Shown: piece after piece, positions 1 through 49,419 of the stretch | Layout of the letters: every line of letters starts with the position of its first letter | Position numbering within the stretch: position 1 is the first letter of the stretch | Source of the DNA: a virus | Virus record (IMG/VR): IMGVR_UViG_3300011443_000005 | Strand: one strand, 5' to 3' | DNA: 49,419 bases | Notes under the pieces: generated by a model | The model's input: the letters and a program-made list of their open reading frames with translations, nothing else | Database searches by the model: none | What the model was told of the DNA's origin: nothing | Program-made: the position numbers and the translations under genes

Positions 1-123
1 TCCAGAAACCCTCAACTTCCCGAAGCAGACTTTTATAGGTTGTGGGCAGATCACTCTTTCCAGCAGGTAAAGCATGATAGATGTCGTCAAAGCTACCAAA
101 AACAGAAGTACGAAGCATTCCAA
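1..123. repeat. Terminal direct repeat, copy A (identical to 49297..49419); contig-closure overlap
   Basis: Compared base by base: tccagaaaccctcaac...cgaagcattccaa occurs at both window ends. Confidence 0.95.
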
Positions 124-412
124 TTCTTCGGTCAATTCCAGTGTTAGCAAACTTAAACAGGTTACGAACTGTAGGCAAAGGAAACTTAGCAGCTAACACC
201 AAACCAATGAGAGCAATTGGACTATCTGCCAGACGATAGAGAAAGCTGAAGGGGGAATTCTCTCCCACGCCCCACTTCTCGGATAGGGGTTTGCGTTCTG
301 CGGGAGTTAAGGCTGCGGGATCAGTTAACGCCCGACCTACCCCCGCAGGACTAGAAGTCTGTCCGAGAGCTAGACGAGCACGTTCAAAAAGATTATCGAG
401 TTCAACGGCCAC
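1..412 (-). CDS. Possible 5' extension of the large virion protein gene (same gene as 46727..49419, joined across the junction)
   Basis: The minus frame containing ATG 118 (=49414) stays open upstream to TAG 424..422. The first in-frame start is GTG 412..410, with no ATG in between. This would add about 98 codons. Start choice is uncertain. Confidence 0.4.
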   Translation of the reverse strand, partial: MAVELDNLFERARLALGQTSSPAGVGRALTDPAALTPAERKPLSEKWGVGENSPFSFLYRLADSPIALIGLVLAAKFPLPTVRNLFKFANTGIDRRIGMLRTSVFGSFDDIYHALPAGKSDLPTTYKSLLREVEGFW

Positions 413-424
413 ACAAGGAGTCTA

Positions 425-676
425 TCAGCGGATTTCCTTAATGCCAGTTAGCTCGATTCCTCTGGGGTATTCAAGAAAGGGTACACCCCGCAGATAGAAA
501 TCGTCATGCATTCTCTTGGCTTGCTTGTCAGCAGCACACCGAACGAATTCGTCAAGATAAGCAGACACGTTAACGGGGGTTTTTTCCACAGCAGACTGAA
601 TTCTTTTGGCACCAAACAAAACCCTGGGAGCAACTGCGATAGCAGCCAGACACTTAAAGAATGTTCTACGAAACAC
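425..676 (-). CDS. Hypothetical protein (83 aa if GTG 676 is used; the ORF track gives 425..739)
   Basis: GTG at 676..674 lies 1 nt after the upstream stop (TAG 680..678) and is preceded by GGAGGG. The N-terminal 21 residues of the longer track ORF overlap the upstream small gene. Confidence 0.45.
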   Translation of the reverse strand: MFRRTFFKCLAAIAVAPRVLFGAKRIQSAVEKTPVNVSAYLDEFVRCAADKQAKRMHDDFYLRGVPFLEYPRGIELTGIKEIR

Positions 677-677
677 A

Positions 678-827
678 CTAGCCCTCCATGCCGTACACGA
701 TGTTTGGTACGTAGCCTTCCAGTTCGTCCAGCCAACCATATGTCATTGCTTTTACGAACTGATCCAACCAACAGAAAAAACAGACGGATAGAACCAAACC
801 AACAATAAATCGTTTCCGAAGTTTCAT
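678..827 (-). CDS. Small membrane protein (49 aa, MKLRKRFIVGLVLSVCFFCW...)
   Basis: ATG 827..825 lies 10 nt after the stop of 838..1677, with GGGG upstream. It has a basic N-terminus followed by one hydrophobic helix. It is shorter than the 60-aa track ORF 678..860. Confidence 0.45.
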   Translation of the reverse strand: MKLRKRFIVGLVLSVCFFCWLDQFVKAMTYGWLDELEGYVPNIVYGMEG

Positions 828-837
828 CGGATTACCC

Positions 838-1677
838 CTATTGCCAGTACTCAAAACCATATGGATTCACATAAGCTGGACTAAGTGCGAATCCACCAGA
901 TTGTTCAGCTTGTGGAGCTTCAGTAACTGGAGCTTGTGTTATCCCCTTAATTGCATCCAAGAAAGCTCCCCACTCAGCAGATTGGAAAATGTCTTCAGCT
1001 TCCGTTCCCGGCTGTTCACCCATTGTCATTAACTGATCGAGTGGAATGCCCTGATCCCTAACCGCATCATATCCACCATTGGCAATGATTGCATTTGCCA
1101 AAGGATCACCAAACTGAGGTATCGCACTAACTGGATACGTTGCCCGCATTGGCGTATAGACAGCGTTATACCAGTCTGTGTAGTTCATAATCTCTGATGG
1201 GTTGGTATTCACCCCTCCCTGTTGAGCCTCGTATGCCTTAACAACAGCAAAGCTAGCAGGTGTGTAGAAACCATACTCATCTTGAAAAGCTAGAACATTA
1301 CCCGTCGCGGGATCAATACCCGCCATTGTGTGCGGGTCAAAACCAGCATCATAAATATCGGAAGAGGGAACAGGCAGACGAGAACGTCCCCCTTCACCGC
1401 CAAGTGGACCCAACGCCACAGGACTAAACCCACCAAAGCTTACACCCTCATACGGTTTGCCGTTGGACTTCGGGGTTGCTTGAACAGGTCTCCCGCTTGG
1501 TCTATTACTCTTGGGCTGAGGTTTGGGAGCTTGGTATTGAGAACTTCCCGGTCGATTGATATTGCCGCCGAAGGACTCATCCAGGAATTGCCCAAAAGAC
1601 TTCCCACGAGTCTTGCCACCACCCTTAACAAGTGGGGCGAGATTCAACGTTGGCAATGCTGGTGCATTACGAGCCAT
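838..1677 (-). CDS. Hypothetical virion-module protein (279 aa)
   Basis: Long ORF in the late operon. The N-terminal third is Gly/Pro/Lys-rich. No recognisable motif. Confidence 0.65.
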   Translation of the reverse strand: MARNAPALPTLNLAPLVKGGGKTRGKSFGQFLDESFGGNINRPGSSQYQAPKPQPKSNRPSGRPVQATPKSNGKPYEGVSFGGFSPVALGPLGGEGGRSRLPVPSSDIYDAGFDPHTMAGIDPATGNVLAFQDEYGFYTPASFAVVKAYEAQQGGVNTNPSEIMNYTDWYNAVYTPMRATYPVSAIPQFGDPLANAIIANGGYDAVRDQGIPLDQLMTMGEQPGTEAEDIFQSAEWGAFLDAIKGITQAPVTEAPQAEQSGGFALSPAYVNPYGFEYWQ

Positions 1678-1764
1678 AAGATTACCCAGTTTAAGAGTGG
1701 GCTAAGCGGAACTGTATACGCCTAACCCACTCCGCGACCTCCGACAAGGAGGAAAGCCCACCGA

Positions 1765-1932
1765 CTAACACATATCTGTGCGCTTCTTCTTGTTGGCCGG
1801 ACTTCGCTCATCGAAGTTCAATACTGGTTCCGGTCCAGTACCAGCATGATTCATCGTTAGCTTGCTACCGCCCTTGGAAGAAGTAGTTTTTGCTTTCTTG
1901 CCACCCTTGGATTTCATCTTGCCATACGCCAT
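1765..1932 (-). CDS. Small highly basic protein (55 aa, MAYGKMKSKGGKKAKTTSSKGGSK...)
   Basis: ATG 1932 is preceded by GGAAAGG about 10 nt upstream. The track ORF starts at a TTG (1965). Lys-rich composition suggests nucleic-acid binding. Confidence 0.45.
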   Translation of the reverse strand: MAYGKMKSKGGKKAKTTSSKGGSKLTMNHAGTGPEPVLNFDERSPANKKKRTDMC

Positions 1933-1973
1933 ATTACAAACCTTTCCTGTAAACTCGTAGAACAAACCCCAGC

Positions 1974-2411
1974 TTAGTCGGGGGTTGTTACAAAACCAAC
2001 CAATTGCGGATTGGTTGGCATCATCTCAATCGTAATATTGATACCCGTTGCTGTTGCCGGTGAAGTACTGTCAATGGCAATATAGGAACCTTCTGGGATA
2101 ATAGCGTTAGCATCTGTTGCGTGGAGGGCTTCTGTTTTCACAGTATCCACAGAACCAACAGAAAGATCAGAAGCAGCAGCCATAATCGCCGTACCCGAAG
2201 CGGGGGCAGTGCCGGAAGCACACTTATTCAAAATCCAAGTACCTGTACCAGCCAACCGAAAACTGGAGGTAATCTTAAGAATGCGAAGCTCATAGGGTGC
2301 TCGGAACAGGAAGCCATCAGCCAGACCTGCTGCTGCACCAAAAAAGAAACTGTGTGTAATCATCGGAGTTGTCTGCGACTTGCCCGATGCAGTACCTCTT
2401 TGAACTTTCAT
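1974..2411 (-). CDS. Small beta-rich virion-module protein, paralogue 3 of 3 (145 aa)
   Basis: Shares the NKC-SGTAP-SGT and I..G..I.ID blocks with 2430..2861 and a hydrophobic C-terminal strand ending in P with both neighbours. Confidence 0.7.
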   Translation of the reverse strand: MKVQRGTASGKSQTTPMITHSFFFGAAAGLADGFLFRAPYELRILKITSSFRLAGTGTWILNKCASGTAPASGTAIMAAASDLSVGSVDTVKTEALHATDANAIIPEGSYIAIDSTSPATATGINITIEMMPTNPQLVGFVTTPD

Positions 2412-2429
2412 TGCACTTTCCTTTCCAAA

Positions 2430-2861
2430 CTAACCGTTAATAGTAATCAACTCATCGGACAAGGGAACGAGGATTAACGTAATTACCAAACCCGCAAGAG
2501 AACCAACTGTGCCCGCCGTATCAAATGCCAAGCGATCACCAGCAGCCAACCGAAGGTCTGCTTCCACAGCAGCAAGAACAGCAGTAGCTATTGTGCCTGC
2601 TCCAGATGAGGTGGGAACAGCAGTTAGAAGGTCGGTACCACTTCCAGGTGCAGTCGTACCCGTACACTTCTCAATTTGAACAGTCTGAGAAGTGGAGTTA
2701 ACCGTCCAAAAAACATTTACCCCCACAAGACGATAAGCAACATCCGCCAGAAAAATGTTTTGATCTGCGATGGTAGCAGGAACAACAACAAGTGTCGTTA
2801 CTCCTCGTCTTGCACCAGACCTACGACCTAAGACCTTTGAAAGTACTCTTGCACCAGCCAT
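2430..2861 (-). CDS. Small beta-rich virion-module protein, paralogue 2 of 3 (143 aa)
   Basis: QNIFLADVAYRLV / EKCTGTTAPGSGT / LAAGDRLAFDT / LILVP blocks align with the flanking genes. Confidence 0.7.
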   Translation of the reverse strand: MAGARVLSKVLGRRSGARRGVTTLVVVPATIADQNIFLADVAYRLVGVNVFWTVNSTSQTVQIEKCTGTTAPGSGTDLLTAVPTSSGAGTIATAVLAAVEADLRLAAGDRLAFDTAGTVGSLAGLVITLILVPLSDELITING

Positions 2862-2866
2862 AGCAC

Positions 2867-3358
2867 TCAGGCTCCACTAATATCGTGAATCTGGTAGAAG
2901 CTCTCACCCTGAGTAGGAACAAGAGCAACTGCAACACAAACATCCGCAAGCTCCGTAGGAGGAACCGGATTAAACCCGTCTGTAAAGAAAAAGCCCAGTC
3001 GTTCCCCCCGCAATAACCCAGTTTCTTGACCGGCTAGATTTCTCCTACTGGCAGCAGAGGGTTGATAGTAACCTGGAGCTACTCCGTCGATACCCATCGC
3101 AACCGCATGCCAAGCATTCGCCAGAAGAATTGTAGCGTCGGCAGCGGCAGCCATTCCAACAAAGAGAGTTATCGCGTTAGTCGTGTCAGCAACACGGAAA
3201 AACACTGTTGAGTTTACAAAACGATAATCCCTATCTGCTACAAATAGATTCTGAAAGGTTCCCGAAAAGACACCAGAAGAAGCAAATCGAACAACTACCA
3301 CACCTTGAGGAGCACCAGCTTTGGGGGCAAGTCTACGTCGGGTGATTGTGGACGCCAT
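2867..3358 (-). CDS. Small beta-rich virion-module protein, paralogue 1 of 3 (163 aa)
   Basis: QNLFVADRDYRFV / LLRGERLGFFFTD / VALVP blocks align with 2430..2861. Confidence 0.7.
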   Translation of the reverse strand: MASTITRRRLAPKAGAPQGVVVVRFASSGVFSGTFQNLFVADRDYRFVNSTVFFRVADTTNAITLFVGMAAAADATILLANAWHAVAMGIDGVAPGYYQPSAASRRNLAGQETGLLRGERLGFFFTDGFNPVPPTELADVCVAVALVPTQGESFYQIHDISGA

Positions 3359-3425
3359 CAGTCTGCTCCAGCAACAAGAAATCTATCTTCAGCCAGCATT
3401 CTACCAAGACTCCTCAGACTGTCAA

Positions 3426-4307
3426 CTACCCCAAGGGAATAACTTCCTCGCCACCGGCTTTGGCTCGTCGGTTGGGAAGGAATTGCTGACCCATCGCGGC
3501 AACGTTCGGCATTCGCCGAGCGGTATCCATCATTCCCCCCATTGTTGCCATGTCCATCCCTGGATCAGCAGCCAATTGTCGAAGTAGAGCAAGTGTCATA
3601 GCTGACTGACCAATCACACCTTGTTCATACTCCTGCTCATTCTGCTTTCTTTTCTGGCGAATAAAATCATAGATAAAAGGTGCGTTGATACCCAATTGAA
3701 GCAGGATATTACCCGCCTTAGCAAAAGGTGTTTTGGTTCTAATAGCCCCAGCCTTAGCCGCTACTCCACCAGCTTTAGTAGTAACGGCCTTTGCCTCTTC
3801 CATAAGAGCATTGCGGAGATTGTTATTTGCCCTCATCTCCTCTGTAATCTTTAACTTAGCTGGAGGAGACTTATCCAACGCAGCAGCTAGAAGCAACCCT
3901 GTTTCTCGTGGAGCTAATCCTTTCTTCGCTGCTTCCACACCAACTTTACGGAGATCAGAAAGCATAGCAGATGGAAGCTGGGGCTTTTCTACTCCGTATA
4001 CCAAAGTGGCCAAGCGTGATACACGATCGTTGAATGCTCTGTGGGACTTACTAGCCTTGGCTGAAGTCCGATAAGCAAGATTATGTACCGATTTACCAAC
4101 ACGGGTAACCACTTGATCTAACGCGGACTTAAAACCGCCTTGTCCCGCAGCAGAGTCCAAAGGGTTGAGAGCAGCCGCGAGAGCAGGAATCTCTGGAGCA
4201 GGCGTCTCTACATCAGGCTGTAACATTTCAGAAACAGCACCGAGAGAGGTAGCAGCAGCTTTTCTTAGTTTCTTACCTACTTTAGCCACCAGATAACTCC
4301 TCAGCAA
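3426..4307 (-). CDS. Ala/Lys-rich virion protein (293 aa), candidate internal/ejection protein
   Basis: Overlaps the upstream gene's stop by 26 nt (operon packing). Low-complexity helical composition. The function call comes from position only. Confidence 0.6.
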   Translation of the reverse strand: MLRSYLVAKVGKKLRKAAATSLGAVSEMLQPDVETPAPEIPALAAALNPLDSAAGQGGFKSALDQVVTRVGKSVHNLAYRTSAKASKSHRAFNDRVSRLATLVYGVEKPQLPSAMLSDLRKVGVEAAKKGLAPRETGLLLAAALDKSPPAKLKITEEMRANNNLRNALMEEAKAVTTKAGGVAAKAGAIRTKTPFAKAGNILLQLGINAPFIYDFIRQKRKQNEQEYEQGVIGQSAMTLALLRQLAADPGMDMATMGGMMDTARRMPNVAAMGQQFLPNRRAKAGGEEVIPLG

Positions 4308-5532
4308 ACTCCTGTGGCAACAACTGCTTTAACTGCTCTGAACGATATTGTTGAAGTACCTGGTCTTCTTCTGTCCTTGGGGCATAGATATTCAACAGCG
4401 AAGAATTCAAAAGTCTATCCCTCAGTCGTTTGGCAGCATTGGGTCCATACTTATCTTCAATTTCATTAACCGCACCGTAATAACCCTTCAGCATTTCCCC
4501 CGCTTGAGGAACATTGCGAGACTGAGCTTGTTGTGCGGCAGTAATTGCTCGATCAGCAATTGCTTCGGGGGAATCTGGCCCACCTTGGGGAATCACTTTC
4601 TTGTTTGTCAGCTTATCATACAATTCACCAGCAGGTTCTTTGAGTGCCAAACCAGCAAACAAAGCGGTCAACCAATTACGTTTGAGAAAGCCCCCAGCAC
4701 CACCGGCAACTTTCCCTGCAACTTCAGTAGATTTACCTACCGCCTTACTAAGCAAGGATTGCTCTACGGGTGTAAGAGTTTTGACAGCACCAACAGCAGG
4801 TGAAGTAACTGGTGCCGTGGGGGAACCAGCGGAAGCGACTGGTCGTTTAATCTGCGGTGCGGAAACAGCCGGTGCTGGTTTTCCTACAGGCTTAACTAGA
4901 GCAGCACGAGCTTCCCCGAACTTCTTTGCTTCCACCTGTAATTGCTGTTCAATCTTCCCAACCTTTATCAGATTGGTCCGAGAAGCTTCAACTTGTTTTA
5001 GTGCTCCATAGCTCTCTTTCAACACCTTCTGTGTTCCTCGGAGACTTGCCCAATCCTTCTTACCCGCAAGTTTCTTAATCTTCGGCAGAAGTTCGTCTTC
5101 TATCTTCGCTAGAAGTTTTGCTGCTTGTTTCTTATTCAATGCCGCACCGGCAACAGCAGCAGCACCCACAGCATTCAAACCCGCAGAAACATTCTCAGAA
5201 TCCCCAGGGTCTTCGGAGAGCGGAGCAAAAAGAGCGGAAGCAGCGGCACGAGTACCAATCCCTTTGGTAAGAGCACCGGCAGCAAAACCACCGGGGAAGA
5301 GGGCCAGCAAATCCTCGTTACTTGAGTGAATTCCCCCCTCTTCTTCCCCGAAGAAAAGCATTCGCTCTACCGGAGTCATTCCCGCAAGCTCCGCTTCCGC
5401 CCTGGCTTTTTGACCAGGGTCAATCAACCGAGATCGGGATGGGGAACCCCCAGCGTTGGCGAGAACCAACAACCGTTGCAGCGGATCAATCACTGCTTCG
5501 GAATAGGAAAGCTCATCGGATTCAGGGGGCAT
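4282..5532 (-). CDS. Ala/Gly-rich virion protein (416 aa), candidate internal/ejection protein
   Basis: Long ORF with an 11-nt overlap on the upstream gene. No motif recognised. Confidence 0.65.
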   Translation of the reverse strand: MPPESDELSYSEAVIDPLQRLLVLANAGGSPSRSRLIDPGQKARAEAELAGMTPVERMLFFGEEEGGIHSSNEDLLALFPGGFAAGALTKGIGTRAAASALFAPLSEDPGDSENVSAGLNAVGAAAVAGAALNKKQAAKLLAKIEDELLPKIKKLAGKKDWASLRGTQKVLKESYGALKQVEASRTNLIKVGKIEQQLQVEAKKFGEARAALVKPVGKPAPAVSAPQIKRPVASAGSPTAPVTSPAVGAVKTLTPVEQSLLSKAVGKSTEVAGKVAGGAGGFLKRNWLTALFAGLALKEPAGELYDKLTNKKVIPQGGPDSPEAIADRAITAAQQAQSRNVPQAGEMLKGYYGAVNEIEDKYGPNAAKRLRDRLLNSSLLNIYAPRTEEDQVLQQYRSEQLKQLLPQEFAEELSGG

Positions 5533-7114
5533 AACTCATCTCCTCTGAATACTCCTCTGGAGGACCGGACAATTCCGGTGATTCTCCTGGAGAGAATGTC
5601 TGCTGCTGACCAGCACGTTGAACCTCCGGGATTTCCCCCAACACTCTACCCGAAGCAATCAATTCCGCCAGCAATTTCAAGTTGGGATCAGACCCACCAT
5701 GAGATTGAACCAAAGCGTGATACATATCCTCCGAAAGAACATCAGGAAGAAGTCCACCGTTATATGCATCCGCAATAGTTTGGGCGGGTGTAGGTCCAAA
5801 ATTTGCTTCAATGGCAAACTTTATCATCTGCTCTGACTTCTGTGCAGCGGCAAGAGCGGCAACAGTGGAAGAAACCAATTGCTCCAACCGTTGAACATTC
5901 TGCGGAGAAATTTGCTTACTCAAGGCCATTAGGTCTGGTGGGGGAGAGAACTCAATTTGTGTACCATCAGGAAGAGTACCTTTGATAATCGAAGTTGGGT
6001 CAACGGTAGTTCCCTTGGAAGCAGCAAGCAAAGTCCGAAGTGTCGGCAGGTAAGCGTAGTTCATCCAAGCTGCCATACCGGGAATGGTTGGGTCTATTGA
6101 CTTGATTGGTTTGTCTTTCTTCGAAAGGTTCTCAGGAGACAAAACGGTACCAAGGTTCCTTAACAAACCCGCTTGTTCGGTATTCTGTTTTCCCGCGAGA
6201 TTGAAAGTTCGCTCTATCAATTGCCAAGCATTGCCCTTAACTGGTTCTGTCCCATTAACCATTGCCACCGTAGCTTTGGCCATATCCAAATTACCACGGA
6301 TAAAATTGGTCAAGTCTCCCGGAGAAGTACCAGCGAGAGTGTGAAAAACATTCGCTGCCAATTTACCTGTTTGCTCCTGCTTATCCGCCAACTGCTGAGC
6401 ACGCTTAACTATTTGCTGTTTGTTCAAACCATACTTAGCAACACGCTTCATAATCTGGTGCTCAAACTCAAAAGCGGAGAGTCTTGAGAGTTGAACAGCA
6501 AAAGCAGTTGGATCAACACTTCCCTCATCATCCGTGAGCTTCATTGGAACTTCTGGATTGCTGGAGAGCGTATCATACTCAGAGCGAAGCGTCTCTGCTG
6601 CTTGATCCAAATATTTACTATCCTTTGTTCTTTTGGCCTGAACTAAGCTATTAAAAACATCTGTCTTAATCCTAAACTGTTTTTCATGAAGATTGGTTTG
6701 ACGAACGCCAATTTCTCGAACCGCCATTTCCCCCTCAGCACTAAGCAAGTATTCAGGGTCCGTGGCCACACCAGCATACAATTGAGACAAGTTGTTATCC
6801 GTCTCGTGAATAGACTTCATTACGTCATTCAGTTGCATACCAACTTTTTCAATCTGAAGCTGTTCTGCCTGTTCCTTCCGCCTCTGCTTCCGCTCTCCAA
6901 TCTTGGCAAAGACATCTCCCACTTGAGCACCGGCTTGAGAGATACCCTCCGCGAGAATGGCAGTACCGCCCATCGGCAGAGAGGGCAAACCGCCCTGTGT
7001 CTGAGAAATAGCAGCACCGGCTGAACCGGGTGCGGAGGCAGCAGTGGAAACCACACCGGGAATGGAACGCTGTCCGCCACCGATACGAGGAGTTTGTGTT
7101 TGTACTACCGCCAT
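5522..7114 (-). CDS. Virion protein (530 aa), candidate internal/ejection protein
   Basis: Long ORF that starts 1 nt after the upstream stop. Coiled-coil-like Gln/Glu/Lys-rich N-terminal half. Confidence 0.65.
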   Translation of the reverse strand: MAVVQTQTPRIGGGQRSIPGVVSTAASAPGSAGAAISQTQGGLPSLPMGGTAILAEGISQAGAQVGDVFAKIGERKQRRKEQAEQLQIEKVGMQLNDVMKSIHETDNNLSQLYAGVATDPEYLLSAEGEMAVREIGVRQTNLHEKQFRIKTDVFNSLVQAKRTKDSKYLDQAAETLRSEYDTLSSNPEVPMKLTDDEGSVDPTAFAVQLSRLSAFEFEHQIMKRVAKYGLNKQQIVKRAQQLADKQEQTGKLAANVFHTLAGTSPGDLTNFIRGNLDMAKATVAMVNGTEPVKGNAWQLIERTFNLAGKQNTEQAGLLRNLGTVLSPENLSKKDKPIKSIDPTIPGMAAWMNYAYLPTLRTLLAASKGTTVDPTSIIKGTLPDGTQIEFSPPPDLMALSKQISPQNVQRLEQLVSSTVAALAAAQKSEQMIKFAIEANFGPTPAQTIADAYNGGLLPDVLSEDMYHALVQSHGGSDPNLKLLAELIASGRVLGEIPEVQRAGQQQTFSPGESPELSGPPEEYSEEMSYAP

Positions 7115-7115
7115 A

Positions 7116-8474
7116 TCACCCCGCTGGAGTTAATGCTCCTTGAGCAGCACCACCTAAAATATTACCCGCAGCACCAATTCCCGCACCCCAGAGAGCATTA
7201 CGAGCTTGGCGGTTCTGAACCTCAATCTGTTGCTCGAACTGTCGATTCTGATCCCGCTGACCAGCTACCGCCATAATGGAAACATTCTGCGGATTCTCAA
7301 TCGCCATCAGATTTTGGAATTCCTGAGTCTTTACATTGTTATCAAAAGCCATGACATCCCAACCAATGTCAAAGAGGTCGGACATAATATCCGAAATTAC
7401 TAGGGTTGGGTAAACGGTATTGGATATCATGGTAAACAACGCCGAAGCACCATCAAGCTTAAACTGTTCAGTAAACTTACCAAGCTCGGTACGAGCAATA
7501 GTGAAGTTCTGAATAGTCTGTGCTCTTACCGTTGCTAGATTGGCAATAGTTTTTTCGGAATCAAGCAAAGCACCAATGCCTGTTTGGAGAGCACCACCTA
7601 CTTGTCCAAGAGCCTGTGCTGCTCCTTGGGTTGTAATATTGGCTAAATTGGTTTCAAGATTCGCTCGAAGCTCAATAGCTGATTCGTGTAGACTCCCGGC
7701 AGAGACAGCAATATTGCGAGCAGCATCACGCTGATACATGGAGCGGATAGCCTCTCGCTCTTCGGGAGCTACCGGACCAGAAGCTTCAAGAGCACGAACG
7801 TGTTCATTGTATGCCTGCTTTGAAGCTCCCTGAATACCAGTAGCAACAGACTCAATCCGATTACTAACGTCGATAGCAAAATTCTCTCGTACTTCTCCAG
7901 ACTGCTTTTGAATCTCAGAAAGAAGAGCAGTACCGGCATTAATGCCAGCACGAGTCATTAACATTGTCTGCTTCTGAATATCCTTCAAACCAGCAACAGA
8001 CTTGCCAATACCAGAGAGGGCAGAGGTTTGTGCTGAACCTAACATTTTATCCAGTTTGTTAAAGGTGCTATTCGCATCTCTCAAACCGGAAGCAAAACCC
8101 TTGGTTACTTCTTTCTGAGAATTGCTAAGTTCCAAAAGAGCGGCAAATTGATCTTCTCGTTCCTTTACCGCCTGAGTACCAATCTCAGGAAGACCAATCT
8201 GTAATGGGCCTCCGTTAGGACCACGAATCTGAAGCTGGGACTCCGTAGCCGAAGGACTTCGATACTCTGGAGCATTAGCTCGTAACGAGCCGGACAACCG
8301 TTGTCCTTCCCCACTACGAATGAGGTTGGTAATCATCGGGTTGTCCGCAAACTGCCGAAGTCCCGGAAGAAGAGCCAAAGGGCCGGTGAAAAAGGAACTG
8401 AGGAGACTGCTGATACCAGACGCAATACCAGCAAAACCCTGTGGGGCGGCTGGAGAATTGTATTGCTTCGCCAT
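7116..8474 (-). CDS. Virion protein (452 aa), Ala/Gly/Gln/Ser-rich, candidate internal/ejection protein
   Basis: ATG 8474..8472 overlaps the TAA of the upstream gene by 1 nt (TAATG). Confidence 0.65.
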   Translation of the reverse strand: MAKQYNSPAAPQGFAGIASGISSLLSSFFTGPLALLPGLRQFADNPMITNLIRSGEGQRLSGSLRANAPEYRSPSATESQLQIRGPNGGPLQIGLPEIGTQAVKEREDQFAALLELSNSQKEVTKGFASGLRDANSTFNKLDKMLGSAQTSALSGIGKSVAGLKDIQKQTMLMTRAGINAGTALLSEIQKQSGEVRENFAIDVSNRIESVATGIQGASKQAYNEHVRALEASGPVAPEEREAIRSMYQRDAARNIAVSAGSLHESAIELRANLETNLANITTQGAAQALGQVGGALQTGIGALLDSEKTIANLATVRAQTIQNFTIARTELGKFTEQFKLDGASALFTMISNTVYPTLVISDIMSDLFDIGWDVMAFDNNVKTQEFQNLMAIENPQNVSIMAVAGQRDQNRQFEQQIEVQNRQARNALWGAGIGAAGNILGGAAQGALTPAG

Positions 8475-11449
8475 TAATTCGCTCTCCCACCCTCAATACT
8501 ACCCTGCACAATCAGCCCAAGCAAATCAAAGTCCACATTCGCGGCATAACACTCTACTCCGGGAACAAGCACCGGACGTTGAGTGTCCACACCAGCAAAA
8601 TTCGGGTCATTCCTATCATCATCCAAGCTGCCCTCTGCCCCAGTATCGGAAGAGGAAGCCACAGCTACCTGTTCACCCACAGTTTCAGACCTACCGAATA
8701 ACTGGTAGCGAAGTTTCAAGTTGGGGTTCGCTCCACCACCAGGAACAGTAACGTCACCAGAGAGATTGGCCACTGCCGCACCCATCGCAAAAACTTTCTT
8801 GAGTCTGAGCATATCCAGCAGAGGCGTCTGAGGATCACCATACAACGGCCACATTGTTGCCTGGAGTGTTACTCCCCCAATGGAGAATCGATCTCCGATA
8901 GCAATTGTTGGACTGAAAGCTCCAGTGATTGTAAGTGAACTTGAAGTCTGCGAAGTGACTCGATAAGCATTTCCTTTCGGGTTTCCGTTGGTATCGAAGA
9001 ACCGAAGCAGGTGTCCAACCATATCGGCGTGGGCTGATCCATAAGTTCCAGTTGTCCAGGTAATACTACCGTTGGGTGAATTGGTTACTGTTAGTACCAC
9101 ACCATTAAAAGACTGTCCACTAAGCTGATTAAACGTCATACACTTCCCTGGCCCTCCACGGAAAGCATCCATCTTATAGAGCTTCATAGACGTGCTCTCA
9201 AGAAAGACTGCCCGTTTAAGAGTACCGGGGAAAACATTGCCTGTGGTTAGAGAAATACCTGTGGAGACATCACCAAAAGGAACGTCTACCAGATGTGCCA
9301 TAATGCCGTGATTAAAACCAAGAGCAAGAATTTCCTTCTTAGTTGGGTTCAACCAAACCGCAGCACCCATTGTGGCATCATAAGCCGAACGAACAAGATT
9401 CAAGTCTCCTGCCCACCGACCAGACTCGTTGAAGAATTTAGCTGTTGAGTTAATAACCTGAACTGTTCCTGATGTCAAATCACAAACCAAAATACCAACA
9501 GGAGAAACAAGGAAGAGGTTAGTGCCGATAGCAAGAGTACCAAACCTACCAGCCGCACCATGCTGATTATGAATCGTATCCACCGCCAAATTGGAGCCAG
9601 AACGATGAAGACGAAGAATGGAGTTATTCAACACTACGGCAAGGAATGGATCAGCACGAATTAGAGATACAACGGAGTCATTAAGCTCCGGTAGTCTTCT
9701 TCGGTTAATTCCTGGAATAAGACCCTTACGAGGACGATCAACAAAATCCCAACGAACCACATCATGGTCCGAAGCATTCTCCGCATTCGAGGGTGCGGTA
9801 ACACGAACAAGCAAACCTTCATATTCCTGAATCAGTTTGGTACGAGGAGAGCCTTTGGAAAGAATAGCAAATTCTTCCGGTTCAACTTCAGGTAGAAGAG
9901 TAAGAGCGGAATCGGGGTAGCCTGTGGGGGTGTCAACAACGTTAGCATGTTGGGGGCTAGTACCAGAACCGGAGTACATCCCAATAACCAAACTATTGTA
10001 CCCCCAAAATATATTCACAGAATGACTGCTTGTGTCCACACCACCGGGATTGGCGAAAGCAGTAAAGAAAAGACCTTTGGTCTTGGCTTCCGCACCAGCC
10101 CTGGAAACACTCCAAGAAAGACGCCTAGCGGAACCTGAAAAGTCTCTTGGAATGGGCAAGTCCCAGGTGATATTTCGATTGCCTATATTCACGGCCGTAA
10201 TGCGACGCTTATAAACCAAACCCGTAAGCTGATCCCGGAAGCTCTCAGTCCCCGTACCACTCGGCCCCATGAGAAGATAAATAGTGTCCCCAACAGAAAC
10301 ATCAGCAATTCTAGCACCGTCACCAGTGAAAACAGCATTGCCATCAACAGTACCAACAGCCATATTGCCCGTACTAAGTGTTGTCCAAGGAGAAGAACCA
10401 TCCGCGAATGTAGGAGTCCTGCCCTGAATTGGATAATCTGTTGGAGCAGTTCCAAGAGAGACATAACTTACTCTCGGTATCTCATACTCCGCTTCAAAGT
10501 GCAGAATACCACGAGCATCCTGAGACGCAAAGAAAGCTTCCGTAGTTCTAAAAGTTTGAATAATAGCACGAGTAAAGACATTGGCATCGCCAAGAAAAGT
10601 ATCCTTATAATCCCCTGTGCCCATTGGAAAAGCAAGAACTGGAGTACCAGAGTTTCCACCAACAATGTAAGCACCAGAGGAAGTCTCAACACCAGTTGGA
10701 GCAAGAAACTTTACTCCAACATTTTCAACTGGACGAGTGATAGGACCAAAGTATCCCTGGTCGGGGAAGACCCAACGATAGCAAAGGCCGTAAATTTTAG
10801 AAGCACCAAGAAAGTGATTAACATTATCCGTTGCTGCTGTACCAATAAAAGAATTAAGACCAATAGGACGATTGGTCAAGTTGGGAATCGGATTCCATCT
10901 AGCTGTCTGCCAATCATCCGTAGTACCACAAAAACGAGCTAACCTTTCTACCTTGGTTTGTGTGGAATCTGTACCGTCCGTCTCACCTACGATAAGAAGA
11001 AGCTGATGGTCAGTAGCAACATCGACATACCGAAAACCTTCAGTACCAGAAAGTTCATACAAGACAGCAGAAGAAAGAGCAGCACCCTCTAAACTATAAA
11101 CAACAAAAAGAGCATCATGGCTACCACCACTATTACGCATACCAAGAAATACAACACCACGAATAACACTACTCGTGTACGGACCAGCAAGAACGGAGAA
11201 GTGCCTGAAGAAGCTTAGACCATTCTTACCGCCTATAGTATAGGCCGCACCACCTATAGTAGATGGTAGGGAGTCAGTACTGACAAAACCGGGAAACCGT
11301 CGAAGCTTACCAATGTCACGCCAGTCAATACCAGAAAGGCGGGAAAACTGCCCTGGTGGCAATGCACGAAAGTCAGTCTGGACATTGAGTTCAGGCTCGC
11401 CAAAGGTATATTCCCACGGTGCAGAATGATATGTTTGGTGCTCAAACAC
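8474..11449 (-). CDS. Large tail protein (991 aa), nozzle / tail-tubular-B-like by size and position
   Basis: Longest gene after the capsid block. Beta-rich Gly/Thr/Ser composition. The assignment uses podovirus gene order only. Confidence 0.5.
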   Translation of the reverse strand: MFEHQTYHSAPWEYTFGEPELNVQTDFRALPPGQFSRLSGIDWRDIGKLRRFPGFVSTDSLPSTIGGAAYTIGGKNGLSFFRHFSVLAGPYTSSVIRGVVFLGMRNSGGSHDALFVVYSLEGAALSSAVLYELSGTEGFRYVDVATDHQLLLIVGETDGTDSTQTKVERLARFCGTTDDWQTARWNPIPNLTNRPIGLNSFIGTAATDNVNHFLGASKIYGLCYRWVFPDQGYFGPITRPVENVGVKFLAPTGVETSSGAYIVGGNSGTPVLAFPMGTGDYKDTFLGDANVFTRAIIQTFRTTEAFFASQDARGILHFEAEYEIPRVSYVSLGTAPTDYPIQGRTPTFADGSSPWTTLSTGNMAVGTVDGNAVFTGDGARIADVSVGDTIYLLMGPSGTGTESFRDQLTGLVYKRRITAVNIGNRNITWDLPIPRDFSGSARRLSWSVSRAGAEAKTKGLFFTAFANPGGVDTSSHSVNIFWGYNSLVIGMYSGSGTSPQHANVVDTPTGYPDSALTLLPEVEPEEFAILSKGSPRTKLIQEYEGLLVRVTAPSNAENASDHDVVRWDFVDRPRKGLIPGINRRRLPELNDSVVSLIRADPFLAVVLNNSILRLHRSGSNLAVDTIHNQHGAAGRFGTLAIGTNLFLVSPVGILVCDLTSGTVQVINSTAKFFNESGRWAGDLNLVRSAYDATMGAAVWLNPTKKEILALGFNHGIMAHLVDVPFGDVSTGISLTTGNVFPGTLKRAVFLESTSMKLYKMDAFRGGPGKCMTFNQLSGQSFNGVVLTVTNSPNGSITWTTGTYGSAHADMVGHLLRFFDTNGNPKGNAYRVTSQTSSSLTITGAFSPTIAIGDRFSIGGVTLQATMWPLYGDPQTPLLDMLRLKKVFAMGAAVANLSGDVTVPGGGANPNLKLRYQLFGRSETVGEQVAVASSSDTGAEGSLDDDRNDPNFAGVDTQRPVLVPGVECYAANVDFDLLGLIVQGSIEGGRAN

Positions 11450-11712
11450 TAATTGCCATCCAAATCATCTGCGGGAAAACTTGGTTGTTTAAGAAACTTC
11501 TTTTTCTCTTCCGCTAAAAAAAGCTGCATCAAACCCACTCTTGTTGCAAGAAGACCAGAACCTCTATGTATTACTTTCCCGTCACGGGTACTAAAAACTA
11601 TTACACTTGCTTCATGCCTCCGAAAAAGCTCCTCAACAAGTTCGTTGGTTGTCAAGCTCTCAAGTAAAGAAAGCTCAAAAGGTGAACCATTGTCTGGAAG
11701 TTCGGGAGTCAT
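11449..11712 (-). CDS. Hypothetical protein (87 aa)
   Basis: ATG 11712 overlaps the upstream stop (ATGA). Its own stop abuts the start of the 991-aa gene. Confidence 0.55.
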   Translation of the reverse strand: MTPELPDNGSPFELSLLESLTTNELVEELFRRHEASVIVFSTRDGKVIHRGSGLLATRVGLMQLFLAEEKKKFLKQPSFPADDLDGN

Positions 11713-11933
11713 AGCCTGCTCACCCCCCGCCCATCGGGCAAAAGGTACGTACCCTGGCTGGTCGCCCCGCCAAGGAAGGGCCGTAGAGACTGGCTAGGAG
11801 CTTCGCCAAGCTCTTTTGGGCGACCAAAGCTCTTCAACCCCATAGATTGCTTCCTGCCAAGAAAGGGCAGGCTTAGAACGGGGTTGTTCGCATGGAACCG
11901 ATCAGATGATTTCTGCGGAGGAAAAATCAGCAT
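11709..11933 (-). CDS. Doubtful small basic Pro/Gly/Ser-rich ORF (74 aa from ATG 11933)
   Basis: ATG lies 5 nt after the upstream stop and the ORF ends in an ATGA overlap with the next gene, which fits a coupled gene. Composition is odd and the DNA is GC-rich and hairpin-rich (see findings). Confidence 0.3.
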   Translation of the reverse strand: MLIFPPQKSSDRFHANNPVLSLPFLGRKQSMGLKSFGRPKELGEAPSQSLRPFLGGATSQGTYLLPDGRGVSRL

Positions 11934-11937
11934 AACT

Positions 11938-12834
11938 TTAATACCTCTTACCGAGCAAGTATCGTCCTCTGGTATGCCGAGGAAGAACATTGCCCTTTCG
12001 ACCATCCGCCTGAGACAGATCAAGTCTCAAAGCCCGCAAGGACTCCTGATACTCTGTCTGAAGAGTCTTCATCTTTGTTGCATCACCAATAACTGCGGCT
12101 ATCTGTCTTGCAATTCTAAAAGCCAACAGGTCTTGGAAACGGTACTGGTGGAGAGGAACAAGCTCAAACTTACTTGTTCCACCGGTTGGAGTAGTTCCGA
12201 AATTCGGAGAGACTGTTAACAGACCAGTTGTAGCATTATAAGCAGTAACTAGCCTTACCTCTGCCACAGTCATATTCAAACTTTGAAGCGTCCACCCCAC
12301 ATAAGCGTGTGGTCGAACATCCAGAGTACCAGCAATCATTGTTGTTGCTGTAACTGTTGAAGACGTTGCTGCCGGACTCGACTGACAGGTAAACTCTACA
12401 ACCTCACCATCGAAAGCGGGTACGTAGGTGATACGCATGGTTTCACCCACCGCCCACACCGGAGACAAACGAAGAACCGGACCCTCTATGGTAAACCGAG
12501 CATCAAAGGGGGAAAGAGGATGATTAGGTACCACCTCCCACTCTGGGCGAAGAGTAGTAGTGTTTACCTTTTCAAACAGGAGAAACTTACCAATGGGGGG
12601 AAGAGCATAAAATTCCTGCTCAGCTACCACAGTGATACTTACACGAGCACGCGGGCGGAAGATGTTGTACCTGTCAAGCTCACCCATCGTCTCCACAATC
12701 GCACGACGAAGATAATCAGAAAGGTTAGCGTCAGTGAAGCGTGTAGAATATGCGGGTTCGTGGATATACTTACGCACTTTGCCGGATGTGCCTAGCAGGG
12801 AACCAAGAAAGCCGATAGAGTCAGCAAGTGCCAT
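11938..12834 (-). CDS. Virion protein (298 aa), head-tail adaptor / tail-tubular-A-like by position
   Basis: Precedes the 991-aa gene in the same operon. No motif recognised. Confidence 0.45.
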   Translation of the reverse strand: MALADSIGFLGSLLGTSGKVRKYIHEPAYSTRFTDANLSDYLRRAIVETMGELDRYNIFRPRARVSITVVAEQEFYALPPIGKFLLFEKVNTTTLRPEWEVVPNHPLSPFDARFTIEGPVLRLSPVWAVGETMRITYVPAFDGEVVEFTCQSSPAATSSTVTATTMIAGTLDVRPHAYVGWTLQSLNMTVAEVRLVTAYNATTGLLTVSPNFGTTPTGGTSKFELVPLHQYRFQDLLAFRIARQIAAVIGDATKMKTLQTEYQESLRALRLDLSQADGRKGNVLPRHTRGRYLLGKRY

Positions 12835-12835
12835 G

Positions 12836-13150
12836 TTATTTCTTATCTTGGAGTAGGTCTACCTTAACACTAAGAGTGCTAGTCTCAATTGCCATCATAT
12901 TAACAGACTGGGCCATCGTTCTTACTTCTCTAGACAACTCTTCTTGGGTTTTAATAAGAGCACCCAATGATTGTTGGATAGTTCCACGGTCAGCAATATA
13001 CGGGTTAACAGTTTGGATCAATTCAACAACTTCTGCTCTAGTGGTTACATACCGACCCATCGCAAACCAATAAACCGCCCCAGAAGCCATAATGGAGACG
13101 AGAGAGGTTATTACAAGTTTCAGTATTTCGAAACTCTGATCTCGGCTCAT
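12836..13150 (-). CDS. Membrane-anchored coiled-coil protein (104 aa from ATG 13150)
   Basis: Strong SD (GGGGGAAAGAG) lies before ATG 13150. One TM helix (ILKLVITSLVSIMASGAVYWFAM) is followed by a heptad-like helix. The track ORF starts at TTG 13201. Confidence 0.55.
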   Translation of the reverse strand: MSRDQSFEILKLVITSLVSIMASGAVYWFAMGRYVTTRAEVVELIQTVNPYIADRGTIQQSLGALIKTQEELSREVRTMAQSVNMMAIETSTLSVKVDLLQDKK

Positions 13151-13215
13151 CTCTTTCCCCCTAAAAAAATTAGGTGACGAAGAAGACAAACTGTTAGCCA
13201 ATTTCTACCCCCAAA

Positions 13216-13668
13216 CTAATAACCACTCACCGCTAACCGCATACCTGGAAGCTTATCCAAAATTCGTTCAGCTTTGACAGCCCCTTTACGTTTTTTCACC
13301 CAGCTATATCCTGCTCGCAAAACGTCGTCATCCATACGACGAGTTTCCTCACCCTGAAGAAGTTCCCGTTGACGCTGTTGTTTCAACCTCTTCCGAATTT
13401 CAGCTTTGGCGAGTAGGCTTTTCAAAGTGCAGACAATAGAAACCAGATTCGCATGGGTTGACCACGAACCTTCTCCTCGTCCCGTACCAAGTTGACCAAT
13501 GTCCAGCAACCGATTGTCCCCCCGAAGAGAAACCACCCAAGTCTTAAACACCCGATGGTAATAGGTGATTAGTTCTTTTCGTTTGGTTACTCGTCTAAGC
13601 CACTCTCCCGCACCCGTAAGACGGATAGAATGAACGGCAGGATCATAGTTATATGAAACTTGAATCAT
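13216..13668 (-). CDS. Hypothetical protein (150 aa from ATG 13668)
   Basis: ORF directly downstream of the capsid gene. The track start (13677) is a TTG; the ATG is 3 codons in. Confidence 0.55.
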   Translation of the reverse strand: MIQVSYNYDPAVHSIRLTGAGEWLRRVTKRKELITYYHRVFKTWVVSLRGDNRLLDIGQLGTGRGEGSWSTHANLVSIVCTLKSLLAKAEIRKRLKQQRQRELLQGEETRRMDDDVLRAGYSWVKKRKGAVKAERILDKLPGMRLAVSGY

Positions 13669-13689
13669 GGAAAACAAACTCGCCAGGGT

Positions 13690-13727
13690 GAGGCATGTGG
13701 CACGGAATCAATTGCACCACACGCCTC
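13690..13727 (-). terminator. Strand-specific 14-bp stem-loop after the capsid gene (possible terminator or mRNA stabiliser)
   Basis: Arms gaggcatgtggcac / gcaccacacgcctc. The three non-Watson-Crick positions are G-U on the minus transcript but A-C on the plus. The U-rich tract (GUUUGUUUU) starts about 11 nt after the stem. Confidence 0.4.
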
Positions 13728-13746
13728 AACCCCCGGCAGACAGAGC

Positions 13747-15237
13747 CTACAAGCTTTCAGAAAGACTCGTCAACTTAATACCCGGCATGAACTTGGGCAG
13801 GAAGGCACAATACACCTGTCCAGGAGCCTCCAGGTAATTCGTAGTACGACCGTTGGTGCTCTTGTAAGGGTTGAAAATGCCCATCGGACCAATACCCGCG
13901 AACAGGAACTCAACCTCATCACCAAACTCAGTCAACTGCTTGGACCAAGAAAGCTTGGGAGCAACATATCGCATAATGTTGTCCTCCCGAAGCTTCAATG
14001 CCCACAACTCGCCGCCAGTCTGGGAAGCATCATCCATTTCACTATCGGAAGGCATGAAGGGAGAAGTCTTCCACTTCATGGTCATCCCGTTATAGCGGAA
14101 TGGGGAATCTCCCATTTCATAACCAGCAGCAATAATGAAAGGTTTATCAGTACGGTCAAATCGTCCAAGACCGTCACTGTTCTCAACATACACGTTAGTA
14201 ACGCCATCAGACGTAACAATGGTATCCGGCATGTTTTCCATACCGTATGCCTTCTTCATACGCCCGAAGTATTGGTTAAAAACAGCCTCAGTCACTGGAC
14301 CGGAAACAGCAGCAACGATCGATTGCAACTGCTGATAAGTTGCCAAGTTGATACCAAAAACGGTACCAGAAGTGGCCATCCACTGAGCAGGTCCGATGGG
14401 ACCAATACCCGAAGCGCTGGCAGCAGAGAGAGTACCCACGGCAACAAGCTTATCCGTAGCAGCAATACCGCTCAGGTCTTCAGCAGCGGAAGCAACGCTT
14501 TGGAGAGTCACAAGACCATACCCAGCATCACCGGAATCGGGAATGTACCGAACACCATCCACCATGACAGGTCCAGTATTACGTTTGGTCGTGCCTGCGG
14601 AATTCCAGATGTCCACAAACATATTTGTGTGGAAATTACGAACAGAACCACCCTTCACTTCGATAGTTGGGCGATCATTGGTTGCCCGATTAGAGGCATT
14701 GTTTCGAGCACCAACCGTTGCAATCTCCTGCTGAGCAGAACGAGCATAGAGATTGTGGATGTAGCTGAGAGCAATTCGCTTCGCAAAACCACGAATGATA
14801 CTCGCCAGCACATTCGTAATGGTGGCATCCAATTGAACCGCCGTAGCAAATTCAATGGGAATCAGAACGTTGATAGCACCACGAGAAAGAGTGACCGTCT
14901 TTTGGAAATATCCTGGGTTGGCTTGGTCGCCTACCCCCGGCCATTCGCTGACCTGGGAATCCTCCATGTAAACGCCGTGAGCGGAAGTGCCCAAATCCAT
15001 TGGGTTACCACCGCCCACACCAATCCATTTGAAAGAGCCAGCGACACCTTCCTCCATGATGTGGATAACCTGCATCTCTCGACCAATGCCAGATTTTTCC
15101 ACACCAAAGGAAGTGGCTCGGATATCTCGAATCAAAGGGTCCAGACCGGGAAGGGTATCATACGTACCCTTCCCCAAGTCCTGTTGAATAACGTCGTCAA
15201 GTGAGTCGATGAGACTCGTTGGATTGAGTGAACTCAT
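13747..15237 (-). CDS. Major capsid protein (496 aa), by position
   Basis: Follows the portal and an acidic scaffold-like gene. It is bracketed by hairpins. No sequence motif could be verified by eye. Confidence 0.6.
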   Translation of the reverse strand: MSSLNPTSLIDSLDDVIQQDLGKGTYDTLPGLDPLIRDIRATSFGVEKSGIGREMQVIHIMEEGVAGSFKWIGVGGGNPMDLGTSAHGVYMEDSQVSEWPGVGDQANPGYFQKTVTLSRGAINVLIPIEFATAVQLDATITNVLASIIRGFAKRIALSYIHNLYARSAQQEIATVGARNNASNRATNDRPTIEVKGGSVRNFHTNMFVDIWNSAGTTKRNTGPVMVDGVRYIPDSGDAGYGLVTLQSVASAAEDLSGIAATDKLVAVGTLSAASASGIGPIGPAQWMATSGTVFGINLATYQQLQSIVAAVSGPVTEAVFNQYFGRMKKAYGMENMPDTIVTSDGVTNVYVENSDGLGRFDRTDKPFIIAAGYEMGDSPFRYNGMTMKWKTSPFMPSDSEMDDASQTGGELWALKLREDNIMRYVAPKLSWSKQLTEFGDEVEFLFAGIGPMGIFNPYKSTNGRTTNYLEAPGQVYCAFLPKFMPGIKLTSLSESL

Positions 15238-15253
15238 ACCTTCTATTCTCCGG

Positions 15254-15270
15254 GGAGGAGAATCTCCTCC
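15254..15270 (-). promoter_or_regulatory. GGAGGAG-aat-CTCCTCC hairpin in the capsid-gene leader
   Basis: Perfect 7-bp stem, 17-33 nt upstream of the capsid ATG. It sequesters an SD-like GGAGGAG. The working SD appears to be GAAGG at 15240..15244. Confidence 0.4.
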
Positions 15271-15324
15271 ACCACAACAAGAACAACACCGGCTGAGCCG
15301 GGTGCGGAAGCAAACGAATAACCA

Positions 15325-16236
15325 TTAGCGTTTCCCCCTCTTCAAACCCTGTGCAAGTCTTTGCAGCAGATTGTTCGAATAGTTGGAATCACCAATGCCT
15401 ACGGGTTTCACTTCTCGCTTGCGGTGGAGTTGATTGCCAAGCGTGGAATTGGAGCCGACACCCGGTAAGGAGAAATCAGCAACCTCATCAAGATCGTCAG
15501 TCTCACCTTCGGACCCAGCCTTTCTAAGAGAGGCCAACCGTTGTCTTGCAACGGAAAGTCCGGTACTGATTGACTTCGGACCAAACGCCTGTGACTCACT
15601 CGCCTTAGCGACGAACGAATACACGTTTTGCCGAATCCAAGAGGTAGTCCCTTCATCAGCGGTTTCGAGGAGTTTAGACAAAAAGGGATCACTGTCAATA
15701 GCTTGGTCGATCATGCCCTGCATGGAGCGGCGTTTCTCGGTATTCCCCCGCTTCTCCTCATTCTTTGCAAGAAGGTCAAGTCGCTGTTGCACAAGCTCTA
15801 ACTGCTTAGCCAACTTGGCTGTAGCAGCACTAGACTGAACATTCTCGGAACCTTCAGACCCATCCTCAAAATCCTCTGCCTCATCGTCTTGAGTTTGCTG
15901 TGGGGGATTAAACATTGCCTCTACGGACTCCGTTGGAAAACCAGCTTTGACAAAGGCTTGTTTTAGTTTTACTTGATCCTTAGCAGAAACACCCTCTTTA
16001 AGATTCCTACCAATCTCATAGAGTTCTTGTTCCGCTTGTTTAGTAAGTTCAAACTCATTCTTCTGTTTCAAGTTCTCTTGAATAAGCTGATCTACGTACT
16101 CATTCTTTTGAGCTTGAGCAATTGCCTCCTTTAAAGAAACCTCCTTCTCAACACCCTTCACTTTAAGTGTAACAAGCTTATCAAAATCCGCTTCCGTCAA
16201 TTTCACTTTGTTCGGGTCCACCGAGTCGCCTTTCAC
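15325..16236 (-). CDS. Scaffolding protein (303 aa), by position and composition
   Basis: Highly charged Glu/Lys/Gln-rich helical protein between portal and capsid. 4-nt overlap with the portal stop. Confidence 0.55.
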   Translation of the reverse strand: MKGDSVDPNKVKLTEADFDKLVTLKVKGVEKEVSLKEAIAQAQKNEYVDQLIQENLKQKNEFELTKQAEQELYEIGRNLKEGVSAKDQVKLKQAFVKAGFPTESVEAMFNPPQQTQDDEAEDFEDGSEGSENVQSSAATAKLAKQLELVQQRLDLLAKNEEKRGNTEKRRSMQGMIDQAIDSDPFLSKLLETADEGTTSWIRQNVYSFVAKASESQAFGPKSISTGLSVARQRLASLRKAGSEGETDDLDEVADFSLPGVGSNSTLGNQLHRKREVKPVGIGDSNYSNNLLQRLAQGLKRGKR

Positions 16237-18287
16237 TGTTGGGGTTGCTGTTGCACACGACCATTACGAGGTGTAGCAATATCTGTTATCTGTGGTGCTT
16301 GTGGAGGAAGACTAATACCAAGTCCACGAGACTTGATAAACATCACACGATTATTAAACGCCGTAATCACTTCCGCCGACGCCAGAGCAAACTCAGGACC
16401 AGAGGTGAAATCCTCAATCGCCAAGAGATGAACTTCCGCCTTATCAATATTAGTAAGAAACGGAGGACCACCACCTTCCACCGGGAACTGTCCAGGAGTC
16501 TGCCCATCGTTGAACAATACCAAGTTTTGGAAGACCGCTTTTACATACTGCTCCCACACGGATCGATTTCCAAGGGGGAAGTTCCAACCCTCCTTATAGT
16601 TGAGGATAATAAACTCAAGTTTGGAGAGAACTTGCATCTGCAAAGCGGCGATAGCTTCCTGCCTACGGCGTTCGAACTCTTGAGGGTCACGAGAGCGAAT
16701 ACCAAGCTCAATAGACCAAGGATCAGGAATGGAAGCAGCATCAAGTATGAGACGACCTGTAGTGGGATCAAGACTAATACCAGCAATGCTGTTCTCAAAC
16801 CGAGTGACATCAATGGTATTGTCCGCAACAGAACCGCTTTCAAATCTCTTTTTGACCCCATAAAGCTGTGCTCGGAAGACAGTTGCATAAGAAGACTCCA
16901 ACTGAAGACCCACAGGATATAAGTGGGTAGCTCCCATGTCCGCAAGGGAAGCAATAAACGTACCAGAATCCCCACGACCTGGAGCTTCCCCAGAATATAA
17001 CGGTCCCTGAGCAGTCATGCGATCAAGAAGACTTACCCCAAACTGCATAAGTCGAGCAGGTAAATCATTGGCTGTCGGTGGCTGAATATTTTCAATGCGG
17101 GAGTTTGCACCGGACAAGTCAGGCTCGTAAGTAATCACCTTGGGATAACCCGTAGGTGTCAAGTCTTGAACGTTGAACCCCATATTGGTTGGCAGGGCGA
17201 TGAACCATAAACGGTCCATATCCGCACTATGCTCAATCAACCGCTCTAACAAACGCTCAAGTTCGAGAGCAAAGGGCAGAATCTTGTGCATCAACCCACG
17301 GCCATAGAAATGCCCGGTATCCTGGTAACGAGTAATGCCGATGGGGAAGGGAACCTTTACGCCATCTTTCCAATACTTCTTGTCCGAGACGATTGCTCGA
17401 CCGGCACGAACAATATAGCGGTGAACAGCCTGACCGGCAGGAGTACCAACAAGACTATAGAATTCCCGCAGCTTAACGCATTTTACAGAGACGTTAGAGA
17501 TGTCTTGCTTTTTCCGGTTCCGGTTGAGAGTGCTGGTTCGCTCCTTATCATAAAGGTCACCAATACCGCCACCTGTCATGCCATGTTCAGCAAGATTGTT
17601 GGGGTAGAGGGAGGAGAGTGTAGTTCCATAAGAAACTTCTACTATTTCCAACTCCTCATCCGTAACATCTTTTAGGCTGACACCTTCCATCTTACGAACA
17701 TCGGAGAGGGGCATCAAACGAGTACGAATAATCCCCCGCAAATCTGTAGGGTTGGAAGTCTCAGCGGGAATAGGAAGCAGTTCCCAAGGGGGAATCAATT
17801 CCCGCATATGTGCGGTAGGGTTGTCCTCATGCATATCCACCCAAGAAGCATGAGCGTATGTACCATACATACACACACCCGTAATAAGTTGAGTTTTTAG
17901 AATCTCCTCCTGTTCGGGAGAATTCATGTGGGAAAGCAGAGCTTGGGACAGGGAACTATTACGCATGGACTCAAGACTGAATCTCCGCTTACGAGCAACA
18001 GGAGAAACATCAAGCTTTGACAGTCTGCCAATCTCGGTATGAAGACGAGTCATCGGCTCGTCCCAACGTAAATGGAGACGACCGTCTTCGTCCTCATAGC
18101 TGATCTCCACCTTCCCCCGCTCCATATCAGTTACATTGAAGTAACGACAGCCCTGGGAATAAGCAGAGATAATAGACCAGCCGACGTATTCAATGTTACG
18201 TCGAGTGAGAGCGGGAGAAATAAGAATGTCGAGAGCTTCAATTAGCTCTTTTTCATTCGTACCATCAGGAAGATCAATTGCATACAT
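16233..18287 (-). CDS. Portal protein (684 aa), by size and position
   Basis: Large ORF immediately downstream of TerL (one small gene between) and upstream of scaffold and capsid. Confidence 0.6.
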   Translation of the reverse strand: MYAIDLPDGTNEKELIEALDILISPALTRRNIEYVGWSIISAYSQGCRYFNVTDMERGKVEISYEDEDGRLHLRWDEPMTRLHTEIGRLSKLDVSPVARKRRFSLESMRNSSLSQALLSHMNSPEQEEILKTQLITGVCMYGTYAHASWVDMHEDNPTAHMRELIPPWELLPIPAETSNPTDLRGIIRTRLMPLSDVRKMEGVSLKDVTDEELEIVEVSYGTTLSSLYPNNLAEHGMTGGGIGDLYDKERTSTLNRNRKKQDISNVSVKCVKLREFYSLVGTPAGQAVHRYIVRAGRAIVSDKKYWKDGVKVPFPIGITRYQDTGHFYGRGLMHKILPFALELERLLERLIEHSADMDRLWFIALPTNMGFNVQDLTPTGYPKVITYEPDLSGANSRIENIQPPTANDLPARLMQFGVSLLDRMTAQGPLYSGEAPGRGDSGTFIASLADMGATHLYPVGLQLESSYATVFRAQLYGVKKRFESGSVADNTIDVTRFENSIAGISLDPTTGRLILDAASIPDPWSIELGIRSRDPQEFERRRQEAIAALQMQVLSKLEFIILNYKEGWNFPLGNRSVWEQYVKAVFQNLVLFNDGQTPGQFPVEGGGPPFLTNIDKAEVHLLAIEDFTSGPEFALASAEVITAFNNRVMFIKSRGLGISLPPQAPQITDIATPRNGRVQQQPQQ

Positions 18288-18289
18288 AC

Positions 18290-18691
18290 TTACTCTTCCT
18301 TGTCACCAGCCATATCAGCAGGTTCAGTAACACGAACCACTTTTGGTTCCCACTTAGGAATCTTCGCATTAACCTGGGGATTAGACATTGCTTGTTGACG
18401 ATTAACCAAGTCGGCAAGCTCTTTCATGTCCACACCATTTGCAGAGCCGGAAGAAGAAAGACCACCAGAACGCTGAGCCTGAACACGAGCAGCGAAAGGA
18501 TCATCAGCACCCTTGAGAAGCCGCACTTCCTTAGCAAGAACAGCAATACACTCAGTAAACACTTCCGCATCTGCTTCTCTACCATCGGAAATGGTCAACA
18601 AGTTGAAAGAGTGTTTACAAATAAGAACCCAGAAAGTAATAAAAAACCCAAGAATAAGAAATACCCCAAGAATCAACACATCGGTTTGCAT
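18290..18691 (-). CDS. Membrane-anchored hypothetical protein (133 aa)
   Basis: N-terminal TM helix (VLILGVFLILGFFITFWVLI). Overlaps the TerL 3' end by 19 nt. Confidence 0.5.
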   Translation of the reverse strand: MQTDVLILGVFLILGFFITFWVLICKHSFNLLTISDGREADAEVFTECIAVLAKEVRLLKGADDPFAARVQAQRSGGLSSSGSANGVDMKELADLVNRQQAMSNPQVNAKIPKWEPKVVRVTEPADMAGDKEE

Positions 18692-20562
18692 TGTCTGCCC
18701 TTGCTTCTAGGAGACATCAACACCCGCCGTCCGCCGTCGCGTGTCTTCTGCCTCTTCCGCTCAGCCTCTTCGCGTTTGTTTACCAAATTCCCCAGAGCTT
18801 GCAACAAGTCGGGTTTCAAGTCCTTGGAAGACAACGCTAACACGATGGGGATTGGAGTACCGGGAAGATGAGAAAGCCCCTTGTTCAGCATATCCGCATA
18901 ACTGTCCGGCTCGTTGCTGGTTTCGGGAGAATAAATCTTCCCCTTCACCGCGAACTGAACCATTGCCAGTGTATCCACGGCGTCATCGTGGGTTAGTTCC
19001 TGAAGGTCTTCCGTAGCGTGTTCAATCTGATAAACCAAATCCGCCCAGGGGGGTCTATGAATCTCAAGCCGGGGAAGCAGTATTCGATTGGCTTCAAATC
19101 TCCAGGCCAGGGAAGCAATGCGAGAACCCTTGGATAGGCTGGAGTCCGAAGAGGAGCGGAAATCTCCTTGATATCGAATGGGCTTAACACGAGGCATCCA
19201 ACCCTCAGAAATAGCCCGCTCAGCAAAGTCAGCGGAAGTACGTTCTACAAGCTTCTTCTGCACGGAAACAGATTCAATACCACAAATCTTAACTCGCCAC
19301 TTCAAACCCAGATTCCAGAGCCAGGAAATAAATATGGGTTCCTTCACACGACCCAGCTTAAGATCAAGTATCCAAACATGATCTCGGTAAAGTGGATTAC
19401 GCTCAACACCCACAACCATACAGCAAGCAAAGTCAGAAGTACGAGAGGGGTTTTTAATGGGGTCAGCAAGCAAGATACGGTACATTTTGCTAACTGTTTC
19501 CCCAAAGGGTCGAACAATACGCTCTGTGCTACCATCAGAGGTCTTCTTAAAGGAAACAAGGGAAGCTTCGGAAGTTAACGGAGAAGAGGGGTCGTGCTCC
19601 CCTTCAATAGCGTACCAACAATAAGGCTGATTAAGCGGGAGGAGATTGTCCTGCACTGAACCGGGTTGGTTCATTACGTTGGCACGATAAGACTCCTCGC
19701 CATAGGAAAGACGCTCCTTCTCCAAACTCTCCGTAGACCACTTCTCAGGCCAGATCAAACTACCATCAGCTTCCCAAGCACCTAAAACCTCCCTGTTCCA
19801 AAAGGATACTCGTGGGTCTTCAGACTCACTGGTTGTGGCCATGTAATAGAGAAAGAGACGTTTGGAGTATAAAGTACCAACAAGAGCAGCACAAGCCCCT
19901 TCCTCCAACATGGGCATGAGTTGGTTGAAGAACATGCGTTTGAAATTGTCAGTAAGCTCAGAAGCACTAACACGCATATCCTTAACTTGTTCAGCGTCAT
20001 CGACCCAGATAAACCTTGGGCGTAAACCGGGAAGACGACCCATCACGCTTCTACCAATAAGCTGAAAACCATTGGTTAAGCGAAGGCGATTCATATTCCA
20101 GATACCCTGGCTCTTCTTAGGGCGAAGGTGTCCAAAATCTTCTAGAATACGCTCGTTATTCTCCAACTGAAGCATAAGCTTCATAGTAGAGGATTGAACA
20201 AAATCATCAGAGGACTTAACAACAAGCACAACATAGTTGGACCTACTAACAGCCCACTTAAGATTAAGCTCGTCAATCAGTGTGGACTTGGCAAACGCTC
20301 TACGATACCCCTTCACATTACGTGGGTAAGAATAGATGTCATGAATAAATCGATAGTGAGCAGGAGGAGAAGGGTGTTTGGGAGGTTGGTACCAATCTCC
20401 AATAGGCAGGAAATCTAAATAGTAGGAACGAAAAAAAGCCCATGAGTACACTGCTCGTTCGGGAGTTACATCATCCCGGACAGCGGCAACACGAGCTAAT
20501 CTCTTTTCCTCAGAAGAAAGCTTGGGGTAATTCTCTGGGAGAGGAAAATAGGGATTTGTCAT
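18673..20562 (-). CDS. terL: Terminase large subunit
   Basis: Walker A-like RRAFAKST, Walker B FIWVDDAE, coupling LVGTLY. Nuclease acidic residues sit in ILLADP, GIES and HDDAVDTL, in the canonical order. Confidence 0.85.
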   Translation of the reverse strand: MTNPYFPLPENYPKLSSEEKRLARVAAVRDDVTPERAVYSWAFFRSYYLDFLPIGDWYQPPKHPSPPAHYRFIHDIYSYPRNVKGYRRAFAKSTLIDELNLKWAVSRSNYVVLVVKSSDDFVQSSTMKLMLQLENNERILEDFGHLRPKKSQGIWNMNRLRLTNGFQLIGRSVMGRLPGLRPRFIWVDDAEQVKDMRVSASELTDNFKRMFFNQLMPMLEEGACAALVGTLYSKRLFLYYMATTSESEDPRVSFWNREVLGAWEADGSLIWPEKWSTESLEKERLSYGEESYRANVMNQPGSVQDNLLPLNQPYCWYAIEGEHDPSSPLTSEASLVSFKKTSDGSTERIVRPFGETVSKMYRILLADPIKNPSRTSDFACCMVVGVERNPLYRDHVWILDLKLGRVKEPIFISWLWNLGLKWRVKICGIESVSVQKKLVERTSADFAERAISEGWMPRVKPIRYQGDFRSSSDSSLSKGSRIASLAWRFEANRILLPRLEIHRPPWADLVYQIEHATEDLQELTHDDAVDTLAMVQFAVKGKIYSPETSNEPDSYADMLNKGLSHLPGTPIPIVLALSSKDLKPDLLQALGNLVNKREEAERKRQKTRDGGRRVLMSPRSKGRQCKPMC

Positions 20563-20927
20563 CGGTTTCTAGAAGTTACAAAATCTCCAGGGGTTGGTGC
20601 AACATCGGAAACTCGAATAGCGGTTTCCGGTCGAGTGGACACACCACGAGTAATAACACCAACTGTCCAGGAGTCTACAAGAGATTTAATATCCCGCTCG
20701 AACAACACCAGTTCAGCCTCCGCTGTTTCCTTCTGGTCAGCAGGAACAAGAAGGGAGATATTAAGTCGAGCTACAACAAGCGTGGTTGGTTGCCCTAGAA
20801 TTTCGCCTGTGTTTGGATCAAGAACAGGTAAACCTGTGTCTGGATCAATTTTAGGAGCTATGTAAGGAAAAAACTTGCCCACAGATTCATTCACAGTGGG
20901 TTCGTCCACAACGGGTATCTCAGCCAT
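20559..20927 (-). CDS. Hypothetical protein (122 aa), paralogue of 20954..21217
   Basis: Shares PK(I/L)D..G, D..G.P, (R/T)(L/F).IS(L/V)(L/I)(V/L)P and V(D/E)SW blocks with the upstream gene. ATGA overlap with terL. Confidence 0.6.
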   Translation of the reverse strand: MAEIPVVDEPTVNESVGKFFPYIAPKIDPDTGLPVLDPNTGEILGQPTTLVVARLNISLLVPADQKETAEAELVLFERDIKSLVDSWTVGVITRGVSTRPETAIRVSDVAPTPGDFVTSRNR

Positions 20928-20953
20928 CGGTAAACCTTTCTGCTTTCTGCTTT

Positions 20954-21217
20954 CTACTTTGCGACTTCCAACAATTTTTTAGTGGAAGCAGCAACAACAT
21001 CTGCTTTCCAACTCTCTACAGCTTGAGTTACACGAGTAACCAAGTGAGAGGCCATAAGCTCCCCCATTTCCATACAGATTTCCGGGAGGATAACAGAAAT
21101 AGAAAATGTAGCCTGAACAAAATTGCTTACTTTCAGTTTTGGTAATCCATCGGTGTCAAGAATCTCTTTACCCATTGTGTCCAATTTCGGCAGGTAAAGA
21201 GGTTGGAAAATTTTCAC
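20954..21217 (-). CDS. Hypothetical protein (87 aa), paralogue of 20559..20927
   Basis: See the shared blocks listed for 20559..20927. Confidence 0.55.
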   Translation of the reverse strand: MKIFQPLYLPKLDTMGKEILDTDGLPKLKVSNFVQATFSISVILPEICMEMGELMASHLVTRVTQAVESWKADVVAASTKKLLEVAK

Positions 21218-21220
21218 CTA

Positions 21221-21949
21221 TCAATCTCCCAACTCATCAGCTTCATTGATACTATTGAACATCGCCATTGCAGCAGTAATGGCAAGAAGTATCTTGGCAA
21301 TCTTCTCATCCCCGTATACGCCCTTGGTCTTTTGTTTGAGAACACGGAAGAATCTAGCAGCATCACCAGCTTGAGACATTTCAGTAATCAAAGCAGCATG
21401 ACGAGTTTGAAGCTCTTCCTTGAACTCCTGGGACATGGTACTCAACCGCATACCAATGACAGCACCAAGATCGACAAGAATCTTCCGCTGGTGACTGGGA
21501 CGAAACAGCGAACCCGGAAGACGATCCCCATCGCTGGCAAGACCTGTCTCCACATCCTCATCAACGGGATGGTTCTTTTCTGCCTGTGCTATTTGACGCT
21601 CCATAGGGCGTGTAGATTCGTCTTGGAGCAGTGCCAATTTCTCCTGTTGTATCTGCGGGGTGTCTAAGAGCAAGCTCTTTTCCTGTTGTTCCATTCTTTT
21701 CCGGTCCTCTCTCTCCCACTCTTTTCTTATTTTTGGATCGAGTACTTTCGGTACTGCTGTTGACTGATTTTCCTCCACTATCAATGGAGTTTCCCAGACT
21801 GGCCCCTTCCGCTCCTCCATATTCGCTATTCTCCGAGCCTCCTCCAGAACCCCCTGGGGAATAGGTTGTCCCTTGGGCTTGTTCTGTATCTCCTGTAACA
21901 CTGCTGATTGTTTGTTCTTCGACATCCGCCGATCTCCCTGTTGCCTCAT
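21221..21949 (-). CDS. Charged helical hypothetical protein (242 aa)
   Basis: Natural-looking Glu/Lys/Gln-rich sequence. Its first 389 nt overlap the 3' part of ORF 21561..22514 in another frame. Confidence 0.55.
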   Translation of the reverse strand: MRQQGDRRMSKNKQSAVLQEIQNKPKGQPIPQGVLEEARRIANMEERKGPVWETPLIVEENQSTAVPKVLDPKIRKEWEREDRKRMEQQEKSLLLDTPQIQQEKLALLQDESTRPMERQIAQAEKNHPVDEDVETGLASDGDRLPGSLFRPSHQRKILVDLGAVIGMRLSTMSQEFKEELQTRHAALITEMSQAGDAARFFRVLKQKTKGVYGDEKIAKILLAITAAMAMFNSINEADELGD

Positions 21950-22514
21950 TTTGTTGCCTCACACCTGTGCGAAGCATATTTGCTACTTGTTCACCTAACC
22001 CAGCACCCTGCCAATCCACACCTTTCAGGGAAAGACTACCCGTACCATCCTTATTGGCAGTAGCAGAAACCTCCACCTTGCTCAATTCCCCAGCCCTACT
22101 GAGTAGAGTCTCCTGCAAAGCAAACAGCCTATCCATGTACTTCAAACGAATGACGGGATCGGGACAGTGTCGGATGGTTGCAATCAACAATTCCGCTAAC
22201 TCAAAAGCGGAAACGTTCAGAAACTTAAGAGCCTTGTTCCATTCCTGGGGATCAGACAACCTATGAAGTGCTCGGAGCTTCTTATCCTTGTAAAGTCCTT
22301 TGGGCAGGATAACAGCACCCATCTCATCGCGTTTGAGAACCGCGAGAGAATAGACTTTGTTTTCACTATCCCATTCTTTTTTTAAATAAGCAGGCTTTTT
22401 CCTTTTCGCCTTCTTGGGAGGCAGGGACATCTCGTCCTCAAGCTCTGTCAGCTTTTCAGCTTTGAGCTTTACACTTGCCCTGGGGACAATGCGGGTGGGT
22501 GTCTTCAGCTTCAC
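21561..22514 (-). CDS. Hypothetical protein (317 aa as drawn); small-terminase candidate by position only
   Basis: The first 190 or so residues look protein-like (basic N-terminus, helical). The last 125 or so are Gly/Ser/Thr low complexity and overlap 21221..21949. GTG start is uncertain. Confidence 0.45.
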   Translation of the reverse strand: MKLKTPTRIVPRASVKLKAEKLTELEDEMSLPPKKAKRKKPAYLKKEWDSENKVYSLAVLKRDEMGAVILPKGLYKDKKLRALHRLSDPQEWNKALKFLNVSAFELAELLIATIRHCPDPVIRLKYMDRLFALQETLLSRAGELSKVEVSATANKDGTGSLSLKGVDWQGAGLGEQVANMLRTGVRQQNEATGRSADVEEQTISSVTGDTEQAQGTTYSPGGSGGGSENSEYGGAEGASLGNSIDSGGKSVNSSTESTRSKNKKRVGERGPEKNGTTGKELALRHPADTTGEIGTAPRRIYTPYGASNSTGRKEPSR

Positions 22515-22546
22515 AGCGGGAAGATAAGTCTCCCGGATTCAATTTG

Positions 22547-22738
22547 TCAATACCGAAGACTTCCTCCGATGGGTCCAGAGGAACCGAAGAAACCAAAGGC
22601 TCGAACAACCCAAAGAAGAACAACAAGAAGAACCACCACACGAATTACCGTCTTAATCGTCTCGTCCATTGGTATCAAGGAAATGATATAGAGACACACA
22701 CCCACAAGCACCAAAGCAATAATCAGGTCAATTAACAT
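22547..22738 (-). CDS. Small two-helix membrane protein (63 aa from ATG 22738)
   Basis: MLIDLIIALVLVGVCLYIISLIP...VVLLVVLLWVV. The longer track ORF (to 22789) would run through the terminator hairpin. Confidence 0.55.
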   Translation of the reverse strand: MLIDLIIALVLVGVCLYIISLIPMDETIKTVIRVVVLLVVLLWVVRAFGFFGSSGPIGGSLRY

Positions 22739-22750
22739 AGCTATCTTTCC

Positions 22751-22804
22751 GAGGAGACAAAAGAGGCGAGCCTGCGGGTCCAATCGCAAAATCGCAGGCT
22801 CGCC
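22751..22804 (-). terminator. Intrinsic terminator on the minus strand
   Basis: Perfect 12-bp GC-rich stem (ggcgagcctgcg / cgcaggctcgcc, 22765..22776 / 22793..22804) with a 16-nt loop, followed at once on the minus strand by UCUUUUGU. Confidence 0.6.
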
Positions 22805-22857
22805 CCACCTGTTGAGTTCGTAAACTCACTGGAACGGTACCGAGGGGATTTGGTACC

Positions 22858-22867
22858 GGGAGTAACA
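22858..22867 (+). promoter_or_regulatory. Orphan copy of the GGGAGTAACA start-associated motif (no start codon follows)
   Basis: Exact 10-mer on the plus strand in the non-coding gap 22805..23040 of the minus arm, followed by ggcacagg rather than RRCAATG. Confidence 0.5.
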
Positions 22868-23040
22868 GGCACAGGAAATATACCCCTCCCTCTTCAGTTA
22901 GTCTAGCAGCCACGACAACCAAGCTCTTGCCTTCCTTATGAGGTACCAACGAAGAGCGGTGCGGTGCTGAGTTTTAATACTCGTAATGTTCGGTTGTCCG
23001 TACATACTTACTCCAGTGAATTTAAAAAATGAACTCGAAT

Positions 23041-23421
23041 TTATTCTCCTGTGTCACTGGTGAAAACCGCAAAGTGCTGATTATCACCAAGATGAAGAAC
23101 AGGGTAATCCAATGCCTGATGTTGTCCCCCATTCTGGACAGTCAGATCATACATAACTACTTGAACACCTGGGATAGCAAGCATCTGTGCTGGAGACAAG
23201 CCAAGGAAAGGACTCTCTCCAGGAACATTCTCCAAAGCGGTGAGACTATAACCCTTCTTCAGATTGTCTAAGTCTGACCCATCGGAATCCTTATCCGGCC
23301 AAGCAACAACTGCCCCGATGTGGGTATCGCTGTCCTGAGTAGGCGGAACAATCCAACTGGAGGCAGCAGGAGCGGTGGAATCGACGGTCAAAAGGCTCGC
23401 GTGGATGGGATCACTAAACAT
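23041..23421 (-). CDS. Acidic small protein (126 aa), first gene of the leftward arm
   Basis: Strong SD (GAAGGAGAAG) 8-9 nt before ATG 23421. Asp-rich with few basic residues. Followed by a 235-nt gap and a terminator. Confidence 0.65.
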   Translation of the reverse strand: MFSDPIHASLLTVDSTAPAASSWIVPPTQDSDTHIGAVVAWPDKDSDGSDLDNLKKGYSLTALENVPGESPFLGLSPAQMLAIPGVQVVMYDLTVQNGGQHQALDYPVLHLGDNQHFAVFTSDTGE

Positions 23422-23843
23422 TTTTTCTTCTCCTTCAAAATTTCTGGGTACCCCGGAGGCAACCCCACATTGGGGAAGCCGCTGGATTTATAGGGGTTTC
23501 CCGATGTTAGGGTGTACCTAACGAATTGTCGAAACTTGTTGTTAGGGGTTTGATAGCTTGAAAACACGATACAAAAAATGGTATGAGGGGGGCCACCTAA
23601 GCGGGTGGGGGGCTGATCGATCCTATTCATACCGGAACGGTCACTTGCAGATTTTCCTGAAGTCTCATGCTTAACCGCTATTACTCCCTGACGAAACACT
23701 CTGACAAAGCGGTATTACTCTCCCAGAGTGATGAAGAAAGCAGCTAACAGTTTCCAGTCCTCAAGCAACCAGATAATTTTGGTTTAACCACAACTAACCA
23801 TACTTGTTTATGCTTTGACCAACTGGAGTTGATTAAGTAGTTC

Positions 23844-24035
23844 TTGATCTACTGGTGTTGCTTCTGCGGACTACAGGCAAAGCAGGTTTTAATAAAAGTT
23901 TTTTAATGGGGGTGAGGCATTACACAACCAACTGCACTTCGCTCTAGGGGCCTGACACCTGGTTGATCTGGTGCTACGCACAGTGACATTGATATGGCAC
24001 ACGCTAGACCATGCTAAGCTGGTTGAATCTGGTGC
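23844..24035. repeat. Iteron-like direct repeats in the divergent control region
   Basis: CTGGTTGATCTGGTGC (23959..23974) and CTGGTTGAATCTGGTGC (24019..24035) differ by one inserted A. A looser copy, TTGATCTACTGGTG, is at 23844..23857. An AT-rich run lies at 23879..23906. Confidence 0.6.
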
Positions 24036-24196
24036 CATAAGGTTGGCACAGAGAAAGTAAGAGCGTATAACCTACCCCCCTTCCCCTACTCCTCCTTCGG
24101 CAACCATCCAGCCTTGGCCAACACTAGCAACCCCGTTAAGCTAACCCGCTATCAGTAAGAGACTTATAGCAATGTAAAAGAATCTCTAAAGGACAC

Positions 24197-24226
24197 TTGA
24201 CAAGCTGGACGATGAGACACTACTCT
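24197..24226 (+). promoter_or_regulatory. Candidate rightward early promoter
   Basis: cTTGACAAg -35 box (same extended box as at 32382 and 32199) with a weak -10 (TACTCT, 18-nt spacer), about 60 nt upstream of the first plus gene. Confidence 0.3.
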
Positions 24227-24274
24227 AGTACTAGATAAGTAGCTTGGTGGCTACTGCTAGACAGGTAAGAAGTA

Positions 24275-24284
24275 GGGAGTAACA
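24275..24284 (+). promoter_or_regulatory. Start-associated motif GGGAGTAACA (copy 1)
   Basis: 3 nt upstream of TTG 24288. Confidence 0.6.
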
Positions 24285-24287
24285 GCC

Positions 24288-24509
24288 TTGGAATCATCCG
24301 CAGCTAAAACAAAACACGCGTATGCAATTGCAATAAGTCTCTCGTCTCTAATTTCTGACAACTGCTATCCCGAACATCTTTTGGACCCAAAAGGTAAAGC
24401 TCTTTGCAAACCAACAATGCAGCTTGCTCATCGGTTCCGAAGAGAGGCTCAAACCCTCACGAGAACCGACAAAAGGCTTTGCAAACAGTGTCTTCGCAGA
24501 GCGGTGTAA
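24288..24509 (+). CDS. Small basic protein (73 aa) with C...CxxC
   Basis: First ORF of the plus arm, with the motif-linked TTG start. Confidence 0.5.
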   Translation: MESSAAKTKHAYAIAISLSSLISDNCYPEHLLDPKGKALCKPTMQLAHRFRREAQTLTRTDKRLCKQCLRRAV

Positions 24510-24527
24510 TTGCACAACACGAATATA

Positions 24528-24537
24528 AGGAGTAACA
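24528..24537 (+). promoter_or_regulatory. Start-associated motif AGGAGTAACA (copy 2)
   Basis: 4 nt (agca) before ATG 24542. Confidence 0.6.
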
Positions 24538-24541
24538 AGCA

Positions 24542-24973
24542 ATGGCGTTTATGAAACCGGAAATTTACAAAGGTGGATACTTGGTTATCGATGGACCAAT
24601 GGGTACGGAATATCTACCCCACGAGATTGCAGACATCGATAACAAAACTCTAGAGGCTTGGAATAACCAAGAAGGAAACGAGCATAACTTACCCGGTTGC
24701 ATTCGAGGCTACGTAGAGAATCACTCCGCATATTCCATCGAACGGGAAGCCGGGATTCTCTCCCGTCTCTCCGCTTCCGGCTACATGGATTCCACACCTT
24801 GGGAACCGGGGGATTCCAACGACCTATGCAAAGCTTGGGATATTTGCCCTGAGTGTTTTGAACAATGCTGGGAATCCGAAACTTCCGATCGGTGTCCCGG
24901 TTGCAATGTGTCCTACCCACAAGACTACGATGGTTGCCGCAAGGCGGGTTGCAGCAATTGCAATGGGGAGTAA
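24542..24973 (+). CDS. Cys-rich protein (143 aa)
   Basis: The C-terminal 50 aa carry CPEC, CPGC and CSNC pairs (multi-zinc-ribbon-like). Confidence 0.65.
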   Translation: MAFMKPEIYKGGYLVIDGPMGTEYLPHEIADIDNKTLEAWNNQEGNEHNLPGCIRGYVENHSAYSIEREAGILSRLSASGYMDSTPWEPGDSNDLCKAWDICPECFEQCWESETSDRCPGCNVSYPQDYDGCRKAGCSNCNGE

Positions 24974-24975
24974 CA
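24966..24975 (+). promoter_or_regulatory. Start-associated motif GGGAGTAACA (copy 3)
   Basis: Its TAA is the stop codon of 24542..24973. 4 nt (aaca) before ATG 24980. Confidence 0.65.
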
Positions 24976-24979
24976 AACA

Positions 24980-25243
24980 ATGGAACGCATCGAAAACACT
25001 ATCCATAGCAAAGCTACAAGTCTTGGCTATCCGATCATCCGGGGAAACCCTAAAAAAATCGATGGAGTTTTGTGCACTCGATTCAAGAACAAGGAAGGAC
25101 AGGCAATCTACGTAGGCCAAGATTTTGATTACGCCAGACCCAACGGCGGAAAGATCGTAGACACTTGGCTACTCTATCTTGAATGTCCTACATGCTTTTG
25201 TACGTACAAACTTAATACCGAACATACTTGCAACAGGGAGTAA
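24980..25243 (+). CDS. Small Cys/His-containing protein (87 aa)
   Basis: ORF with motif-linked start; CPTCFC...H.C near the C-terminus. Confidence 0.6.
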   Translation: MERIENTIHSKATSLGYPIIRGNPKKIDGVLCTRFKNKEGQAIYVGQDFDYARPNGGKIVDTWLLYLECPTCFCTYKLNTEHTCNRE

Positions 25244-25245
25244 CA
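25236..25245 (+). promoter_or_regulatory. Start-associated motif GGGAGTAACA (copy 4)
   Basis: Its TAA is the stop of 24980..25243. 4 nt (agca) before ATG 25250. Confidence 0.65.
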
Positions 25246-25249
25246 AGCA

Positions 25250-25738
25250 ATGCTAAACTATCTCATTGAACATGAAAATAAGACCTACTCCCCCGATGGA
25301 GTAGTAACAACCCATCCCAATTGTACAATCTGCCATAGGGTGAACGATGGTACTAAATATGTTCTGGGTTATCTACCAGCAACGAAAGAAACAATCACTT
25401 GTTGTCTGAATTGCGCAAGCACATTCGAAAGGGAAGAACTAGACAAATCTGAAAAATCTGTCTGGTATATCCTATCTAAGACACCGGATAGCGATCCTCG
25501 AAACGCATACCCGAATACTTATCCTGCTTCTGGACAATGCTGGATAGGTAATGCTATGCGTGTTAGTGGTCGATACAAGTCTCGGAGAATCCATTCCCCC
25601 ATCGGAGGAAGAATTCAGCGCATCAATGTTTGGTTTAGTCACAACGATAAACACTATCATGGTGTAAATTTAGGAGACAATAATATTGTACGATGTAAGA
25701 GAATCAAACACAAAACAACTTATGGAGTAGTAAACTAA
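25250..25738 (+). CDS. Zinc-ribbon protein (162 aa), member of a 3-gene family
   Basis: NCTICHRVNDGTKYVLGY...ITCCLNCASTF resembles the CxTC...GIRVT...CxxC..F pattern of 32416..32631 and 46258..46491. Confidence 0.6.
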   Translation: MLNYLIEHENKTYSPDGVVTTHPNCTICHRVNDGTKYVLGYLPATKETITCCLNCASTFEREELDKSEKSVWYILSKTPDSDPRNAYPNTYPASGQCWIGNAMRVSGRYKSRRIHSPIGGRIQRINVWFSHNDKHYHGVNLGDNNIVRCKRIKHKTTYGVVN

Positions 25739-25828
25739 TGACGTTGCATGGAAACTGACAACAAAAGATGTCAAGACCTAGCGTCATGCATTATGAGTAC
25801 GCTTGGTTATAGATGGATTTAATCAAAA

Positions 25829-25838
25829 GGGAGTAACA
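25829..25838 (+). promoter_or_regulatory. Start-associated motif GGGAGTAACA (copy 5)
   Basis: 4 nt (gaca) before ATG 25843, in a 104-nt intergenic gap. Confidence 0.65.
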
Positions 25839-25842
25839 GACA

Positions 25843-26619
25843 ATGAATCTCGACAAAGTAAAAGACAGAATCCGTAAACTGCTTGCTATCGCCAACGATG
25901 ATAGTTCCGCCGACGGTGAAATATCAGCGGCGATGAAACTAGCAGAGGAAGCCCTAGAGAAGTATCACTTGGATAGAGCAGATGTTGAATCCCACGCAAC
26001 AACTGAGAAACCGCATACCGAAACACACATTGTTGAGAATTGTACGTTTCACGGTAAGCGTATGACTGCTTGGGAATCTCGTCTTTGGGTTGCTGTTAAG
26101 AAGCTAGTTGGTTCAGTCGGTGCTTACTCTGCAAAAAAGATTGTACCCAATGGAACATTCAAGGTACCTGAAAAACGGGAGGTACTTTGCTGGTATGGTC
26201 CAGCAGAGGATGTAGCAATTGCAACATCCCTATTTGCTGAATGGCGACACGTTATTGCAACCCTTGCCATTGCCAAGTTTCGGGGTTTCGCCCGCAATAA
26301 TGGGGCAAGGTATGCGCTTGGCTTTGCCGAGTCTCTGGTTGATAAGGCGGGAGAAGCAGACCAAAACCGACGCAAGCTCATTACCAATGCCACAACGGCT
26401 ATCGTCCATTGTACTTTCGGCAATCTCGGACAAGTCTTAGACCGCAAGCGAGAAGCTGCAACAGAATGGCTACGTAAGGAACAAGGTGTCCGACCAACTA
26501 GAGGATCAATCCGCCGTTGTTCAATCACAAGCAACAATTACGACGCGTATGAGGCAGGTCGAACCGATGGGCGCAATGCCAATTTCTCAGTTACCCAAAG
26601 TAAAAAACTAACCCACTAA
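25843..26619 (+). CDS. DUF2786-like protein (258 aa)
   Basis: The N-terminal KVKDRIRKLLAIANDDSSADGEISAAMKLAEEALEKY matches my recollection of the DUF2786 signature common in phages and plasmids. Confidence 0.5.
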   Translation: MNLDKVKDRIRKLLAIANDDSSADGEISAAMKLAEEALEKYHLDRADVESHATTEKPHTETHIVENCTFHGKRMTAWESRLWVAVKKLVGSVGAYSAKKIVPNGTFKVPEKREVLCWYGPAEDVAIATSLFAEWRHVIATLAIAKFRGFARNNGARYALGFAESLVDKAGEADQNRRKLITNATTAIVHCTFGNLGQVLDRKREAATEWLRKEQGVRPTRGSIRRCSITSNNYDAYEAGRTDGRNANFSVTQSKKLTH

Positions 26620-26640
26620 TAAAGGGAGGAACCACAAACC

Positions 26641-27210
26641 GTGAATACTCAAATAGTCGAAGATTCGACACATGTTCGAAAGATTCGAGAGATTCTACCG
26701 ACCCTAGAATACAAAGCGGTCTTTATACCACAATCTAAATCTCGTAACAAAGATGCTACAATACCAACACTCAATTGGCGGATATGTCTATCAAACCCCC
26801 CAAGAAGAGTTACTACTTTTGAAACAGACTACCAACAGGGGATAGGACACATTCCCAAGTGTCAGCAAACACATTCCCCAAAAGCAAAAACAGTAAACCT
26901 TGCACAATACGAAAGACAAGTAGCCGAGTCTGGCAAGTACTCAGAAAAAATACAAATGAATTCACTTTCTCTCTGGTTACCTCTCCCAAAACCCAACCTA
27001 GTTGATGTACTTTCCTGCTTAGTTCTAGAGTGTGATACATTAAACTATCCGGGCTTTGAAGATTGGGCAATGGAGTTTGGTTACGATTCGGATAGCCGTA
27101 AAACTAAACATCTTTACCAAAAATGTTTGGATGTCGCTCTTCGCTTCAAGTACTTCGTTGGTGGCGAAACAGTTATCAACCAGCTTGAAGAGGCTTTAAG
27201 GAATTGCTAA
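26641..27210 (+). CDS. Hypothetical protein (189 aa)
   Basis: GTG start with AAGGGAGG 12 nt upstream. No motif recognised. Confidence 0.6.
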   Translation: MNTQIVEDSTHVRKIREILPTLEYKAVFIPQSKSRNKDATIPTLNWRICLSNPPRRVTTFETDYQQGIGHIPKCQQTHSPKAKTVNLAQYERQVAESGKYSEKIQMNSLSLWLPLPKPNLVDVLSCLVLECDTLNYPGFEDWAMEFGYDSDSRKTKHLYQKCLDVALRFKYFVGGETVINQLEEALRNC

Positions 27211-27211
27211 T

Positions 27212-27514
27212 ATGGCATACATACACTTTGACAGTAAGTTTGTACCTTATGGCTTTGTCATTGCTAGAGAGCGAATACACTGGCGAAACTCACCAACAGA
27301 TTGTCTTATCCAATCTGATTGGGATTTCGCAGGGGTTGCGTCAACCATTGGTTGGATACCCTGCAAATGTGGTTCTTCCGATGGAACGATAAATTGTAAA
27401 GCCTGCAATCGTACCATTAGCGATATGCTATCAGAGGCATACAACTATATCCGAGCAAGAAACGGAAAACGCTACAAGTCACTAGACAGTTATCTAGGGG
27501 GACAAAATGGTTAA
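27212..27514 (+). CDS. Hypothetical protein (100 aa), CKC...CKAC
   Basis: ATG lies 1 nt after the upstream TAA. Confidence 0.55.
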   Translation: MAYIHFDSKFVPYGFVIARERIHWRNSPTDCLIQSDWDFAGVASTIGWIPCKCGSSDGTINCKACNRTISDMLSEAYNYIRARNGKRYKSLDSYLGGQNG

Positions 27515-27800
27515 GAAGAAAAAGAAGAAACACAAACCGCCAAAGTCAAAGCTACCCTTGACGTGGAAGAATTATAACGGTCTTCAGGAGTTGGACCGTC
27601 TGACACGACAAAAGAACGCCAAGCTTGCACCGTTAGGGTGCTCCGCTGATTTCGTACAATGGTACTATGATTTGTCTCGGACGGAACAAGGCACCTGGGC
27701 AAAATCAATTGGTTGGGTGGAGCTAGCTACCTACTCTATCTCAACTAAATGGCTTATAGATACCGCGTACCCTTGTGTGCAGAAAGTAGCAGGAAATTAA
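27507..27800 (+). CDS. Hypothetical protein (97 aa) with poly-Lys N-terminus
   Basis: 8-nt overlap with the upstream gene; starts MVKKKKKKHKPPKSK. Confidence 0.55.
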   Translation: MVKKKKKKHKPPKSKLPLTWKNYNGLQELDRLTRQKNAKLAPLGCSADFVQWYYDLSRTEQGTWAKSIGWVELATYSISTKWLIDTAYPCVQKVAGN

Positions 27801-27801
27801 C

Positions 27802-28164
27802 TTGGCATTGGTAAACCCAACACTCTGCCTAATCGAAGGGTGCGAACGTAGAGCGGTATGCCGCAAGGTATGTTTCTACCACTACCATTTATATCGTAAC
27901 AGTGGTAGACTACAAGAGTTACCCAAAACCGGAAGAGTAAAGATACGGTTTCATACAGTCCAACTGGATAAGTTACTCATTCAAAGGGCTTATAAGTTAG
28001 ACCTCTCCCCAACAGTATTAAAATATTCCATCCTGTTTGCGGGTATGGAGAAAACCGATAAGCGATTGTTGAAGCTGGTTGAACACTTCAACAAAATGTA
28101 CCATAGTGAGACTCATGCAGCGGTTGCGTTAGCCGCTGCAATTGAAGCCTCAAAAAGGGAGTAA
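27802..28164 (+). CDS. Zinc-finger protein (120 aa)
   Basis: C..GC.R....RK.C..HY..YR.SG motif at the N-terminus, a Cys/His DNA-binding-type motif seen in phage proteins. TTG start. Confidence 0.5.
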   Translation: MALVNPTLCLIEGCERRAVCRKVCFYHYHLYRNSGRLQELPKTGRVKIRFHTVQLDKLLIQRAYKLDLSPTVLKYSILFAGMEKTDKRLLKLVEHFNKMYHSETHAAVALAAAIEASKRE

Positions 28165-28166
28165 TA
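28157..28166 (+). promoter_or_regulatory. Start-associated motif GGGAGTAATA (copy 6, one mismatch)
   Basis: Its TAA is the stop of 27802..28164. 4 nt (gaca) before ATG 28171. Confidence 0.6.
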
Positions 28167-28170
28167 GACA

Positions 28171-28485
28171 ATGACACAACAATGGAAAATTAGCAAGACA
28201 GCTACAAAGGTTTATACCGATGAATTTGGGTGGACAAGGGTTATTTATCATAACGCTTGCGTTGTAAAGTTTAATCAAGATAAGATTATCCTGTCAATGG
28301 GTGGCTGGAATACCAACACTACCCGGACAAGAATGAATCAAGCGAGTAACCAATACGGATTAGGCTTTGGCGTACACCAAAAGAAAGGTACCCCATACGT
28401 ATGTATTGGTAGTGTGGACACAGAACTGAAAACGTCCAAGCCAAATATCATTGACCGCAAAACAGGGAAAGTGAGCACACAATGA
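28171..28485 (+). CDS. Hypothetical protein (104 aa)
   Basis: Motif-linked start. The GGWNTNTTRTRMNQ block looks like a conserved small phage protein family that I cannot name. Confidence 0.6.
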   Translation: MTQQWKISKTATKVYTDEFGWTRVIYHNACVVKFNQDKIILSMGGWNTNTTRTRMNQASNQYGLGFGVHQKKGTPYVCIGSVDTELKTSKPNIIDRKTGKVSTQ

Positions 28486-28700
28486 AACTCAAAATCGAAA
28501 TCGAGATGGAGAATGAAGCCTTTTTTCACAACGGAGAACCTACGAGAGAAAGTGAGGTGTCCAAGATTCTACACCAGTTTATACATAACAAAACCGATGA
28601 GGATTTTGACCTGGTCGGAAACACTTGGATATTGTTTGATTCCAACGGTAACCGAGTAGGTTACGCCAAAGTAATGAACGAAAGGATATCCAATGTCTAA
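28482..28700 (+). CDS. Hypothetical protein (72 aa)
   Basis: ATGA start/stop overlap with the upstream gene. Confidence 0.55.
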   Translation: MKLKIEIEMENEAFFHNGEPTRESEVSKILHQFIHNKTDEDFDLVGNTWILFDSNGNRVGYAKVMNERISNV

Positions 28701-28896
28701 AATTCTGCCTTTTACACACGTTGGAACGTATGAACCCAACGTCTGGCAACAGCAACAAATACAATTACTTGCTGAAGCCGCTAACAGACTCGGCCTAAAA
28801 TACACTCCTGAAACTTGTATGGATCAACTAATCCGACTTGGTTGGTCATTGTGGGGCGCTGACAACTTATCAAATGTGGAGATAACACAAGCATGA
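28693..28896 (+). CDS. Hypothetical protein (67 aa)
   Basis: 8-nt overlap upstream and an ATGA overlap downstream. Confidence 0.55.
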   Translation: MSKILPFTHVGTYEPNVWQQQQIQLLAEAANRLGLKYTPETCMDQLIRLGWSLWGADNLSNVEITQA

Positions 28897-29201
28897 AAGA
28901 CAAATCTTTTTCTATCGCTCTCCCGGAGAAAATGAGGATAGCGATTCTTGTCAGTTGTCCAGAAGAAATACAACAAGCGTTACGACACATTGTTATCCCT
29001 GGACCAGCAACCATTAAAGTACTCGTTACACCCGAAGAAAAGAAAGAAGAATCACTGATCAATGATTTGAATCAGGACTACACATTAGCCAAGAAGTGGA
29101 AGAGACGAGCAATCCAACACTCCGGGGTTCTGTGGCGGGAATACTTCGCTGAAGACCCAGAGCTAAACGACATACCTCGTGGGTACCCAGAAGTGGGCTA
29201 A
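28893..29201 (+). CDS. Hypothetical protein (102 aa)
   Basis: ATGA overlap with the upstream gene. Confidence 0.55.
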   Translation: MKDKSFSIALPEKMRIAILVSCPEEIQQALRHIVIPGPATIKVLVTPEEKKEESLINDLNQDYTLAKKWKRRAIQHSGVLWREYFAEDPELNDIPRGYPEVG

Positions 29202-29251
29202 ACCGCGAGCCGGATACCCTAGAATCGACGATCTTGGATTTTGTGACTACT

Positions 29252-29308
29252 TTCAGGGGTGGGGGGTTTCATCGCAGCTTAAGCGATGCCAGACCCCTTG
29301 CCCCTGAA
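29252..29308 (+). other. Long imperfect RNA hairpin (about 25 bp) between genes
   Basis: ttcagggg...cccctgaa outer stem, catcgc/gcgatg apical stem, middle section closed by G-U pairs that work only on the plus transcript. No U-tract follows. Confidence 0.5.
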
Positions 29309-29328
29309 ATACAGCAGGAATTTAGAAT

Positions 29329-29772
29329 ATGACACACACTGGAAAAGCCACCACGTTTATTCGATTCATTTACCCCAACGACGCGGAAGCGTTCAACGTT
29401 TGGGCTTGCGTCCAAGCTATTCGTCTAGCCCAGGTTTATAACCTCACTGTCCCGGATATTTTTCGGATGAACCAGTCAGCAAGATCACTTGCACACCTAG
29501 CCGCTAAACGAGAGTGGACAAGATTGCTGTTAGAAAATGTGAAGTACAAGCCGGAAAAGGGATTCATCCGAATTTGGGTAAGAGAGAAACCGATGGATAA
29601 ACCCCCAATGGGTTACAGAACTCTGGCTAGCAGACTACTGGAAAGATTTTCAGGTATGAGGATACGGGAAAAGAACCTTAAAGACACAAGAAAAATAGAT
29701 TGGCTAGCCGTAGCTAGACAAGCCAATGAAACAGATAAATTTTATGAGAAGCTTATCGGTCGAGAATCTTAA
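29329..29772 (+). CDS. Hypothetical protein (147 aa)
   Basis: ORF after the hairpin. Its stop overlaps the stop of the convergent gene 29769..30119 by 4 nt. Confidence 0.55.
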   Translation: MTHTGKATTFIRFIYPNDAEAFNVWACVQAIRLAQVYNLTVPDIFRMNQSARSLAHLAAKREWTRLLLENVKYKPEKGFIRIWVREKPMDKPPMGYRTLASRLLERFSGMRIREKNLKDTRKIDWLAVARQANETDKFYEKLIGRES

Positions 29773-30119
29773 GCTATCGGAATACCGGTTACCGTAAGCT
29801 TACCTGTTGTACAATCAGCAACACAATGGATGGAAAGAGTCTTAACAGCAAGTAGCCCTTCTCTGGAAACGTCAATCGTTTGATTGGCAGGCACAATAGT
29901 ATCAAAACTGGTTAGACTAGCTACAGCAGAAGGATTAACCTTAACCAGAACATTGCCAGCCGAATAATTGCTGACAAAACAAGGACTAACAGCCGTGAGA
30001 ATACCAGCAGAAGTACCCTCACTACGAAAGTCATACTCAACTACCGTACCAGCACCATGATTGCCACTGACCAAACGTGCAGGAAACGAAGATTTCATAA
30101 CCAGATGTCGCATACCCAC
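29769..30119 (-). CDS. Cassette gene 4: small beta-rich protein (116 aa)
   Basis: Last gene of the minus-strand cassette. Ser/Thr/Val-rich. Confidence 0.55.
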   Translation of the reverse strand: MGMRHLVMKSSFPARLVSGNHGAGTVVEYDFRSEGTSAGILTAVSPCFVSNYSAGNVLVKVNPSAVASLTSFDTIVPANQTIDVSREGLLAVKTLSIHCVADCTTGKLTVTGIPIA

Positions 30120-30136
30120 TCCCTTTCAACAAAACC

Positions 30137-30691
30137 TTAAACCTCGACCTCGAAATAAGCATACCACTTAATGACAACACGCTCATTCGTTGCCCAAGCA
30201 GAGGTAACGGTAGAGGTTTTTGTATAGCTGGTCAACGTCGTGGTAATGTCCTGAGAAATTTCGGAAATCAGAGTCTCCGTACCATCCACCGCACGATGAT
30301 ACATCCGGCCAATGATACGACGAATGGTTTCAAGATCACTCGCAGAATAATAAGCACCGAATTGCCAAGTAGCTGTTATCCCTGTGCAAACAACTTCATC
30401 CATTGCTCCCGCATTGGTAGCAAATTCCTCGATAAGACTTTCACAGGTAAGTACGGGGGTACAACTGGCAGTGTATTCAACATCATCATCATGCAATCCG
30501 CCAGTTTGAAGTATCCGATAACCGGAAATGTCAGATACATCATTACTCATCTGCAAAGTTTTGGTTGGTCCCGCAGCACTGCCAACAGTCATAGCACCAA
30601 TGTGTATAAGGGTTGGTCTAGACCGGGCATCGGACGGCAGGGTAACAATCGTGTCTGGAGCAGCTTCTATGTGTAGGTGTCCAGTTGCCAT
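30137..30691 (-). CDS. Cassette gene 3: hypothetical protein (184 aa)
   Basis: Starts 1 nt after the upstream stop. Thr/Ser-rich and beta-like. No motif recognised. Confidence 0.6.
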   Translation of the reverse strand: MATGHLHIEAAPDTIVTLPSDARSRPTLIHIGAMTVGSAAGPTKTLQMSNDVSDISGYRILQTGGLHDDDVEYTASCTPVLTCESLIEEFATNAGAMDEVVCTGITATWQFGAYYSASDLETIRRIIGRMYHRAVDGTETLISEISQDITTTLTSYTKTSTVTSAWATNERVVIKWYAYFEVEV

Positions 30692-31603
30692 TTACACGTC
30701 CATCACTTCATAAGCAACATGAAAGTCACCCGTTCTGGATGCAGTACCCACGGTAGCAGTAAGTTTCTTGTTTGTTGGTCCTACCCACTTACCCATCAAA
30801 GCACCACCACCACCAGGAGATTCGATTGAAGAAAAGATTGGATCAGAAGCAGTGTCAAATTGCAGAGTAAGTCTTGTGGTTCCCGCATTGCTACCAGCAG
30901 CCTTAATCATATAGCTACGTACTACAATCGCTTTGTTGGCTCCTGGAGCAGCTATTTGATCTACTGGTGTTGTTGTGGTTATTGTATCGTGTACGTACAG
31001 GGGATTTGCTGGGTTGGGATCAACCAATTGTTTGCCGTGTCTGTCAAAGACCGCATCCGTTCTATCCCCGGTAGCTACAGCGGTTGGTGCTGTTGCTGTT
31101 GCTACTGTTTTTCCACCAATCTTTATTGGGTTACCTGAATCCACCCCATCATGGGCCACATCACCCTGTACGGATACCGTAGCAGCAATGGATACGGGTT
31201 GTGTTGTTGCTCCCGTTGGGTCCGTTCGCACTTGACCATTCAAACCCAACCAAGCATCTACACGATCACCGTTAGCAACAGCAGTAGGTGTACCTGAAGA
31301 GGCTTTCCCACCAATTTTAATAGGACTACCTGTATCCGGTGCATCGTGTGCGGTGTCCCCTGTTACAGGTACAGGAGTAGTAAAAGTTACTGGTTGGGAG
31401 GTTGTACCTGTTGGGTCTGTCTTTAAGGCACCGTTAAGATTAAACCAAGCGTTAACTCTATCGCCGTTGCTTACCGCTGTTGGTGTACCTGATGCAGCTT
31501 TACCACCTATTTTGAGTGGGTTACCTGTATCCACATCATCATGCGGAACATTGCCCTGTATCATAGGCATGGAGTAACCCAAAGCTAGAGTATAACCCAA
31601 CAC
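30692..31603 (-). CDS. Cassette gene 2: repeat-containing fibre-like protein (303 aa)
   Basis: Contains 2.7 tandem 65-aa repeats (HD..D.GNPIKIGGK..SGTPTAV.NGDRV.AW..LNG...TDPTG.T.QPV). The fibre/receptor-binding call is inference. Confidence 0.65.
   Translation of the reverse strand: MLGYTLALGYSMPMIQGNVPHDDVDTGNPLKIGGKAASGTPTAVSNGDRVNAWFNLNGALKTDPTGTTSQPVTFTTPVPVTGDTAHDAPDTGSPIKIGGKASSGTPTAVANGDRVDAWLGLNGQVRTDPTGATTQPVSIAATVSVQGDVAHDGVDSGNPIKIGGKTVATATAPTAVATGDRTDAVFDRHGKQLVDPNPANPLYVHDTITTTTPVDQIAAPGANKAIVVRSYMIKAAGSNAGTTRLTLQFDTASDPIFSSIESPGGGGALMGKWVGPTNKKLTATVGTASRTGDFHVAYEVMDV
31010..31543 (-). repeat. Tandem 195-nt (65-codon) coding repeats, 2.7 copies
   Basis: Repeat units are residues 21-85, 86-150 and 151-198 of the 303-aa protein. 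The similarity is also visible at DNA level. Confidence 0.8.
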
Positions 31604-32004
31604 TATTTATACTCCACACCAAAGGCAGTAAAGGTTAGATCAGCTAGGTTCGCGGTGAAGACAACCAGTTCATGTCTAGGATACAAACTCAAACCGCTAA
31701 TAAACATTGGGTTACCTGGGTCTACCGGTTGATCAAACAAAAAGACTTGAGCACTAGCTTGATCTCCTGAGTCATTAGCTATTGTTCCCATTTTGAAGGT
31801 TCTTCTTACGGAACCAATGTTGCAGACCAGGATTAAACCTATTTCGATGGTTTGGTTTACTTGAGCAAGAATGAAGGAATACCAGTTTGCAGTAGGAACA
31901 CGAAGAGCAGTCGCATTAGCGGAAGAAAGAGCACCGACAGTGCCAGACTGCCCTACCGAACTTGATCCCGGAATTCCACCACCACCAGCCATGCAGGAAT
32001 TCAA
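31603..32004 (-). CDS. Cassette gene 1: hypothetical protein (133 aa; 129 aa if ATG 31992)
   Basis: First ORF downstream of the leftward promoter at 32170..32199. No clear SD for either the TTG 32004 or ATG 31992 start. Confidence 0.5.
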   Translation of the reverse strand: MNSCMAGGGGIPGSSSVGQSGTVGALSSANATALRVPTANWYSFILAQVNQTIEIGLILVCNIGSVRRTFKMGTIANDSGDQASAQVFLFDQPVDPGNPMFISGLSLYPRHELVVFTANLADLTFTAFGVEYK

Positions 32005-32061
32005 ACAGGTTTTGGTTGGGAGTCAAGTTTAGGCGTAGGGGTTGGCTCCTCCCCGCCTCTT

Positions 32062-32080
32062 GGTTTCCCGCAGGGAAACC
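32062..32080 (-). other. 8-bp hairpin in the cassette leader (ggtttccc gca gggaaacc)
   Basis: Perfect inverted repeat within the leader of about 160 nt predicted for the cassette. Confidence 0.45.
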
Positions 32081-32169
32081 TCTTATAGATATAACAACAA
32101 AAACCCCACCCTCGTAAAACACGCAGGTGGAGAAAAAATCACCCATACACCCGATGATGTACGAGGGGG

Positions 32170-32199
32170 GTTATAGGGGGGAGGAAAGAATTTTGTCAA
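32170..32199 (-). promoter_or_regulatory. Sigma70-type promoter facing the cassette
   Basis: Minus strand reads cTTGACAaa - 18 nt - TATAAC (-35 at 32199..32194, -10 at 32175..32170). Confidence 0.5.
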
Positions 32200-32210
32200 G
32201 AGGAAGTACT

Positions 32211-32228
32211 TTGTGAATCTTTTCACAA
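32211..32228. promoter_or_regulatory. Operator 1: perfect palindrome TTGTGA-atcttt-TCACAA (CRP-family consensus core TGTGA-N6-TCACA)
   Basis: Read directly. Its centre is about 23 bp upstream of the centre of the leftward -35 box. Confidence 0.7.
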
Positions 32229-32321
32229 TCTTTCCTGCTGGATGACCCCGAAAACCACGATTAGTAGGGAAAAGATCGAGAAAAAGCCTCTCGTCTTCCG
32301 GCGATGAATACCAGCAAAAGA

Positions 32322-32339
32322 TTGTGAAAATTGTCACAA
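32322..32339. promoter_or_regulatory. Operator 2: perfect palindrome TTGTGA-aaattg-TCACAA
   Basis: Read directly. Its half-sites are identical to operator 1. It lies 111 bp from operator 1 and about 54 bp upstream of the rightward -35 box. Confidence 0.7.
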
Positions 32340-32381
32340 AGCCCAGAGGGTAAAATAATCTAAAAAAATCTAAAAGAGTTG

Positions 32382-32409
32382 TTGACAAGATTAAGAAGCT
32401 TGGCAGAAT
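32382..32409 (+). promoter_or_regulatory. Sigma70-type promoter for the resumed plus arm (possibly leaderless)
   Basis: gTTGACAag - 16 nt - CAGAAT. ATG 32416 begins only 7 nt after the -10 and has no SD. Confidence 0.4.
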
Positions 32410-32415
32410 ACCAGC

Positions 32416-32631
32416 ATGTTAGCACAAGCAGTCAATGTGCAGTACCGATGTGACACCTGTAAGCAAATTACAGATACTTGGATAGGTATCCGAGTAACGG
32501 GTGATCTTTTTCATCGGATTTGTGCAGATTGCTTTTTCAAAGAGGAAAACGATGGCAGCGAAGAAAGCAAAGGGCAAAAGCCCAAAGCAGCCGGGATCAA
32601 CGAACGGGTTCAAACTGGTAAACAAGGATGA
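32416..32631 (+). CDS. Small zinc-ribbon protein (71 aa), family member
   Basis: YRCDTCKQITDTWIGIRVT...ICADCF matches YTCITCGKNKETMLGIRVT...CSMECSEAF of 46258..46491. Confidence 0.55.
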   Translation: MLAQAVNVQYRCDTCKQITDTWIGIRVTGDLFHRICADCFFKEENDGSEESKGQKPKAAGINERVQTGKQG

Positions 32632-32869
32632 GGTATCCTTTACCCAGCGGTCTCGCGGGGGTAGATGGAAGCCCTTGATCCAAGCCGCAATTGAAAACCC
32701 GGAGCAGGCTATCCTCATCCCATTGGAGGGAGATGAAGAAGAGCAGAAGGCGTCATACAAAAACTTTTCGCAGGGCATTTACCACCAGGCAAAAGCACTT
32801 AACGTATCTGTGTCGGTTGGACGAACCGATGACGGCGAGACTATGGTCGTCTGTCTGCGAAATGAATAG
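32552..32869 (+). CDS. Hypothetical basic protein (105 aa from ATG 32552)
   Basis: AGAGGA SD before ATG 32552 (MAAKKAKGKSPKQ...). The track ORF starts earlier at 32501. It overlaps the previous gene by 80 nt. Confidence 0.5.
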   Translation: MAAKKAKGKSPKQPGSTNGFKLVNKDEVSFTQRSRGGRWKPLIQAAIENPEQAILIPLEGDEEEQKASYKNFSQGIYHQAKALNVSVSVGRTDDGETMVVCLRNE

Positions 32870-32883
32870 GTTTAGTAGCTTAC

Positions 32884-32955
32884 GACTGCTTACACCCTTA
32901 CCTCCTCACGGGGATTCAGGTTTTTGCGATGGCTTGAGTCCGGGTGTAAGCAGTC
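32884..32955 (+). other. 72-nt structured RNA element (14-bp outer stem plus 9-bp inner stem)
   Basis: gactgcttacaccc / gggtgtaagcagtc are perfect. The inner ggattcagg / cttgagtcc stem needs two G-U pairs, which are possible only on the plus transcript. Confidence 0.5.
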
Positions 32956-33081
32956 TCTAAAATGGTGGACCTCCGCAACCGTTGCGGTAACGGGCTAACT
33001 GTCAATCACGGGGCAGGATGTCAAAGTTTAACTCACACACCCTCCACAGACTAGTGTGACACGAACGGAGAGCGGTTGCCG

Positions 33082-33300
33082 ATGGTCACCAAAGAAGAGC
33101 GAAAACAAGTTTGGGTAGTCGGTCAACTTCATTATTGGGACAAACTGAAGAGCACCCCGCAAATTAACGTGATAGATGATTGCGGGTCCATTGGCTATTT
33201 ACCCGTATTCGAAACCCGCGAACAAGCTGAGTTGGTTTCCCGTGATAATTTGATTTATGGAATGCACACATGCCCAAGACCAGTACAAGAAAACCAATAA
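33082..33300 (+). CDS. Hypothetical protein (72 aa from ATG 33082)
   Basis: GGAGAG lies 9 nt upstream of the ATG. The track start is a TTG two codons earlier. Confidence 0.5.
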   Translation: MVTKEERKQVWVVGQLHYWDKLKSTPQINVIDDCGSIGYLPVFETREQAELVSRDNLIYGMHTCPRPVQENQ

Positions 33301-34100
33301 GTCTACCTGTTGTGGGCGACTATCCAGTAGCAGGTAAAGACTATACTTTGGCACTGCCTAAAGGGTATCTCTCGGTAAGCCAGATTGAGAAGTACCTGAA
33401 CTGTCCAGAAGCATATCGACGAGCGTATGTCGTGGGAGAAAAACAGGAAACAAATAGCAATCTTTGGTATGGCTCAATGACCGCTTTAGCTTTAGCCCAC
33501 CTACATAGGGGCAAATACACACCTGTTAAGATTGCAAAGGAAATCAAAGCCCACAAGAAAGAATGTGACAATTGGGAGTCCAGACATAGTGTGGAGGGTT
33601 GTATTGGTTTTGTTCTGGACTGCATGGAGGCATATCAAAAAGACGGAGTAGCCAAACCGAGAAAGAACGGTAAGCAAGATGGAGTTGAGGAAGAGTTTGT
33701 AATAGAAGTTGCTGGAGTAAAAGTCAAAGGCGTCATTGACTTGGTAGAGAAGCAGAGAGTAACAGATTTCAAGACTACAGGCAATGCTTCTGGTTATCTA
33801 CCTGAGTCCAGCATACAACTAGCCATATACGCCCTAGCTACTGGGGTTTCCAATGTCGGATTCAAAAGTTTTGTGCGGAACTACAGCGGAGAGTATACAA
33901 AGATGGTAAAAGACTACACCATGCTAGATTTGAAAAAGGTACGAGTTTGGTTGGAAAGAACCGTGGCAGAAGTAGCAAGAGGAATCTCCTTGGGTGTCTT
34001 CCCCCTCACCAACCCAATGCGAAACAAGTTATGTTGCGACACCTATTGCAGCTTTCATCCAACGTGTGCAGTTAACTGGAAAAGGAAAATCAAATGCTAG
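33270..34100 (+). CDS. Cas4/RecB-family PD-(D/E)XK exonuclease with Fe-S cysteines
   Basis: GVIDLVEK...VTDFKTTG (D..E.K / DxK core), QLAIY (QxxxY), one N-terminal Cys (YLNCPEAY) plus C-terminal CCDTYCSFHPTC. Confidence 0.75.
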   Translation: MPKTSTRKPISLPVVGDYPVAGKDYTLALPKGYLSVSQIEKYLNCPEAYRRAYVVGEKQETNSNLWYGSMTALALAHLHRGKYTPVKIAKEIKAHKKECDNWESRHSVEGCIGFVLDCMEAYQKDGVAKPRKNGKQDGVEEEFVIEVAGVKVKGVIDLVEKQRVTDFKTTGNASGYLPESSIQLAIYALATGVSNVGFKSFVRNYSGEYTKMVKDYTMLDLKKVRVWLERTVAEVARGISLGVFPLTNPMRNKLCCDTYCSFHPTCAVNWKRKIKC

Positions 34101-34387
34101 AAATGTTAATAGCGGAACATAGTATCGCTTGGTATCTCACGCAACCAGACGGTGCAAGAGTGGTGATTCTAGAATTACCGACAAGACCAAAAAATCGTAC
34201 TGATGTTTCCGCCAAACTACCCCAACAGTTTTTTGATGACATCCACAGAGCAATGACAAGGACGTTAGGCTATGCTGAAGAACTCAAAGCAATCAAAGAC
34301 GCTATCGCAGACTGCGAAGACACAACTTCCATCGACCTTGGAAAAGGCTACACTTGTACCTGCAAGTGTCATAAACCTATCGGGTAA
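34094..34387 (+). CDS. Hypothetical protein (97 aa)
   Basis: 7-nt overlap with the nuclease stop. C-terminal CTCKCH. Confidence 0.5.
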   Translation: MLEMLIAEHSIAWYLTQPDGARVVILELPTRPKNRTDVSAKLPQQFFDDIHRAMTRTLGYAEELKAIKDAIADCEDTTSIDLGKGYTCTCKCHKPIG

Positions 34388-36512
34388 ACCCACAATCCTT
34401 TGCTTCGGTGAGACTCCAGGAATAGAGGATGTCCAGGAGGGACAAGCATTCGCTGGACGAGCAGGGAAGCTGCTTCGGAAACTCATCACCCTGCACCTGC
34501 CCCATTGCCGTGTTGTCCTCGACAACGTGTGTCCCGAAGTCCTGGCCGGGGGACATGGCAAACCCAACGCGGATATTCTCAAGAAGTACAAAGCCTACAG
34601 AGAAGAATCCGTAACCACTTGGCAACCCTCTGTGATTGTCCTGGTTGGGGCTTACGCGATGAACACAGCGGGTCTGCGGGGTACTGCTGGAATTGTTCGC
34701 CGAAATGCAACCACCGTACTTTACCACGGCAGACCGGCGGTGCTTTCTGTTCATCCAGCCTATGTGCTCCGCAATCCAGCGGAAATCAAACTACTTCGTA
34801 GAGTTTTTGAAATCGTGGAGGCGGAATTAAGAGGCGGAAAGGAAGTCCAAGCTCCCCGATCACGCAATGGGCTGACCTTGAATATTTCAGCAAGTTTAGA
34901 CCTGGAAACAGAAGGACTGAACCCAAGGGGGGGACGAATACTTACTGCTGCAATGAGTAGTAAGAAGCAAACAACTTGGATAGCTGCACCAACACTAGAT
35001 ACTATACAACTTTCTCCTAAACCCGTTATCTTCCACAACGGCAAGTTTGATATGGCTTGGTTGCAGACACACGGTTTTCAATTGCCCGCAAGTGTGGAAG
35101 ATACCCTTATCATAGCTTGGCTAATTGACGAGAATGATAAGAAAGACCTAGGTACACTTGCACAACGATACTTAGGTGTTCCCGCGTGGTGGCTGGACAT
35201 CGATCTGAAACACACAACTGAATTACCTACAGAAGTATTAGGTAAGTATAATGCTCTTGATGCACACTATACTTACCAACTGCGGAATAAACTTTGGCCG
35301 GAACTTACCAAACAACAACAACAGCTTTGTACTGACGTTCTCTTCCCCATGACAAAGCTTTTGGCAGAGATGGAATGCCGGGGGTTCAAAGTTGACGGCA
35401 CAGTATTTGAGAAAATTTGTACTAACAACCAGAAGTTAATAAAGCAGCAGGAAAAGAAACTCCGATCCAAGTACGGAGAAGAAATTAACTTTCGTTCAAC
35501 TACCGATTTGAAAGAGTTGGTCTATGGCAAACTCGATTATAAAGTGGGTGGACTAACCAAGGCCAAACAACCCGCTGTTGACGCTGACACATTGAGAAAG
35601 ATTTCTCCCAAACTCGCGGACTTGGCCGATTACCGTTGGCAATTGTGGTTTGAGTCCAATGTAGCTAAAGGTTGGGCGAAGCGAATTACCTCTCAAGGTT
35701 TTTTGCACACGAATTACAACTTTGGTCATGTTGTTACGGGTCGGTTAAGTTCGTCCAATCCGAACATGCAAAATGTGGATCGGGATGGGGTTCAACGTCT
35801 TTGCCTTGTTTCTCGGTTTCCTCGTGGGAAGATTATTCAATACGATTACAAAGCCCACGAGTACCGGATTAAGGCTGCCGAAGCAGGAGAGACAAAGCTT
35901 CTTAAACAACTATCCGATTCGTCCTTTGACCCACACGAGGAAACACGAACGTTGCTCCGTACCAAGTATGAGATTGTTGTAGATAGGCCGAGAGCAAAAA
36001 ATGTGAACTTCTCCGTAATCTACGGAATTAGCCCTCACGGTTTGTTCGGAAAGTATGAAATACCAATTAAAGATGGGCAGTTAATTATACCTGCTTGGTA
36101 TAAACTCTACCCAAGAATCAAGGCACACAATGATTTAATTCTGAAAAACTATGAAGAGAAACGAGAGGTTGAGTCGATATTTGGTTGGAAGAGAAGATTC
36201 AAACCTGTTGAGTTGGTAGATTTGGGAAGTCGCAAGTTTGATGCACACCAGCGGAATCAAGCATTGAACTTTGGAACACAGAACGCAGCAGTAGTGATCT
36301 GCTACATGGGAATGTTAGCACTTGATCGCTGGCTGACAAGACACCGAATGAAGAGTATCATTATCCACCAGATACACGACTCTGTTGTGGTAGACGCACA
36401 CCCGAAAGAAGTAAAGGCCCTGGAAAGAGAAGTTCCAGAAGTGTTGACAAATCTGAAACTACCAATGAGGATTCCTTTAGCTGTGGAGGCTAAAGTCGGG
36501 GACACCCTGTAG
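34272..36512 (+). CDS. polA: Family-A DNA polymerase with 3'-5' exonuclease and an N-terminal UDG-like (family 4/5-type) domain
   Basis: UDG motifs GETPGIED..G.AFAGRAGKLL and SVHPAYVLR. Exo motifs LDLETEGL, HNGKFD, YNALDAHY. Pol motifs DYKAHEYR, RAKNVNFSVIYG, IHQIHDSVVVD. The true start may be downstream of 34272 (116-nt overlap with the previous ORF). Confidence 0.9.
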   Translation: MLKNSKQSKTLSQTAKTQLPSTLEKATLVPASVINLSGKPTILCFGETPGIEDVQEGQAFAGRAGKLLRKLITLHLPHCRVVLDNVCPEVLAGGHGKPNADILKKYKAYREESVTTWQPSVIVLVGAYAMNTAGLRGTAGIVRRNATTVLYHGRPAVLSVHPAYVLRNPAEIKLLRRVFEIVEAELRGGKEVQAPRSRNGLTLNISASLDLETEGLNPRGGRILTAAMSSKKQTTWIAAPTLDTIQLSPKPVIFHNGKFDMAWLQTHGFQLPASVEDTLIIAWLIDENDKKDLGTLAQRYLGVPAWWLDIDLKHTTELPTEVLGKYNALDAHYTYQLRNKLWPELTKQQQQLCTDVLFPMTKLLAEMECRGFKVDGTVFEKICTNNQKLIKQQEKKLRSKYGEEINFRSTTDLKELVYGKLDYKVGGLTKAKQPAVDADTLRKISPKLADLADYRWQLWFESNVAKGWAKRITSQGFLHTNYNFGHVVTGRLSSSNPNMQNVDRDGVQRLCLVSRFPRGKIIQYDYKAHEYRIKAAEAGETKLLKQLSDSSFDPHEETRTLLRTKYEIVVDRPRAKNVNFSVIYGISPHGLFGKYEIPIKDGQLIIPAWYKLYPRIKAHNDLILKNYEEKREVESIFGWKRRFKPVELVDLGSRKFDAHQRNQALNFGTQNAAVVICYMGMLALDRWLTRHRMKSIIIHQIHDSVVVDAHPKEVKALEREVPEVLTNLKLPMRIPLAVEAKVGDTL

Positions 36513-36634
36513 GAGAAAATGATGAACGCGATACTGTTTTATGAGTTGGCGAGGCACTTGGCAAAGGTTTCACACGATTTTATCAACGCCGTGTTGGAGG
36601 AGTAGCAGTCTAGATAGAGTTTGTCTGAACTAGA

Positions 36635-36644
36635 AGGAGTAACA
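36635..36644 (+). promoter_or_regulatory. Start-associated motif AGGAGTAACA (copy 7)
   Basis: 3 nt (gca) before ATG 36648. Confidence 0.6.
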
Positions 36645-36647
36645 GCA

Positions 36648-36899
36648 ATGGAAAGTGTACGAGTCGAATTGTCAATCAAACCGGTTGGAGGATTCCTGGG
36701 GGTAACCCTTTCCGCAGCGGTGGAGACTACCCTTGGGGCGAAGGAGACACACGCCCAAGCCTTGAAACGTGCAGAGAAAACCGCTCTTGACTATCTCGAA
36801 AAGACAAAGAGCATGGACAACTTACAAGACTTGACGATAAAAGCTGCCCATAGCTTGAAGCGTGTGGCTGAAGAAGAGGGCTTAGTCCGTGGTCGATAG
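36648..36899 (+). CDS. Hypothetical protein (83 aa from ATG 36648)
   Basis: Motif-linked ATG. The track ORF starts at TTG 36621. Confidence 0.55.
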   Translation: MESVRVELSIKPVGGFLGVTLSAAVETTLGAKETHAQALKRAEKTALDYLEKTKSMDNLQDLTIKAAHSLKRVAEEEGLVRGR

Positions 36900-36922
36900 T
36901 CGATAACAGAAAGGTAAAACAA

Positions 36923-37264
36923 ATGCGTTGTTCCAAAATTCAATGCTTATCGTGTAAAAAAGAGATGGGTTTTGGTGGTGATCCTGTATTGTGTGAAACG
37001 TGTATAGCTATTCGACGACTTCACCCCGAAGAACAAGTGAACACAATGGGTACAAGTCCAGAGCCAGAAGCACAAAAGGCATATTCTGGTAAGTTAGAAG
37101 TACCTATGACAACTGCGGAGTGTAGGCTACGACGATTAAAAGAACACTGTATTGCTGAGATAGATACTCTCTTGCCGTCACAGGCATACGAGGAAAGAGA
37201 TGCGGCATTCTCGACTGTGCGTTCGATGATTTTGTTTATCAAGGCAGGTATAACCCGTAACTAA
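36923..37264 (+). CDS. Zinc-ribbon protein (113 aa)
   Basis: CLSC...CETC at the N-terminus. Confidence 0.55.
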   Translation: MRCSKIQCLSCKKEMGFGGDPVLCETCIAIRRLHPEEQVNTMGTSPEPEAQKAYSGKLEVPMTTAECRLRRLKEHCIAEIDTLLPSQAYEERDAAFSTVRSMILFIKAGITRN

Positions 37265-37275
37265 GGAGTCAGGCA

Positions 37276-37992
37276 ATGGCAAAGAAACCCAAAAACACCA
37301 GACCGGATAGTGATGACATTGATCGAGAGTATGAATTAGTACGCAATGAAATTGCAGAGGGGAGAGGCAGAGGGGGGCAATTCTATACACTCCAAAACGG
37401 AAAGAATGTCCTGAGAATCTTTAAGGACACGCATACAGGAAAAGTGTTCCATCTACAAAAGTCCCATTGGGTGGCGTGGAAAGGGAAAGAGCAGGGAGTT
37501 ACCTGTCCCGGACGGTCTGATTGTCCTATCTGTGCATTGTATGACGTTCTGGGAGACGATGAGAAAAAAAGAGCAATTCCCCGTAAACAATTTCTTGTTA
37601 ACGCACTGCTTGTTAACGACGACAACAAACATGTTTTGGTTAACCTGTCAAAAACGTTAGCAGAAGAGATTGACGAGAACATTCTTTCAACAGTTAAGGG
37701 TGTGTTTGACGCAAAGGTTGGTCGTAATTTGACGATCAGTAAAACGGGAAAAGGTTTCCAAACAAAGTATTCAGTATCCGTGAGTTCAAAACCAACCAAA
37801 GTAGAGCTACCGGAGAGTTATGATTTGGCGGCGTTTACTCGACCTGCGCCCCCGATCGAAGAGTTGCAAAAGATAGCAGACGAGATTGCTGACCGACATG
37901 GTGTAGATACAGAAAAACCCAAAGCAAAAAAGGCGGGGAAGAAGAAGACAAAGCGACACAGTGAGGAAGAGGAAGATGAGGATAATAACTGA
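37276..37992 (+). CDS. T4 gp32-like single-stranded DNA-binding protein
   Basis: H...C-x6-C-x2-C zinc site (HWVAWKGKEQGVTCPGRSDCPIC), an FLVNALLVNDD strand, and a Lys-rich then acidic tail (EEEEDEDNN). Sits between the polymerase and the helicase. Confidence 0.6.
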   Translation: MAKKPKNTRPDSDDIDREYELVRNEIAEGRGRGGQFYTLQNGKNVLRIFKDTHTGKVFHLQKSHWVAWKGKEQGVTCPGRSDCPICALYDVLGDDEKKRAIPRKQFLVNALLVNDDNKHVLVNLSKTLAEEIDENILSTVKGVFDAKVGRNLTISKTGKGFQTKYSVSVSSKPTKVELPESYDLAAFTRPAPPIEELQKIADEIADRHGVDTEKPKAKKAGKKKTKRHSEEEEDEDNN

Positions 37993-38046
37993 AGAGTCTT
38001 ACCGGCTGAGTGTCCGTTTTGAATTCTCTAGAAAGGATAACAAAGT

Positions 38047-39228
38047 TTGAAATTCGACGAGCACTATCAGATGGAGCTACTTGCTCGTTTGGCTGACCCC
38101 GCGTTCAAGGATGGACCGGGGAAGCTATTGCGTACTGAGTTTTTTGCAGTAGATAAACAAGATGCGGTAAAGGATTTGTTACATTGCAAAGAAGTACTCT
38201 CCAAAGGAAGAATCAAAAGTGTTCTGCGTAGACACGGTATCAAAGCTAATCTACCTGAGATAACCAAACAGAAAGACTACAAGTTTGATACCACGGAAAT
38301 CAAACGATACGCTAAACACCACGTATTAACAGAGATACTAACTGAAGCACATGTACTTAGAGAGAGGGGAGAATATGAAAAAGCTTTTGGTTTACTGGTA
38401 GACGGAAGAAAAAGACTTTCCCTGCCCGATGAAACGCTTACAACGTTGAGTATCTTGGACACTCCGGCCAACCAGGTTAGTCGAGGAAAACGTTGGACAA
38501 CTGGACTGTCCGCTCTTGACACACCCCTTGATGGGGGAGTTGCTGCTGGGAACTTAGCCGTGGTCATGGCTCCTACATCGGGGGGGAAATCCTCCTGGCT
38601 TATCCATATCGCTGCTCAGACCCTCCAGAAGGGGGGTAGGCTCGCGTATGTGACGTTGGAATTGTCCGCTGGGGACATTTATCTCAAGGCGATGAAGCGT
38701 CTTCAGAAAGCTTACAAACGCGAAATAGGAGGCATTCAGCGGAGCTTGAAAAAGTCCGGTGCTGATTGCCGCATCTACGAATACCCGGCCTACTCGGTAT
38801 CCGTGAACGAGTTGGCTGATCGCATCGGGAAAGTCGATATGGTTCTGGTGGACTATGCCGATTATCTCTTGGGGCAGGATGGTAAGCCGGGATCGGACTA
38901 CCAAGAGTTGGGCAAAATATATGTTGGTTTGAAGACCCTGGCGATGGAAAAGCATATACCTGTTTGGACAGCATCACAGGTAAATAGAAGTGGGTATGGT
39001 GATGACGGATATGGTTTGGAGTCGATCGAGGGAGCTTTGAAAAAAGCTATGGTTGCTAACCAGATACTGGGTATCCAGCAAGCTAGTGCTGGAGGAGATG
39101 GTGTTTGCAACGCAACAATTAAGATACTGAAAAACACTTTCGGTCCTCGATTCGTGGATGTCAAAACAACCATAGAGTTTTCTACCTGTACCTTTATGGA
39201 AGGTAGCTGGACGGAGCTAGAAGGGTGA
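38047..39228 (+). CDS. DnaB-family replicative helicase
   Basis: Walker A MAPTSGGKSS, Walker B MVLVDYADYL, DnaB-type SQVNRSG motif. TTG start with AAAGGA SD. Confidence 0.75.
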   Translation: MKFDEHYQMELLARLADPAFKDGPGKLLRTEFFAVDKQDAVKDLLHCKEVLSKGRIKSVLRRHGIKANLPEITKQKDYKFDTTEIKRYAKHHVLTEILTEAHVLRERGEYEKAFGLLVDGRKRLSLPDETLTTLSILDTPANQVSRGKRWTTGLSALDTPLDGGVAAGNLAVVMAPTSGGKSSWLIHIAAQTLQKGGRLAYVTLELSAGDIYLKAMKRLQKAYKREIGGIQRSLKKSGADCRIYEYPAYSVSVNELADRIGKVDMVLVDYADYLLGQDGKPGSDYQELGKIYVGLKTLAMEKHIPVWTASQVNRSGYGDDGYGLESIEGALKKAMVANQILGIQQASAGGDGVCNATIKILKNTFGPRFVDVKTTIEFSTCTFMEGSWTELEG

Positions 39229-39464
39229 AACCATATCAACACTCCTGTACGCAGGAGCACATAAAGCCAAGCCTAGCAACACTCGAAGAACGAGCGAGAT
39301 GTTGTACCATTGTTAAGGAAAGACTGGAGTGGTATCAGTTTGAAAACTTTGTGGAAAAGAACCGTCCGATCATTGTGGAACTTATTGAAATACTTCTACG
39401 GATAGACCCCAACGAGTACGCAAAGAACATTCAACGGCAGGAAAGTAGACCCAGCCAACCATAA
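39225..39464 (+). CDS. Hypothetical protein (79 aa)
   Basis: GTGA start/stop overlap with the helicase. Confidence 0.5.
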   Translation: MKPYQHSCTQEHIKPSLATLEERARCCTIVKERLEWYQFENFVEKNRPIIVELIEILLRIDPNEYAKNIQRQESRPSQP

Positions 39465-39477
39465 GGAAAAGCTACAA

Positions 39478-39714
39478 ATGCCAGAACCGATTTGTGTAAA
39501 CGTTTGTAAACGACCAGATGGTGGGTACCTAAAAGCAGTACCGATGTCTACAAATCAGAAAATGGAGATCATCATATCTGTTATTTTTGAAGAGTGTGAA
39601 TTACAAATGGTGAATAGTCTTCCAACCCCAGAGAAGATAGAGACAGCACTTTGGGAATTCCTCTCTACTTTGTTCGGGATGCCGGAAAGCGTTGCACTAC
39701 CAAAAGAACTATGA
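39478..39714 (+). CDS. Hypothetical protein (78 aa)
   Basis: ORF ending in an ATGA overlap with the primase start. Confidence 0.5.
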   Translation: MPEPICVNVCKRPDGGYLKAVPMSTNQKMEIIISVIFEECELQMVNSLPTPEKIETALWEFLSTLFGMPESVALPKEL

Positions 39715-40463
39715 AATACAAGAGTGACGGTGTTAGCTACATGCTGGATTGTCCTAGCTGTAAAGGCAAGGACAAGATGGAGGTACATCCAGATGGCAGG
39801 TACCATTGTCACAAATGTAAACGCGGAGGGAAAAAGAATACCAAGCTTGGATTGAGAGAGCAACAATTTACCCTCCGGTCTGTAAAGTTTCGACGAATTC
39901 CAGAAACACACGGACAATGGAAAAAGCTTGCTGCCGAAAGAGTTTCGGAGTTAGGAAGAGCGGAATACGAAAAACTCAACCCTATGAAGTGTGACCAGTT
40001 AGACTGTGTTTGGCACGTATTCTTTCCCTTCTATGAGGGGGGAACAATAATACAAGCTCAGGGGTATTTACCTGGGGGGTTGAAGAATTACAGGTATTGG
40101 AACCCCCCGCTTAATTGGTTTGTTCGCAGAAAGTCCGAATGTCTCTGGGGTACTCACTTGCTAAGCTACCCGATAAAGAGACTGGTGCTGGTGGAGGGTA
40201 TCTTTGACGCTTTGTGGGGAGATAACAGACTGGCCCTAATGGGTAGTTCCATCAGCAGATCACAGGTAGAATTGATTCGAGAACTACGACCAGAAAAAGT
40301 AGTAGTTATGCTGGACGGAGACGCTAGACTCAAAGCAGTCCAGATAGCAATGGTGCTGGATTTCACAAAGGTGGATGTGGCTTTCCTGCCGTGGGAGAAA
40401 GACCCAGACAATCTGAAAGGTGAGGGGGAAAAGTATATCGAAACTGCGGAGAGGTTCCGATGA
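39711..40463 (+). CDS. DNA primase (zinc-binding domain plus TOPRIM), 250 aa from ATG 39711
   Basis: CPSC-x17-CHKC zinc finger. TOPRIM LVEGIFDALW and MLDGDARLKA. The ATG is chosen because of the ATGA overlap; the track ORF starts at 39651. Confidence 0.75.
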   Translation: MKYKSDGVSYMLDCPSCKGKDKMEVHPDGRYHCHKCKRGGKKNTKLGLREQQFTLRSVKFRRIPETHGQWKKLAAERVSELGRAEYEKLNPMKCDQLDCVWHVFFPFYEGGTIIQAQGYLPGGLKNYRYWNPPLNWFVRRKSECLWGTHLLSYPIKRLVLVEGIFDALWGDNRLALMGSSISRSQVELIRELRPEKVVVMLDGDARLKAVQIAMVLDFTKVDVAFLPWEKDPDNLKGEGEKYIETAERFR

Positions 40464-40750
40464 GTATGGTCCTCAAAATTTTTAAGGCTATGCTCGGAGA
40501 GAAATTAAGGATCATCCGCAAAAGTCGTGGACTTAGTTTACGAGACTTGTCAAGAAGAACAGGAATAGACGAACCCCACTTAGCGAAGATAGAAGGTGGG
40601 AAAGTTGACATTCGAATGAGCACTTTTGTAAAGATCATGCACAAGCTTGGGGGGATACACGGACCCACTTGGAGCTATCTTATGGTAGATGCGGAGAAAA
40701 CCTTGGCGAACACTTTACTGCGAGGGGGAGAGCATGATAATCGGAATTGA
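40460..40750 (+). CDS. XRE-family helix-turn-helix transcriptional regulator (96 aa)
   Basis: LRIIRKSRGLSLRDLSRRTGIDEPHLAKIEGGK is a typical HTH_3 pattern. ATGA overlap with the primase. Confidence 0.7.
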   Translation: MSMVLKIFKAMLGEKLRIIRKSRGLSLRDLSRRTGIDEPHLAKIEGGKVDIRMSTFVKIMHKLGGIHGPTWSYLMVDAEKTLANTLLRGGEHDNRN

Positions 40751-41195
40751 CCCAGGGTCTTCTACCAGTGGGGTTGTCATGGTAACAGGCACATTACAAA
40801 AGCTGGATATTAAATTCGCCTGTTCAGATATGGACAATGGGGAACTTGTAGATAGTCTGAAATCAGAGAAGAACCTGTCAAACATTCTAGTTATCGAAGA
40901 CATATCAGGACGATCTCCTCCGGGAATGCAAATGCCGGGGAAGTATGTGGTAGGAACAGCAAAATGGATTGGGAGATTCCATCAGGCTTGGCCATATCCA
41001 GAAGAAGTAATTTTTATCCACAGGGCTAAAGTACGATGGAACATATTGAAAACCAACAAAGGGGGAGATGCAGCCATAACTAAGATTTTGGAAGAGCGGT
41101 ATGGCAAGAAGATAGCGGGGATTAAGAAACATGCGTTACAGGCATTGGCTTTGGTAATTACCCATTTGGAGTGTTGTCATGCTAAAGTGGAATAA
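40734..41195 (+). CDS. RuvC-like Holliday-junction resolvase (153 aa from ATG 40734)
   Basis: The N-terminal MIIGIDPGSSTSGVVMV is the RuvC first-acidic-residue motif. GAGGGGGAG SD precedes the ATG. Confidence 0.65.
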   Translation: MIIGIDPGSSTSGVVMVTGTLQKLDIKFACSDMDNGELVDSLKSEKNLSNILVIEDISGRSPPGMQMPGKYVVGTAKWIGRFHQAWPYPEEVIFIHRAKVRWNILKTNKGGDAAITKILEERYGKKIAGIKKHALQALALVITHLECCHAKVE

Positions 41196-41505
41196 AACAA
41201 TTGCGGAACTCAAGGCATTGTGTATAAGTCTTTGGCCTGGAGGAGACTGGAGTTGTCAGAGAGCAAAGGGAGCTATGAAACTCCACTACACTTACCACGT
41301 TCGAGAACGGAATAGCCCTTTATCTGTGGGGATTATCAATTTCTGGTCAAGCATAAGAACAGTACAGATCACTGGAAAACAATCTGACTCTATCCAATGT
41401 GCTTTTGAGAGGGCAATACAAGCTCCCCCCAAGCCTTTAGTTCGTGTGGGTACTAGGGGTGTAGGGGAAGACAAAGTAGAAGTTTATCAGGAGGTACCGG
41501 AATGA
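41179..41505 (+). CDS. Hypothetical protein (108 aa)
   Basis: 17-nt overlap with the resolvase gene. Confidence 0.5.
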   Translation: MLKWNKTIAELKALCISLWPGGDWSCQRAKGAMKLHYTYHVRERNSPLSVGIINFWSSIRTVQITGKQSDSIQCAFERAIQAPPKPLVRVGTRGVGEDKVEVYQEVPE

Positions 41506-41909
41506 AAGCAGAGATGAAAGATGTGACATTCTTTCTCTGTACTCTTTTTGCGGGTTTCTTCGGCGGGGTATTTAGTGGTTTAGTGTACCATCAAGCCTAC
41601 CCACCAAAATACCCGATAACTCAAGAGGATGTGTGGCTATTAGTACAGGCAAAAATAGCAGGCAATGCAGAAGCAATGACTATTTACCCTGGGCTAATCT
41701 CTATTCGTCATGCGGTACAGTGCCAGGGAGAGGTAACAGCAATAGATTGTGAGAAGTATGATCGGAACTTGGACAACTATATTTCCGAGGATGAGGTTGT
41801 TCAACGATTTAAAGACTCAATGCATCCAGCAGCAATACTGGGCTGGTTGAAATGGTGTGAAACAGACCCTAATGTAGCTCGACAGCTACGTAAGACGTAT
41901 GGTTCCTAA
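41502..41909 (+). CDS. Membrane-anchored protein (135 aa) with Gly-rich N-terminal helix
   Basis: FFLCTLFAGFFGGVFSGLVY resembles a signal-anchor or SAR-type helix. No catalytic motif recognised. ATGA overlap upstream. Confidence 0.5.
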   Translation: MKAEMKDVTFFLCTLFAGFFGGVFSGLVYHQAYPPKYPITQEDVWLLVQAKIAGNAEAMTIYPGLISIRHAVQCQGEVTAIDCEKYDRNLDNYISEDEVVQRFKDSMHPAAILGWLKWCETDPNVARQLRKTYGS

Positions 41910-41923
41910 CAAGGGAGAAGAGT

Positions 41924-42103
41924 ATGAAGAAGGCTGTGAAGAAAATTTTTGAATCCATCTGTGCATCGATAACTGAAATGCTGGAGGATTGCAAAACAGA
42001 AACAGAAAAGGTCGAAGTAGCTGACGCCCTTATCGACCACTGTAAAGAACAAGTGAGTGAAGAGGGAGGCACTGATGATGGTGAAGAAGGAGAGGATGAA
42101 TGA
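41924..42103 (+). CDS. Small acidic protein (59 aa), below the ORF-track cut-off
   Basis: AAGGGAGAAGAG SD before ATG 41924. Ends in an ATGA overlap with ATG 42100. Tail is EEGGTDDGEEGEDE. It replaces the antisense track ORF 41869..42072. Confidence 0.55.
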   Translation: MKKAVKKIFESICASITEMLEDCKTETEKVEVADALIDHCKEQVSEEGGTDDGEEGEDE

Positions 42104-42903
42104 TAAGTAATATCATACCGTGGTTTGAGCTATCAGGAGCACCGAACCAACCATACCCCAATAGCACACCACCAATAAATTATCGGGGGTACGCTATCAA
42201 AGGTGCGGAGGCATGGAAACAACACACTGGTTGCAATACAGTCTGTGTTACTACCGGCTGCTCCGAAGCACATTTGACCAGTCTTCGAGGAATATCCTTT
42301 TGGCCAATAAACCTTATTCCGAGTGTGAAACTCCACACCGCTGATAAGTTTATTGAAAAGGGAGGAATCCTATCTGAAGAGCTTTGGGACAATTTGGCAA
42401 CTTGGTTATCAGGTGAAGCTGACCACAGGTCTTGTTCCCTGCTAATAGAGGGAGAAACAGCATTCTCAAACTTCCACCAAGGAAAAGAAGAGATTGACTA
42501 CCAACAGTTTTCAGACTTGATTTCCGTTTTGCAGGAAGTGGCCTGTACTATCCTTTGGTATCCAATACAAATTTTACCCAATTCCAAAACCGCACCAAAC
42601 CGATTGGCCAGCACGACGAAACTCGTGCGGACTATTGCAGAAGCGGTGCCGAACAGTAAATTTGTAGCGGGATACTCGCCGGGGGATGACCTGCAACTGA
42701 ATGCCGGATTGATACGTTCGGTGGGCAGGGATAGAATCCTCCCCTGCATGGAGGTTAACGTCCCAGCAGGTAAGTATTATGCACCAAAAGATGTAAGTTT
42801 TGAAATGGGTAAGAGAGCAACGGAGAAGATGTTGGTTCACATCACGCACAGTAAGTGGTTGGAACTGGCTGAACACCCAGATTGGAAAGGACAACAAGAA
42901 TGA
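42100..42903 (+). CDS. Hypothetical protein (267 aa)
   Basis: Long ORF coupled to both neighbours by ATGA overlaps. No motif recognised. Confidence 0.65.
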   Translation: MISNIIPWFELSGAPNQPYPNSTPPINYRGYAIKGAEAWKQHTGCNTVCVTTGCSEAHLTSLRGISFWPINLIPSVKLHTADKFIEKGGILSEELWDNLATWLSGEADHRSCSLLIEGETAFSNFHQGKEEIDYQQFSDLISVLQEVACTILWYPIQILPNSKTAPNRLASTTKLVRTIAEAVPNSKFVAGYSPGDDLQLNAGLIRSVGRDRILPCMEVNVPAGKYYAPKDVSFEMGKRATEKMLVHITHSKWLELAEHPDWKGQQE

Positions 42904-43433
42904 CAATGCAAGCACAAAACATTCCCGCGATTGATTGGGGTAACTCCTTGATTTTCCGTAAATCAGGAGCCATTGCAGCATACACACCAAAGAATCAAAC
43001 TTTGGTGGAATACCCCGGACCTGAATTCCGACACCCAAGGGTGGGACCAACGTATGAACAACAGAACAATGAGATTGTCTGGTATCTACGTTGGCCGGGG
43101 TTTGATCCCTTTACCGGAGAAGCATTCCAGGATTCATATCCTGCTCTCATCTGTTCTGGTATCGGAGAACTGTCTGGGCCGCATGTCTTTGAAGGTGTTC
43201 AAAATGCAGGAGAACTAATCTCCATGAGCAACATTCCTTTTTCTGCGGCTGAGTTTCTCCCTCTCACACCGGAGAAGCGAAGGGTTGGAATGATTATCAG
43301 CGTAACCCCGGCTATGTGGGCAACCAAGGACGACATTCTTAACAATCGTTGGAACACTATGCGGGTTCCAATTATGGGTGCTGTGGGTCAACAGAACGTA
43401 TTGAGTATCACCGTTGGGCGATACACTGTCTAG
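42900..43433 (+). CDS. Hypothetical protein (177 aa from ATG 42900)
   Basis: ATGA overlap with the upstream stop. The track ORF starts at 42882. Confidence 0.6.
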   Translation: MTMQAQNIPAIDWGNSLIFRKSGAIAAYTPKNQTLVEYPGPEFRHPRVGPTYEQQNNEIVWYLRWPGFDPFTGEAFQDSYPALICSGIGELSGPHVFEGVQNAGELISMSNIPFSAAEFLPLTPEKRRVGMIISVTPAMWATKDDILNNRWNTMRVPIMGAVGQQNVLSITVGRYTV

Positions 43434-43447
43434 AAAAGGAATAGGGA

Positions 43448-43651
43448 ATGCTGGTACTATCACGGAAGGAACACGAGGAGATTAAAATTGGTGATGACAT
43501 TACTGTTTCCGTTTTGGAAATTCGAGGAGACAAGGTCAGAATTGGCGTTACCGCACCTCCAGATGTCTTGGTAGACCGTAAAGAAATTCGGACACGCAAA
43601 GAAAAGGAAAAGCAGAATGAAGATGTGGAAAATCTTCCTACTGATGGTTAG
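43448..43651 (+). CDS. csrA: CsrA/RsmA-family RNA-binding translational regulator (67 aa)
   Basis: MLVLSRKEHEEIKIGDDITVSVLEIRGDKVRIGVTAPPDVLVDRKEI aligns along its length with the canonical MLILTRR.GE...IGD.V.V.VL...G..VRIG..AP..V.V.R.EI. Confidence 0.85.
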   Translation: MLVLSRKEHEEIKIGDDITVSVLEIRGDKVRIGVTAPPDVLVDRKEIRTRKEKEKQNEDVENLPTDG

Positions 43652-43967
43652 TCTGTTTGGTATCGGTGTTGCTGGCTGTGCATCTGCTGCCAAGTTCACG
43701 CCGGAACAACAGCAGAGTATACAGGCTGTGGCGGGTATCCTGGTAAAGGTTGCTCAGGAAACCAATACTCATGCTGTTGCTCGTATTCGTCTAGTTCCGG
43801 CTGAGTTTTATGCGAAGCAATCCTTCGGAATGTCTGGGATTGAGGCAGAGCTATACCTCTCTGCCAATCCCGCAGATCAGGATTCTCTGGTTACCAGCAC
43901 ACCTATGATGGTTGTCCAGACCAGTAAGGGACCAGCAGTTGTGCCTGTCCCCAAGGAGGAACCTTGA
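43617..43967 (+). CDS. Lipoprotein (116 aa)
   Basis: Signal peptide with lipobox VAGC (MKMWKIFLLMVSLFGIGVAGC). Overlaps the csrA 3' end by 35 nt. Confidence 0.6.
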   Translation: MKMWKIFLLMVSLFGIGVAGCASAAKFTPEQQQSIQAVAGILVKVAQETNTHAVARIRLVPAEFYAKQSFGMSGIEAELYLSANPADQDSLVTSTPMMVVQTSKGPAVVPVPKEEP

Positions 43968-44272
43968 ACGTAGAACCCATTGGAAATAAGATTTTCGTAG
44001 AACGTGAAGAAGCTCAGTCTGTTACTGAGGGCGGTATTCATCTGCCAGAGAAAGCCAAAGAGCTTCCTTGTCGTGGGGAAGTGCTGGCTGTCGGTCCCGG
44101 ACAACTGATGGAGAGTGGAAGCCGTCACATTCTTCAAATTCAAAAAGGGAACAAAGTACTCTTCCCCAGCTACGCTGGGACGGAAGTAACCCTCAGCGGT
44201 ACGTTGAACACTCCGGGAGAGAGAAAATATCTCATCATGGATGAAGCAGATGTATTGTGTATTCTGCGATAG
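43964..44272 (+). CDS. groES: GroES/Cpn10 co-chaperonin homologue (102 aa)
   Basis: PIGNKIFVEREEAQSVTEGGIHLPEKAKE.P.RGEVLAVGPG...KGNKVLFPSYAGTEV...YLIMDEADVL follows the GroES pattern including the mobile loop. TTG start overlaps the upstream stop. Confidence 0.85.
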   Translation: MNVEPIGNKIFVEREEAQSVTEGGIHLPEKAKELPCRGEVLAVGPGQLMESGSRHILQIQKGNKVLFPSYAGTEVTLSGTLNTPGERKYLIMDEADVLCILR

Positions 44273-44307
44273 TAGTTTGTCGTCAAGTACGAGCGACACC
44301 TTGCTCT

Positions 44308-44502
44308 ATGGCGCCTCACGTACCCTGGCAGGTATACGCGCGGGGCGGAGTGGTGTGGCAGTTCGGAGAGACGAACATTTACGGAGATGTCCTGAACTAT
44401 TTTGTGAGGCGCCGTAGTAACACGCGAGCGCCGCAACGGTTGCGACACCTGCGAGCCGACGCCGGTGATACGGTCCTGATTGTCTTCGGACTATACAGTT
44501 GA
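44308..44502 (+). CDS. Doubtful small ORF (64 aa) in the GC-rich island
   Basis: ATG without an SD. It contains hairpin copy 1. The region may instead be non-coding RNA. Confidence 0.3.
   Translation: MAPHVPWQVYARGGVVWQFGETNIYGDVLNYFVRRRSNTRAPQRLRHLRADAGDTVLIVFGLYS
44345..44376 (+). other. Conserved element copy 1: GCGGAGTGGTGTGGCA plus hairpin GTTCG-GAGAGA-CGAAC
   Basis: Aligned by eye with 44522..44553 (13/16 identical 5' bases, identical loop, compensatory stem changes). Confidence 0.5.
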
Positions 44503-44521
44503 CTCCGATCCTGGGACAGCG

Positions 44522-44553
44522 GCGAAGTGGTGTGACGGCCGGGAGAGACCGGC
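44522..44553 (+). other. Conserved element copy 2: GCGAAGTGGTGTGACG plus hairpin GCCGG-GAGAGA-CCGGC
   Basis: Ends 18 nt upstream of ATG 44572. See copy 1. Confidence 0.5.
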
Positions 44554-44571
44554 AAAAATTGAAAGGCGAAA

Positions 44572-44892
44572 ATGCAAACACACGAAGATCGTGATTTTGA
44601 CCGCAAACATTTTCTGGGCCGGTTAGAGGATCGTGCCGTGAAAATGCGGCAAGCTGGTCTGTCAAAGATCACCGGCGGCGCGCCGGACGAAGAGACGCTT
44701 GCCGAATGGCATGGGGTGAACGGGGTACACGTCAAGCGATTGCCGGAAGACGAACAGGGTATTTTGCGAATCTCCGTTGGCGGCGGAATTCAAGAGATCG
44801 ATGTGAACTACCTGGTATTTCGCGGCGATCCACACAAGTGTATGTACTTGTTGCGGGCGGCGTTGGCGGCGATGGAAGAAAAGCTGCCATAA
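44572..44892 (+). CDS. Hypothetical protein (106 aa) in the GC-rich island
   Basis: AAAGG SD, balanced amino-acid composition, the best-looking ORF of the island. Confidence 0.55.
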   Translation: MQTHEDRDFDRKHFLGRLEDRAVKMRQAGLSKITGGAPDEETLAEWHGVNGVHVKRLPEDEQGILRISVGGGIQEIDVNYLVFRGDPHKCMYLLRAALAAMEEKLP

Positions 44893-44900
44893 GTGCGTAA

Positions 44901-44979
44901 GCCCCGTCGGCGTGGTGGGACACGTACCCGGCACCACAAACAGGTGCCCGGCATTGCGGTTCGAATCCGGCACGGGGCA
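44901..44979 (+). ncRNA. tRNA-like element (non-canonical; likely not a standard decoding tRNA)
   Basis: Perfect 7-bp acceptor stem (GCCCCGT/ACGGGGC), 4-bp D stem with a GG loop, canonical GGTTCGAATCC T-loop. But the anticodon arm is 9 bp with loop ACAAACA (no U33), the T stem has only 3 bp, and U8/A14 are absent. Confidence 0.4.
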
Positions 44980-45076
44980 ATACTAGATGCGTGCGTAAAA
45001 GCGCCCTCGTCAAGGCGAGAAGCCAGGGTGAGAGGGGCGGGACGACGTAAACCGCCCGGATGGATGAGAAGGTGCT

Positions 45077-45292
45077 ATGCTTCAGCCGTTCATCGCGAGG
45101 CTCTGCGTGGGCTGTGTCGAGAGGCTGAAGCTCCCCGTTTTCGTATCGGGCCAAGCGTTGCCAAAACCCGGAGACGCAATCCCCATCGTGTATCTAGCCA
45201 GGGTGGGCGAGCTAGAGTTCCAGGGGCGATGCCGGACGTGTAACGATTTGGTAGTGGTGCGAGGACCGGGTGTTCACAAATTCGATCAGTAA
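45077..45292 (+). CDS. Small zinc-ribbon protein (71 aa) in the GC-rich island
   Basis: GAGAAGG SD; CVGC...CRTC pairs. Confidence 0.45.
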   Translation: MLQPFIARLCVGCVERLKLPVFVSGQALPKPGDAIPIVYLARVGELEFQGRCRTCNDLVVVRGPGVHKFDQ

Positions 45293-45310
45293 GCTGCTAA
45301 GAAGTTGACC

Positions 45311-45643
45311 ATGGCGAATAAAACAACAAAATCCATTTGGACTAGAGAAAGAAAGGAAATGCTCCAGAGACTTCTGCGAGGGGAAGACCTTTGGTGGCCG
45401 GGACCGGATCGGGAACCCGCAAGAGGAAAAAGGCTTGACCTTGTCATGGCTGTCGAGGAAGTCTTTCCGGGGAACGGGGACTTCGCTGTAAGTCAACGGG
45501 AACAAGCTTGGGCGGAATTGCGGATAACCGCAAAAATAACCGGCTCACTTTCCAAGTGGCAAGACTCAGTAGGGTATAAGGATGTAATGAAAGCAATCGA
45601 AGACCTTAGCCCCGATTTGCTAGAAAGGACTCCAAGAGATTGA
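45311..45643 (+). CDS. Hypothetical protein (110 aa from ATG 45311)
   Basis: First ORF after the return to low G+C. The track start is TTG 45305. Confidence 0.55.
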   Translation: MANKTTKSIWTRERKEMLQRLLRGEDLWWPGPDREPARGKRLDLVMAVEEVFPGNGDFAVSQREQAWAELRITAKITGSLSKWQDSVGYKDVMKAIEDLSPDLLERTPRD

Positions 45644-45879
45644 AAAAACTATTATCACTTTGTCTCTTGTTAATTGGTTGTAGAGCAACCACAAACACCA
45701 CAGCTACCGTACACACTAGTATTGGCTGGATACCCGTACACTCTACCTGTCAAAAGTGTCCAGGGTGTGGGAACACAGAACTTTCCAGAGACTATGACGC
45801 GGGCAGTAAACAAACTGAAGTATACTGTAATAGGTGTGATAGTTTCTATTGTGTCATAGAGCCGGGAAAACAAAAGTGA
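45640..45879 (+). CDS. Small lipoprotein with zinc-ribbon cysteines (79 aa)
   Basis: MKKLLSLCLLLIGC lipobox, then CQKCPGC...CNRC. TTGA overlap with the upstream stop. Confidence 0.55.
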   Translation: MKKLLSLCLLLIGCRATTNTTATVHTSIGWIPVHSTCQKCPGCGNTELSRDYDAGSKQTEVYCNRCDSFYCVIEPGKQK

Positions 45880-45884
45880 ATAGA

Positions 45885-46265
45885 ATGAAGTGGTTCTTCT
45901 TTGGTTGGTTCTGTTGTGGCTTTCTTCTCTTTAGTACCTTCTTCCTTTCTTCCTGCATGTTGAAAGGTTATGAAAAAAGAAGTTCGGCCAATTATGAATT
46001 TAAACCCACAGAAACAAGTCCTGTAACTACAGACCAAGACCCAACCATGATTAGTTACGGGGATTTGAAATCCTATCTGAATAACAACGTAAGCCACAAT
46101 AACCCTTGGGCTGCTGTTGTCACTGGTGCTGTTACCGTACTAGTTCTAGGTGTGGTTATTGTTAAGAACAACTACCAACACCAGAAACCCCAGTATGAAG
46201 AGAAGAAACAAGCTATCGTTGAGCAAGTATTACAAGAACGACAGGAGCGGGATTTCAATGTCTAG
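45885..46265 (+). CDS. Candidate unimolecular spanin (126 aa from ATG 45885)
   Basis: N-terminal lipoprotein signal (lipobox LSSC) plus a C-terminal TM helix (PWAAVVTGAVTVLVLGVVIV) and a charged tail. This is the architecture described for u-spanins such as T1 gp11. Confidence 0.45.
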   Translation: MKWFFFGWFCCGFLLFSTFFLSSCMLKGYEKRSSANYEFKPTETSPVTTDQDPTMISYGDLKSYLNNNVSHNNPWAAVVTGAVTVLVLGVVIVKNNYQHQKPQYEEKKQAIVEQVLQERQERDFNV

Positions 46266-46491
46266 TCCAATAATTGAGCACACTTGTATTAAGTACACTT
46301 GTATTACTTGTGGTAAAAACAAGGAAACAATGTTAGGAATCAGGGTTACTCTTAACGCATCAGGACAGTCTCTTCAGCACATAATTTTATTCGCTTGCTC
46401 TATGGAGTGCTCTGAGGCTTTCACAACAAAATGCTCTAAGACATTTTTAGAGTGGTCTGAGACAGCTTCTCAAAATACCGGGAAAGCATAA
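46258..46491 (+). CDS. Small zinc-ribbon protein (77 aa from ATG 46258), family member
   Basis: AGGAG SD. YTCITCGKNKETMLGIRVT...CSMECSEAF. The track ORF starts at 46150 inside the previous gene. Confidence 0.55.
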   Translation: MSSPIIEHTCIKYTCITCGKNKETMLGIRVTLNASGQSLQHIILFACSMECSEAFTTKCSKTFLEWSETASQNTGKA

Positions 46492-46827
46492 ATGAATACC
46501 TTCTATCTTCACGAAAACACACAACTTTCCGAAGCTCATCTTGGTTTTTGGACAAGACTCAGAATGAGAGGTTTTCTCTATAAGGAATTACAAAACTTCA
46601 ATAACCCCCGTTGGGTAGCTTTTCTCAAAGCTTGTGCAATATGGAGAAAAGAAACTTATGTATACTGGTTTGGCGTTTTAGATTTGCTGAAGCTTTCCGC
46701 AAAGAGAAGAGAAGAGTTTAGACAAGCTATCGAGAGCCAAACTGTTGCTGAAGCTGTTGTTCAATCCCCGAAGTTTCGGGCTTCATCCAAGTCTGGTAAT
46801 ACTCAGGAAGACGCTTCGGTTGAGTAA
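46492..46827 (+). CDS. Hypothetical protein (111 aa), last gene of the plus arm
   Basis: ATG directly follows the upstream TAA. Its 3' 101 nt overlap the convergent large gene. Confidence 0.55.
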   Translation: MNTFYLHENTQLSEAHLGFWTRLRMRGFLYKELQNFNNPRWVAFLKACAIWRKETYVYWFGVLDLLKLSAKRREEFRQAIESQTVAEAVVQSPKFRASSKSGNTQEDASVE

Positions 46828-49419
46828 GCAATGCAGGATCAATACCAATTAATTGCTCCGCTTCGGATGAAAGAGCCGCTTGTACCATCTGAGCAAACAT
46901 TGGGCGTTGAGCTTCAGGAAGAGCTTCAAAGACTCGTGCGAGCTTTGGAACATTTTGGCGAAGACGGATTGCTTGAATGTCCTGGGGCTTTACCTGGATG
47001 TCCAGACCTGGATACCGCTGTTTGAATTCCCCACGAATGGAAACAGCTTTCTTAATATCGTTGTCGTCAAAGGCTGCTTCCAGATACATTCTCTTATAGC
47101 CACGAATCTGTTCAGCTTGCTTGGTAATGTAATATTGAAGTTCCTGCTCCTTCTTAATATCTGTGTTGCCGCCAGGAAGAAGACCCAAAGCCTCTGCATA
47201 TAACTGTGTGGGGGTAACGTAACCAATCAATGCACCCTTGGGATCACGCATAGCAATCCGTCCATCCGGTGCTGGCTGTGTATAATCCGCGTACTTCTTG
47301 GCAACTAACGGAGCAACAGAGGGAGCAAAGGCGGTAGCTGCTCTAGAAGCAGCAACACCACCAGGAACCAGCAGAGGTAATTGCCGCTTGAAAGACCCCT
47401 CTTCCCCAAAGAGAGCAGCAGCAGGAAGAGACAATGCTGGGGGAACAAATGGGAAGGGATAGAATGGAGCATCCTTGTATGGGTACGGCAATGCTCCAGG
47501 CATGAGAGAGCCGGAAAGATCAAGCCCAAGGGACTTCCCACCCTCGTAAGTTACTGCTGAAGCAAGTAAAGCTCTACCCATTGTCCCTAGATTGCGTCCC
47601 AAGACGTTCTGAGCACCCGAACCTAATTCCTGGGCTGGACCCATGAGGAAGCCGAGATAACGCATTGGGAAGCGTAGGAACTGGCTTGTGAGTGGCCCTG
47701 CGTTGGCCAGGAGGGCAGGCATATTCTCTGGGCCGGTGAGGAACTGTGTCGCTTCCACGACACGTCTCGCTATCGGGACAGTTTCAGCAACACTTAAGCC
47801 CTCACGAGCACCACGAGCGAGAGTACCTTCGAACGCGGAAAGCCGGTTGAAAGCCTCTGTTGCTTGAAACAGACTCATCATACCCGCTTTAATTCGATCC
47901 ACCTTGGTAGGCTTATGTCCCAACAAAGCAGACTGCTTCCATGCGTTACCAAGAATGGAACCAACTGATCCACCAGCTAATGCTTCTTCTGTTAGTGGTG
48001 TTACTGCTAGTCCTTCTTTAACAAACTCAGGAAAACTACGTAGCAATGCTTGATCGTGAGTTAGCCCTGAACCTCTAGACTTAAAATACTCTGGAGCTTT
48101 CTTTAGGACATTACCCATTCCCTCCAAAGTTCCCCTAAGACCTATGGTAGGAACAGTGGTTAACACCGATTGCGTTAGGTTATAAAACGCACTAACCGGA
48201 TTCGCACCCAAAGCTCCCAGGTAAAGATGAGAAGCAATCTTTCCATTGAGATTCTTGAGATTAAATATTCCCCTGTCTTCTTTCAATCGCTCCGTAAACC
48301 AGCCTTTAAGCTCAGTGGGTAGCAATTTACCAATAGGGCCAGATTCAATCTGTTGTATGGCCCCATACTTTAAGTCTGACCAATGTGCGGAAGCAATGAA
48401 TTGTTTATATGTTTGCCTACCAAGAGCAACAGGCACAAAGGTGTCCCGAAGCATTTTGGCACGGATGATGTTGTGTGGTTTAGCAGAAGACTCTAATGCT
48501 TCGGCAGCTTGAAGAATGTCTCGTCCATGCCCCTTAACTGTCCAACCAAAAGCTCTAGCGTTGGAGTGGAGATATGCGGAAGAGACAGTATTGAAGTCTA
48601 AACTATACGGAAGAACCTTTGAAGAGGATTGGAGCCTGCTTGTAATTCTTGAAGGCAATGTAGGATCAAGCAGGTATTCTTTGATACGTTCCAAGTCTTT
48701 TGGATCAGGGAGCATCTTCCCACGTTTGAGAAGGGCATGAGGACTACTTACCGCACCAGCAGCGGAATAAGCCAGTCTGCCCGAAGCTGCTTCCGATGGT
48801 GGAACACCCCGCATCAGGAATTGAGCCTCATCACGAATATCAGAGAGATACCCACGAGAAACCATTTCAGGAAAATAGTGTTCCTGCTTTCTAATCAGAT
48901 TGGTGGAGAAGCCTGCATTGTTAAGTTGTTCAAGCACCTGTCGTTTAATGGCGGATTGCTTGGCAAGGACTTTTCTAACAAGCTCCGGTCTGGTACGGGA
49001 AGGTAGTTTTGCCAATTCTTCAAATTGGCGAAGGCCAATCCTTGCTTCCTGAGTAGCCTGAAGTAAGGCTCGTTGTTCCACAGAACCATAAACTTTTGAC
49101 CAGACATTATTGAAAGTGCTCCTTGCATCTTTTGTAAGAGTATCAAATGCTGGACCCAATTGAATAGGTTTGGTGATTTTCCCCTCCCAACCCTTTAGAC
49201 GAGCAATAAGAAGAGTTCCCAGCTTCTTATTAAATTCCTGGCCGGAAGCAGCTTCATACTTTGTAATGGCAGAGCCTAGAGCGACAGCGTGTTCTGTCCA
49301 GAAACCCTCAACTTCCCGAAGCAGACTTTTATAGGTTGTGGGCAGATCACTCTTTCCAGCAGGTAAAGCATGATAGATGTCGTCAAAGCTACCAAAAACA
49401 GAAGTACGAAGCATTCCAA
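46727..49419 (-). CDS. Large virion-associated protein (895 aa from ATG 49414; about 993 aa if it starts at GTG 412 across the junction)
   Basis: Longest late-arm ORF. The central region is rich in Gly/Ala/Leu hydrophobic segments. The ejection, core or tape-measure-like role is inference from size and position. Confidence 0.7.
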   Translation of the reverse strand, partial: GMLRTSVFGSFDDIYHALPAGKSDLPTTYKSLLREVEGFWTEHAVALGSAITKYEAASGQEFNKKLGTLLIARLKGWEGKITKPIQLGPAFDTLTKDARSTFNNVWSKVYGSVEQRALLQATQEARIGLRQFEELAKLPSRTRPELVRKVLAKQSAIKRQVLEQLNNAGFSTNLIRKQEHYFPEMVSRGYLSDIRDEAQFLMRGVPPSEAASGRLAYSAAGAVSSPHALLKRGKMLPDPKDLERIKEYLLDPTLPSRITSRLQSSSKVLPYSLDFNTVSSAYLHSNARAFGWTVKGHGRDILQAAEALESSAKPHNIIRAKMLRDTFVPVALGRQTYKQFIASAHWSDLKYGAIQQIESGPIGKLLPTELKGWFTERLKEDRGIFNLKNLNGKIASHLYLGALGANPVSAFYNLTQSVLTTVPTIGLRGTLEGMGNVLKKAPEYFKSRGSGLTHDQALLRSFPEFVKEGLAVTPLTEEALAGGSVGSILGNAWKQSALLGHKPTKVDRIKAGMMSLFQATEAFNRLSAFEGTLARGAREGLSVAETVPIARRVVEATQFLTGPENMPALLANAGPLTSQFLRFPMRYLGFLMGPAQELGSGAQNVLGRNLGTMGRALLASAVTYEGGKSLGLDLSGSLMPGALPYPYKDAPFYPFPFVPPALSLPAAALFGEEGSFKRQLPLLVPGGVAASRAATAFAPSVAPLVAKKYADYTQPAPDGRIAMRDPKGALIGYVTPTQLYAEALGLLPGGNTDIKKEQELQYYITKQAEQIRGYKRMYLEAAFDDNDIKKAVSIRGEFKQRYPGLDIQVKPQDIQAIRLRQNVPKLARVFEALPEAQRPMFAQMVQAALSSEAEQLIGIDPALLTQPKRLPEYYQTWMKPETSGIEQQLQQQFGSR
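49297..49419. repeat. Terminal direct repeat, copy B (identical to 1..123)
   Basis: See copy A. Confidence 0.95.

Follow-up and report, generated by a model that had tools for sequence, protein, structure and literature searches.

A stereotyped start-associated ribosome-binding cassette at seven presumably early genes of an uncultivated phage

Introduction

Judged by analogy, the closest counterparts of the repeat analyzed here are the start-associated sequences (SAS) of Cluster K mycobacteriophages and the RegB/S1 sites of phage T4. SAS were reported by Pope et al. (2011; PMC3203893) and have been surveyed in 188 genomes (PMC12699233), and their function was still unexplained in 2025. The T4 site, GGAGRAYARAA, is found in early-gene Shine-Dalgarno sequences (SDs) and, in some leaders, at positions not linked to a start (Durand et al., 2006; PMC1702504).

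Two other kinds of regulatory site are relevant to the comparison. The sites known to be recognized by CsrA follow a degenerate pattern (ANGGA, frequently within a hairpin loop; SELEX consensus RUACARGGAUGU). Stoperators of mycobacteriophage L5 and Cluster A are asymmetric sites of ~13 bp that are repeated in short intergenic spaces and co-oriented with transcription; they serve as DNA targets of the immunity repressor and keep no constant register to start codons.

In this study, we followed up the original prediction that a conserved start-associated sequence marks seven early genes in a stretch of 49,419 nucleotides (the window) of an uncultivated phage of ~49 kb, whose source is metagenomes only and whose host, as its GroES and CsrA suggest, is probably a planctomycete (Planctomycetota). 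The motif would add a second, independent case to the start-associated sequences known from mycobacteriophages, in this phage accompanied by a CsrA and start-less copies.

Results

The motif RGGAGTAAYA, followed by 3-4 nt and the start codon (4 nt in five copies, 3 nt in two), was found upstream of seven genes (24288, 24542, 24980, 25250, 25843, 28171 and 36648), all on the plus strand, and the whole ribosome-binding cassette of 16-17 bases is common to these unrelated genes. Copy 1, GGGAGTAACAGCC-TTG (24275..24290), is the first of the rightward arm and precedes the ORF 24288-24509; public gene callers missed this TTG-start ORF, whose start call rests on the motif itself, and the copy may be a leader (STAB-SD-like) copy and not a true start. 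Copy 2, AGGAGTAACAAGCA-ATG (24528..24544), stands before a gene for a Cys-rich protein of 143 aa (24542-24973). It is followed by copy 3, GGGAGTAACAAACA-ATG (24966..24982), before gene 24980-25243, and copy 4, GGGAGTAACAAGCA-ATG (25236..25252), before gene 25250-25738. Copy 5, GGGAGTAACAGACA-ATG (25829..25845), precedes a DUF2786/DUF7168 gene (25843-26619), and its TAA closes a 7-codon mini-ORF (25813-25836). Copy 6, GGGAGTAATAGACA-ATG (28157..28173), lies before a gene of the Kyano_Gp96 family (28171-28485), its TAA being followed by an in-frame TAG, and copy 7, AGGAGTAACAGCA-ATG (36635..36650), before gene 36648-36899, between the polA and SSB genes. The looser relative reported for the gp32-like SSB gene (37276-37992) is present as AAGGAGTCAGGCA-ATG (37263..37278). 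As predicted, TAA doubles as the stop codon of the upstream ORF in three copies (24971-73, 25241-43 and 28162-64, ending 24542-24973, 24980-25243 and 27802-28164, respectively) and stands alone in the other four, copy 2 among them. Five of the seven start-linked copies are carried by consecutive genes, and three are placed in 6-nt gene junctions.

Statistical analysis agreed with the claim of a non-random motif at a fixed distance from seven starts. With at most one mismatch, GGGAGTAACA had 16 matches in the genome (3.3 expected), and none of 100 shuffles reached 16. The exact 10-mer occurred six times against 0.094 expected, the latter value reproducing the earlier estimate of about 0.09; the 16-mer with at most three mismatches gave eight matches against 1.5. 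Six of the ~28 GGAG-bearing starts had TAACA immediately 3' (binomial P ~3e-12). The motif was confined to the non-structural arm, whose genes are presumably early as judged from genome position alone; the remaining genes, structural ones included, had weak, heterogeneous SDs and never used it. In the cassettes GGAG lies 8-9 nt from the start codon, the normal GGAG distance in this genome being 7-9 nt, and anti-SD pairing explains GGAG only, as had been argued. The proteins downstream are not paralogues and the similarity among start-linked copies ends abruptly at about -18 and +3, which excludes paralogy in addition to the conserved C-termini already dismissed. Chance, gene duplication or SD pairing alone is thus insufficient to explain the motif. 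Among the five ungapped copies, five of the seven differences fell in two RR positions (P ~4e-4 if uniform), and with differences so concentrated TAACA looks constrained. Opening energy over -18..+10 was 5.6 kcal/mol at motif starts against 9.4 for 59 other genes (P = 0.0009), and local folding of four copy contexts (three start-linked) revealed neither excess structure nor CsrA-type hairpins.

At least three further copies, none with a start codon, were observed in non-coding DNA (22858, 36598 and, on the minus strand, 23679), against ~0.22 expected in 3.7 kb at up to one mismatch (Poisson P ~0.0015). The copy GGGAGTAACAGGCACAG (22858..22874, plus strand), one of the two orphans noted originally, matches 14 of the 16 positions of the full cassette; in its extended form, GGAGTAACAGGCACAG, the two mismatches abolish the ATG. 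Read along the minus strand, presumably the one transcribed here, it is an anti-motif, UGCCUGUUACUCCC. The copy AGGAGTAGCAG (36598..36608, plus strand) is located in the leader of copy 7, 37 nt upstream of it, and has TAG in place of TAA, the stop codon thus being retained. The copy GGGAGTAATA(G) (23679..23688, minus strand) belongs to the leftward leader of a divergent intergenic region; a further, weaker copy, GGAGAGTAATA, sits ~34 nt upstream of it on that strand. The other orphan, an exact 10-mer at 8867..8876 (minus strand), is also present; it lies inside a 991-aa structural gene, in frame as G-G-V-T, and is probably coincidental (P ~0.09 for at least one chance copy). Ten of 11 copies were co-oriented with local transcription, the sole exception being 22858.

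This exception falls within a highly structured non-coding stretch (22750..23040, minus strand), in which a long closing helix (about 23037-23008 paired to 22840-22812) is followed by a GC-rich hairpin of 14 bp (22806-22764) and by a U-rich tail. From gene orientation and the terminator-like hairpin only, we infer minus-strand transcription at 22.75-23.04 kb; an Rfam search gave no match, and the stretch is a candidate 3'UTR or sRNA bearing the anti-motif. Anti-motif duplexes with the seven leaders were predicted at -18 to -22 kcal/mol, compared with -4.5 to -14.6 at 19 of 20 control starts; half of the anti-motif lies buried inside its hairpin, which costs 6-9 kcal/mol to open.

The phage encodes a CsrA, as the original prediction had assumed (43448..43651, plus strand; 67 aa; PF02599, 69.7 bits, E 2e-19). 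Aligned to E. coli CsrA, it appears to keep L2, L4, R6, V40, V42, R44 and I47. Its gene has two GGA motifs in its own leader, six of the seven motif copies fit ANGGA, and a CsrA is found in 81 phage records of GenBank. No ribonuclease, RegB-like or other, came up in Pfam/PHROG scans except a PD-(D/E)XK nuclease (33270-34100; also compared with PDB).

As far as available data go, the motif sequence appears private to one phage: in IMG/VR its 17-mer and 16-mer are limited to single occurrences, and its 9-mer is at chance level across 764 kb of related loci. No relative close enough to inform on conservation or covariation was found: the nearest TerL is 48% identical, and the other contigs are 99.98-100% identical. 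Homologues in five TerL relatives were found for only two of 17 early proteins, indicating a hyperplastic early region.

Discussion

The resemblance to SAS that had been proposed holds for five of eight listed Cluster K features and a close copy number, and fails for the SAS consensus and the ESAS inverted repeats. Both repeats are short and asymmetric, combine an SD core with conserved positions unable to pair with 16S rRNA, and precede mostly ATG start codons by 3-7 nt. Both are restricted to the non-structural arm, where they mark genes of unrelated families, in a single orientation with an occasional copy that is not start-linked; some copies contain the upstream stop codon, and neither repeat is found in other phages or the host. 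However, the sequences are unrelated (RGGAGTAAYA-RRCA here, GGGATAGGAGCCC in SAS), the stop codon follows the SD here whereas it precedes it in SAS, and start-linked copies number seven instead of 11-19. Three copies here occupy 6-nt junctions, whereas SAS mostly follow gaps of >50 bp; a search for ESAS-type 17-bp inverted repeats found none in this phage. SAS are conserved across subclusters, whereas the motif here is private to an unrelated phage whose host is probably a planctomycete.

The RegB site is likewise an 11-nt single-stranded element of GGAG with an A-rich 3' extension, with A and C enriched 3' of GGAG; it coincides with many early-gene SDs and some start-less leader positions, and singles out early mRNAs collectively for shut-off after transcription. 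It is degenerate, whereas the tail UAACARR here is nearly invariant and fits only four to five of seven tail positions, and a RegB homologue was not detected in this phage by Pfam/PHROG scans. CsrA/RsmA leaders share a GGA overlapping the SD, a csrA gene in the same genome, and, in one leader (36598 and 36635), GGA copies 37 nt apart, a spacing that a CsrA dimer could bridge. On the other hand, UAACA 3' of GGA is outside known CsrA specificity, and the leaders here are unstructured, most with a single site.

We propose that the motif acts in mRNA, as a stereotyped translation-initiation cassette of an early gene class; the cassette consists of the SD GGAG, a built-in UAA stop, an unstructured A/C-rich spacer, CA and AUG. 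GGAG would pair with the 16S anti-SD at the normal distance of 8-9 nt; UAA, 0-1 nt past the SD, would stop any ribosome coming from upstream, which at three junctions would be that of the preceding gene, leading to termination-reinitiation coupling; and the spacer, poor in G and U, would keep the site single-stranded up to the CA directly 5' of AUG. This cis-acting layer is well supported. As a second layer, we infer that a phage-specific trans-acting regulator reads the 10-nt core GGAGUAAYAG as a unit and handles early mRNAs as a class, most likely shutting them off by SD occlusion or cutting, a step proposed by analogy with T4 RegB/S1, which acts where GGAG is followed by an A-rich tail. That the core is recognized as a whole is suggested by the RR-clustered differences, the start-less copies, the ATG-only mismatches at 22858, the privacy of the motif and the cassettes of relatives; the start-less non-coding copies and non-uniform substitutions somewhat raise the idea of a dedicated factor. 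That factor, which the original prediction regarded as implied, is plausible and not implied, since a cis-acting coupled ribosome site explains most data, and we give the initiation cassette with its dedicated reader slightly less than an even chance. As for its identity, the likeliest candidate, though still of low probability, is one of the many orphan proteins, in the role of an RNA-binding protein or endoribonuclease not recognised as such; no RegB-like ribonuclease was found among the proteins scanned against Pfam/PHROG. The phage CsrA is a more doubtful candidate, with known sites needing GGA, usually in a short hairpin loop, and not UAACA, and with leaders here unstructured. Equally doubtful is an antisense RNA of the 22.75-23.04 kb stretch, which carries the exact complement of the motif but has it half buried, on a strand whose transcription is predicted. 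That five of seven copies lie on consecutive genes, as local spread predicts, also argues against a trans-acting reader.

The serious rival, which accounts for most data and which we consider a real though not a favored possibility, is a purely cis-acting site: strong, unstructured and coupling-competent, used directly by the host ribosome (SD pairing plus S1), near-identical by descent through recombination at a junction "linker" as early genes were gained or swapped, and held by purifying selection for the stop codon and open spacer, with start-less copies as scars of lost genes or STAB-SD-like stabilisers of ribosome binding. The canonical SD, normal spacing and low opening energy favor it, as do the three genuine stops, the same stop position between SD and ATG in relatives, the hyperplastic region and the consecutive genes; the looser form GGAG-N5-6-AC-N-ATG is common to related and other CsrA-carrying phages. 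However, a generic optimum would be expected at highly expressed late genes too, where it is absent; an open spacer needs neither five invariant bases nor differences clustered in two positions; both mismatches of the 22858 copy fall in ATG, unlike random decay of a start; and 17 nt is short for homologous recombination. Moreover, relatives use different private sequences, one (L053) clearly and others loosely, with presumably the same anti-SD.

Recognition as double-stranded DNA appears improbable. A phage regulator, e.g. the XRE-type HTH protein encoded at 40460-40750, would bind the asymmetric 10-mer and block transcription through the early arm like the L5 stoperators, overlap with ribosome sites being incidental. 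The asymmetric, repeated motif of ~10-13 bp, the co-orientation of 10 of 11 copies and the start-less copies in leaders and intergenic DNA would fit such an operator, and stoperators are a precedent mentioned in PMC3203893. But an operator needs neither the 3-4 nt register of seven copies nor conservation running through CA-ATG, the SD itself is inside the motif, the sole anti-oriented copy lies in a structured RNA-like region, and the phage proteins scanned included neither an integrase nor a lysogeny module. Least probable by far are ordinary SD sites shaped by chance or compositional bias, with nothing meaningful beyond GGAG: the SD distance is normal and the 8867-8876 orphan is compatible with chance, but the excess of 10-mer and 16-mer matches and of TAACA after GGAG refutes this reading.

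For spread by recombination, T4-type phages offer an established precedent in PeSLs, short conserved regulatory repeats between small variable early ORFs of a hyperplastic region that double as recombination points shuffling unrelated genes (PMC2839356, PMC4122927); recombination at the motif here is putative, and PeSLs are longer composites of terminator and early promoter acting on transcription, whereas the motif spans 17 nt and is a region of translation initiation. A further "linker" parallel for the cis-only reading is offered by the boundary sequences of lambdoid phages. Finally, absence from related phages had been named as a refutation; the sequence is indeed private, but function is not thereby refuted because L053 (TerL ~47% identical) carries its own clearly significant private cassette, GGAGCTAGGACGATG, in four copies where 0.03 are expected, and its SD, stop and start follow the same layout. 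Looser private versions occur in L052, L122 and L177; these are suggestive only, the L052 and L177 patterns having been defined post hoc.

Distribution and architecture of the motif

In this study, we found that the original prediction of a conserved sequence before early genes was correct: a scan of the window for GGGAGTAACA with no more than one mismatch revealed 16 copies where 3.3 were expected, and exact copies numbered six against an expected 0.094. All seven start-linked copies were recovered (starts at 24288, 24542, 24980, 25250, 25843, 28171 and 36648), as was a looser version before the SSB gene, and the full consensus could be written as RGGAGTAAYA-RRCA-ATG. The motif was separated from the start codon by 4 nt in five of the seven copies and by 3 nt in two; six of these starts were ATG, and the TTG at 24288 was the only one of the seven that lacked support from public gene calls. 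At three junctions the TAA of the motif also terminated the preceding gene, and it was isolated in four copies, as predicted. All seven were located within 24.2-36.7 kb, in the rightward non-structural arm, and no structural gene of the window had the motif at its start. The distance to the upstream gene was 32 nt in one copy and longer, 104 and 135 nt, in two others; three copies occupied 6-nt junctions, and one preceded the first gene of the arm. The overall tally was seven start-linked copies, one looser copy and three to four copies without a start codon (start-less), with two copies on the minus strand.

TAACA followed GGAG in six of about 28 GGAG-bearing starts (P ~3e-12), which ruled out chance as well as an ordinary Shine-Dalgarno (SD) sequence combined with chance. 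Gene duplication or paralogy could be rejected as the source of the motif because the seven downstream proteins had no pairwise similarity, and a longer common repeat because the aligned sites lost all similarity outside about -18 to +3, with no conservation upstream of -18. Nor was the motif the ordinary ribosome site of this genome, since the other 59 starts had weak and heterogeneous SDs; 21 contained GGAG, in most cases at a spacing of 7-8 nt, and the spacers showed no position-specific sequence. TAACA and CA were near-invariant across the copies, and inspection revealed no extended pairing of UAACA with the 3' tail of a generic bacterial 16S rRNA, whose anti-SD may differ from that of the host. 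No Rfam family matched the motif, and searches of Pfam, PHROGs and PDB with the motif-led proteins returned only DUF2786/DUF7168 and Kyano_Gp96 matches.

Two minor features were observed next to individual copies. A seven-codon mini-ORF (MDLIKRE*, 25813-25836) ended at the TAA of the stand-alone copy before the gene at 25843, and could be either a coupling leader peptide or a coincidence. At 24529-24541 and 25237-25249, two copies contained GTAACAAG in the same sense as, and not complementary to, the universal 16S rRNA segment ...CGUAACAAGG... of the 1492R primer site; chance alone could plausibly produce a match of eight bases to an rRNA of 1.5 kb.

Genome organization and probable host

The window represents a near-complete phage genome of ~49.4 kb that occurred in metagenome assemblies only. 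Other assemblies of the same phage were found in ENA (ERZ27267742, a 49,437-bp contig), Logan (SRR6448456) and JGI (3300011434); their 99.98-100% identity to the window made footprinting impossible. A near-identity search with 24-30 kb of the window detected no DNA-level similarity in GenBank phages, and the polA relatives in IMG/VR, being 22-29% identical over most of the protein, were useless for assessing motif conservation. Structural and packaging genes ran leftward from ~23.4 kb and included the terminase gene TerL (18673-20562). Rightward from ~24.3 kb, the genes were first small ORFs without known function, followed by replication genes, which encoded a UDG-exonuclease-PolA fusion, a gp32-like SSB, a DnaB-like helicase and a PD-(D/E)XK nuclease. 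The fusion was a single ORF of 746 aa (34272-36512) that combined three parts, namely a uracil-DNA-glycosylase-superfamily domain, a 3'-5' exonuclease and a family-A DNA polymerase. Five ORFs on the minus strand (29769-32388) formed a leftward block inside the rightward arm. Within this block, a 303-aa product without family match (30692-31603) contained three diverged repeats of ~50 aa, spotted by eye in the translation, with the pattern H-D-x-x-D-T/S-G-N/S-P-I/L-K-I-G-G-K ... G-D-R-x-D-A-W.

The window also encoded CsrA (43448-43651) and GroES (43964-44272). Of 51 genome matches to the phage GroES, nearly all were to GroES of Planctomycetota, at 44-54% identity, and those CsrA homologues that bore names were planctomycete proteins; judging from these protein similarities, the host is therefore likely a planctomycete. 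We know of few sequenced phages of Planctomycetota. Scans of the window for tRNAs and Rfam families gave no match, and a scan for sigma-70 promoters and terminators gave only background-level, uninformative hits.

A probable translation-initiation cassette and its layout in related phages

It is well supported that the motif acts at the RNA level as an initiation and coupling cassette for a class of non-structural, presumably early, genes. GGAG was located 8-9 nt before the start codon, which is in the normal range, the stop codon followed directly, and the spacer was A/C-rich. The predicted cost of opening positions -18 to +10 was 5.6 kcal/mol for the seven motif genes and 9.4 kcal/mol for the rest (Mann-Whitney P = 0.0009). 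No excess local structure appeared in the four copy contexts folded, three of them start-linked, with z-scores of 0.2 to 1.2 for three rightward leaders and -1.3 for a leftward leader.

The phages nearest to the window by terminase (about 50-kb contigs, TerL 43-47% identical) had the same layout at their first early genes, namely an SD followed by a stop codon, a few nucleotides and ATG, and each used its own sequence. In L053 (contig SRR31655976_108812, 50,979 bp), GGAGCTAGGACGATG was present four times against 0.03 expected, together with a fifth copy carrying an insertion. L052 had GGAGCCTGA/TAG-NCC-ATG variants, a pattern set post hoc and weakly significant, and L122 had GGAGACCACG and GGAGCCAAAACC types. 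In L177, another CsrA-carrying phage contig, AGGAGCGMWACR occurred six times against 0.8 expected, this pattern also being set post hoc. The window's own motif did not extend to these phages: it was enriched in the window, whereas the 764 kb of loci fetched from TerL relatives and other contigs contained it no more often than chance predicts, and pattern scans of IMG/VR contigs gave single, chance-level occurrences only, in collections that contained no close relatives.

Only two of 17 early proteins had homologues in the five TerL relatives, and the early region is thus hyperplastic. Of the motif-led genes, 28171-28485 alone had a homologue in a relative; it belongs to the Kyano_Gp96 family and was 42% identical to a gene of L123 (474-818, minus strand). 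The L123 gene was preceded by GGAGAGACA-ATG, which had AGACAATG in common with the window's GGGAGTAATAGACA-ATG and lacked the TAAT block. Contigs with homologues of the DUF2786 gene proved to be unrelated phages with plain GGAG sites.

A different kind of repeat was observed in eight distant TerL relatives (L065, L066, L069, L070, L073, L074, L075 and L084; 31-36% identity). Each had its own 9-13-nt motif, such as GCAGAGACAGGGC, AAGCCGGGAGAG, CTGCGGAGG or ACGGGAACGAGTC, that occurred 8-16 times per 12-22 kb, sometimes as a hairpin pair and often a few nucleotides upstream of an SD. As these repeats were on both strands and not start-linked, we judged them to be a different, genome-private repeat system. 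In addition, a tandem heptamer array, (CAACTAA)n, was located directly upstream of a 948-aa structural gene in the TerL relative L051 (~18750-18810).

Start-less copies and a structured gene-free gap

Among five ungapped copies, five of the seven differences fell in the two RR positions (P ~4e-4 by our calculation if differences were uniform over 17 positions, the counts not being phylogenetically independent); because of this clustering, TAACA and CA look constrained. A scan with GGAGTAACAG allowing one mismatch gave 17 matches, ten of which were in non-coding or junction DNA (7.5% of the genome). Three of the non-coding matches had no start codon at the proper distance, compared with ~0.22 expected (Poisson P ~0.0015, also our calculation).

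Start-less copies were found at 36598-36608 (AGGAGTAGCAG, 37 nt upstream of the copy at 36635, with the stop codon kept), at 23679-23688 on the minus strand (GGGAGTAATAG, in the leftward leader, which also carried a weaker copy at a distance of 34 nt upstream) and at 22858 on the plus strand. The last of these matched the whole cassette at 14 of 16 positions, and both mismatches turned ATG into CAG, which random decay would rarely do. It was one of two orphans named in the original prediction, both of which were present; the other (8867-8876, minus strand) was read in frame as G-G-V-T within a 991-aa structural gene and may be due to chance.

The copy at 22858 was located in a gene-free gap of 525 nt (22515-23040) between two leftward genes. 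This gap folded far better than shuffled sequence on either strand (z about -5), with a long-range closing helix of ~25 bp and, after it on the minus strand, a 14-bp hairpin rich in GC and a U-rich tail. Read on this strand, presumably the one transcribed locally, the copy was an exact anti-motif. Its predicted duplexes with the seven leaders had energies of -18 to -22 kcal/mol, compared with -4.5 to -14.6 kcal/mol for 19 of 20 control starts, and the anti-motif was partly buried, at an opening cost of 6-9 kcal/mol. The gap may encode an sRNA or form a 3'UTR element, or it may be a packaging site (cos/pac) closely preceding the terminase module; it had no Rfam match. No homology to the fetched loci was found for the non-coding DNA at 22.5-23.0 kb and 23.4-24.3 kb, and the comparable gaps of the relatives looked coding.

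Comparison with known start-associated sequences

The original prediction had noted a resemblance to start-associated sequences of some mycobacteriophages. For the start-associated sequence (SAS) of Cluster K mycobacteriophages, the resemblance held for five of eight listed features and failed for the 13-bp consensus and for ESAS, the 17-bp imperfect inverted repeats upstream of SAS (PMC3203893). Like SAS (3-7 nt before the start), the motif was 3-4 nt from starts that were mostly ATG, was confined to the non-structural arm before genes of different families with unrelated products, and had conserved positions unable to pair with the 3' end of 16S rRNA. However, RGGAGTAAYA-RRCA did not match the SAS consensus 5'-GGGATAGGAGCCC (with up to two mismatches), the shared GGAG core alone being common. 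SAS has 11-19 copies per genome in one orientation with a rare start-less copy; the counts here were seven start-linked, one looser and three to four start-less copies, with two copies on the minus strand. SAS mostly follows gaps of >50 bp, and long gaps and 6-nt junctions were mixed here. ESAS lies upstream of about half of the SAS copies but upstream of none of the stand-alone motif copies. Moreover, SAS is conserved across related phages at non-orthologous genes, whereas the window's motif was at chance level in relatives, and the stop codon is on the opposite side of the SD. Thus, on sequence grounds, the motif is an analogue of SAS and not a member of that family. SAS has yet to be assigned a function (PMC12699233).

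Among known systems with an SD extended in an early-class-specific manner, the best precedent for a mechanism is the RegB/S1 site of phage T4, GGAGRAYARAA, an 11-nt single-stranded site that is present in early-gene SDs and at some leader positions and serves to inactivate early mRNAs (PMC1702504) through cleavage between G and A of GGAG. Compared with this site, GGAGUAACARR fits at positions 6, 9 and mostly 10-11 and misfits at 7-8, with U at 5 being tolerated (PMC1702504). The window's tail therefore agrees in part with the RegB/S1 consensus and is far less degenerate; the window's sites are predicted to be single-stranded. The T4 endoribonuclease RegB had no homologue detected by sequence in the window phage, and Pfam and PHROGs revealed no RegB-like or other RNase family among the 64 window proteins, many of which remain orphans.

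Alternative explanations and candidate readers

The original prediction that the motif implies a dedicated factor is the reading that we tentatively prefer: the initiation cassette may in addition have a core recognized by a trans-acting regulator. This is suggested by the constrained tail, the start-less copies, the full-length copy without ATG and the private code of the phage. It is also quite possible, with somewhat lower probability, that the cassette acts in cis only and was spread by recombination. PeSL cassettes, which are repeated regulatory cassettes between variable early ORFs and are retained for mediating gene shuffling, offer a precedent (PMC2839356, PMC4122927), and the hyperplastic early region, with its 2/17 conserved proteins, is consistent with such spread; the constrained tail and the copies lacking a start or its ATG, however, amount to more than a strong ribosome site. 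A DNA operator appears very unlikely, because L5-type stoperators, asymmetric DNA sites to which a phage repressor binds, have no fixed start register, whereas the motif keeps a register of 3-4 nt to the starts with conservation running into ATG. Chance accumulation is improbable in the extreme.

A dedicated reader could be part of a wider scheme, which as a whole we consider rather unlikely. In it, the ribosome sites of the immediate-early genes would contain an "address code" private to each phage of this probably planctomycete-infecting lineage, and a trans-acting factor encoded by the phage and co-evolving with the code would read it. In the window phage, this reader might be an antisense RNA from the structured region at 22.75-23.04 kb, which contains the exact complement UGCCUGUUACUCCC; alternatively, it might be a protein that binds RNA, such as the phage CsrA. 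Once the phage has taken over the cell, the reader would silence all early genes as a class, with the start-less copies as additional targets or decoys. If true, this would provide a mechanism for SAS-type motifs, which have lacked one since their description in Cluster K mycobacteriophages in 2011.

Whichever explanation holds, the motif of the window is an independent instance of the SAS logic: the sequence differs, the phage is unrelated, its host probably belongs to another phylum, and one relative or more has a private version of its own. Early gene control through extended ribosome sites specific to a gene class thus seems to be a strategy that recurs among phages and no oddity of mycobacteriophages. 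The surprise is mainly this independent recurrence of an unexplained phenomenon, and testable candidates come with it: the 10-nt core, the co-encoded CsrA, the exact antisense copy within a region that resembles a structured non-coding RNA, and the start-less, decoy-like copies. The cassette may also be of use in planctomycete genetics as a compact, strong and coupling-competent ribosome site.

Regarding CsrA, the phage gene suggested earlier as a candidate proved real (43448-43651; PF02599, 69.7 bits, E 2e-19), and its product presumably keeps the RNA-binding residues of E. coli CsrA. The gene is located ~19 kb downstream in the rightward arm, and its product would thus be made after the first early genes. 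ANGGA fits six of the seven motif copies, overlapping the SD, a feature that discriminates weakly because most SDs fit. Three points speak against CsrA as the reader. UAACA is not among the features that CsrA is known to recognize. CsrA/RsmA leaders present GGA in a short hairpin loop and have at least two sites per leader, whereas no GGA-presenting hairpin was found in the four folded copy contexts and only the 36.6-kb leader had a second copy. Lastly, phage CsrAs are not rare, with 81 GenBank phage records. CsrA genes were also observed inside replication modules of two other phage-like contigs of ~50 kb, L176 (9426-9620) and L177 (10001-10201), one of which had an integrase and the other PolA, UDG and PD-(D/E)XK; thus, phages from this environment and of this host group seem to carry CsrA recurrently.

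Follow-up and report, generated by a model that had tools for sequence, protein, structure and literature searches.

Organization of the cassette

Between two plus-strand operons of a podovirus-like phage lie four consecutive minus-strand ORFs (29769..32004) encoding proteins of 133, 303, 184 and 116 aa, which we designate g133, g303, g184 and g116 (Table 1). The window, by which we mean the whole 49,419-nt stretch of DNA analysed, is a complete circular assembly of 49.3 kb, the assembled contig having a terminal overlap of 123 bp, and includes an SU10_adaptor-like gene (E 4.3e-5). Searches returned no cultured close relative of this phage and no moderately diverged one, all other contigs being 99.99–100% identical.

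The genes are joined by a TAGTG overlap, then by a TAA followed immediately by ATG, and the last spacer measures 17 nt. We scored all reading frames with a codon model, its training set being 20 other window genes (training mean 0.169 per codon). The annotated frame reached 0.146–0.234 per codon for all four ORFs and the other five frames were all below zero; because the coding signal is confined to the annotated frame, the four ORFs are real genes and not chance ORFs. The ORFs, their junctions and their coding scores thus agree with the four tightly packed genes described in the initial annotation, as does the stop-on-stop convergence with the plus-strand gene downstream. Public gene callers place the likely start of g133 at ATG 31992 (129 aa, without a Shine-Dalgarno sequence) and that of g116 at ATG 30113 (114 aa, with AAGGGAG six nt upstream), and one public gene call starts g303 at ATG 31564 (290 aa).

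Table 1. Features of the cassette and of its control region, in window coordinates
Feature	Position	Strand	Description
Terminator-like hairpin and UUUUUC	29684..29745	-	30–80 nt past the g116 stop, inside the 3' end of gene 29329..29772; custom hairpin/U-run scan
Convergent stop-on-stop overlap	29769..29772	.	Both TAA codons in the palindrome CTTAAG, against gene 29329..29772; read from sequence
g116	29769..30119	-	116-aa ORF, GTG start; coding score 0.205, annotated frame only
g184	30137..30691	-	184-aa ORF, ATG start directly after the g303 stop (TAA ATG)
g303	30692..31603	-	303-aa ORF, GTG start; coding score 0.234
g303 C-terminal beta-sandwich (jelly-roll), residues ~200–303	30695..31006	-	AlphaFold2 pLDDT 76–94 over 200–302
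g303 tandem repeats, 3 x 195 nt	31000..31560	-	Direct-repeat families, 195-nt spacing, 62–76% identity
g133	31603..32004	-	133-aa ORF from TTG 32004; coding score 0.146, annotated frame only
Divergent control region, cassette/plus-strand replication operon	32005..32415	.	Non-coding; promoter-like sites on both strands; twin 25-bp elements
Terminator-like element in cassette leader	32093..32172	-	66-nt stem-loop, then UUUUUGUUGUU; terminator scans
Second cassette promoter candidate	32169..32197	-	TTGACA-N17-TATAAC; read directly from sequence
Promoter-like site toward cassette	32190..32217	-	TTCACA, 16 nt, CAAAAT; TG before second hexamer; pattern scan
Operator-like element B, AAAGATTGTGAAAAGATTCACAAAG	32209..32233	-	Core TTGTGA-N6-TCACAA; overlaps -35 of minus-strand promoter-like site
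Operator-like element A, AAAGATTGTGAAAATTGTCACAAAG	32317..32341	+	Inverted copy of B (inverted repeat I3), 22/25 bases identical; overlaps -35 of plus-strand promoter-like site
Promoter-like site toward replication operon	32331..32359	+	TTGTCA, 17 nt, AATAAT; pattern scan
Second promoter-like site toward replication operon	32382..32409	+	TTGACA-16-CAGAAT; pattern scan

The products are rich in Ser, Thr and Gly, as first proposed, these residues making up 28–31% of the cassette proteins; the late arm has 22.5% and the early arm 18.5%. Codon and amino-acid usage of all four genes is nearer to the late than to the early arm, a comparison that is confounded with strand. With regard to the features expected of a moron, an accessory phage gene with independent transcription, composition is not deviant, since the G+C of the cassette (0.462) is near that of the neighbouring arms (0.463–0.478) and its codon scores are on a par with the phage's own genes. 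A promoter and terminator of its own are present at the level of sequence patterns, comprising the sites at 32190..32217 and 32169..32197 and the hairpin at 29684..29745 (MFE -11.2, z -2.31; 4 of 200 shuffles as stable).

Domain architecture and fold of the products

The largest product, g303, consists of three tandem repeats of ~65 aa (195 nt) followed by a C-terminal jelly-roll domain. The repeats carry the motif G-D-x-A-H-D-x-x-D-x-G-x-P-x-K-I-G-G-K-A...P-T-A-V...G-D-R-x-D-A, and hmmsearch delimits three domains, at residues 15–65, 71–137 and 124–302. Its 222 homologues are all unnamed; positions conserved in the g303 alignment (A1) are H150, D151, D154, G156, P158, K160, G162, D179 and R180. 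AlphaFold2 confidence is low for the repeat region. The neighbouring g184 was modelled as an all-beta sandwich (AlphaFold2 pLDDT 88, pTM 0.85), and an exhaustive search identified 60 relatives at E<=1e-3, mostly of 190–200 aa. The g184 domain is embedded elsewhere in larger proteins with Collagen, Peptidase_S74, Gp5_trimer_C or Laminin_G_3 domains, and in BFVD its fold matches large proteins of uncultured phages, several of which contain S74 or collagen domains. Stalk or chaperone domains of this kind are absent from the four window proteins and co-occur with the g184 domain in those other proteins.

The two smaller products are less informative. In g133 a Gly/Ser-rich N-terminus leads into a beta-rich body, and the last 40 C-terminal residues weakly resemble one g303 repeat unit (hhalign E 0.011), a likeness also visible in the DNA as a 21-nt repeat of 86% identity. 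g116 is a beta-rich orphan, for which no relative was found in phage genomes, family libraries or the neighbouring genes of related loci.

None of the four proteins matched a family in Pfam, PHROGs or NCBIfam at E<=1 beyond noise, nor any enzyme family; PDB sequence profile searches gave spurious matches only, and tblastn against 50,697 phage genomes gave none. With both modelled proteins all-beta and no enzyme family matched, the expectation of beta-rich products devoid of enzymatic motifs held. PDB fold matches of the g303 C-terminal domain and of g184 are generic beta-sandwiches with low TM-scores. For the g303 domain, Foldseek against the PDB ranks the KHP40 trimeric cement protein first (7dou, E 5.9e-5, 14–17% identity), with TNF-like lectins, BclA and CBM16 next. 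The TNF/C1q-like heads (BclA C-terminal, BC2L-C N-terminal lectin, Photorhabdus PLTL), CBM4 and CBM16 share the general beta-sandwich topology of the g303 domain and g184, at E 1e-3 or worse, TM 0.2–0.4 (query-normalised) and with no sequence similarity. In some proteins collagen repeats precede the g184 domain, an order also seen in BclA and C1q.

Recurrence of the genes in other phages

An otherwise unrelated podovirus-like contig, L014, encodes homologues of g133, g303 and g184 (115, 328 and 189 aa) in the same order. The 115-aa gene lies directly upstream of the g303-like gene and aligns to g133 with a Smith-Waterman score of 64, compared with 27.2 +/- 4.7 for shuffles, a score reached by 1 of 5000. 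The L014 trio is situated inside the late virion operon, on one strand, between SU10_adaptor and a 694-aa gene on one side and large internal-protein-like genes on the other; apart from the trio, the structural proteins of the window have no match in L014. By sequence comparison, g133-g303-g184 is a conserved trio and the fourth gene, g116, falls outside it, so that the four-gene unit originally proposed stands for three of its members. Because the L014 trio sits inside a late operon, the position of these genes is not fixed, and the objection that they might hold the same place in all relatives fails on position.

The association of g303 with g184 extends further. In eight of nine independent loci (the window, L014, L015, L016, L021/L022, L023, L044 and L045; the exception is L019), a standalone g184-family gene is immediately preceded by a g303-family gene or by just its C-terminal domain. 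The C-terminal domain is the part of the family that always goes with g184-like genes, and in L045, where the pair follows ParB-like and endolysin-like genes, it is the sole domain of a 122-aa gene preceding the g184-like gene. Homologues reside in virion or tail blocks in L001, L002, L005, L007 and L014, and outside such blocks in the window, L041 and L045. In L001 a g303-family gene follows those for TMP, Dit and a 585-aa protein at the position of a tail-associated lysin or tip protein; in L007 one follows Sipho_Gp37, beside a SASA esterase; in L002 and L005 the gene comes late in the virion block. In siphovirus-like contigs, the family is found among tail-tip genes. The description of the products as fibre-like has support for two of them, whose families occur in virion or tail blocks or are fused to collagen, S74 and the gp5 C-terminal domain.

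Given that the trio is carried inside the virion operon of another phage, the cassette is most likely a relocated fibre or adhesin module. On balance, we favour the reading that it constitutes a relocated, separately controlled operon, complete in itself, that encodes a fibre or adhesin complex of the virion surface. Counting against this reading, no characterised fibre, receptor-binding or decoration protein could be linked to the cassette by sequence. The initial annotation singled out the cassette as the best candidate in the window for an undescribed system; the module recurs in other uncultured phages, and sequence comparison indicates that it is most likely a recurrent gene module of such phages and not a new kind of system.

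We also considered that the gene products might decorate the capsid or neck, as a cement protein, head fibre or collar appendage, coating or protruding from the head and stabilising it, or giving weak surface adhesion. The best structural match of the g303 domain to the KHP30/KHP40 capsid cement proteins (target-normalised TM 0.48 for 7dou and 0.57 for 7dn2) points in this direction, as does L041, in which a g303-family gene directly follows an SU10-type portal gene and precedes the capsid gene. That prophage is the sole head-side case; capsid-gene adjacency is absent in the window, L001, L007 and L014. The match itself is a generic jelly roll at 14–17% identity that covers ~100 of the 303 residues, and the cement proteins have neither N-terminal repeats nor a g184-like partner. 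Family members come after genes for the tape measure, Dit and tip in L001 and after Sipho_Gp37 in L007, the gene context being usually tail-side; the L014 trio comes after the adaptor and 694-aa genes and not after a capsid gene; and the features joined to the g184 domain, namely S74 chaperone, gp5 C-terminal domain and collagen stalks, are of tail type. We consider a decoration role decidedly unlikely.

The analysis shows that the genes are real and establishes their homology, synteny, folds and sequence elements; for the favoured fibre or adhesin complex, we infer location in the virion, complex formation and separate regulation. Its core would be the conserved pair g303 and g184, preceded by g133, which seemingly bears one degenerate g303 repeat; g116 would be a lineage-specific small gene for an assembly helper or tip protein. 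Because start and stop codons overlap or abut, the genes are probably carried on one mRNA, with linked protein amounts and joint assembly of the products.

The divergent control region and leader

The cassette was proposed to have its own promoter region, and at the level of patterns the sequence agrees: the interval between g133 and the replication operon is non-coding, its only ORF (32083..32388) scoring -0.017, and promoter-like sites are present. These sites are consensus matches whose total in the region is not above shuffle expectation. The 25-bp element occurs in the window as copies A and B alone, with 0 matches expected from 100 shuffles. Both contain a perfect TGTGA-N6-TCACA core (32212..32227 and 32323..32338), and a search tolerating one mismatch gives no further core in the window.

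The claim of a long structured leader was borne out in part. Taken over its full 191 nt, the leader has no unusual stability (z -1.55); a single 80-nt hairpin and U-tract within it (32093..32172) has an MFE of -31 kcal/mol (z -3.79), matched by 0 of 200 shuffles. This element lies ~10–90 nt downstream of the predicted transcription start and ~100 nt upstream of the first start codon. Rfam gave sub-threshold matches only, to terminator-bearing sRNAs.

These features suggest how the cassette may be controlled. It would be transcribed from its own predicted promoter, a mirror image of that of the replication operon, and one DNA-binding protein probably acts on both through the 25-bp element on each -35. 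Candidate regulators are the phage XRE-type helix-turn-helix protein encoded at 40460..40750 or a host CRP-family factor. Unless read through or bypassed, the leader hairpin would halt most transcripts ahead of the first gene, and such gating would make expression dependent on timing or conditions apart from the other virion genes.

The CRP/FNR-family site consensus is TGTGA-N6-TCACA, and activation by CRP typically occurs from sites at -41.5 or -61.5. Elements A and B share the perfect core; unlike CRP activation sites, their cores are centred at ~-36 from the start sites predicted by the -10 hexamers, and unlike CRP/FNR sites their conserved stretch extends to 25 bp and is asymmetric. A more specific proposal, which we hold to be improbable, is that the cassette serves as an alternative module for host recognition and is expressed conditionally, with a single regulator for both promoters, possibly a host CRP-family protein sensing cell physiology, and the leader terminator as a second gate. 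If so, particles would carry or lack the fibre complex according to the state of the infected cell, giving phenotypic heterogeneity in host range.

The control region common to the cassette and the replication operon, together with placement in the early arm, could also be read as the signature of a non-virion module, whose lectin-like proteins would act in the infected cell in surface masking or modification (superinfection exclusion) or in host takeover, co-expressed with replication genes. There is a weak fold resemblance to carbohydrate-binding modules and TNF-like lectins, and the L045 pair lies in a non-structural neighbourhood. However, reading of the four proteins reveals no signal peptide, lipobox or membrane segment, and PADLOC-DB returned no match at E<=0.1 for them or for four neighbours. 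The L014 trio and most g303-family members occur in structural operons, and large fibre-type proteins contain the g184 domain. With PADLOC empty and homologues in structural contexts, the surface-modification or exclusion alternative raised initially is not upheld, and we regard a non-virion role as very improbable.

Genomic setting

The cassette had been placed 26 kb from the main virion operon, a separation that is misleading: the contig is circular, and the minus-strand virion arm starts at ~23421, roughly 6 kb past the 3' end of the cassette, and has the same orientation. The intervening plus-strand block of small early genes (24542..29772) is lower in G+C (0.439, compared with 0.478 in the late arm) and has a repeated translation-start motif peculiar to it. 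These observations, along with the late-like codon and amino-acid usage of the cassette, would fit an ordinary late fibre operon that was once the first part of the late arm, was split off by insertion of the block, and remains under normal late control. In lambdoid late control, promoter PR' is followed by terminator tR' and relieved by Q antitermination. The cassette resembles this established layout at the pattern level, with a promoter-like site, a strong hairpin and U-tract within ~90 nt, and then structural-type genes. PR' lacks an operator-like palindrome such as the one overlapping the cassette promoter, and no Q-like antiterminator was noticed among the window proteins scanned. Against a split-off operon, the block differs little in G+C, neither it nor the cassette is bordered by repeats or attachment-like sequences, 32005..32415 shows no similarity to 23422..24541, and the twin elements link the cassette promoter to the replication operon and not to the late arm. 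We judge this history unlikely.

Relation to known host-recognition systems

Tail-fibre operons with a small downstream helper gene include lambda stf-tfa, T4 gp37-gp38 and Mu S-U. The cassette is comparable in being short, tightly coupled, beta-rich, Ser/Thr/Gly-rich and non-enzymatic, in having a small, fast-evolving gene after the main one, and in being a module swapped between unrelated phages. Unlike these operons, it has no sequence or specific fold match to their families and is set apart from the virion arm under a control region of its own.

In T5, the receptor-binding gene oad (pb5) neighbours the exclusion gene llp at a distance from the remaining tail genes, and so offers a precedent for a host-recognition gene away from the main tail block. 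The cassette differs from it in having no homology to pb5, a single monomeric protein, and no lipoprotein exclusion gene alongside. T5 pb5 is the receptor-binding protein (PMC9586334).

The g303 family (>220 members) and the g184 family (~60 cluster representatives), neighbours in 8/9 loci, are unassigned in Pfam, PHROG, NCBIfam and solved structures. A pair that moves as a unit between unrelated uncultured phages provides an annotation handle for hundreds of 'hypothetical' genes, and g303/g184 is a concrete pair for co-folding or co-expression work. Should it prove to be a receptor-binding fibre, the cassette would be a compact natural case of separately controlled host-recognition genes, of relevance to the engineering of phage host range. 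The L041 locus is a prophage of Aminobacter anthyllidis LMG 26462, which places the g303 family in a cultured bacterium and supplies an experimental entry point.

Cassette genes and their junctions

The four consecutive minus-strand genes described in the initial annotation (g133, g303, g184 and g116, named for their lengths in residues) were recovered in an ORF listing (Table), and independent gene callers had called the same four on identical public contigs, with slightly shorter starts (129, 303 or 290, 184 and 114 aa). When a codon model was trained on 20 further genes from the window (mean per-codon score 0.169 in training), the cassette ORFs scored 0.146–0.234 in their annotated frame and less than 0 in each of the five others. 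They are thus genuine genes that share the codon usage of the phage, and a chance-ORF explanation is excluded. The Ser/Thr/Gly richness noted earlier also holds, at 28–31% in the cassette versus 22.5% in the late arm and 18.5% in the early arm. The reading that we favour, with modest confidence, is that the cassette is a virion fibre or adhesin module.

The g133 stop and g303 start overlap as TAGTG, with GGAG eight nucleotides upstream by sequence reading; the g303 stop runs into the g184 ATG (TAAATG), and a 17-nt spacer separates g184 from g116, whose ATG at 30113 is preceded by AAGGGAG. At the far end, the g116 stop and that of the plus-strand gene 29329..29772 both lie in the palindrome CTTAAG, so that the stop-on-stop overlap first described is real. 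A Shine-Dalgarno sequence is absent from g133; a leaderless g133 mRNA was considered and not adopted, since the −10 hexamer of the candidate promoter (TTGACT-N17-TGAATT) lacks its key A at position 2. The four proteins gave no convincing signal of paralogy, bar a weak link in which the g133 C terminus (FDQPVDPGNPMFISG...) aligns to the g303 repeat (hhalign E 0.011) and a 21-nt DNA repeat is common to both.

Features of the window and of loci elsewhere that carry cassette-family genes
Feature	Locus	Coordinates	Strand	Remarks
SU10-adaptor-like gene	window	11938..12834	−	virion arm; E 4.3e-5
Large terminase	window	18673..20562	−	virion arm
Hairpin + UUUUUC	window	29684..29745	−	z −2.31; within last 90 nt of converging gene
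g116	window	29769..30119	−	
g184	window	30137..30691	−	
g303	window	30692..31603	−	
g133	window	31603..32004	−	
Leader hairpin	window	32093..32172	−	66-nt stem-loop, then UUUUUGUUGUU
Second promoter candidate	window	32169..32197	−	TTGACA-N17-TATAAC; read from sequence
25-bp element	window	32209..32233	−	AAAGATTGTGAAAAnnnTCACAAAG
25-bp element	window	32317..32341	+	AAAGATTGTGAAAAnnnTCACAAAG
Promoter-like site	window		+	TTGTCA-17-AATAAT
Promoter-like site	window		−	TTCACA-16-CAAAAT, upstream TG
Zinc-ribbon-like protein, 71 aa	window	32416..32631	+	CxxC...CxxC; first gene of replication operon
Family-A DNA polymerase	window	34272..36512	+	N-terminal uracil-DNA-glycosylase-superfamily domain
XRE-family helix-turn-helix protein, 96 aa	window	40460..40750	+	replication arm; precomputed Pfam
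895-aa protein, PLxRFG ('tail-700') domain	window	46727..49414	−	far end of virion arm, across circular junction
115-aa g133 homologue	L014			Smith-Waterman 64 vs 27.2 ± 4.7 in shuffles; 1/5000 reach 64
328-aa g303 homologue	L014			E 1e-16
189-aa g184 homologue	L014			E 3e-41
159-aa gene 3' of trio	L014	10571..11050	+	HExxH motif; unrelated to g116
ORF directly 3' of pair	L016	2648..3415	+	radical-SAM-like; CxxxCxxC motif
g303-family gene	L001			3' of tape measure, Dit and 585-aa tip gene
g303-family genes	L002, L005			late in virion blocks
g303-family gene	L007			3' of Sipho_Gp37; adjoins SASA esterase
g303-family gene	L041	7500..8495	+	directly 3' of SU10-type portal gene, 5' of capsid gene

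A trio and a pair of genes

One locus outside the window, L014, is a 41-kb podovirus-like contig whose listed genes all lie on one strand, in the order P22_portal, 277, 434, 201, 330, SU10_adaptor, 694, 159, 64, 71, 115, 328 and 189 aa, followed by further genes up to one for a 1013-aa protein. Three adjacent products are homologous to g133, g303 and g184, and the remaining structural proteins of the window have no match in L014; the trio is thus common to two phages that are unrelated in other respects.

The DNA upstream of nine independent standalone g184-family genes could be read, and in eight of these (the window, L014, L015, L016, L021/L022, L023, L044 and L045; the exception is L019) a g303-family gene lies directly upstream, the stop and start codons overlapping or abutting. 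Since the upstream partner in L045, just 122 aa long, holds the g303 C-terminal domain alone, the constant partner of g184 is this jelly-roll domain. The pairing is one-way, g303-family genes often being without a g184 neighbour: a g184-like or g133-like neighbour was found at none of 20 g303-family loci in GTDB genomes and at none of L001, L002, L005 and L007. Beside the other pairs no counterpart of g116 was found, and the downstream gene differs at each locus. A read-through fusion of g303 and g184 was rejected, as the two share a frame in the window and L014 and occupy different frames in L015, L016, L021 and L023; no fusion protein carrying both domains was found.

Protein families and predicted structures

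Word-indexed searching with g184 returned the self-match alone, whereas exhaustive searching yielded 60 relatives (E≤1e-3), for the most part standalone proteins of 190–200 aa with the motifs SDIxGYRxL, EEFATxAGxMD, YHRTxGGTETL and WxTNERLVxK. In nine larger proteins the domain occurs, at times in two or three copies, together with one or another feature typical of tail fibres and spikes: collagen repeats, the intramolecular chaperone Peptidase_S74, the C-terminal domain of T4 gp5, Laminin_G_3 or SO2946-like_C. The g184 model (50-sequence alignment) is a confident 11-strand β-sandwich (pLDDT 88, pTM 0.85). Fold matches in the PDB are weak and of a generic kind (CBM4, CBM16 and the TNF family, E≥1e-3); those in BFVD are to domains of large proteins from uncultured phages, some of which have S74 or collagen annotations (E as low as 1e-7; query-normalised TM about 0.5).

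The g303 protein comprises three tandem 65-aa repeats (195-nt repeats with 62–76% identity at the DNA level) followed by a C-terminal domain. A word-indexed protein search found 222 relatives, all without names, and their alignment (A1) has the repeat core GDxAHDxxDxGxPxKIGGKA...PTAV..GDRxDA in 1–5 copies per protein, with a domain of ~100 aa after the repeats. The twenty GTDB loci come from Planctomycetota, Patescibacteria, Gemmatimonadales, Chlorobiaceae and others. L041, a prophage-like block in the chromosome of Aminobacter anthyllidis LMG 26462, would allow the family to be studied in a cultured organism. A MazF9 match of the g303 profile (E 0.003) was judged spurious, and profile searches of PDB sequences returned nothing real.

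The g303 model has a pLDDT of 68 overall, with 76–94 over the C-terminal 100 residues and 50–75 over the repeats. The best fold match of the C-terminal domain is the KHP40 trimeric cement protein (E 5.9e-5), followed by TNF-like lectins, BclA and CBM16. Together with the position of the L041 gene between portal and capsid genes, the cement-protein match would suit a head or neck decoration module. The g303-family genes of L001 and L007 lie beside tail genes, and the companions of the g184 domain are those of fibres and spikes; we regard decoration as quite unlikely. A lectin or exclusion role outside the virion finds little support and seems highly improbable.

Genome context

The first 123 bases of the window are identical to its last 123, and assemblies from other samples gave contigs of 49,326 and 49,437 bp, 100% identical over the stretches read and in one case opened at another point; this makes the window a complete circular assembly of ~49.3 kb. 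Its transcription is in effect organised in four blocks: the late genes on the minus strand, small early genes on the plus strand (24542..29772), the cassette on the minus strand and the replication genes on the plus strand (32416..46827). The plus-strand arm encodes a PD-(D/E)XK nuclease, the DNA polymerase–UDG fusion and gp32-like, DnaB-like helicase and primase-like proteins. The 895-aa PLxRFG protein also weakly matches a 3431-position PHROG profile.

Among GenBank phages (blastn and tblastn), neither the region nor the four proteins nor the portal had a cultured relative; no close cultured phage was found, the portal matches nothing, and the best match of the DNA polymerase among cultured phages is 24% identical. 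Because the whole phage is 'dark matter', missing annotation is not peculiar to the cassette. No relatives came from viral contig scans in which the queries were g303, P0122, the neighbouring exonuclease and alignment A3, and a metagenome scan gave three short loci and no more. All other contigs with the cassette are 99.99–100% identical to the window. Flanking repeats, as signatures of a mobile element, were not found.

The cassette had been placed 26 kb from the virion operon; this distance must be corrected to ~6 kb from the cassette 3' end, because the virion arm begins near 23421. Such proximity, and an orientation shared with the virion arm, would fit an ordinary late operon that was split off when an early block of lower G+C (0.439 versus 0.478) was inserted. 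Late-like codon usage points the same way, although it is confounded with strand. We consider this origin unlikely. The early block itself holds ~12 plus-strand genes (G+C 0.462–0.463 in the other blocks) and may be a later insertion.

Control region and transcript ends

Between the cassette and the replication operon lie two inverted copies of a 25-bp element, 83 bp apart, the sole matches in the genome even at three mismatches, with none expected by chance. Both cores are perfect TGTGA-N6-TCACA. Each element overlaps a promoter-like site at the −35 hexamer, and the two sites point away from each other, so the two predicted promoters, judged by their hexamers, would be mirror images with the element centre near −36.

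The long structured leader proposed at first stands in part: the hairpin is exceptional (MFE −31 kcal/mol, z −3.79; 0/200 shuffles fold as well), but the leader as a whole is not (z −1.55), and no Rfam family reached threshold in it. Cassette transcripts are predicted to start near 32183 and 32162, and termination at the hairpin would leave a leader RNA of ~90 nt with its end near 32095. Plus-strand transcripts running past 29772 would first meet a terminator-like site near 30217; if the terminator predictions hold, converging transcripts would overlap across all of g116.

A further promoter-like sequence, TTGACA-16-CAGAAT (32382..32409, plus), ends only 7 nt before ATG 32416, a spacing that suggests that the mRNA of the first replication-operon gene is leaderless.

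Proposed function and relation to known systems

As a fibre or adhesin module, the cassette would build a virion-surface complex that has the g303 C-terminal domain and g184 at its centre, with g133 as a small repeat-bearing partner and g116 as a lineage-specific helper or tip protein. Its genes would be translationally coupled. The module is swapped among phages and can lie at differing sites. In the window it has its own predicted promoter, twin to that of the replication operon. The regulatory details we hold with less confidence: one protein binding the 25-bp elements probably controls the cassette promoter, candidates being the XRE-type protein, the 71-aa zinc-ribbon protein and a host CRP-family factor, and the leader terminator may act as an additional gate.

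Such a cassette would work like tail-fibre operons with a helper gene, and it has a parallel in displaced receptor-binding genes, T5 oad among them. The receptor-binding protein of T5 is pb5 (PMC9586334). The leader resembles lambdoid PR'-tR' in layout alone, and the 25-bp elements resemble CRP sites in the core alone. No described family can take in the cassette, since all membership tests based on sequence failed and its fold matches are generic. What it does is most likely ordinary assembly of virion-surface proteins; the g303 and g184 families and their strict pairing are undescribed, and the placement of the cassette with a duplicated operator-like element is unusual.

Other sequence features

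The 1.1-kb stretch that separates the virion arm from the first early block (23422..24541) holds no convincing genes and no Rfam family, and shows no similarity to the other divergent intergenic region (32005..32415). A translation-start motif, GGGAGTAACAnnCAATG, is common to plus-strand early genes (24274, 24529, 24967, 25237, 25830, 28158 and 36639, plus) and clusters in the 24.2–28.2 kb block (repeat families D4, D7 and D12). A perfect 17-nt direct repeat, TTGATCTACTGGTGTTG, occurs at 23844..23860 (non-coding) and 30956..30972 (inside g303); as ~0.1 such pairs are expected by chance on our own estimate, it is probably a coincidence.

Follow-up and report, generated by a model that had tools for sequence, protein, structure and literature searches.

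The intergenic region between two divergent transcription units of a 49.3-kb phage genome contains two palindromic boxes, which are real and non-random. The boxes are read here as operators for a dimeric energy regulator of the host, most likely a Rex-type NADH/NAD+ sensor, and a probability of around 0.5 is assigned to this reading. That the binder is, in the wider sense, a global regulator of the host is considerably more probable. A host regulator is favoured because the same extended box precedes energy-metabolism operons in cellular contigs of the Verrucomicrobiota type, and it is very unlikely that a phage-specific operator equals the box of cellular energy operons, flanks included, by coincidence. 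Rex is preferred because the boxes fit the Rex consensus, their inner A/T positions are Rex-like and the set of genes preceded by the box parallels the Rex regulon of Streptomyces. By means of the two boxes, the phage would probably make both its replication genes and a set of tail-fibre-like genes dependent on the redox or energy state of its host. Phage regulation in Planctomycetota and Verrucomicrobiota is essentially unknown, and the phage described here has almost no relatives. If a redox or energy regulator of the host binds the boxes, replication and a receptor-binding-like cassette would be timed to the metabolic state of the host, and the regulator would be one not previously described in such a role in phages; a literature search found no description of redox-responsive Rex boxes in phages.

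The box pair in the phage genome

The window, i.e., the whole stretch of 49,419 nucleotides that was analysed, is a complete phage genome with a circle of 49,296 bp. Its ends share an exact terminal redundancy of 123 nt (1-123 = 49297-49419), which corresponds to a circular or circularly permuted assembly, and the two window ends are bridged by a minus-strand gene of around 993 amino acids. Contigs of 49.3-49.4 kb of the phage were assembled from several samples, and the intergenic region with the boxes is 100% identical in every one of them. An integrase was not found among the phage genes. No nucleotide match was found among known phages, and the nearest DNA polymerase in a set of 5.8 billion proteins shares 34% identity and stems from one relative, whose genome contains neither the cassette located next to the boxes nor the boxes themselves. 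IMG/VR contained no relatives of the phage and no copy of the extended box described below; diverged phage relatives carrying the box region were not found.

The boxes sit in a gap of 560 bp without called genes. Box 1 (TTGTGAATCTTTTCACAA) is located at 32211-32228, is a perfect palindrome and matches the pattern TTGTGAA-N4-TTCACAA at 14 of 14 positions. Box 2 (TTGTGAAAATTGTCACAA) follows at 32322-32339, 111 bp further on when counted from start to start; it is a perfect 6+6 palindrome and matches the same pattern at 13 of 14 positions. An earlier, sequence-only reading of this DNA had described two TTGTGA-N6-TCACAA palindromes with a TGTGA-N6-TCACA core at these positions and had reported no other full copy in the window, which could be confirmed; it had also considered the pair incompatible with chance. 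In the circular phage genome, boxes 1 and 2 are the only perfect matches to TTGTGA-N6-TCACAA, and the window contains no match beyond the two boxes to TGTGA-N6-TCACA with up to one mismatch or to TTGTGAA-N4-TTCACAA with up to two mismatches. The rarity of the pair was assessed by a look-elsewhere test, which accepted any perfect 6-Nx-6 palindrome (x = 0-12) of any half-site that is repeated within 300 bp. The box pair is the sole case in the phage genome, and any such pair was present in only 2 of 400 simulated first-order Markov genomes (~0.5%; probability ~0.005). An apparent depletion of TGTGA disappeared under a higher-order expectation and was rejected, and LexA-like AGAAC-N4-GTTCT boxes are absent from the window.

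The similarity of the boxes extends into their flanks: 22 of 25 positions are identical between 32209-32233 and the reverse complement of 32317-32341. The pair is thus inverted, with a centre at ~32275 and the AAAGA sides turned toward each other, and both boxes have the extended motif AAAGA-TTGTGAAAA-NNN-TCACAA-AG in common. Extended box 1 (32209-32233; AAAGATTGTGAAAAGATTCACAAAG when read on the minus strand) points with its AG side toward the leftward promoter, and extended box 2 (32317-32341, plus strand; AAAGATTGTGAAAATTGTCACAAAG) points with its AG side toward the rightward promoter. A small hairpin or palindrome, CGAGAAAAAGCCTCTCG, is located near the centre of the pair at 32277-32293. 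In addition, the exact 11-mer GAATACCAGCA occurs twice at a distance of 100 bp, a repeat of borderline significance; the first copy (32306-32316) lies directly upstream of box 2, and the second one (32406-32416) covers the rightward -10 hexamer and the A of ATG 32416.

Promoters and genes on either side of the boxes

The sequence-only reading had also placed divergent promoters around the boxes, i.e., TTGACA-18-TATAAC leftward and TTGACA-16-CAGAAT rightward, and both are present. The leftward promoter candidate (32170-32199, minus strand) consists of TTGACA at 32199-32194, an 18-nt spacer and TATAAC at 32175-32170, a -10 hexamer in which the conserved final T is missing. The edge of box 1 lies 11 bp upstream of this -35 hexamer, thereby placing the centre of the box at ~-56.5 from the predicted start. 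An alternative leftward promoter (32190-32217, minus strand), composed of TTCACA within box 1, a 16-nt spacer and TGaCAAAAT, has the same style as the rightward promoter. The latter (32382-32409, plus strand) comprises TTGACA at 32382-32387, a 16-nt spacer and the extended -10 element TGgCAGAAT. Its -10 hexamer at 32404-32409 is followed by ACCAGC, a gap of 6 nt, and then by ATG 32416, the A of which is the predicted start. Box 2 is located 42 bp upstream of the rightward TTGACA, with its centre at ~-85.5 from the predicted start, and an alternative rightward promoter (32331-32359, plus strand) can be drawn from TTGTCA within box 2, a 17-nt spacer and AATAAT. With regard to these predicted starts, the boxes overlap weaker promoter-like matches only and not the TTGACA hexamers. 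A further promoter-like site in the style of the rightward promoter (TTGACA, 16-17 nt, TGG-nAGAAT) is found at 3420 on the minus strand.

ATG 32416 opens an ORF of 71 codons with a CxxC...CxxC pattern (32416-32631, plus strand), which was not called by the gene callers and for which a leaderless start is proposed. Its own frame has the best score of all six frames, at the level of the other early genes. In L027, the only relative, two tandem, near-identical promoters each carry TGGTACAAT 10 nt before an ATG, a placement that suggests leaderless or near-leaderless early mRNAs; such mRNAs are therefore plausible for the phage group. The 71-codon ORF is probably a real gene on a leaderless mRNA, and the frame score together with the L027 promoters supports the leaderless start at ATG 32416 that had been proposed from the sequence. 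The promoters of L027, located at 6930-7200, read ACTTGATCCTATTrGCTG...TGGTACAATACC, and each of them precedes a small paralogous ORF.

To the left of the boxes, a cassette of four genes coding for proteins of 129, 303, 184 and 114 amino acids is encoded on the minus strand (29769-31992). Its codon usage is similar to that of the late genes. Other phages encode homologs of the 303-aa repeat protein within their tail or virion modules; the homolog follows the tape measure and Dit genes in L079 and the capsid gene in L080. The structure model of the 303-aa protein reached a pLDDT of 65. The cassette is read as a putative set of virion or tail-fibre-like genes with its own promoter; paralogs of the cassette genes are absent from the main structural operon. 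A proposed kinship of the 129-aa protein with the 130-aa neighbour in L079 was rejected, as there is no similarity between the two. The leader of the cassette has a length of ~170-190 nt within 31993-32183 on the minus strand and contains a perfect hairpin, GGTTTCCC-GCA-GGGAAACC, at 32062-32080. The C-rich 5' end of the leader pairs with a GGGGAGGAG stretch, and the fold is mildly better than that of shuffled sequences (z = -1.7). Rfam and tRNA scans yielded no match.

To the right, the replication arm opens, as far as called genes are concerned, with an orphan gene for a protein of 105 amino acids (32552-32869, plus strand), which is preceded by a Shine-Dalgarno sequence. No homologs of the 105-aa protein were found, and its structure model (pLDDT 66) has no significant fold match in the PDB. 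The arm continues with a PD-(D/E)XK nuclease, a UDG-PolA fusion and a gp32-like protein, and further on with DnaB, a primase-like protein, an XRE protein, CsrA and Cpn10. The DNA polymerase A (34272-36512) carries an N-terminal domain of the uracil-DNA glycosylase family, and the resulting architecture of UDG, 3'-5' exonuclease and PolA is common to the nearest relatives. The CsrA and Cpn10 (GroES) homologs are encoded by the phage at 43448-43651 and 43964-44272, respectively. A gene-free stretch of 200 nt (32868-33075) separates the 105-aa gene from a gene for a 74-aa protein. Its plus-strand RNA folds unusually well (z = -3.2; 200 shuffled versions all folded less well) and forms a long GCTTACACCC...GGGTGTAAGC stem, which has no match in Rfam; two TTGACA hexamers are located on the minus strand of the same stretch (33000, 33019). 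The other large intergenic region of the phage (23421-24542) contains a direct repeat, CTGGTTGA(A)TCTGGTGC, with copies 60 bp apart at 23959-23974 and 24019-24035, as well as a promoter-like site, TTGACAAG, at 24197, heading the first block of plus-strand genes.

The extended box in cellular contigs and the candidate binders

Metagenome contigs were scanned with AAAGATTGTGAAAANNNTCACAAAG, which represents the 22 positions common to both phage boxes, and 12 loci were found. One of them, an AT-rich match within a coding region, is taken as a chance hit. The other 11 are located in contigs with a GC content of 53-60%, in which an A/T-rich 25-mer is very unlikely to occur by chance; seven occupy intergenic DNA ahead of a gene, and the remaining four are situated at the end of a repeated IS-like element. 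At the two positions before TCACAA, which were left unconstrained in the search, TT is present in 11 of 11 GC-rich loci. Therefore, the cellular motif is TTGTGAAAnnTTTCACAA, the full Rex consensus, although part of this motif was dictated by the search pattern, and independent agreement is confined to positions 11-12 and the outer flanks. The box is found between obg and a complete atpBEFHAGDC operon (L107, L111, L119, L120), before a CarboxypepD_reg-like gene that is followed by ctaA (COX15) and ctaB (UbiA) (L113/L121, L115), before a gene for an ABC ATPase (L110/L124, L116) and ~15 nt before a polyprenyl synthase gene (L117).

Both the ABC ATPase and the cta promoters have TTGnCn exactly 5 nt behind the box and TAnnnT a further 16-17 nt on; in the atp promoter, TTGnCn is again found 5 nt after the box, and a clear -10 hexamer was not found. 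The centre of the box in the cellular promoters lies at ~-48.5 from the predicted start. The orientation is constant, with the AG side of the cellular box always facing the gene, and the phage boxes likewise turn their AG sides toward their own outward promoters. A comparison of orthologous promoter pairs (L107 vs L111, L110 vs L116, L113 vs L115) revealed that the box was kept while the flanks diverged. The spacing to the -35 hexamer differs, as it amounts to 11 bp at phage box 1 in contrast to 5 bp in the cellular promoters, and the mode of action proposed for the phage promoters is therefore tentative. In the contigs L108, L112, L114 and L118, the repeated IS-like element carries the extended box ~20 nt from one end, and ~100 nt around the box are alike at 97-98% identity; a mobile element may be spreading the site of the regulator.

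Two lines of evidence point to a host of the PVC group. AtpD and NusG of the 313-kb atp contig cluster at an identity of at least 90% with proteins labelled Verrucomicrobiota or Chthoniobacteraceae, and the best matches of the phage Cpn10 among 185,579 species genomes belong almost all to Planctomycetota, with identities of up to 54%. The shared extended box is an independent clue to the host, and the atp, heme A and quinone genes give an initial outline of what may be a global regulon in Verrucomicrobiota. Planctomycetota and Verrucomicrobiota may encode Rex. A gene for Rex, a protein with a winged helix and a Rossmann domain (PF06971/COG2344), was not found in the fetched flanks of the box-carrying contigs, and a literature search on Rex in Planctomycetes, Verrucomicrobia and anammox bacteria retrieved nothing relevant.

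The resemblance of the boxes to Rex operators concerns sequence, arrangement and gene set. The Rex operator consensus of S. aureus is TTGTGAA-N4-TTCACAA with a W4 spacer (PMC2883068), the same consensus is found in S. pneumoniae (PMC6018154), and the consensus of Streptomyces is TTGTGAANNNNTTCACAA (PMC5355995). Rex operators are also known from B. subtilis. The phage boxes share the 18-bp palindrome and its A/T-rich spacer, and of the 8 positions by which Rex sites are defined (inner A/T, outer T/A) they match 7. Rex sites are often common to divergently transcribed genes (PMC2883068), and the phage boxes are also located between divergent genes. The Rex protein of Streptomyces avermitilis acts via its motif as a direct repressor of atpIBEFHAGDC and of other respiratory operons (PMC5355995); correspondingly, the host-type motif precedes atp and respiratory-cofactor operons, and an examination of the box-carrying loci for a Rex-type regulon revealed the extended box before atpBEFHAGDC, ctaA-ctaB and the polyprenyl synthase gene, within a sample of only four promoter types. 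Rex is, however, a repressor whose sites usually lie over the promoter or downstream of it (PMC5355995), whereas the phage boxes leave the strongest promoter hexamers, the TTGACA sequences, uncovered and are placed 11 and 42 bp upstream of them. The fixed position of the cellular box just upstream of the -35 hexamer, which would suit an activator equally well, also counts against Rex. In contrast to the known operators, the boxes described here are located in a phage genome, the putative PVC host has no characterised Rex, and binding and a response to NADH are predicted.

Under the Rex-type reading, each box would point toward one of the two divergent phage promoters in the orientation found in host promoters. 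The leftward promoter would serve the tail-fibre-like cassette, and the rightward promoter would serve the replication arm, starting with the small leaderless gene. When NAD+ dominates, the regulator would occupy both boxes, thereby damping both promoters. The accumulation of NADH would lead to the release of the regulator, and both phage units would be switched on together with the atp and heme A operons of the host. For this scheme, we infer the identity of the binder, its encoding by the host, the direction of the regulation and the start sites. Sites for host regulators are known from other phages and include the Spo0A boxes of phi29, the NtcA sites in cyanophage promoters and the LexA boxes of temperate phages. 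The boxes would resemble these systems in that sites for a host regulator are placed at key promoters and the phage programme follows the state of the host; they would differ from them in the regulator, in the signal, which is redox or energy rather than sporulation, nitrogen or DNA damage, and in the host, which belongs to an uncultured group.

The strongest alternative, though a doubtful one, is a host regulator of the CRP/FNR family, which in its ligand-bound form would activate or modulate both divergent promoters. Like the sites of CRP, GlxR and Vfr, both boxes contain the exact TGTGA-N6-TCACA core and occupy the region between divergent promoters, and both TTGACA -35 hexamers have their box on the upstream side, in the fashion of an activator. 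The cellular box has an activator-like position as well, since it is fixed just upstream of weak -35 hexamers (TTGCCC, TTGCGC). GlxR of Corynebacterium, a member of the CRP family, reportedly also controls atp and cytochrome oxidase genes. Beyond the 10-bp core, however, box 1 agrees with AAATGTGATCTAGATCACATTT at one extra position, a consensus that is that of E. coli and may not be that of the host. The flank and inner positions of the phage boxes are Rex-like and not E. coli CRP-like, and the match to 7 of the 8 Rex-defining positions argues against CRP. The geometry differs, too: the class I and class II sites of E. coli CRP are centred at -41.5, -61.5, -71.5, -82.5 and -92.5, whereas the centres of the phage boxes (~-56.5 and -85.5) and of the host box (-48.5), all counted from predicted starts, miss these positions. 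The sequence-only reading had proposed that a CRP-family regulator couples the region to host physiology. The coupling to a host regulator gains support from the presence of the box at cellular energy operons, but the CRP label is probably incorrect or at least unproven, as only the 10-bp core fits, the 22-mer flanks and the class I/II positions are unmatched, and Rex fits better.

It is unlikely that the boxes are operators for a protein of the phage itself, such as the XRE-type HTH protein (40460-40750), the 71-aa zinc-ribbon protein or the 105-aa protein. Such a binder would switch both units during infection, and it might mimic the host regulator and act on the energy operons of the host. 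Paired palindromes between divergent promoters are a classic operator layout in phages, an XRE protein is encoded, and the first genes after the rightward promoter are small and basic. Furthermore, the centre of box 1 near -56 resembles the position of the site of the P2 zinc-finger activator Ogr, and the identical boxes that form arrays in other viral contigs (see below) could be operators of phage repressors. However, the same extended box stands before housekeeping energy operons in cellular contigs without phage context, and it corresponds to the consensus of a cellular regulator across phyla. Unlike the operators of a phage repressor or Cro, the boxes are therefore not phage-specific. The XRE gene, which had been named earlier as an alternative source of the binder and is now disfavoured, is located at a distance of 8 kb and lacks its own box. 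The adjacent small genes are poor candidates as well: the 71-aa ORF has no match to Ogr_Delta or any other Pfam family, and the 105-aa protein has neither homologs nor a recognisable DNA-binding fold. Sequence searches of the PDB with the XRE protein, the 71-aa ORF and the 105-aa protein gave nothing informative, and the array-carrying viral contigs have no protein in common with the phage. A CRP or Rex homolog was not found in the phage, neither by Pfam and PHROGs scans and precomputed Pfam matches nor by tblastn with approximate Rex and CRP query sequences.

A non-regulatory origin of the boxes, i.e., as inverted-repeat ends of a mobile element, as an inverted duplication, as part of a replication origin or as an RNA hairpin, is very improbable: 25-nt arms with 88% complementarity do flank 83 bp, the cumulative GC-skew minimum lies nearby (~26-32 kb), and the IS-like repeat in the GC-rich contigs has the same box near one end, but no target-site duplication was seen around the pair and the phage has no further copy, each arm is itself a perfect palindrome matching a regulator consensus, the box occurs singly and at a fixed promoter position in the host-type contigs, the turn of the GC skew coincides with the change in the direction of transcription, and both boxes would be untranscribed if the TTGACA promoters downstream of them are real.

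Boxes in other viral contigs

Boxes of the same type are also present in viral contigs of IMG/VR. Two perfect TTGTGA-N6-TCACAA boxes 80-110 bp apart were found in 7 contigs and two perfect TTGTGAA-N4-TTCACAA boxes 10-40 bp apart in 19 contigs, which is far above a rough chance estimate for 24-28 specified bases. The box-carrying viral contigs span a GC content of 32 to 65%. Arrays of boxes are found in non-coding regions or regions with small ORFs of four unrelated, large viral contigs with 32-43% GC: L084 (2470-3842), L086 (3353-5187) and L088 (471-772) contain 6-9 perfect 18-mers each, and L087 (1025-1664) contains 4 perfect 18-mers within 12 core sites. Some of the boxes in these arrays are located directly downstream of TTGACA promoters.

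The fetched stretches of L083-L089 have no protein in common with each other or with the phage, and no Rex or CRP homolog was found in the fetched stretches of 24 viral contigs. The arrays fit a conserved host factor, and they could also be operators of phage repressors. It is possible, though tentative, that unrelated phage lineages carry Rex-type boxes as single sites, pairs or arrays of up to about a dozen, thereby reading or titrating the NADH/NAD+ sensor of the host. The arrays suggest that the phenomenon could be general, and if this were true, the phage of the PVC group would be one case of a general and so far undescribed link between phage expression and the redox state of host respiration. 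In L083 (2230-2400) and L087 (1025-1500), TTGTGA boxes and AGAAC-N4-GTTCT palindromes are arranged in alternation, the latter being similar to the LexA (Cheo) boxes of Gram-positive bacteria; two regulators may converge on one region in these two contigs.

What the first reader, a model, noticed from the sequence alone, without database searches (positions are those of the whole stretch)
43448..43651. Phage-encoded CsrA, possibly the reader of the GGA-containing start-associated leaders
The 67-aa product aligns over its whole length with bacterial CsrA/RsmA, including the GxxVRIG.xAP core. CsrA represses translation by binding GGA motifs at or near SD sequences. Every start-associated sequence in this genome presents (A)AGGGAG/AAGGAG followed by an invariant TAACA, close to the A(N)GGA-type preference. 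A phage CsrA made from the distal part of the arm could shut off the proximal early genes as a block, or reprogramme the host Csr regulon (motility, biofilm, carbon storage). The homology is solid. The circuit is my hypothesis.
Basis: partly seen in the sequence, partly recalled or inferred. Interest (0 to 1): 0.7.

Follow-up and report, generated by a model that had tools for sequence, protein, structure and literature searches.

The report
Phage-borne CsrA RNA-binding regulator gene
A small gene in a new, uncultured 49-kb bacteriophage really does encode a CsrA-type RNA-binding regulator, but phages carrying such genes are already documented, and nothing in the sequence ties this protein specifically to the repeated leader found in front of the phage's first genes.

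Summary
ORF 43448-43651 (+) encodes an intact 67-aa CsrA/RsmA protein: Pfam 75.7 bits against a cutoff of 27, TIGR00202 above its cutoff, the top 15 PDB fold matches all CsrA/RsmA/RsmE, and every key RNA-binding residue present. It lies in a complete circular 49,296-bp tailed-phage genome with no close relatives.

Phage csrA is a known kind. PHROGs has a 'CsrA-like regulator' family, 81 GenBank phage records carry one, and three papers survey or test such genes.

The proposed circuit is not supported, though it is not refuted.
- The GGAGTAAYA..CAATG leader is real (12 hits against 1 expected) but precedes only 7 of about 67 genes.
- Its GGA is just the Shine-Dalgarno core, which 50 of 66 genes have.
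- It shows no hairpin-loop presentation and no match to the high-affinity Rsm consensus.
- TAACA is not a known CsrA determinant.
- The nearest relative has its own repeated early leader but no csrA at the syntenic site.

The best internal candidate target is csrA's own start region: 5 GGAs in 42 nt, the most of all 66 genes.

Most likely this is an accessory, lytic-cycle regulator that plugs into the host Csr network and represses itself. It is a new member of a known kind, of low-to-moderate interest.

The parts
43448..43651 (+). csrA coding sequence (67 aa, ATG start, TAG stop)
   Evidence: CsrA by HMM, PDB sequence, predicted fold and conserved residues. The N-terminus MLVLSR is invariant in 57 homologues, which fixes the start codon.
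43438..43479 (+). csrA translation-initiation region with five GGA triplets (43438, 43445, 43464, 43468, 43477). The first is in the SD (AAGGAA) and the second abuts the ATG. It is a candidate autoregulatory site.
   Evidence: 5 GGAs in -25..+35, rank 1 of 66 genes (next best 3, median 1); only 1 of 92 other csrA genes reaches 5 (mean 1.4-1.7). Inference only. As a raw cluster it is not exceptional genome-wide (null).
42900..43433 (+). Upstream ORF (177 aa, no family hit). It ends 14 nt before the csrA ATG, so csrA has no room for its own promoter.
43617..43967 (+). Downstream ORF (116 aa) with a lipoprotein-type signal peptide (..GIGVAGC). It overlaps the last 35 nt of csrA.
   Evidence: no family hit. 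The lipobox was read directly from the translation.
43964..44272 (+). Phage co-chaperonin GroES/Cpn10, the last gene of the tightly packed block that contains csrA
   Evidence: PF00166; phrog_3188 E=6.5e-21.
24275..24290 (+). Leader copy 1, GGGAGTAACAGCC-TTG, before the uncalled 73-aa ORF 24288-24509 (first gene of the + arm).
24528..24544 (+). Leader copy 2, AGGAGTAACAAGCA-ATG (gene 24542-24973)
24966..24982 (+). Leader copy 3, GGGAGTAACAAACA-ATG (gene 24980-25243)
25236..25252 (+). Leader copy 4, GGGAGTAACAAGCA-ATG (gene 25250-25738)
25829..25845 (+). Leader copy 5, GGGAGTAACAGACA-ATG (gene 25843-26619, DUF7168)
28157..28173 (+). Leader copy 6, GGGAGTAATAGACA-ATG (gene 28171-28485). It has TAATA, not TAACA.
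36635..36650 (+). Leader copy 7, AGGAGTAACAGCA-ATG (gene 36648-36899, between polA and gp32)

Best explanation
ORF 43448-43651 is a genuine, intact member of the CsrA/RsmA family. It is carried as an accessory (non-core) gene in the replication or 'middle' arm of a complete, novel 49.3-kb tailed phage of unknown host.

Shown: family membership, fold, retention of the RNA-contacting residues, location inside a tightly packed co-directional gene block with no room for its own promoter, and absence from the syntenic region of the only detectable relative.

Inferred from established CsrA biology: the protein forms a domain-swapped dimer that binds GGA triplets in or near Shine-Dalgarno sequences and blocks ribosome loading.

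Most likely role: it is made with the replication genes during lytic growth and acts mainly on host transcripts and host Csr/Rsm components. That would add extra CsrA activity and reprogramme motility, biofilm, carbon-storage and possibly defence genes, as proposed or shown for other phage and ICE CsrAs. It probably also damps its own synthesis through the five GGAs around its own start codon.

The GGAGTAAYA..CAATG leaders of the first genes are best read as a separate, SAS-like strong ribosome-binding signal: GGAG, then an unstructured A/C-rich 8-9-nt spacer, then ATG. They are not a dedicated CsrA operator.
For: Identity: HMM and PDB sequence; AF2 pLDDT 82.3, strands plus a C-terminal helix; top 15 PDB fold hits all CsrA/RsmA/RsmE, TM 0.6-0.77, rmsd about 2 A, then a drop to E>1. 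L2, L4, R6, V40, V42, R44, E46 and I47 are conserved; K7 matches B. subtilis CsrA.

Phage and completeness.

Accessory status: L101 keeps PDDEXK-PolA/UDG-gp32-DnaB in order, but its + arm ends two ORFs after DnaB. Fifteen other csrA-bearing viral contigs share nothing else with this phage, which indicates independent acquisitions.

Operon context: a 14-nt gap upstream and a 35-nt overlap downstream. No integrase hit on any called gene, so expression is lytic-cycle rather than moron-style.

Host-directed precedent: deleting bci, the CsrA-domain gene of phage AUS531phi, changes infectivity, QS genes, motility, biofilm and pyocyanin (PMC7546807). Phage RsmA homologues correlate with hosts that have RsmA and are proposed to suppress CRISPR-Cas (PMC8450108). 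An ICE-borne CsrA-like protein reprogrammes Legionella (bioRxiv 10.64898/2026.02.27.708469).

Autoregulation: 5 GGAs in the csrA TIR, rank 1 of 66 genes, and unusual among 92 other csrA genes. E. coli CsrA represses its own translation (own knowledge, Yakhnin et al. 2011).

Leaders as a generic RBS: the GGA is slightly more unpaired than in other leaders (0.60 against 0.46), the spacer is a fixed 8-9 nt, and the genes are not paralogues. Similar repeated leaders occur without csrA in L101 and L107.
Against: The host is unknown. CsrA, GroES and TerL gave no taxonomic signal, so whether the host has a Csr system cannot be checked, and no host target can be named.

No binding was or can be tested here.

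The autoregulation cue is post hoc. Three of the five GGAs lie in codons for conserved residues (R6-K7-E8 and E10-E11), and 5 GGAs per 50-60 nt is within the genome-wide null.

A(N)GGA at the SD is significantly commoner on the csrA-bearing + arm (20/36) than on the late arm (6/30, p=0.005). That is what a phage-directed role would predict.

The protein belongs to a minority variant (D43/R48/K51) whose RNA specificity is untested and could differ from the canonical one.
Confidence: 0.55

Rival explanations
1. The phage CsrA is a RegA-like temporal repressor. It is made from the distal transcription unit, binds the conserved GGAGTAAYA..CAATG leaders of the first + arm genes (plus 28171 and 36648), and shuts off their translation as a block.
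For: A 16-nt element spanning exactly SD to start codon is shared by 7 non-paralogous genes and is concentrated on the first five genes of the arm. That is the layout of a translational operator, as for T4 RegA on about 30 TIRs (PMC3014915). Six of the 7 copies fit A(N)GGA. Five of 6 have a second GGA 10-63 nt away, against 25 of 60 other genes (p=0.08). csrA lies 19 kb downstream, beyond a minus-strand island, so it is probably expressed later. The function of SAS-type motifs is still open (PMC3203893).
Against: The GGA is not specific to these leaders: 50 of 66 genes have one at the SD. There is no conserved hairpin presenting the GGA (1 of 6 in a loop) and no CANGGANG match in any leader. 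Conservation lies 3' of the GGA, where CsrA has no known base-specific requirement, while the 5' flank is variable. Other csrA phages lack the motif. Relatives or analogues (L101, L107) have repeated leaders without csrA nearby. The densest GGA cluster at any start is csrA's own, not an early gene's.
Confidence: 0.12
2. A generic phage-directed switch. CsrA accumulates during the middle phase and broadly lowers translation of + arm (early and middle) genes through their AAGGA-type SDs, its own included. This frees ribosomes for late genes, whose SDs fit the CsrA preference less often. The TAACA motif plays no special role.
For: A(N)GGA at -22..-1 occurs in 20 of 36 + arm genes against 6 of 30 minus-arm genes (Fisher p=0.005). 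GGA at -20..-1 occurs in 32 of 36 against 18 of 30 (p=0.009). csrA's own TIR is the most GGA-rich.
Against: The arm bias may simply reflect stronger SDs on small early genes and translational coupling in the structural operon. Single GGA-in-SD sites without a hairpin or a second site are low-affinity CsrA targets (established knowledge). The relative L101 manages without csrA at that locus. There is no precedent for a phage CsrA acting on phage mRNAs in the papers read.
Confidence: 0.12
3. Antagonist or decoy. The variant protein (D43/R48/K51, highly charged helix) does not act as a repressor itself. Instead it titrates host sponge RNAs or a protein partner (FliW/CesT-like), or forms inactive heterodimers with host CsrA, and so shifts host CsrA activity.
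For: Three co-varying substitutions lie in or next to the C-terminal helix, a surface used by FliW and CesT in solved complexes (5dmb and 5z38 are among the fold hits). All five members of this variant that were examined sit in phage-like replication modules. The Legionella ICE paper lists titration and antagonism as options.
Against: All RNA-contacting residues are intact, which argues for direct RNA binding. Position 43 varies across cellular CsrAs too (H/F/Y/L/D). No partner gene or sponge RNA was found in the phage: Rfam found nothing, the non-coding gaps are not significantly structured, and there is no FliW Pfam hit.
Confidence: 0.08
4. Passenger gene. This is a recently captured bacterial csrA with no selected function in the phage.
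For: It lies in a variable cargo region that is absent from the nearest relative.
Against: The ORF is intact, has invariant family residues and is tightly integrated in an operon with overlapping neighbours. It is at most 71% identical to anything in 5.8 billion proteins and 45-62% identical to cellular genes, so the capture is not recent. An identical protein was recovered from several independent assemblies. It belongs to a variant repeatedly found in phage-like contexts.
Confidence: 0.05

Closest known systems
CsrA/RsmA family of bacterial post-transcriptional regulators (E. coli CsrA; P. aeruginosa RsmA, PDB 1VPZ/7YR6; P. protegens RsmE, PDB 2JPP; B. subtilis CsrA)
   Same: Same domain over residues 1-59. 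Same fold. Same N-terminal MLxLxR, GxxVRxG..AP core and R44/E46/I47 RNA-binding segment. Similar size (67 aa).
   Different: Only about 50% identical to solved members. H43->D, Y48->R and I51->K, a co-varying minority variant found in 13 of the 120 best hits. Acidic unaligned tail. Encoded by a phage. No cognate sponge RNA or FliW detected in cis.
Phage-encoded CsrA-like regulators (PHROG phrog_9500 and phrog_5527; RsmM-type or 'Bci' proteins of P. aeruginosa siphophages such as AUS531phi and phi297; Vibrio, Burkholderia and other phages)
   Same: A CsrA domain on a tailed-phage genome. It matches phrog_9500 at E=5.5e-21. Eighty-one GenBank phage records carry a homologue. The kind was surveyed in PMC7366521 and PMC8450108 and tested genetically in PMC7546807.
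   Different: No nucleotide or protein similarity of the rest of the genome to any GenBank phage. tblastn identity to GenBank phage CsrAs is 40-62% over residues 1-43 only. Bci is 123 aa on a temperate phage with an integrase. This protein is 67 aa, no integrase hit was found in the phage, and the gene is embedded in the replication-gene operon.
CsrA paralogues on ICEs and plasmids (Legionella CsrT/Lpp0168, Pseudomonas RsmQ/RsmH/RsmE on plasmids, S. meliloti pMBA19a)
   Same: A mobile-element-borne extra CsrA thought to hijack or tune the host Csr network or the element's own genes.
   Different: A different type of element (virulent-looking phage against a conjugative element). No conjugation genes here.
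T4 RegA translational repressor
   Same: The concept: a small phage protein encoded in the replication cluster that competes with ribosomes at the TIRs of many early mRNAs (PMC3014915).
   Different: Unrelated fold and sequence. RegA operators are A/U-rich and poorly conserved, whereas here the candidate operator is a sharply conserved 16-mer. No evidence that CsrA reads it.
Start-associated sequences (SAS) of Cluster K mycobacteriophages
   Same: A short asymmetric repeat that contains the SD core. It lies a few nt upstream of mostly ATG starts of a subset of unrelated non-structural genes, in one orientation, restricted to the non-structural arm, with function unknown (PMC3203893).
   Different: A different sequence (GGGATAGGAGCCC against GGAGTAAYARNCA). 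Fewer copies (7 against about 10-20 per genome). No upstream inverted-repeat 'extended SAS' was noted. Cluster K phages are not reported to encode CsrA.

Membership tests
CsrA/RsmA (PF02599 / TIGR00202) | Sequence match to the family profile above the curated threshold | tested here: met
   PF02599 75.7 bits (cutoff 27), covering 1-50 of 53 profile positions. TIGR00202 70.8 (cutoff 70.1). NF002469 72.5 (cutoff 73, marginally below).
CsrA/RsmA (PF02599 / TIGR00202) | Small (about 55-75 aa) protein with five beta-strands followed by a C-terminal alpha-helix, superposable on solved CsrA structures | tested here: met
   AF2 model, mean pLDDT 82.3, strands 11-14/18-26/29-35 plus helix 45-61. Foldseek top 15 hits are all CsrA/RsmA/RsmE, TM 0.6-0.77, rmsd about 2 A. 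Beta1 and beta5 are not assigned in the monomer model, as expected for strands that pair across the dimer.
CsrA/RsmA (PF02599 / TIGR00202) | RNA-binding residues of regions 2-7 and 40-47 (L2, L4, R6, R/K7, V40, V42, R44, E46, I47; R44 the most critical) | tested here: met
   All are present, with K7 as in B. subtilis. The list of critical residues comes from my own knowledge of the Mercante et al. 2006 alanine scan and the 2JPP complex.
CsrA/RsmA (PF02599 / TIGR00202) | Domain-swapped homodimer | not testable with these tools
   Only monomer prediction is available. The dimer is inferred from homology.
CsrA/RsmA (PF02599 / TIGR00202) | Binds GGA motifs (ideally in hairpin loops) and alters translation or stability of target RNAs | not testable with these tools
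   No binding assay is possible. Candidate sites were only counted.
CsrA/RsmA (PF02599 / TIGR00202) | Antagonist partner (CsrB/RsmZ-type sponge RNA or FliW). This is a usual companion, not strictly defining. | tested here: inconclusive
   None in the phage. Rfam found nothing at E<=1. Non-coding gaps have z=-1.9 and -1.5 and no arrays of GGA loops. No FliW Pfam hit on any called gene. A partner would normally be host-encoded, and the host is unknown.
Phage-encoded CsrA-like regulators (phrog_9500) | Match to the PHROG profile | tested here: met
   phrog_9500 E=5.5e-21, 1-60 of 65. Also phrog_5527 at 2.8e-17 and phrog_31572 at 7.9e-15.
Phage-encoded CsrA-like regulators (phrog_9500) | Encoded on a bona fide phage genome | tested here: met
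   TerL phrog_38 E=7e-33. gp32, PolA+UDG, DnaB and PDDEXK. Circular 49,296-bp assembly.
Phage-encoded CsrA-like regulators (phrog_9500) | Affects host Csr-controlled phenotypes and phage infectivity (as shown for Bci) | not testable with these tools
   Precedent only (PMC7546807). The host of this phage is unknown.
   Seven copies of GGAGTAAYA(R)NCA-ATG/TTG, five of them on the first five + arm genes. The genes are not paralogues.
   GGA in an MFE hairpin loop in 1 of 6. No CANGGANG match. The 5' flank is variable. The GGA is shared with 50 of 66 SDs. A second GGA 10-63 nt away in 5 of 6, not significant at p=0.08.
   Only one distant relative was found. It has neither this motif nor csrA in the 22 kb seen, but it has its own repeated leader. 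Fifteen csrA-bearing contigs lack the motif. IMG/VR holds no multi-copy carrier that is related.
Start-associated sequences (Cluster K mycobacteriophage type) | A short asymmetric repeat containing the SD core, 3-9 nt upstream of the starts of a subset of non-structural genes, in one orientation | tested here: met
   compared with the description in PMC3203893. This is a resemblance of kind only, since the sequences differ.

The most novel reading that the evidence does not exclude
The phage CsrA belongs to a phage-associated variant (D43/R48/K51). That variant may have been retuned to recognise the phage's own SD-to-start leader (GGAGUAACARNCA-AUG). It would then act as a RegA-like timer that switches off the first genes of the infection. 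This would be the first CsrA shown to regulate a virus's own programme, and the first protein reader assigned to a SAS-type motif.
Probability: 0.1. Interest if true: 0.75.

Novelty: new member of a known kind. Interest (0 to 1): 0.3.

Why it matters
Phage-borne CsrA genes are a recognised but mechanistically almost unexplored way for viruses to reach into a global post-transcriptional network of their hosts. That network controls motility, biofilm, carbon storage and CRISPR-Cas.

This example adds a very divergent, complete phage genome in which csrA is embedded in the lytic replication operon, not carried as a lysogenic-conversion moron. It also belongs to a sequence variant that, in all five cases examined, sits in phage-like replication modules.

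If the self-targeting idea were true, it would give a protein reader for start-associated sequences, whose function has been open since 2011. It could be tested entirely in vitro with recombinant protein and synthetic RNAs, even though the host is uncultured. As the evidence stands, the gene is an ordinary representative of its kind.

Tried and rejected
1. Sponge RNA or FliW partner in cis. Rfam at E<=1 found nothing, and ARAGORN found nothing. The two GC-rich non-coding gaps after groES are not significantly structured and have no arrays of GGA loops. No FliW Pfam hit. Rejected as far as these tools can detect.

2. Hairpin-loop presentation of the leader GGAs: not seen.

3. Enrichment of the high-affinity consensus CANGGANG: none, 31 against 25.7 +/- 5.9.

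4. Genome-wide GGA clusters. csrA's TIR is not exceptional as a raw cluster (the null maximum is 5-8 per 60 nt); it is exceptional only among TIRs.

5. A conserved GGA-rich TIR as a general csrA property: no.

6. Leaders conserved through gene duplication: rejected, because there is no paralogy.

7. Relatives for a co-occurrence test.
   - megablast against GenBank phages gave nothing.
   - DnaB and the DUF7168 protein against IMG/VR gave nothing.
   - PolA found one relative at 34% identity.
   - A leader 17-mer scan of IMG/VR gave 39 single-copy hits, about the chance level.

8. Host identification via CsrA, GroES, TerL and cluster names: all uninformative.

9. D43/R48/K51 as a strictly viral signature. 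Not strict: 2 of 15 viral and 3 of 82 genome-contig CsrAs in a biased sample have D43, and position 43 varies widely.

10. The tRNA-like element at 44903-44979 as a real tRNA. Rejected by ARAGORN and Rfam, and its MFE structure is a single long hairpin.

11. Promoter and terminator scans to define operons: at noise level.
Full report
OBSERVATION. The window holds an ATG-initiated ORF at 43448-43651 (+) encoding 67 aa, MLVLSRKEHEEIKIGDDITVSVLEIRGDKVRIGVTAPPDVLVDRKEIRTRKEKEKQNEDVENLPTDG. It matches Pfam CsrA (PF02599) at E=2.8e-21, 75.7 bits against a gathering score of 27. It passes NCBIfam TIGR00202 (70.8 against 70.1) and narrowly misses NF002469 (72.5 against 73). It aligns to solved RsmA/CsrA/RsmE chains at E=1e-13 to 1e-10 over residues 1-58. 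An AlphaFold2 model built on 57 homologues is confident (mean pLDDT 82.3). Its 15 best PDB fold matches are all CsrA/RsmA/RsmE (TM 0.6-0.77, about 2 A), after which scores collapse to noise. The residues that the alanine scan and the RsmE-RNA structures implicate in GGA recognition are all present (L2, L4, R6, V40, V42, R44, E46, I47; the list is from my own knowledge), and K7 matches B. subtilis CsrA. The invariant N-terminus MLVLSR fixes the start codon. The last 8 or so residues do not align, are low-confidence, and are encoded where the next gene overlaps.

WHAT THE ELEMENT IS. Window bases 1-123 repeat at 49297-49419, and the same sequence occurs as 49,437-bp k141 contigs in several assemblies. 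The genome is therefore circular or terminally redundant, at 49,296 bp. It has a minus-strand structural arm with a large terminase (phrog_38, E=7e-33). It also has a plus-strand arm with PDDEXK nuclease, a UDG-PolA fusion, gp32, a DnaB-type helicase, an HTH protein, CsrA, a lipoprotein-like ORF and GroES. Most genes have no family hit. There is no megablast hit to 50,697 GenBank phages. TerL is 21% identical to its best cultured match, and the closest polymerase in 5.8 billion proteins is 34% identical. No integrase hit was recorded. The host could not be inferred: cellular CsrAs are 45-62% identical and spread over Planctomycetota, Treponema, Pseudomonadales, Verrucomicrobiota and others, and GroES was uninformative.

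CONTEXT OF csrA. The gene starts 14 nt after the stop of the upstream ORF. Its last 35 nt overlap the next ORF (43617-43967), which has a lipoprotein signal with a VAGC lipobox, and groES follows directly. It is therefore an internal member of a long co-directional block downstream of dnaB, not a self-contained moron. A four-gene minus-strand island (29769-31992) splits the plus arm into at least two transcription units. The first genes (24288-29772) and csrA are in different units. Consensus promoter and terminator scans were at noise level.

IS A PHAGE csrA NEW? No. PHROGs holds a 'CsrA-like regulator' family that this protein hits at 5.5e-21. tblastn finds homologues in 81 GenBank phage records, mostly Pseudomonas and Vibrio phages, annotated as carbon storage regulator, global regulatory protein or 'bacteriophage control infection protein'. 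Sobrero and Valverde 2020 counted 30 of 2,517 phage genomes (PMC7366521). Campa et al. 2021 surveyed GenBank and IMG/VR, found that phage and host RsmA co-occur, and proposed host manipulation, including CRISPR-Cas suppression (PMC8450108). Ambroa et al. 2020 deleted the CsrA-domain gene bci from a P. aeruginosa phage and saw changes in infectivity, quorum-sensing genes, motility, biofilm and pyocyanin (PMC7546807). A 2026 preprint shows an ICE-borne CsrA-like protein reprogramming Legionella. Fifteen IMG/VR contigs carrying related CsrAs share no other protein with this phage, which fits repeated independent capture.

THE LEADER MOTIF. AGGGAGTAACA with at most one mismatch occurs 12 times against 1.05 expected, and 0 of 100 shuffles reach 12. 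Aligned on start codons, the conserved unit is GGAGTAAYA(R)NCA-ATG: the SD, a fixed 8-9-nt A/C-rich spacer, and the start codon. It precedes six called genes (24542, 24980, 25250, 25843, 28171, 36648) and an uncalled 73-aa TTG ORF at 24288. That makes the first five genes of the plus arm plus two later ones, or 7 of about 67 genes. One copy has TAATA. The seven products are unrelated (no blastp E below 0.07), so the leader is a shared signal and not a relic of duplication. In kind it resembles the start-associated sequences of Cluster K mycobacteriophages, whose function is still unknown (PMC3203893).

DOES CsrA READ THE MOTIF? I tested what sequence analysis can test.
(i) Specificity. A GGA lies at -20..-1 in 50 of 66 genes, because it is the SD core, so the motif leaders are not singled out.
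(ii) Presentation. The GGA falls in an MFE hairpin loop in 1 of 6 motif leaders against 6 of 44 others. There is no conserved stem, and the 5' flank is variable.
(iii) Consensus. CANGGANG is not enriched (31 against 25.7 +/- 5.9), and no copy lies in a motif leader.
(iv) Paired sites. A second GGA 10-63 nt away occurs in 5 of 6 motif leaders against 25 of 60 others, p=0.08.
(v) Co-occurrence. No other csrA-bearing locus has the motif. IMG/VR has only single, chance-level copies of the 17-mer, and none is in a relative.
(vi) The sole true relative, L101, has PDDEXK-PolA/UDG-gp32-DnaB in the same order at 28-34% identity. Its plus arm ends two ORFs after DnaB, with no csrA or groES there. It nevertheless has its own repeated early leader, AGGAGAATGA[A/G]ATG, 4-5 times.
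(vii) An unrelated contig, L107, puts TTTAACAACTRGGAGTAACAAC..ATG before two genes, with no csrA in the 12.5 kb seen.
Together these make the motif look like a strong, unstructured ribosome-binding signal, or the operator of some unidentified factor. They give no specific reason to assign it to CsrA. They do not exclude that assignment: 6 of 7 copies fit A(N)GGA.

WHAT WOULD CsrA BIND IN THE PHAGE? Two observations point elsewhere. First, csrA's own initiation region carries five GGAs in 42 nt, at 43438, 43445, 43464, 43468 and 43477. The first is in the SD and the second abuts the ATG. This is the highest count of all 66 initiation regions (next best 3, median 1), and it is unusual among csrA genes in general: only 1 of 92 others reaches 5, and the mean is 1.4-1.7. 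E. coli CsrA represses its own translation (own knowledge), so autoregulation is a reasonable inference. It is post hoc, however, and three of the GGAs lie in codons for conserved residues. Second, A(N)GGA at the SD is commoner on the plus arm (20 of 36) than on the late arm (6 of 30; p=0.005). This leaves room for a diffuse phage-directed effect, though stronger SDs on small early genes would explain it equally well.

PARTNERS. No Rfam family at E<=1 and no tRNA or tmRNA were found. The GC-rich non-coding gaps after groES (44273-44571 and 44893-45310) are not significantly structured (z=-1.9 and -1.5) and lack CsrB/RsmZ-like arrays of GGA loops. No FliW hit was recorded. Any antagonist would have to be host-encoded.

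A VARIANT WORTH NOTING. The protein has D43, R48 and K51 where most CsrAs have H, Y and I. These three states co-vary in 13 of the 120 best homologues. All five members whose context I examined lie among small co-directional ORFans next to DnaB, RusA, DNA ligase or an integrase, which are phage-like replication modules. The signature is not strictly viral, and position 43 varies widely across cellular CsrAs, so this is a lead and not a finding.

VERDICT. The homology claim is correct, and the gene is a bona fide phage-encoded CsrA. That makes it a new member of a known kind. The most likely function, by precedent and context, is lytic-cycle manipulation of the host Csr/Rsm network, with probable self-repression. 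Confidence in that composite reading is about 0.55, while identity alone is above 0.95. It could be tested in vitro with recombinant protein and synthetic leaders, comparing wild-type, GGA-mutant and TAACA-scrambled RNAs with the csrA TIR. Interest is 0.3.

Noticed in passing
window 44900-44980 (+); L105 8027-8049 (-): This is a tRNA-like element in a GC-rich non-coding gap: a 7-bp acceptor-like stem GCCCCGT/ACGGGGC, a GGTTCGAATCC T-loop motif, and a 6-bp stem with a 7-nt loop. ARAGORN and Rfam call nothing. The MFE structure is one long, stable hairpin (-42.2 kcal/mol, z=-2.9, 0 of 200 shuffles as stable). The exact 23-mer CGGTTCGAATCCGGCACGGGGCA recurs in one otherwise unrelated IMG/VR contig, where it forms a canonical T-arm plus a 3' acceptor strand. 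It could be a shared attP-like core (the 3' end of one host tRNA gene) or a D-arm-less tRNA-like RNA. No integrase was found in the window.
   Followed up: partly
window 44273-44571 and 44893-45310 (+): Two non-coding gaps with raised G+C (about 0.52 in the 44-46 kb window, against about 0.46 elsewhere) lie just downstream of csrA-lipoprotein-groES. Overall folding is not significant (z=-1.9 and -1.5). Gap 1 holds two similar small hairpins with a GGAGAGAC core, at 44365 and 44542. The 8-mer occurs 5 times in the window against 1.65 expected.
   Followed up: partly
window 43617-43967 (+): This 116-aa ORF overlaps the csrA 3' end by 35 nt and has a lipoprotein signal peptide (MKMWKIFLLMVSLFGIGVAGC..). 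It has no family hit. It could be a superinfection-exclusion lipoprotein or an o-spanin-like protein.
   Followed up: no
window 43964-44272 (+): This is a phage-encoded GroES/Cpn10 (PF00166; phrog_3188 E=6.5e-21) directly after the csrA block. Only 9 homologues were found at E<=1e-8, and the closest is 46% identical.
   Followed up: partly
window 1-123 and 49297-49419: An exact 123-nt terminal duplication means the window is a circularly permuted, complete 49,296-bp genome. The 895-aa minus-strand ORF at the window's end is really a 993-aa gene that starts at window position 412.
   Followed up: yes
window 29769-31992 (-), repeats at 31100-31560: A four-gene minus-strand island interrupts the plus arm. 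Its 303-aa ORF (30692-31603) contains three 195-nt-spaced direct repeats (62-76% identical), which implies a repeated protein domain. It has no family hit.
   Followed up: no
window 24288-24509 (+) and 22547-22789 (-): Two probable genes were missed by the public gene calls. One is a 73-aa TTG-start ORF preceded by the leader motif, the first gene of the plus arm. The other is an 80-aa strongly hydrophobic ORF in the 22.5-23.0 kb gap, which may be a holin or another membrane protein.
   Followed up: no
window 22858-22868 (+), 23678-23688 (-), 8866-8876 (-): Three motif copies are not in front of called genes. The one at 22858 directly follows a GGTACC..10 nt..GGTACC palindromic hairpin in the divergent control region. 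The one at 23688 (TAATA variant) precedes only a 13-codon mini-ORF.
   Followed up: partly
L101 3004-4578 (+); L107 411 and 635 (+): Other phages also have private repeated leaders on small early genes: AGGAGAATGA[A/G]ATG 4-5 times in the closest relative, and TTTAACAACTRGGAGTAACAAC..ATG twice in an unrelated contig. Repeated SD-plus-spacer leaders on early genes may be a commoner phage feature than the Cluster K SAS literature suggests.
   Followed up: partly
window 43448-43651; L103 8001-8189; L104 1067-1267; L145 4081-4272; L146 1858-2070: In this CsrA sequence variant, D43, R48 (or H/W) and K51 (or R) co-vary, in 13 of the 120 best hits. All five contexts examined are phage-like replication modules, next to DnaB, RusA, DNA ligase or an integrase. 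The variant is not strictly viral in a wider, biased sample.
   Followed up: partly
window 34272-36512 (+): The DNA polymerase A is fused to an N-terminal uracil-DNA-glycosylase-family domain (PF03167+PF01612+PF00476). The same architecture is shared by the distant relatives P0122 to P0136.
   Followed up: no
whole window, gene starts: The two arms differ in ribosome-binding sites. A GGA lies at -20..-1 in 32 of 36 plus-arm genes against 18 of 30 minus-arm genes (p=0.009), and A(N)GGA in 20 of 36 against 6 of 30 (p=0.005).
   Followed up: yes
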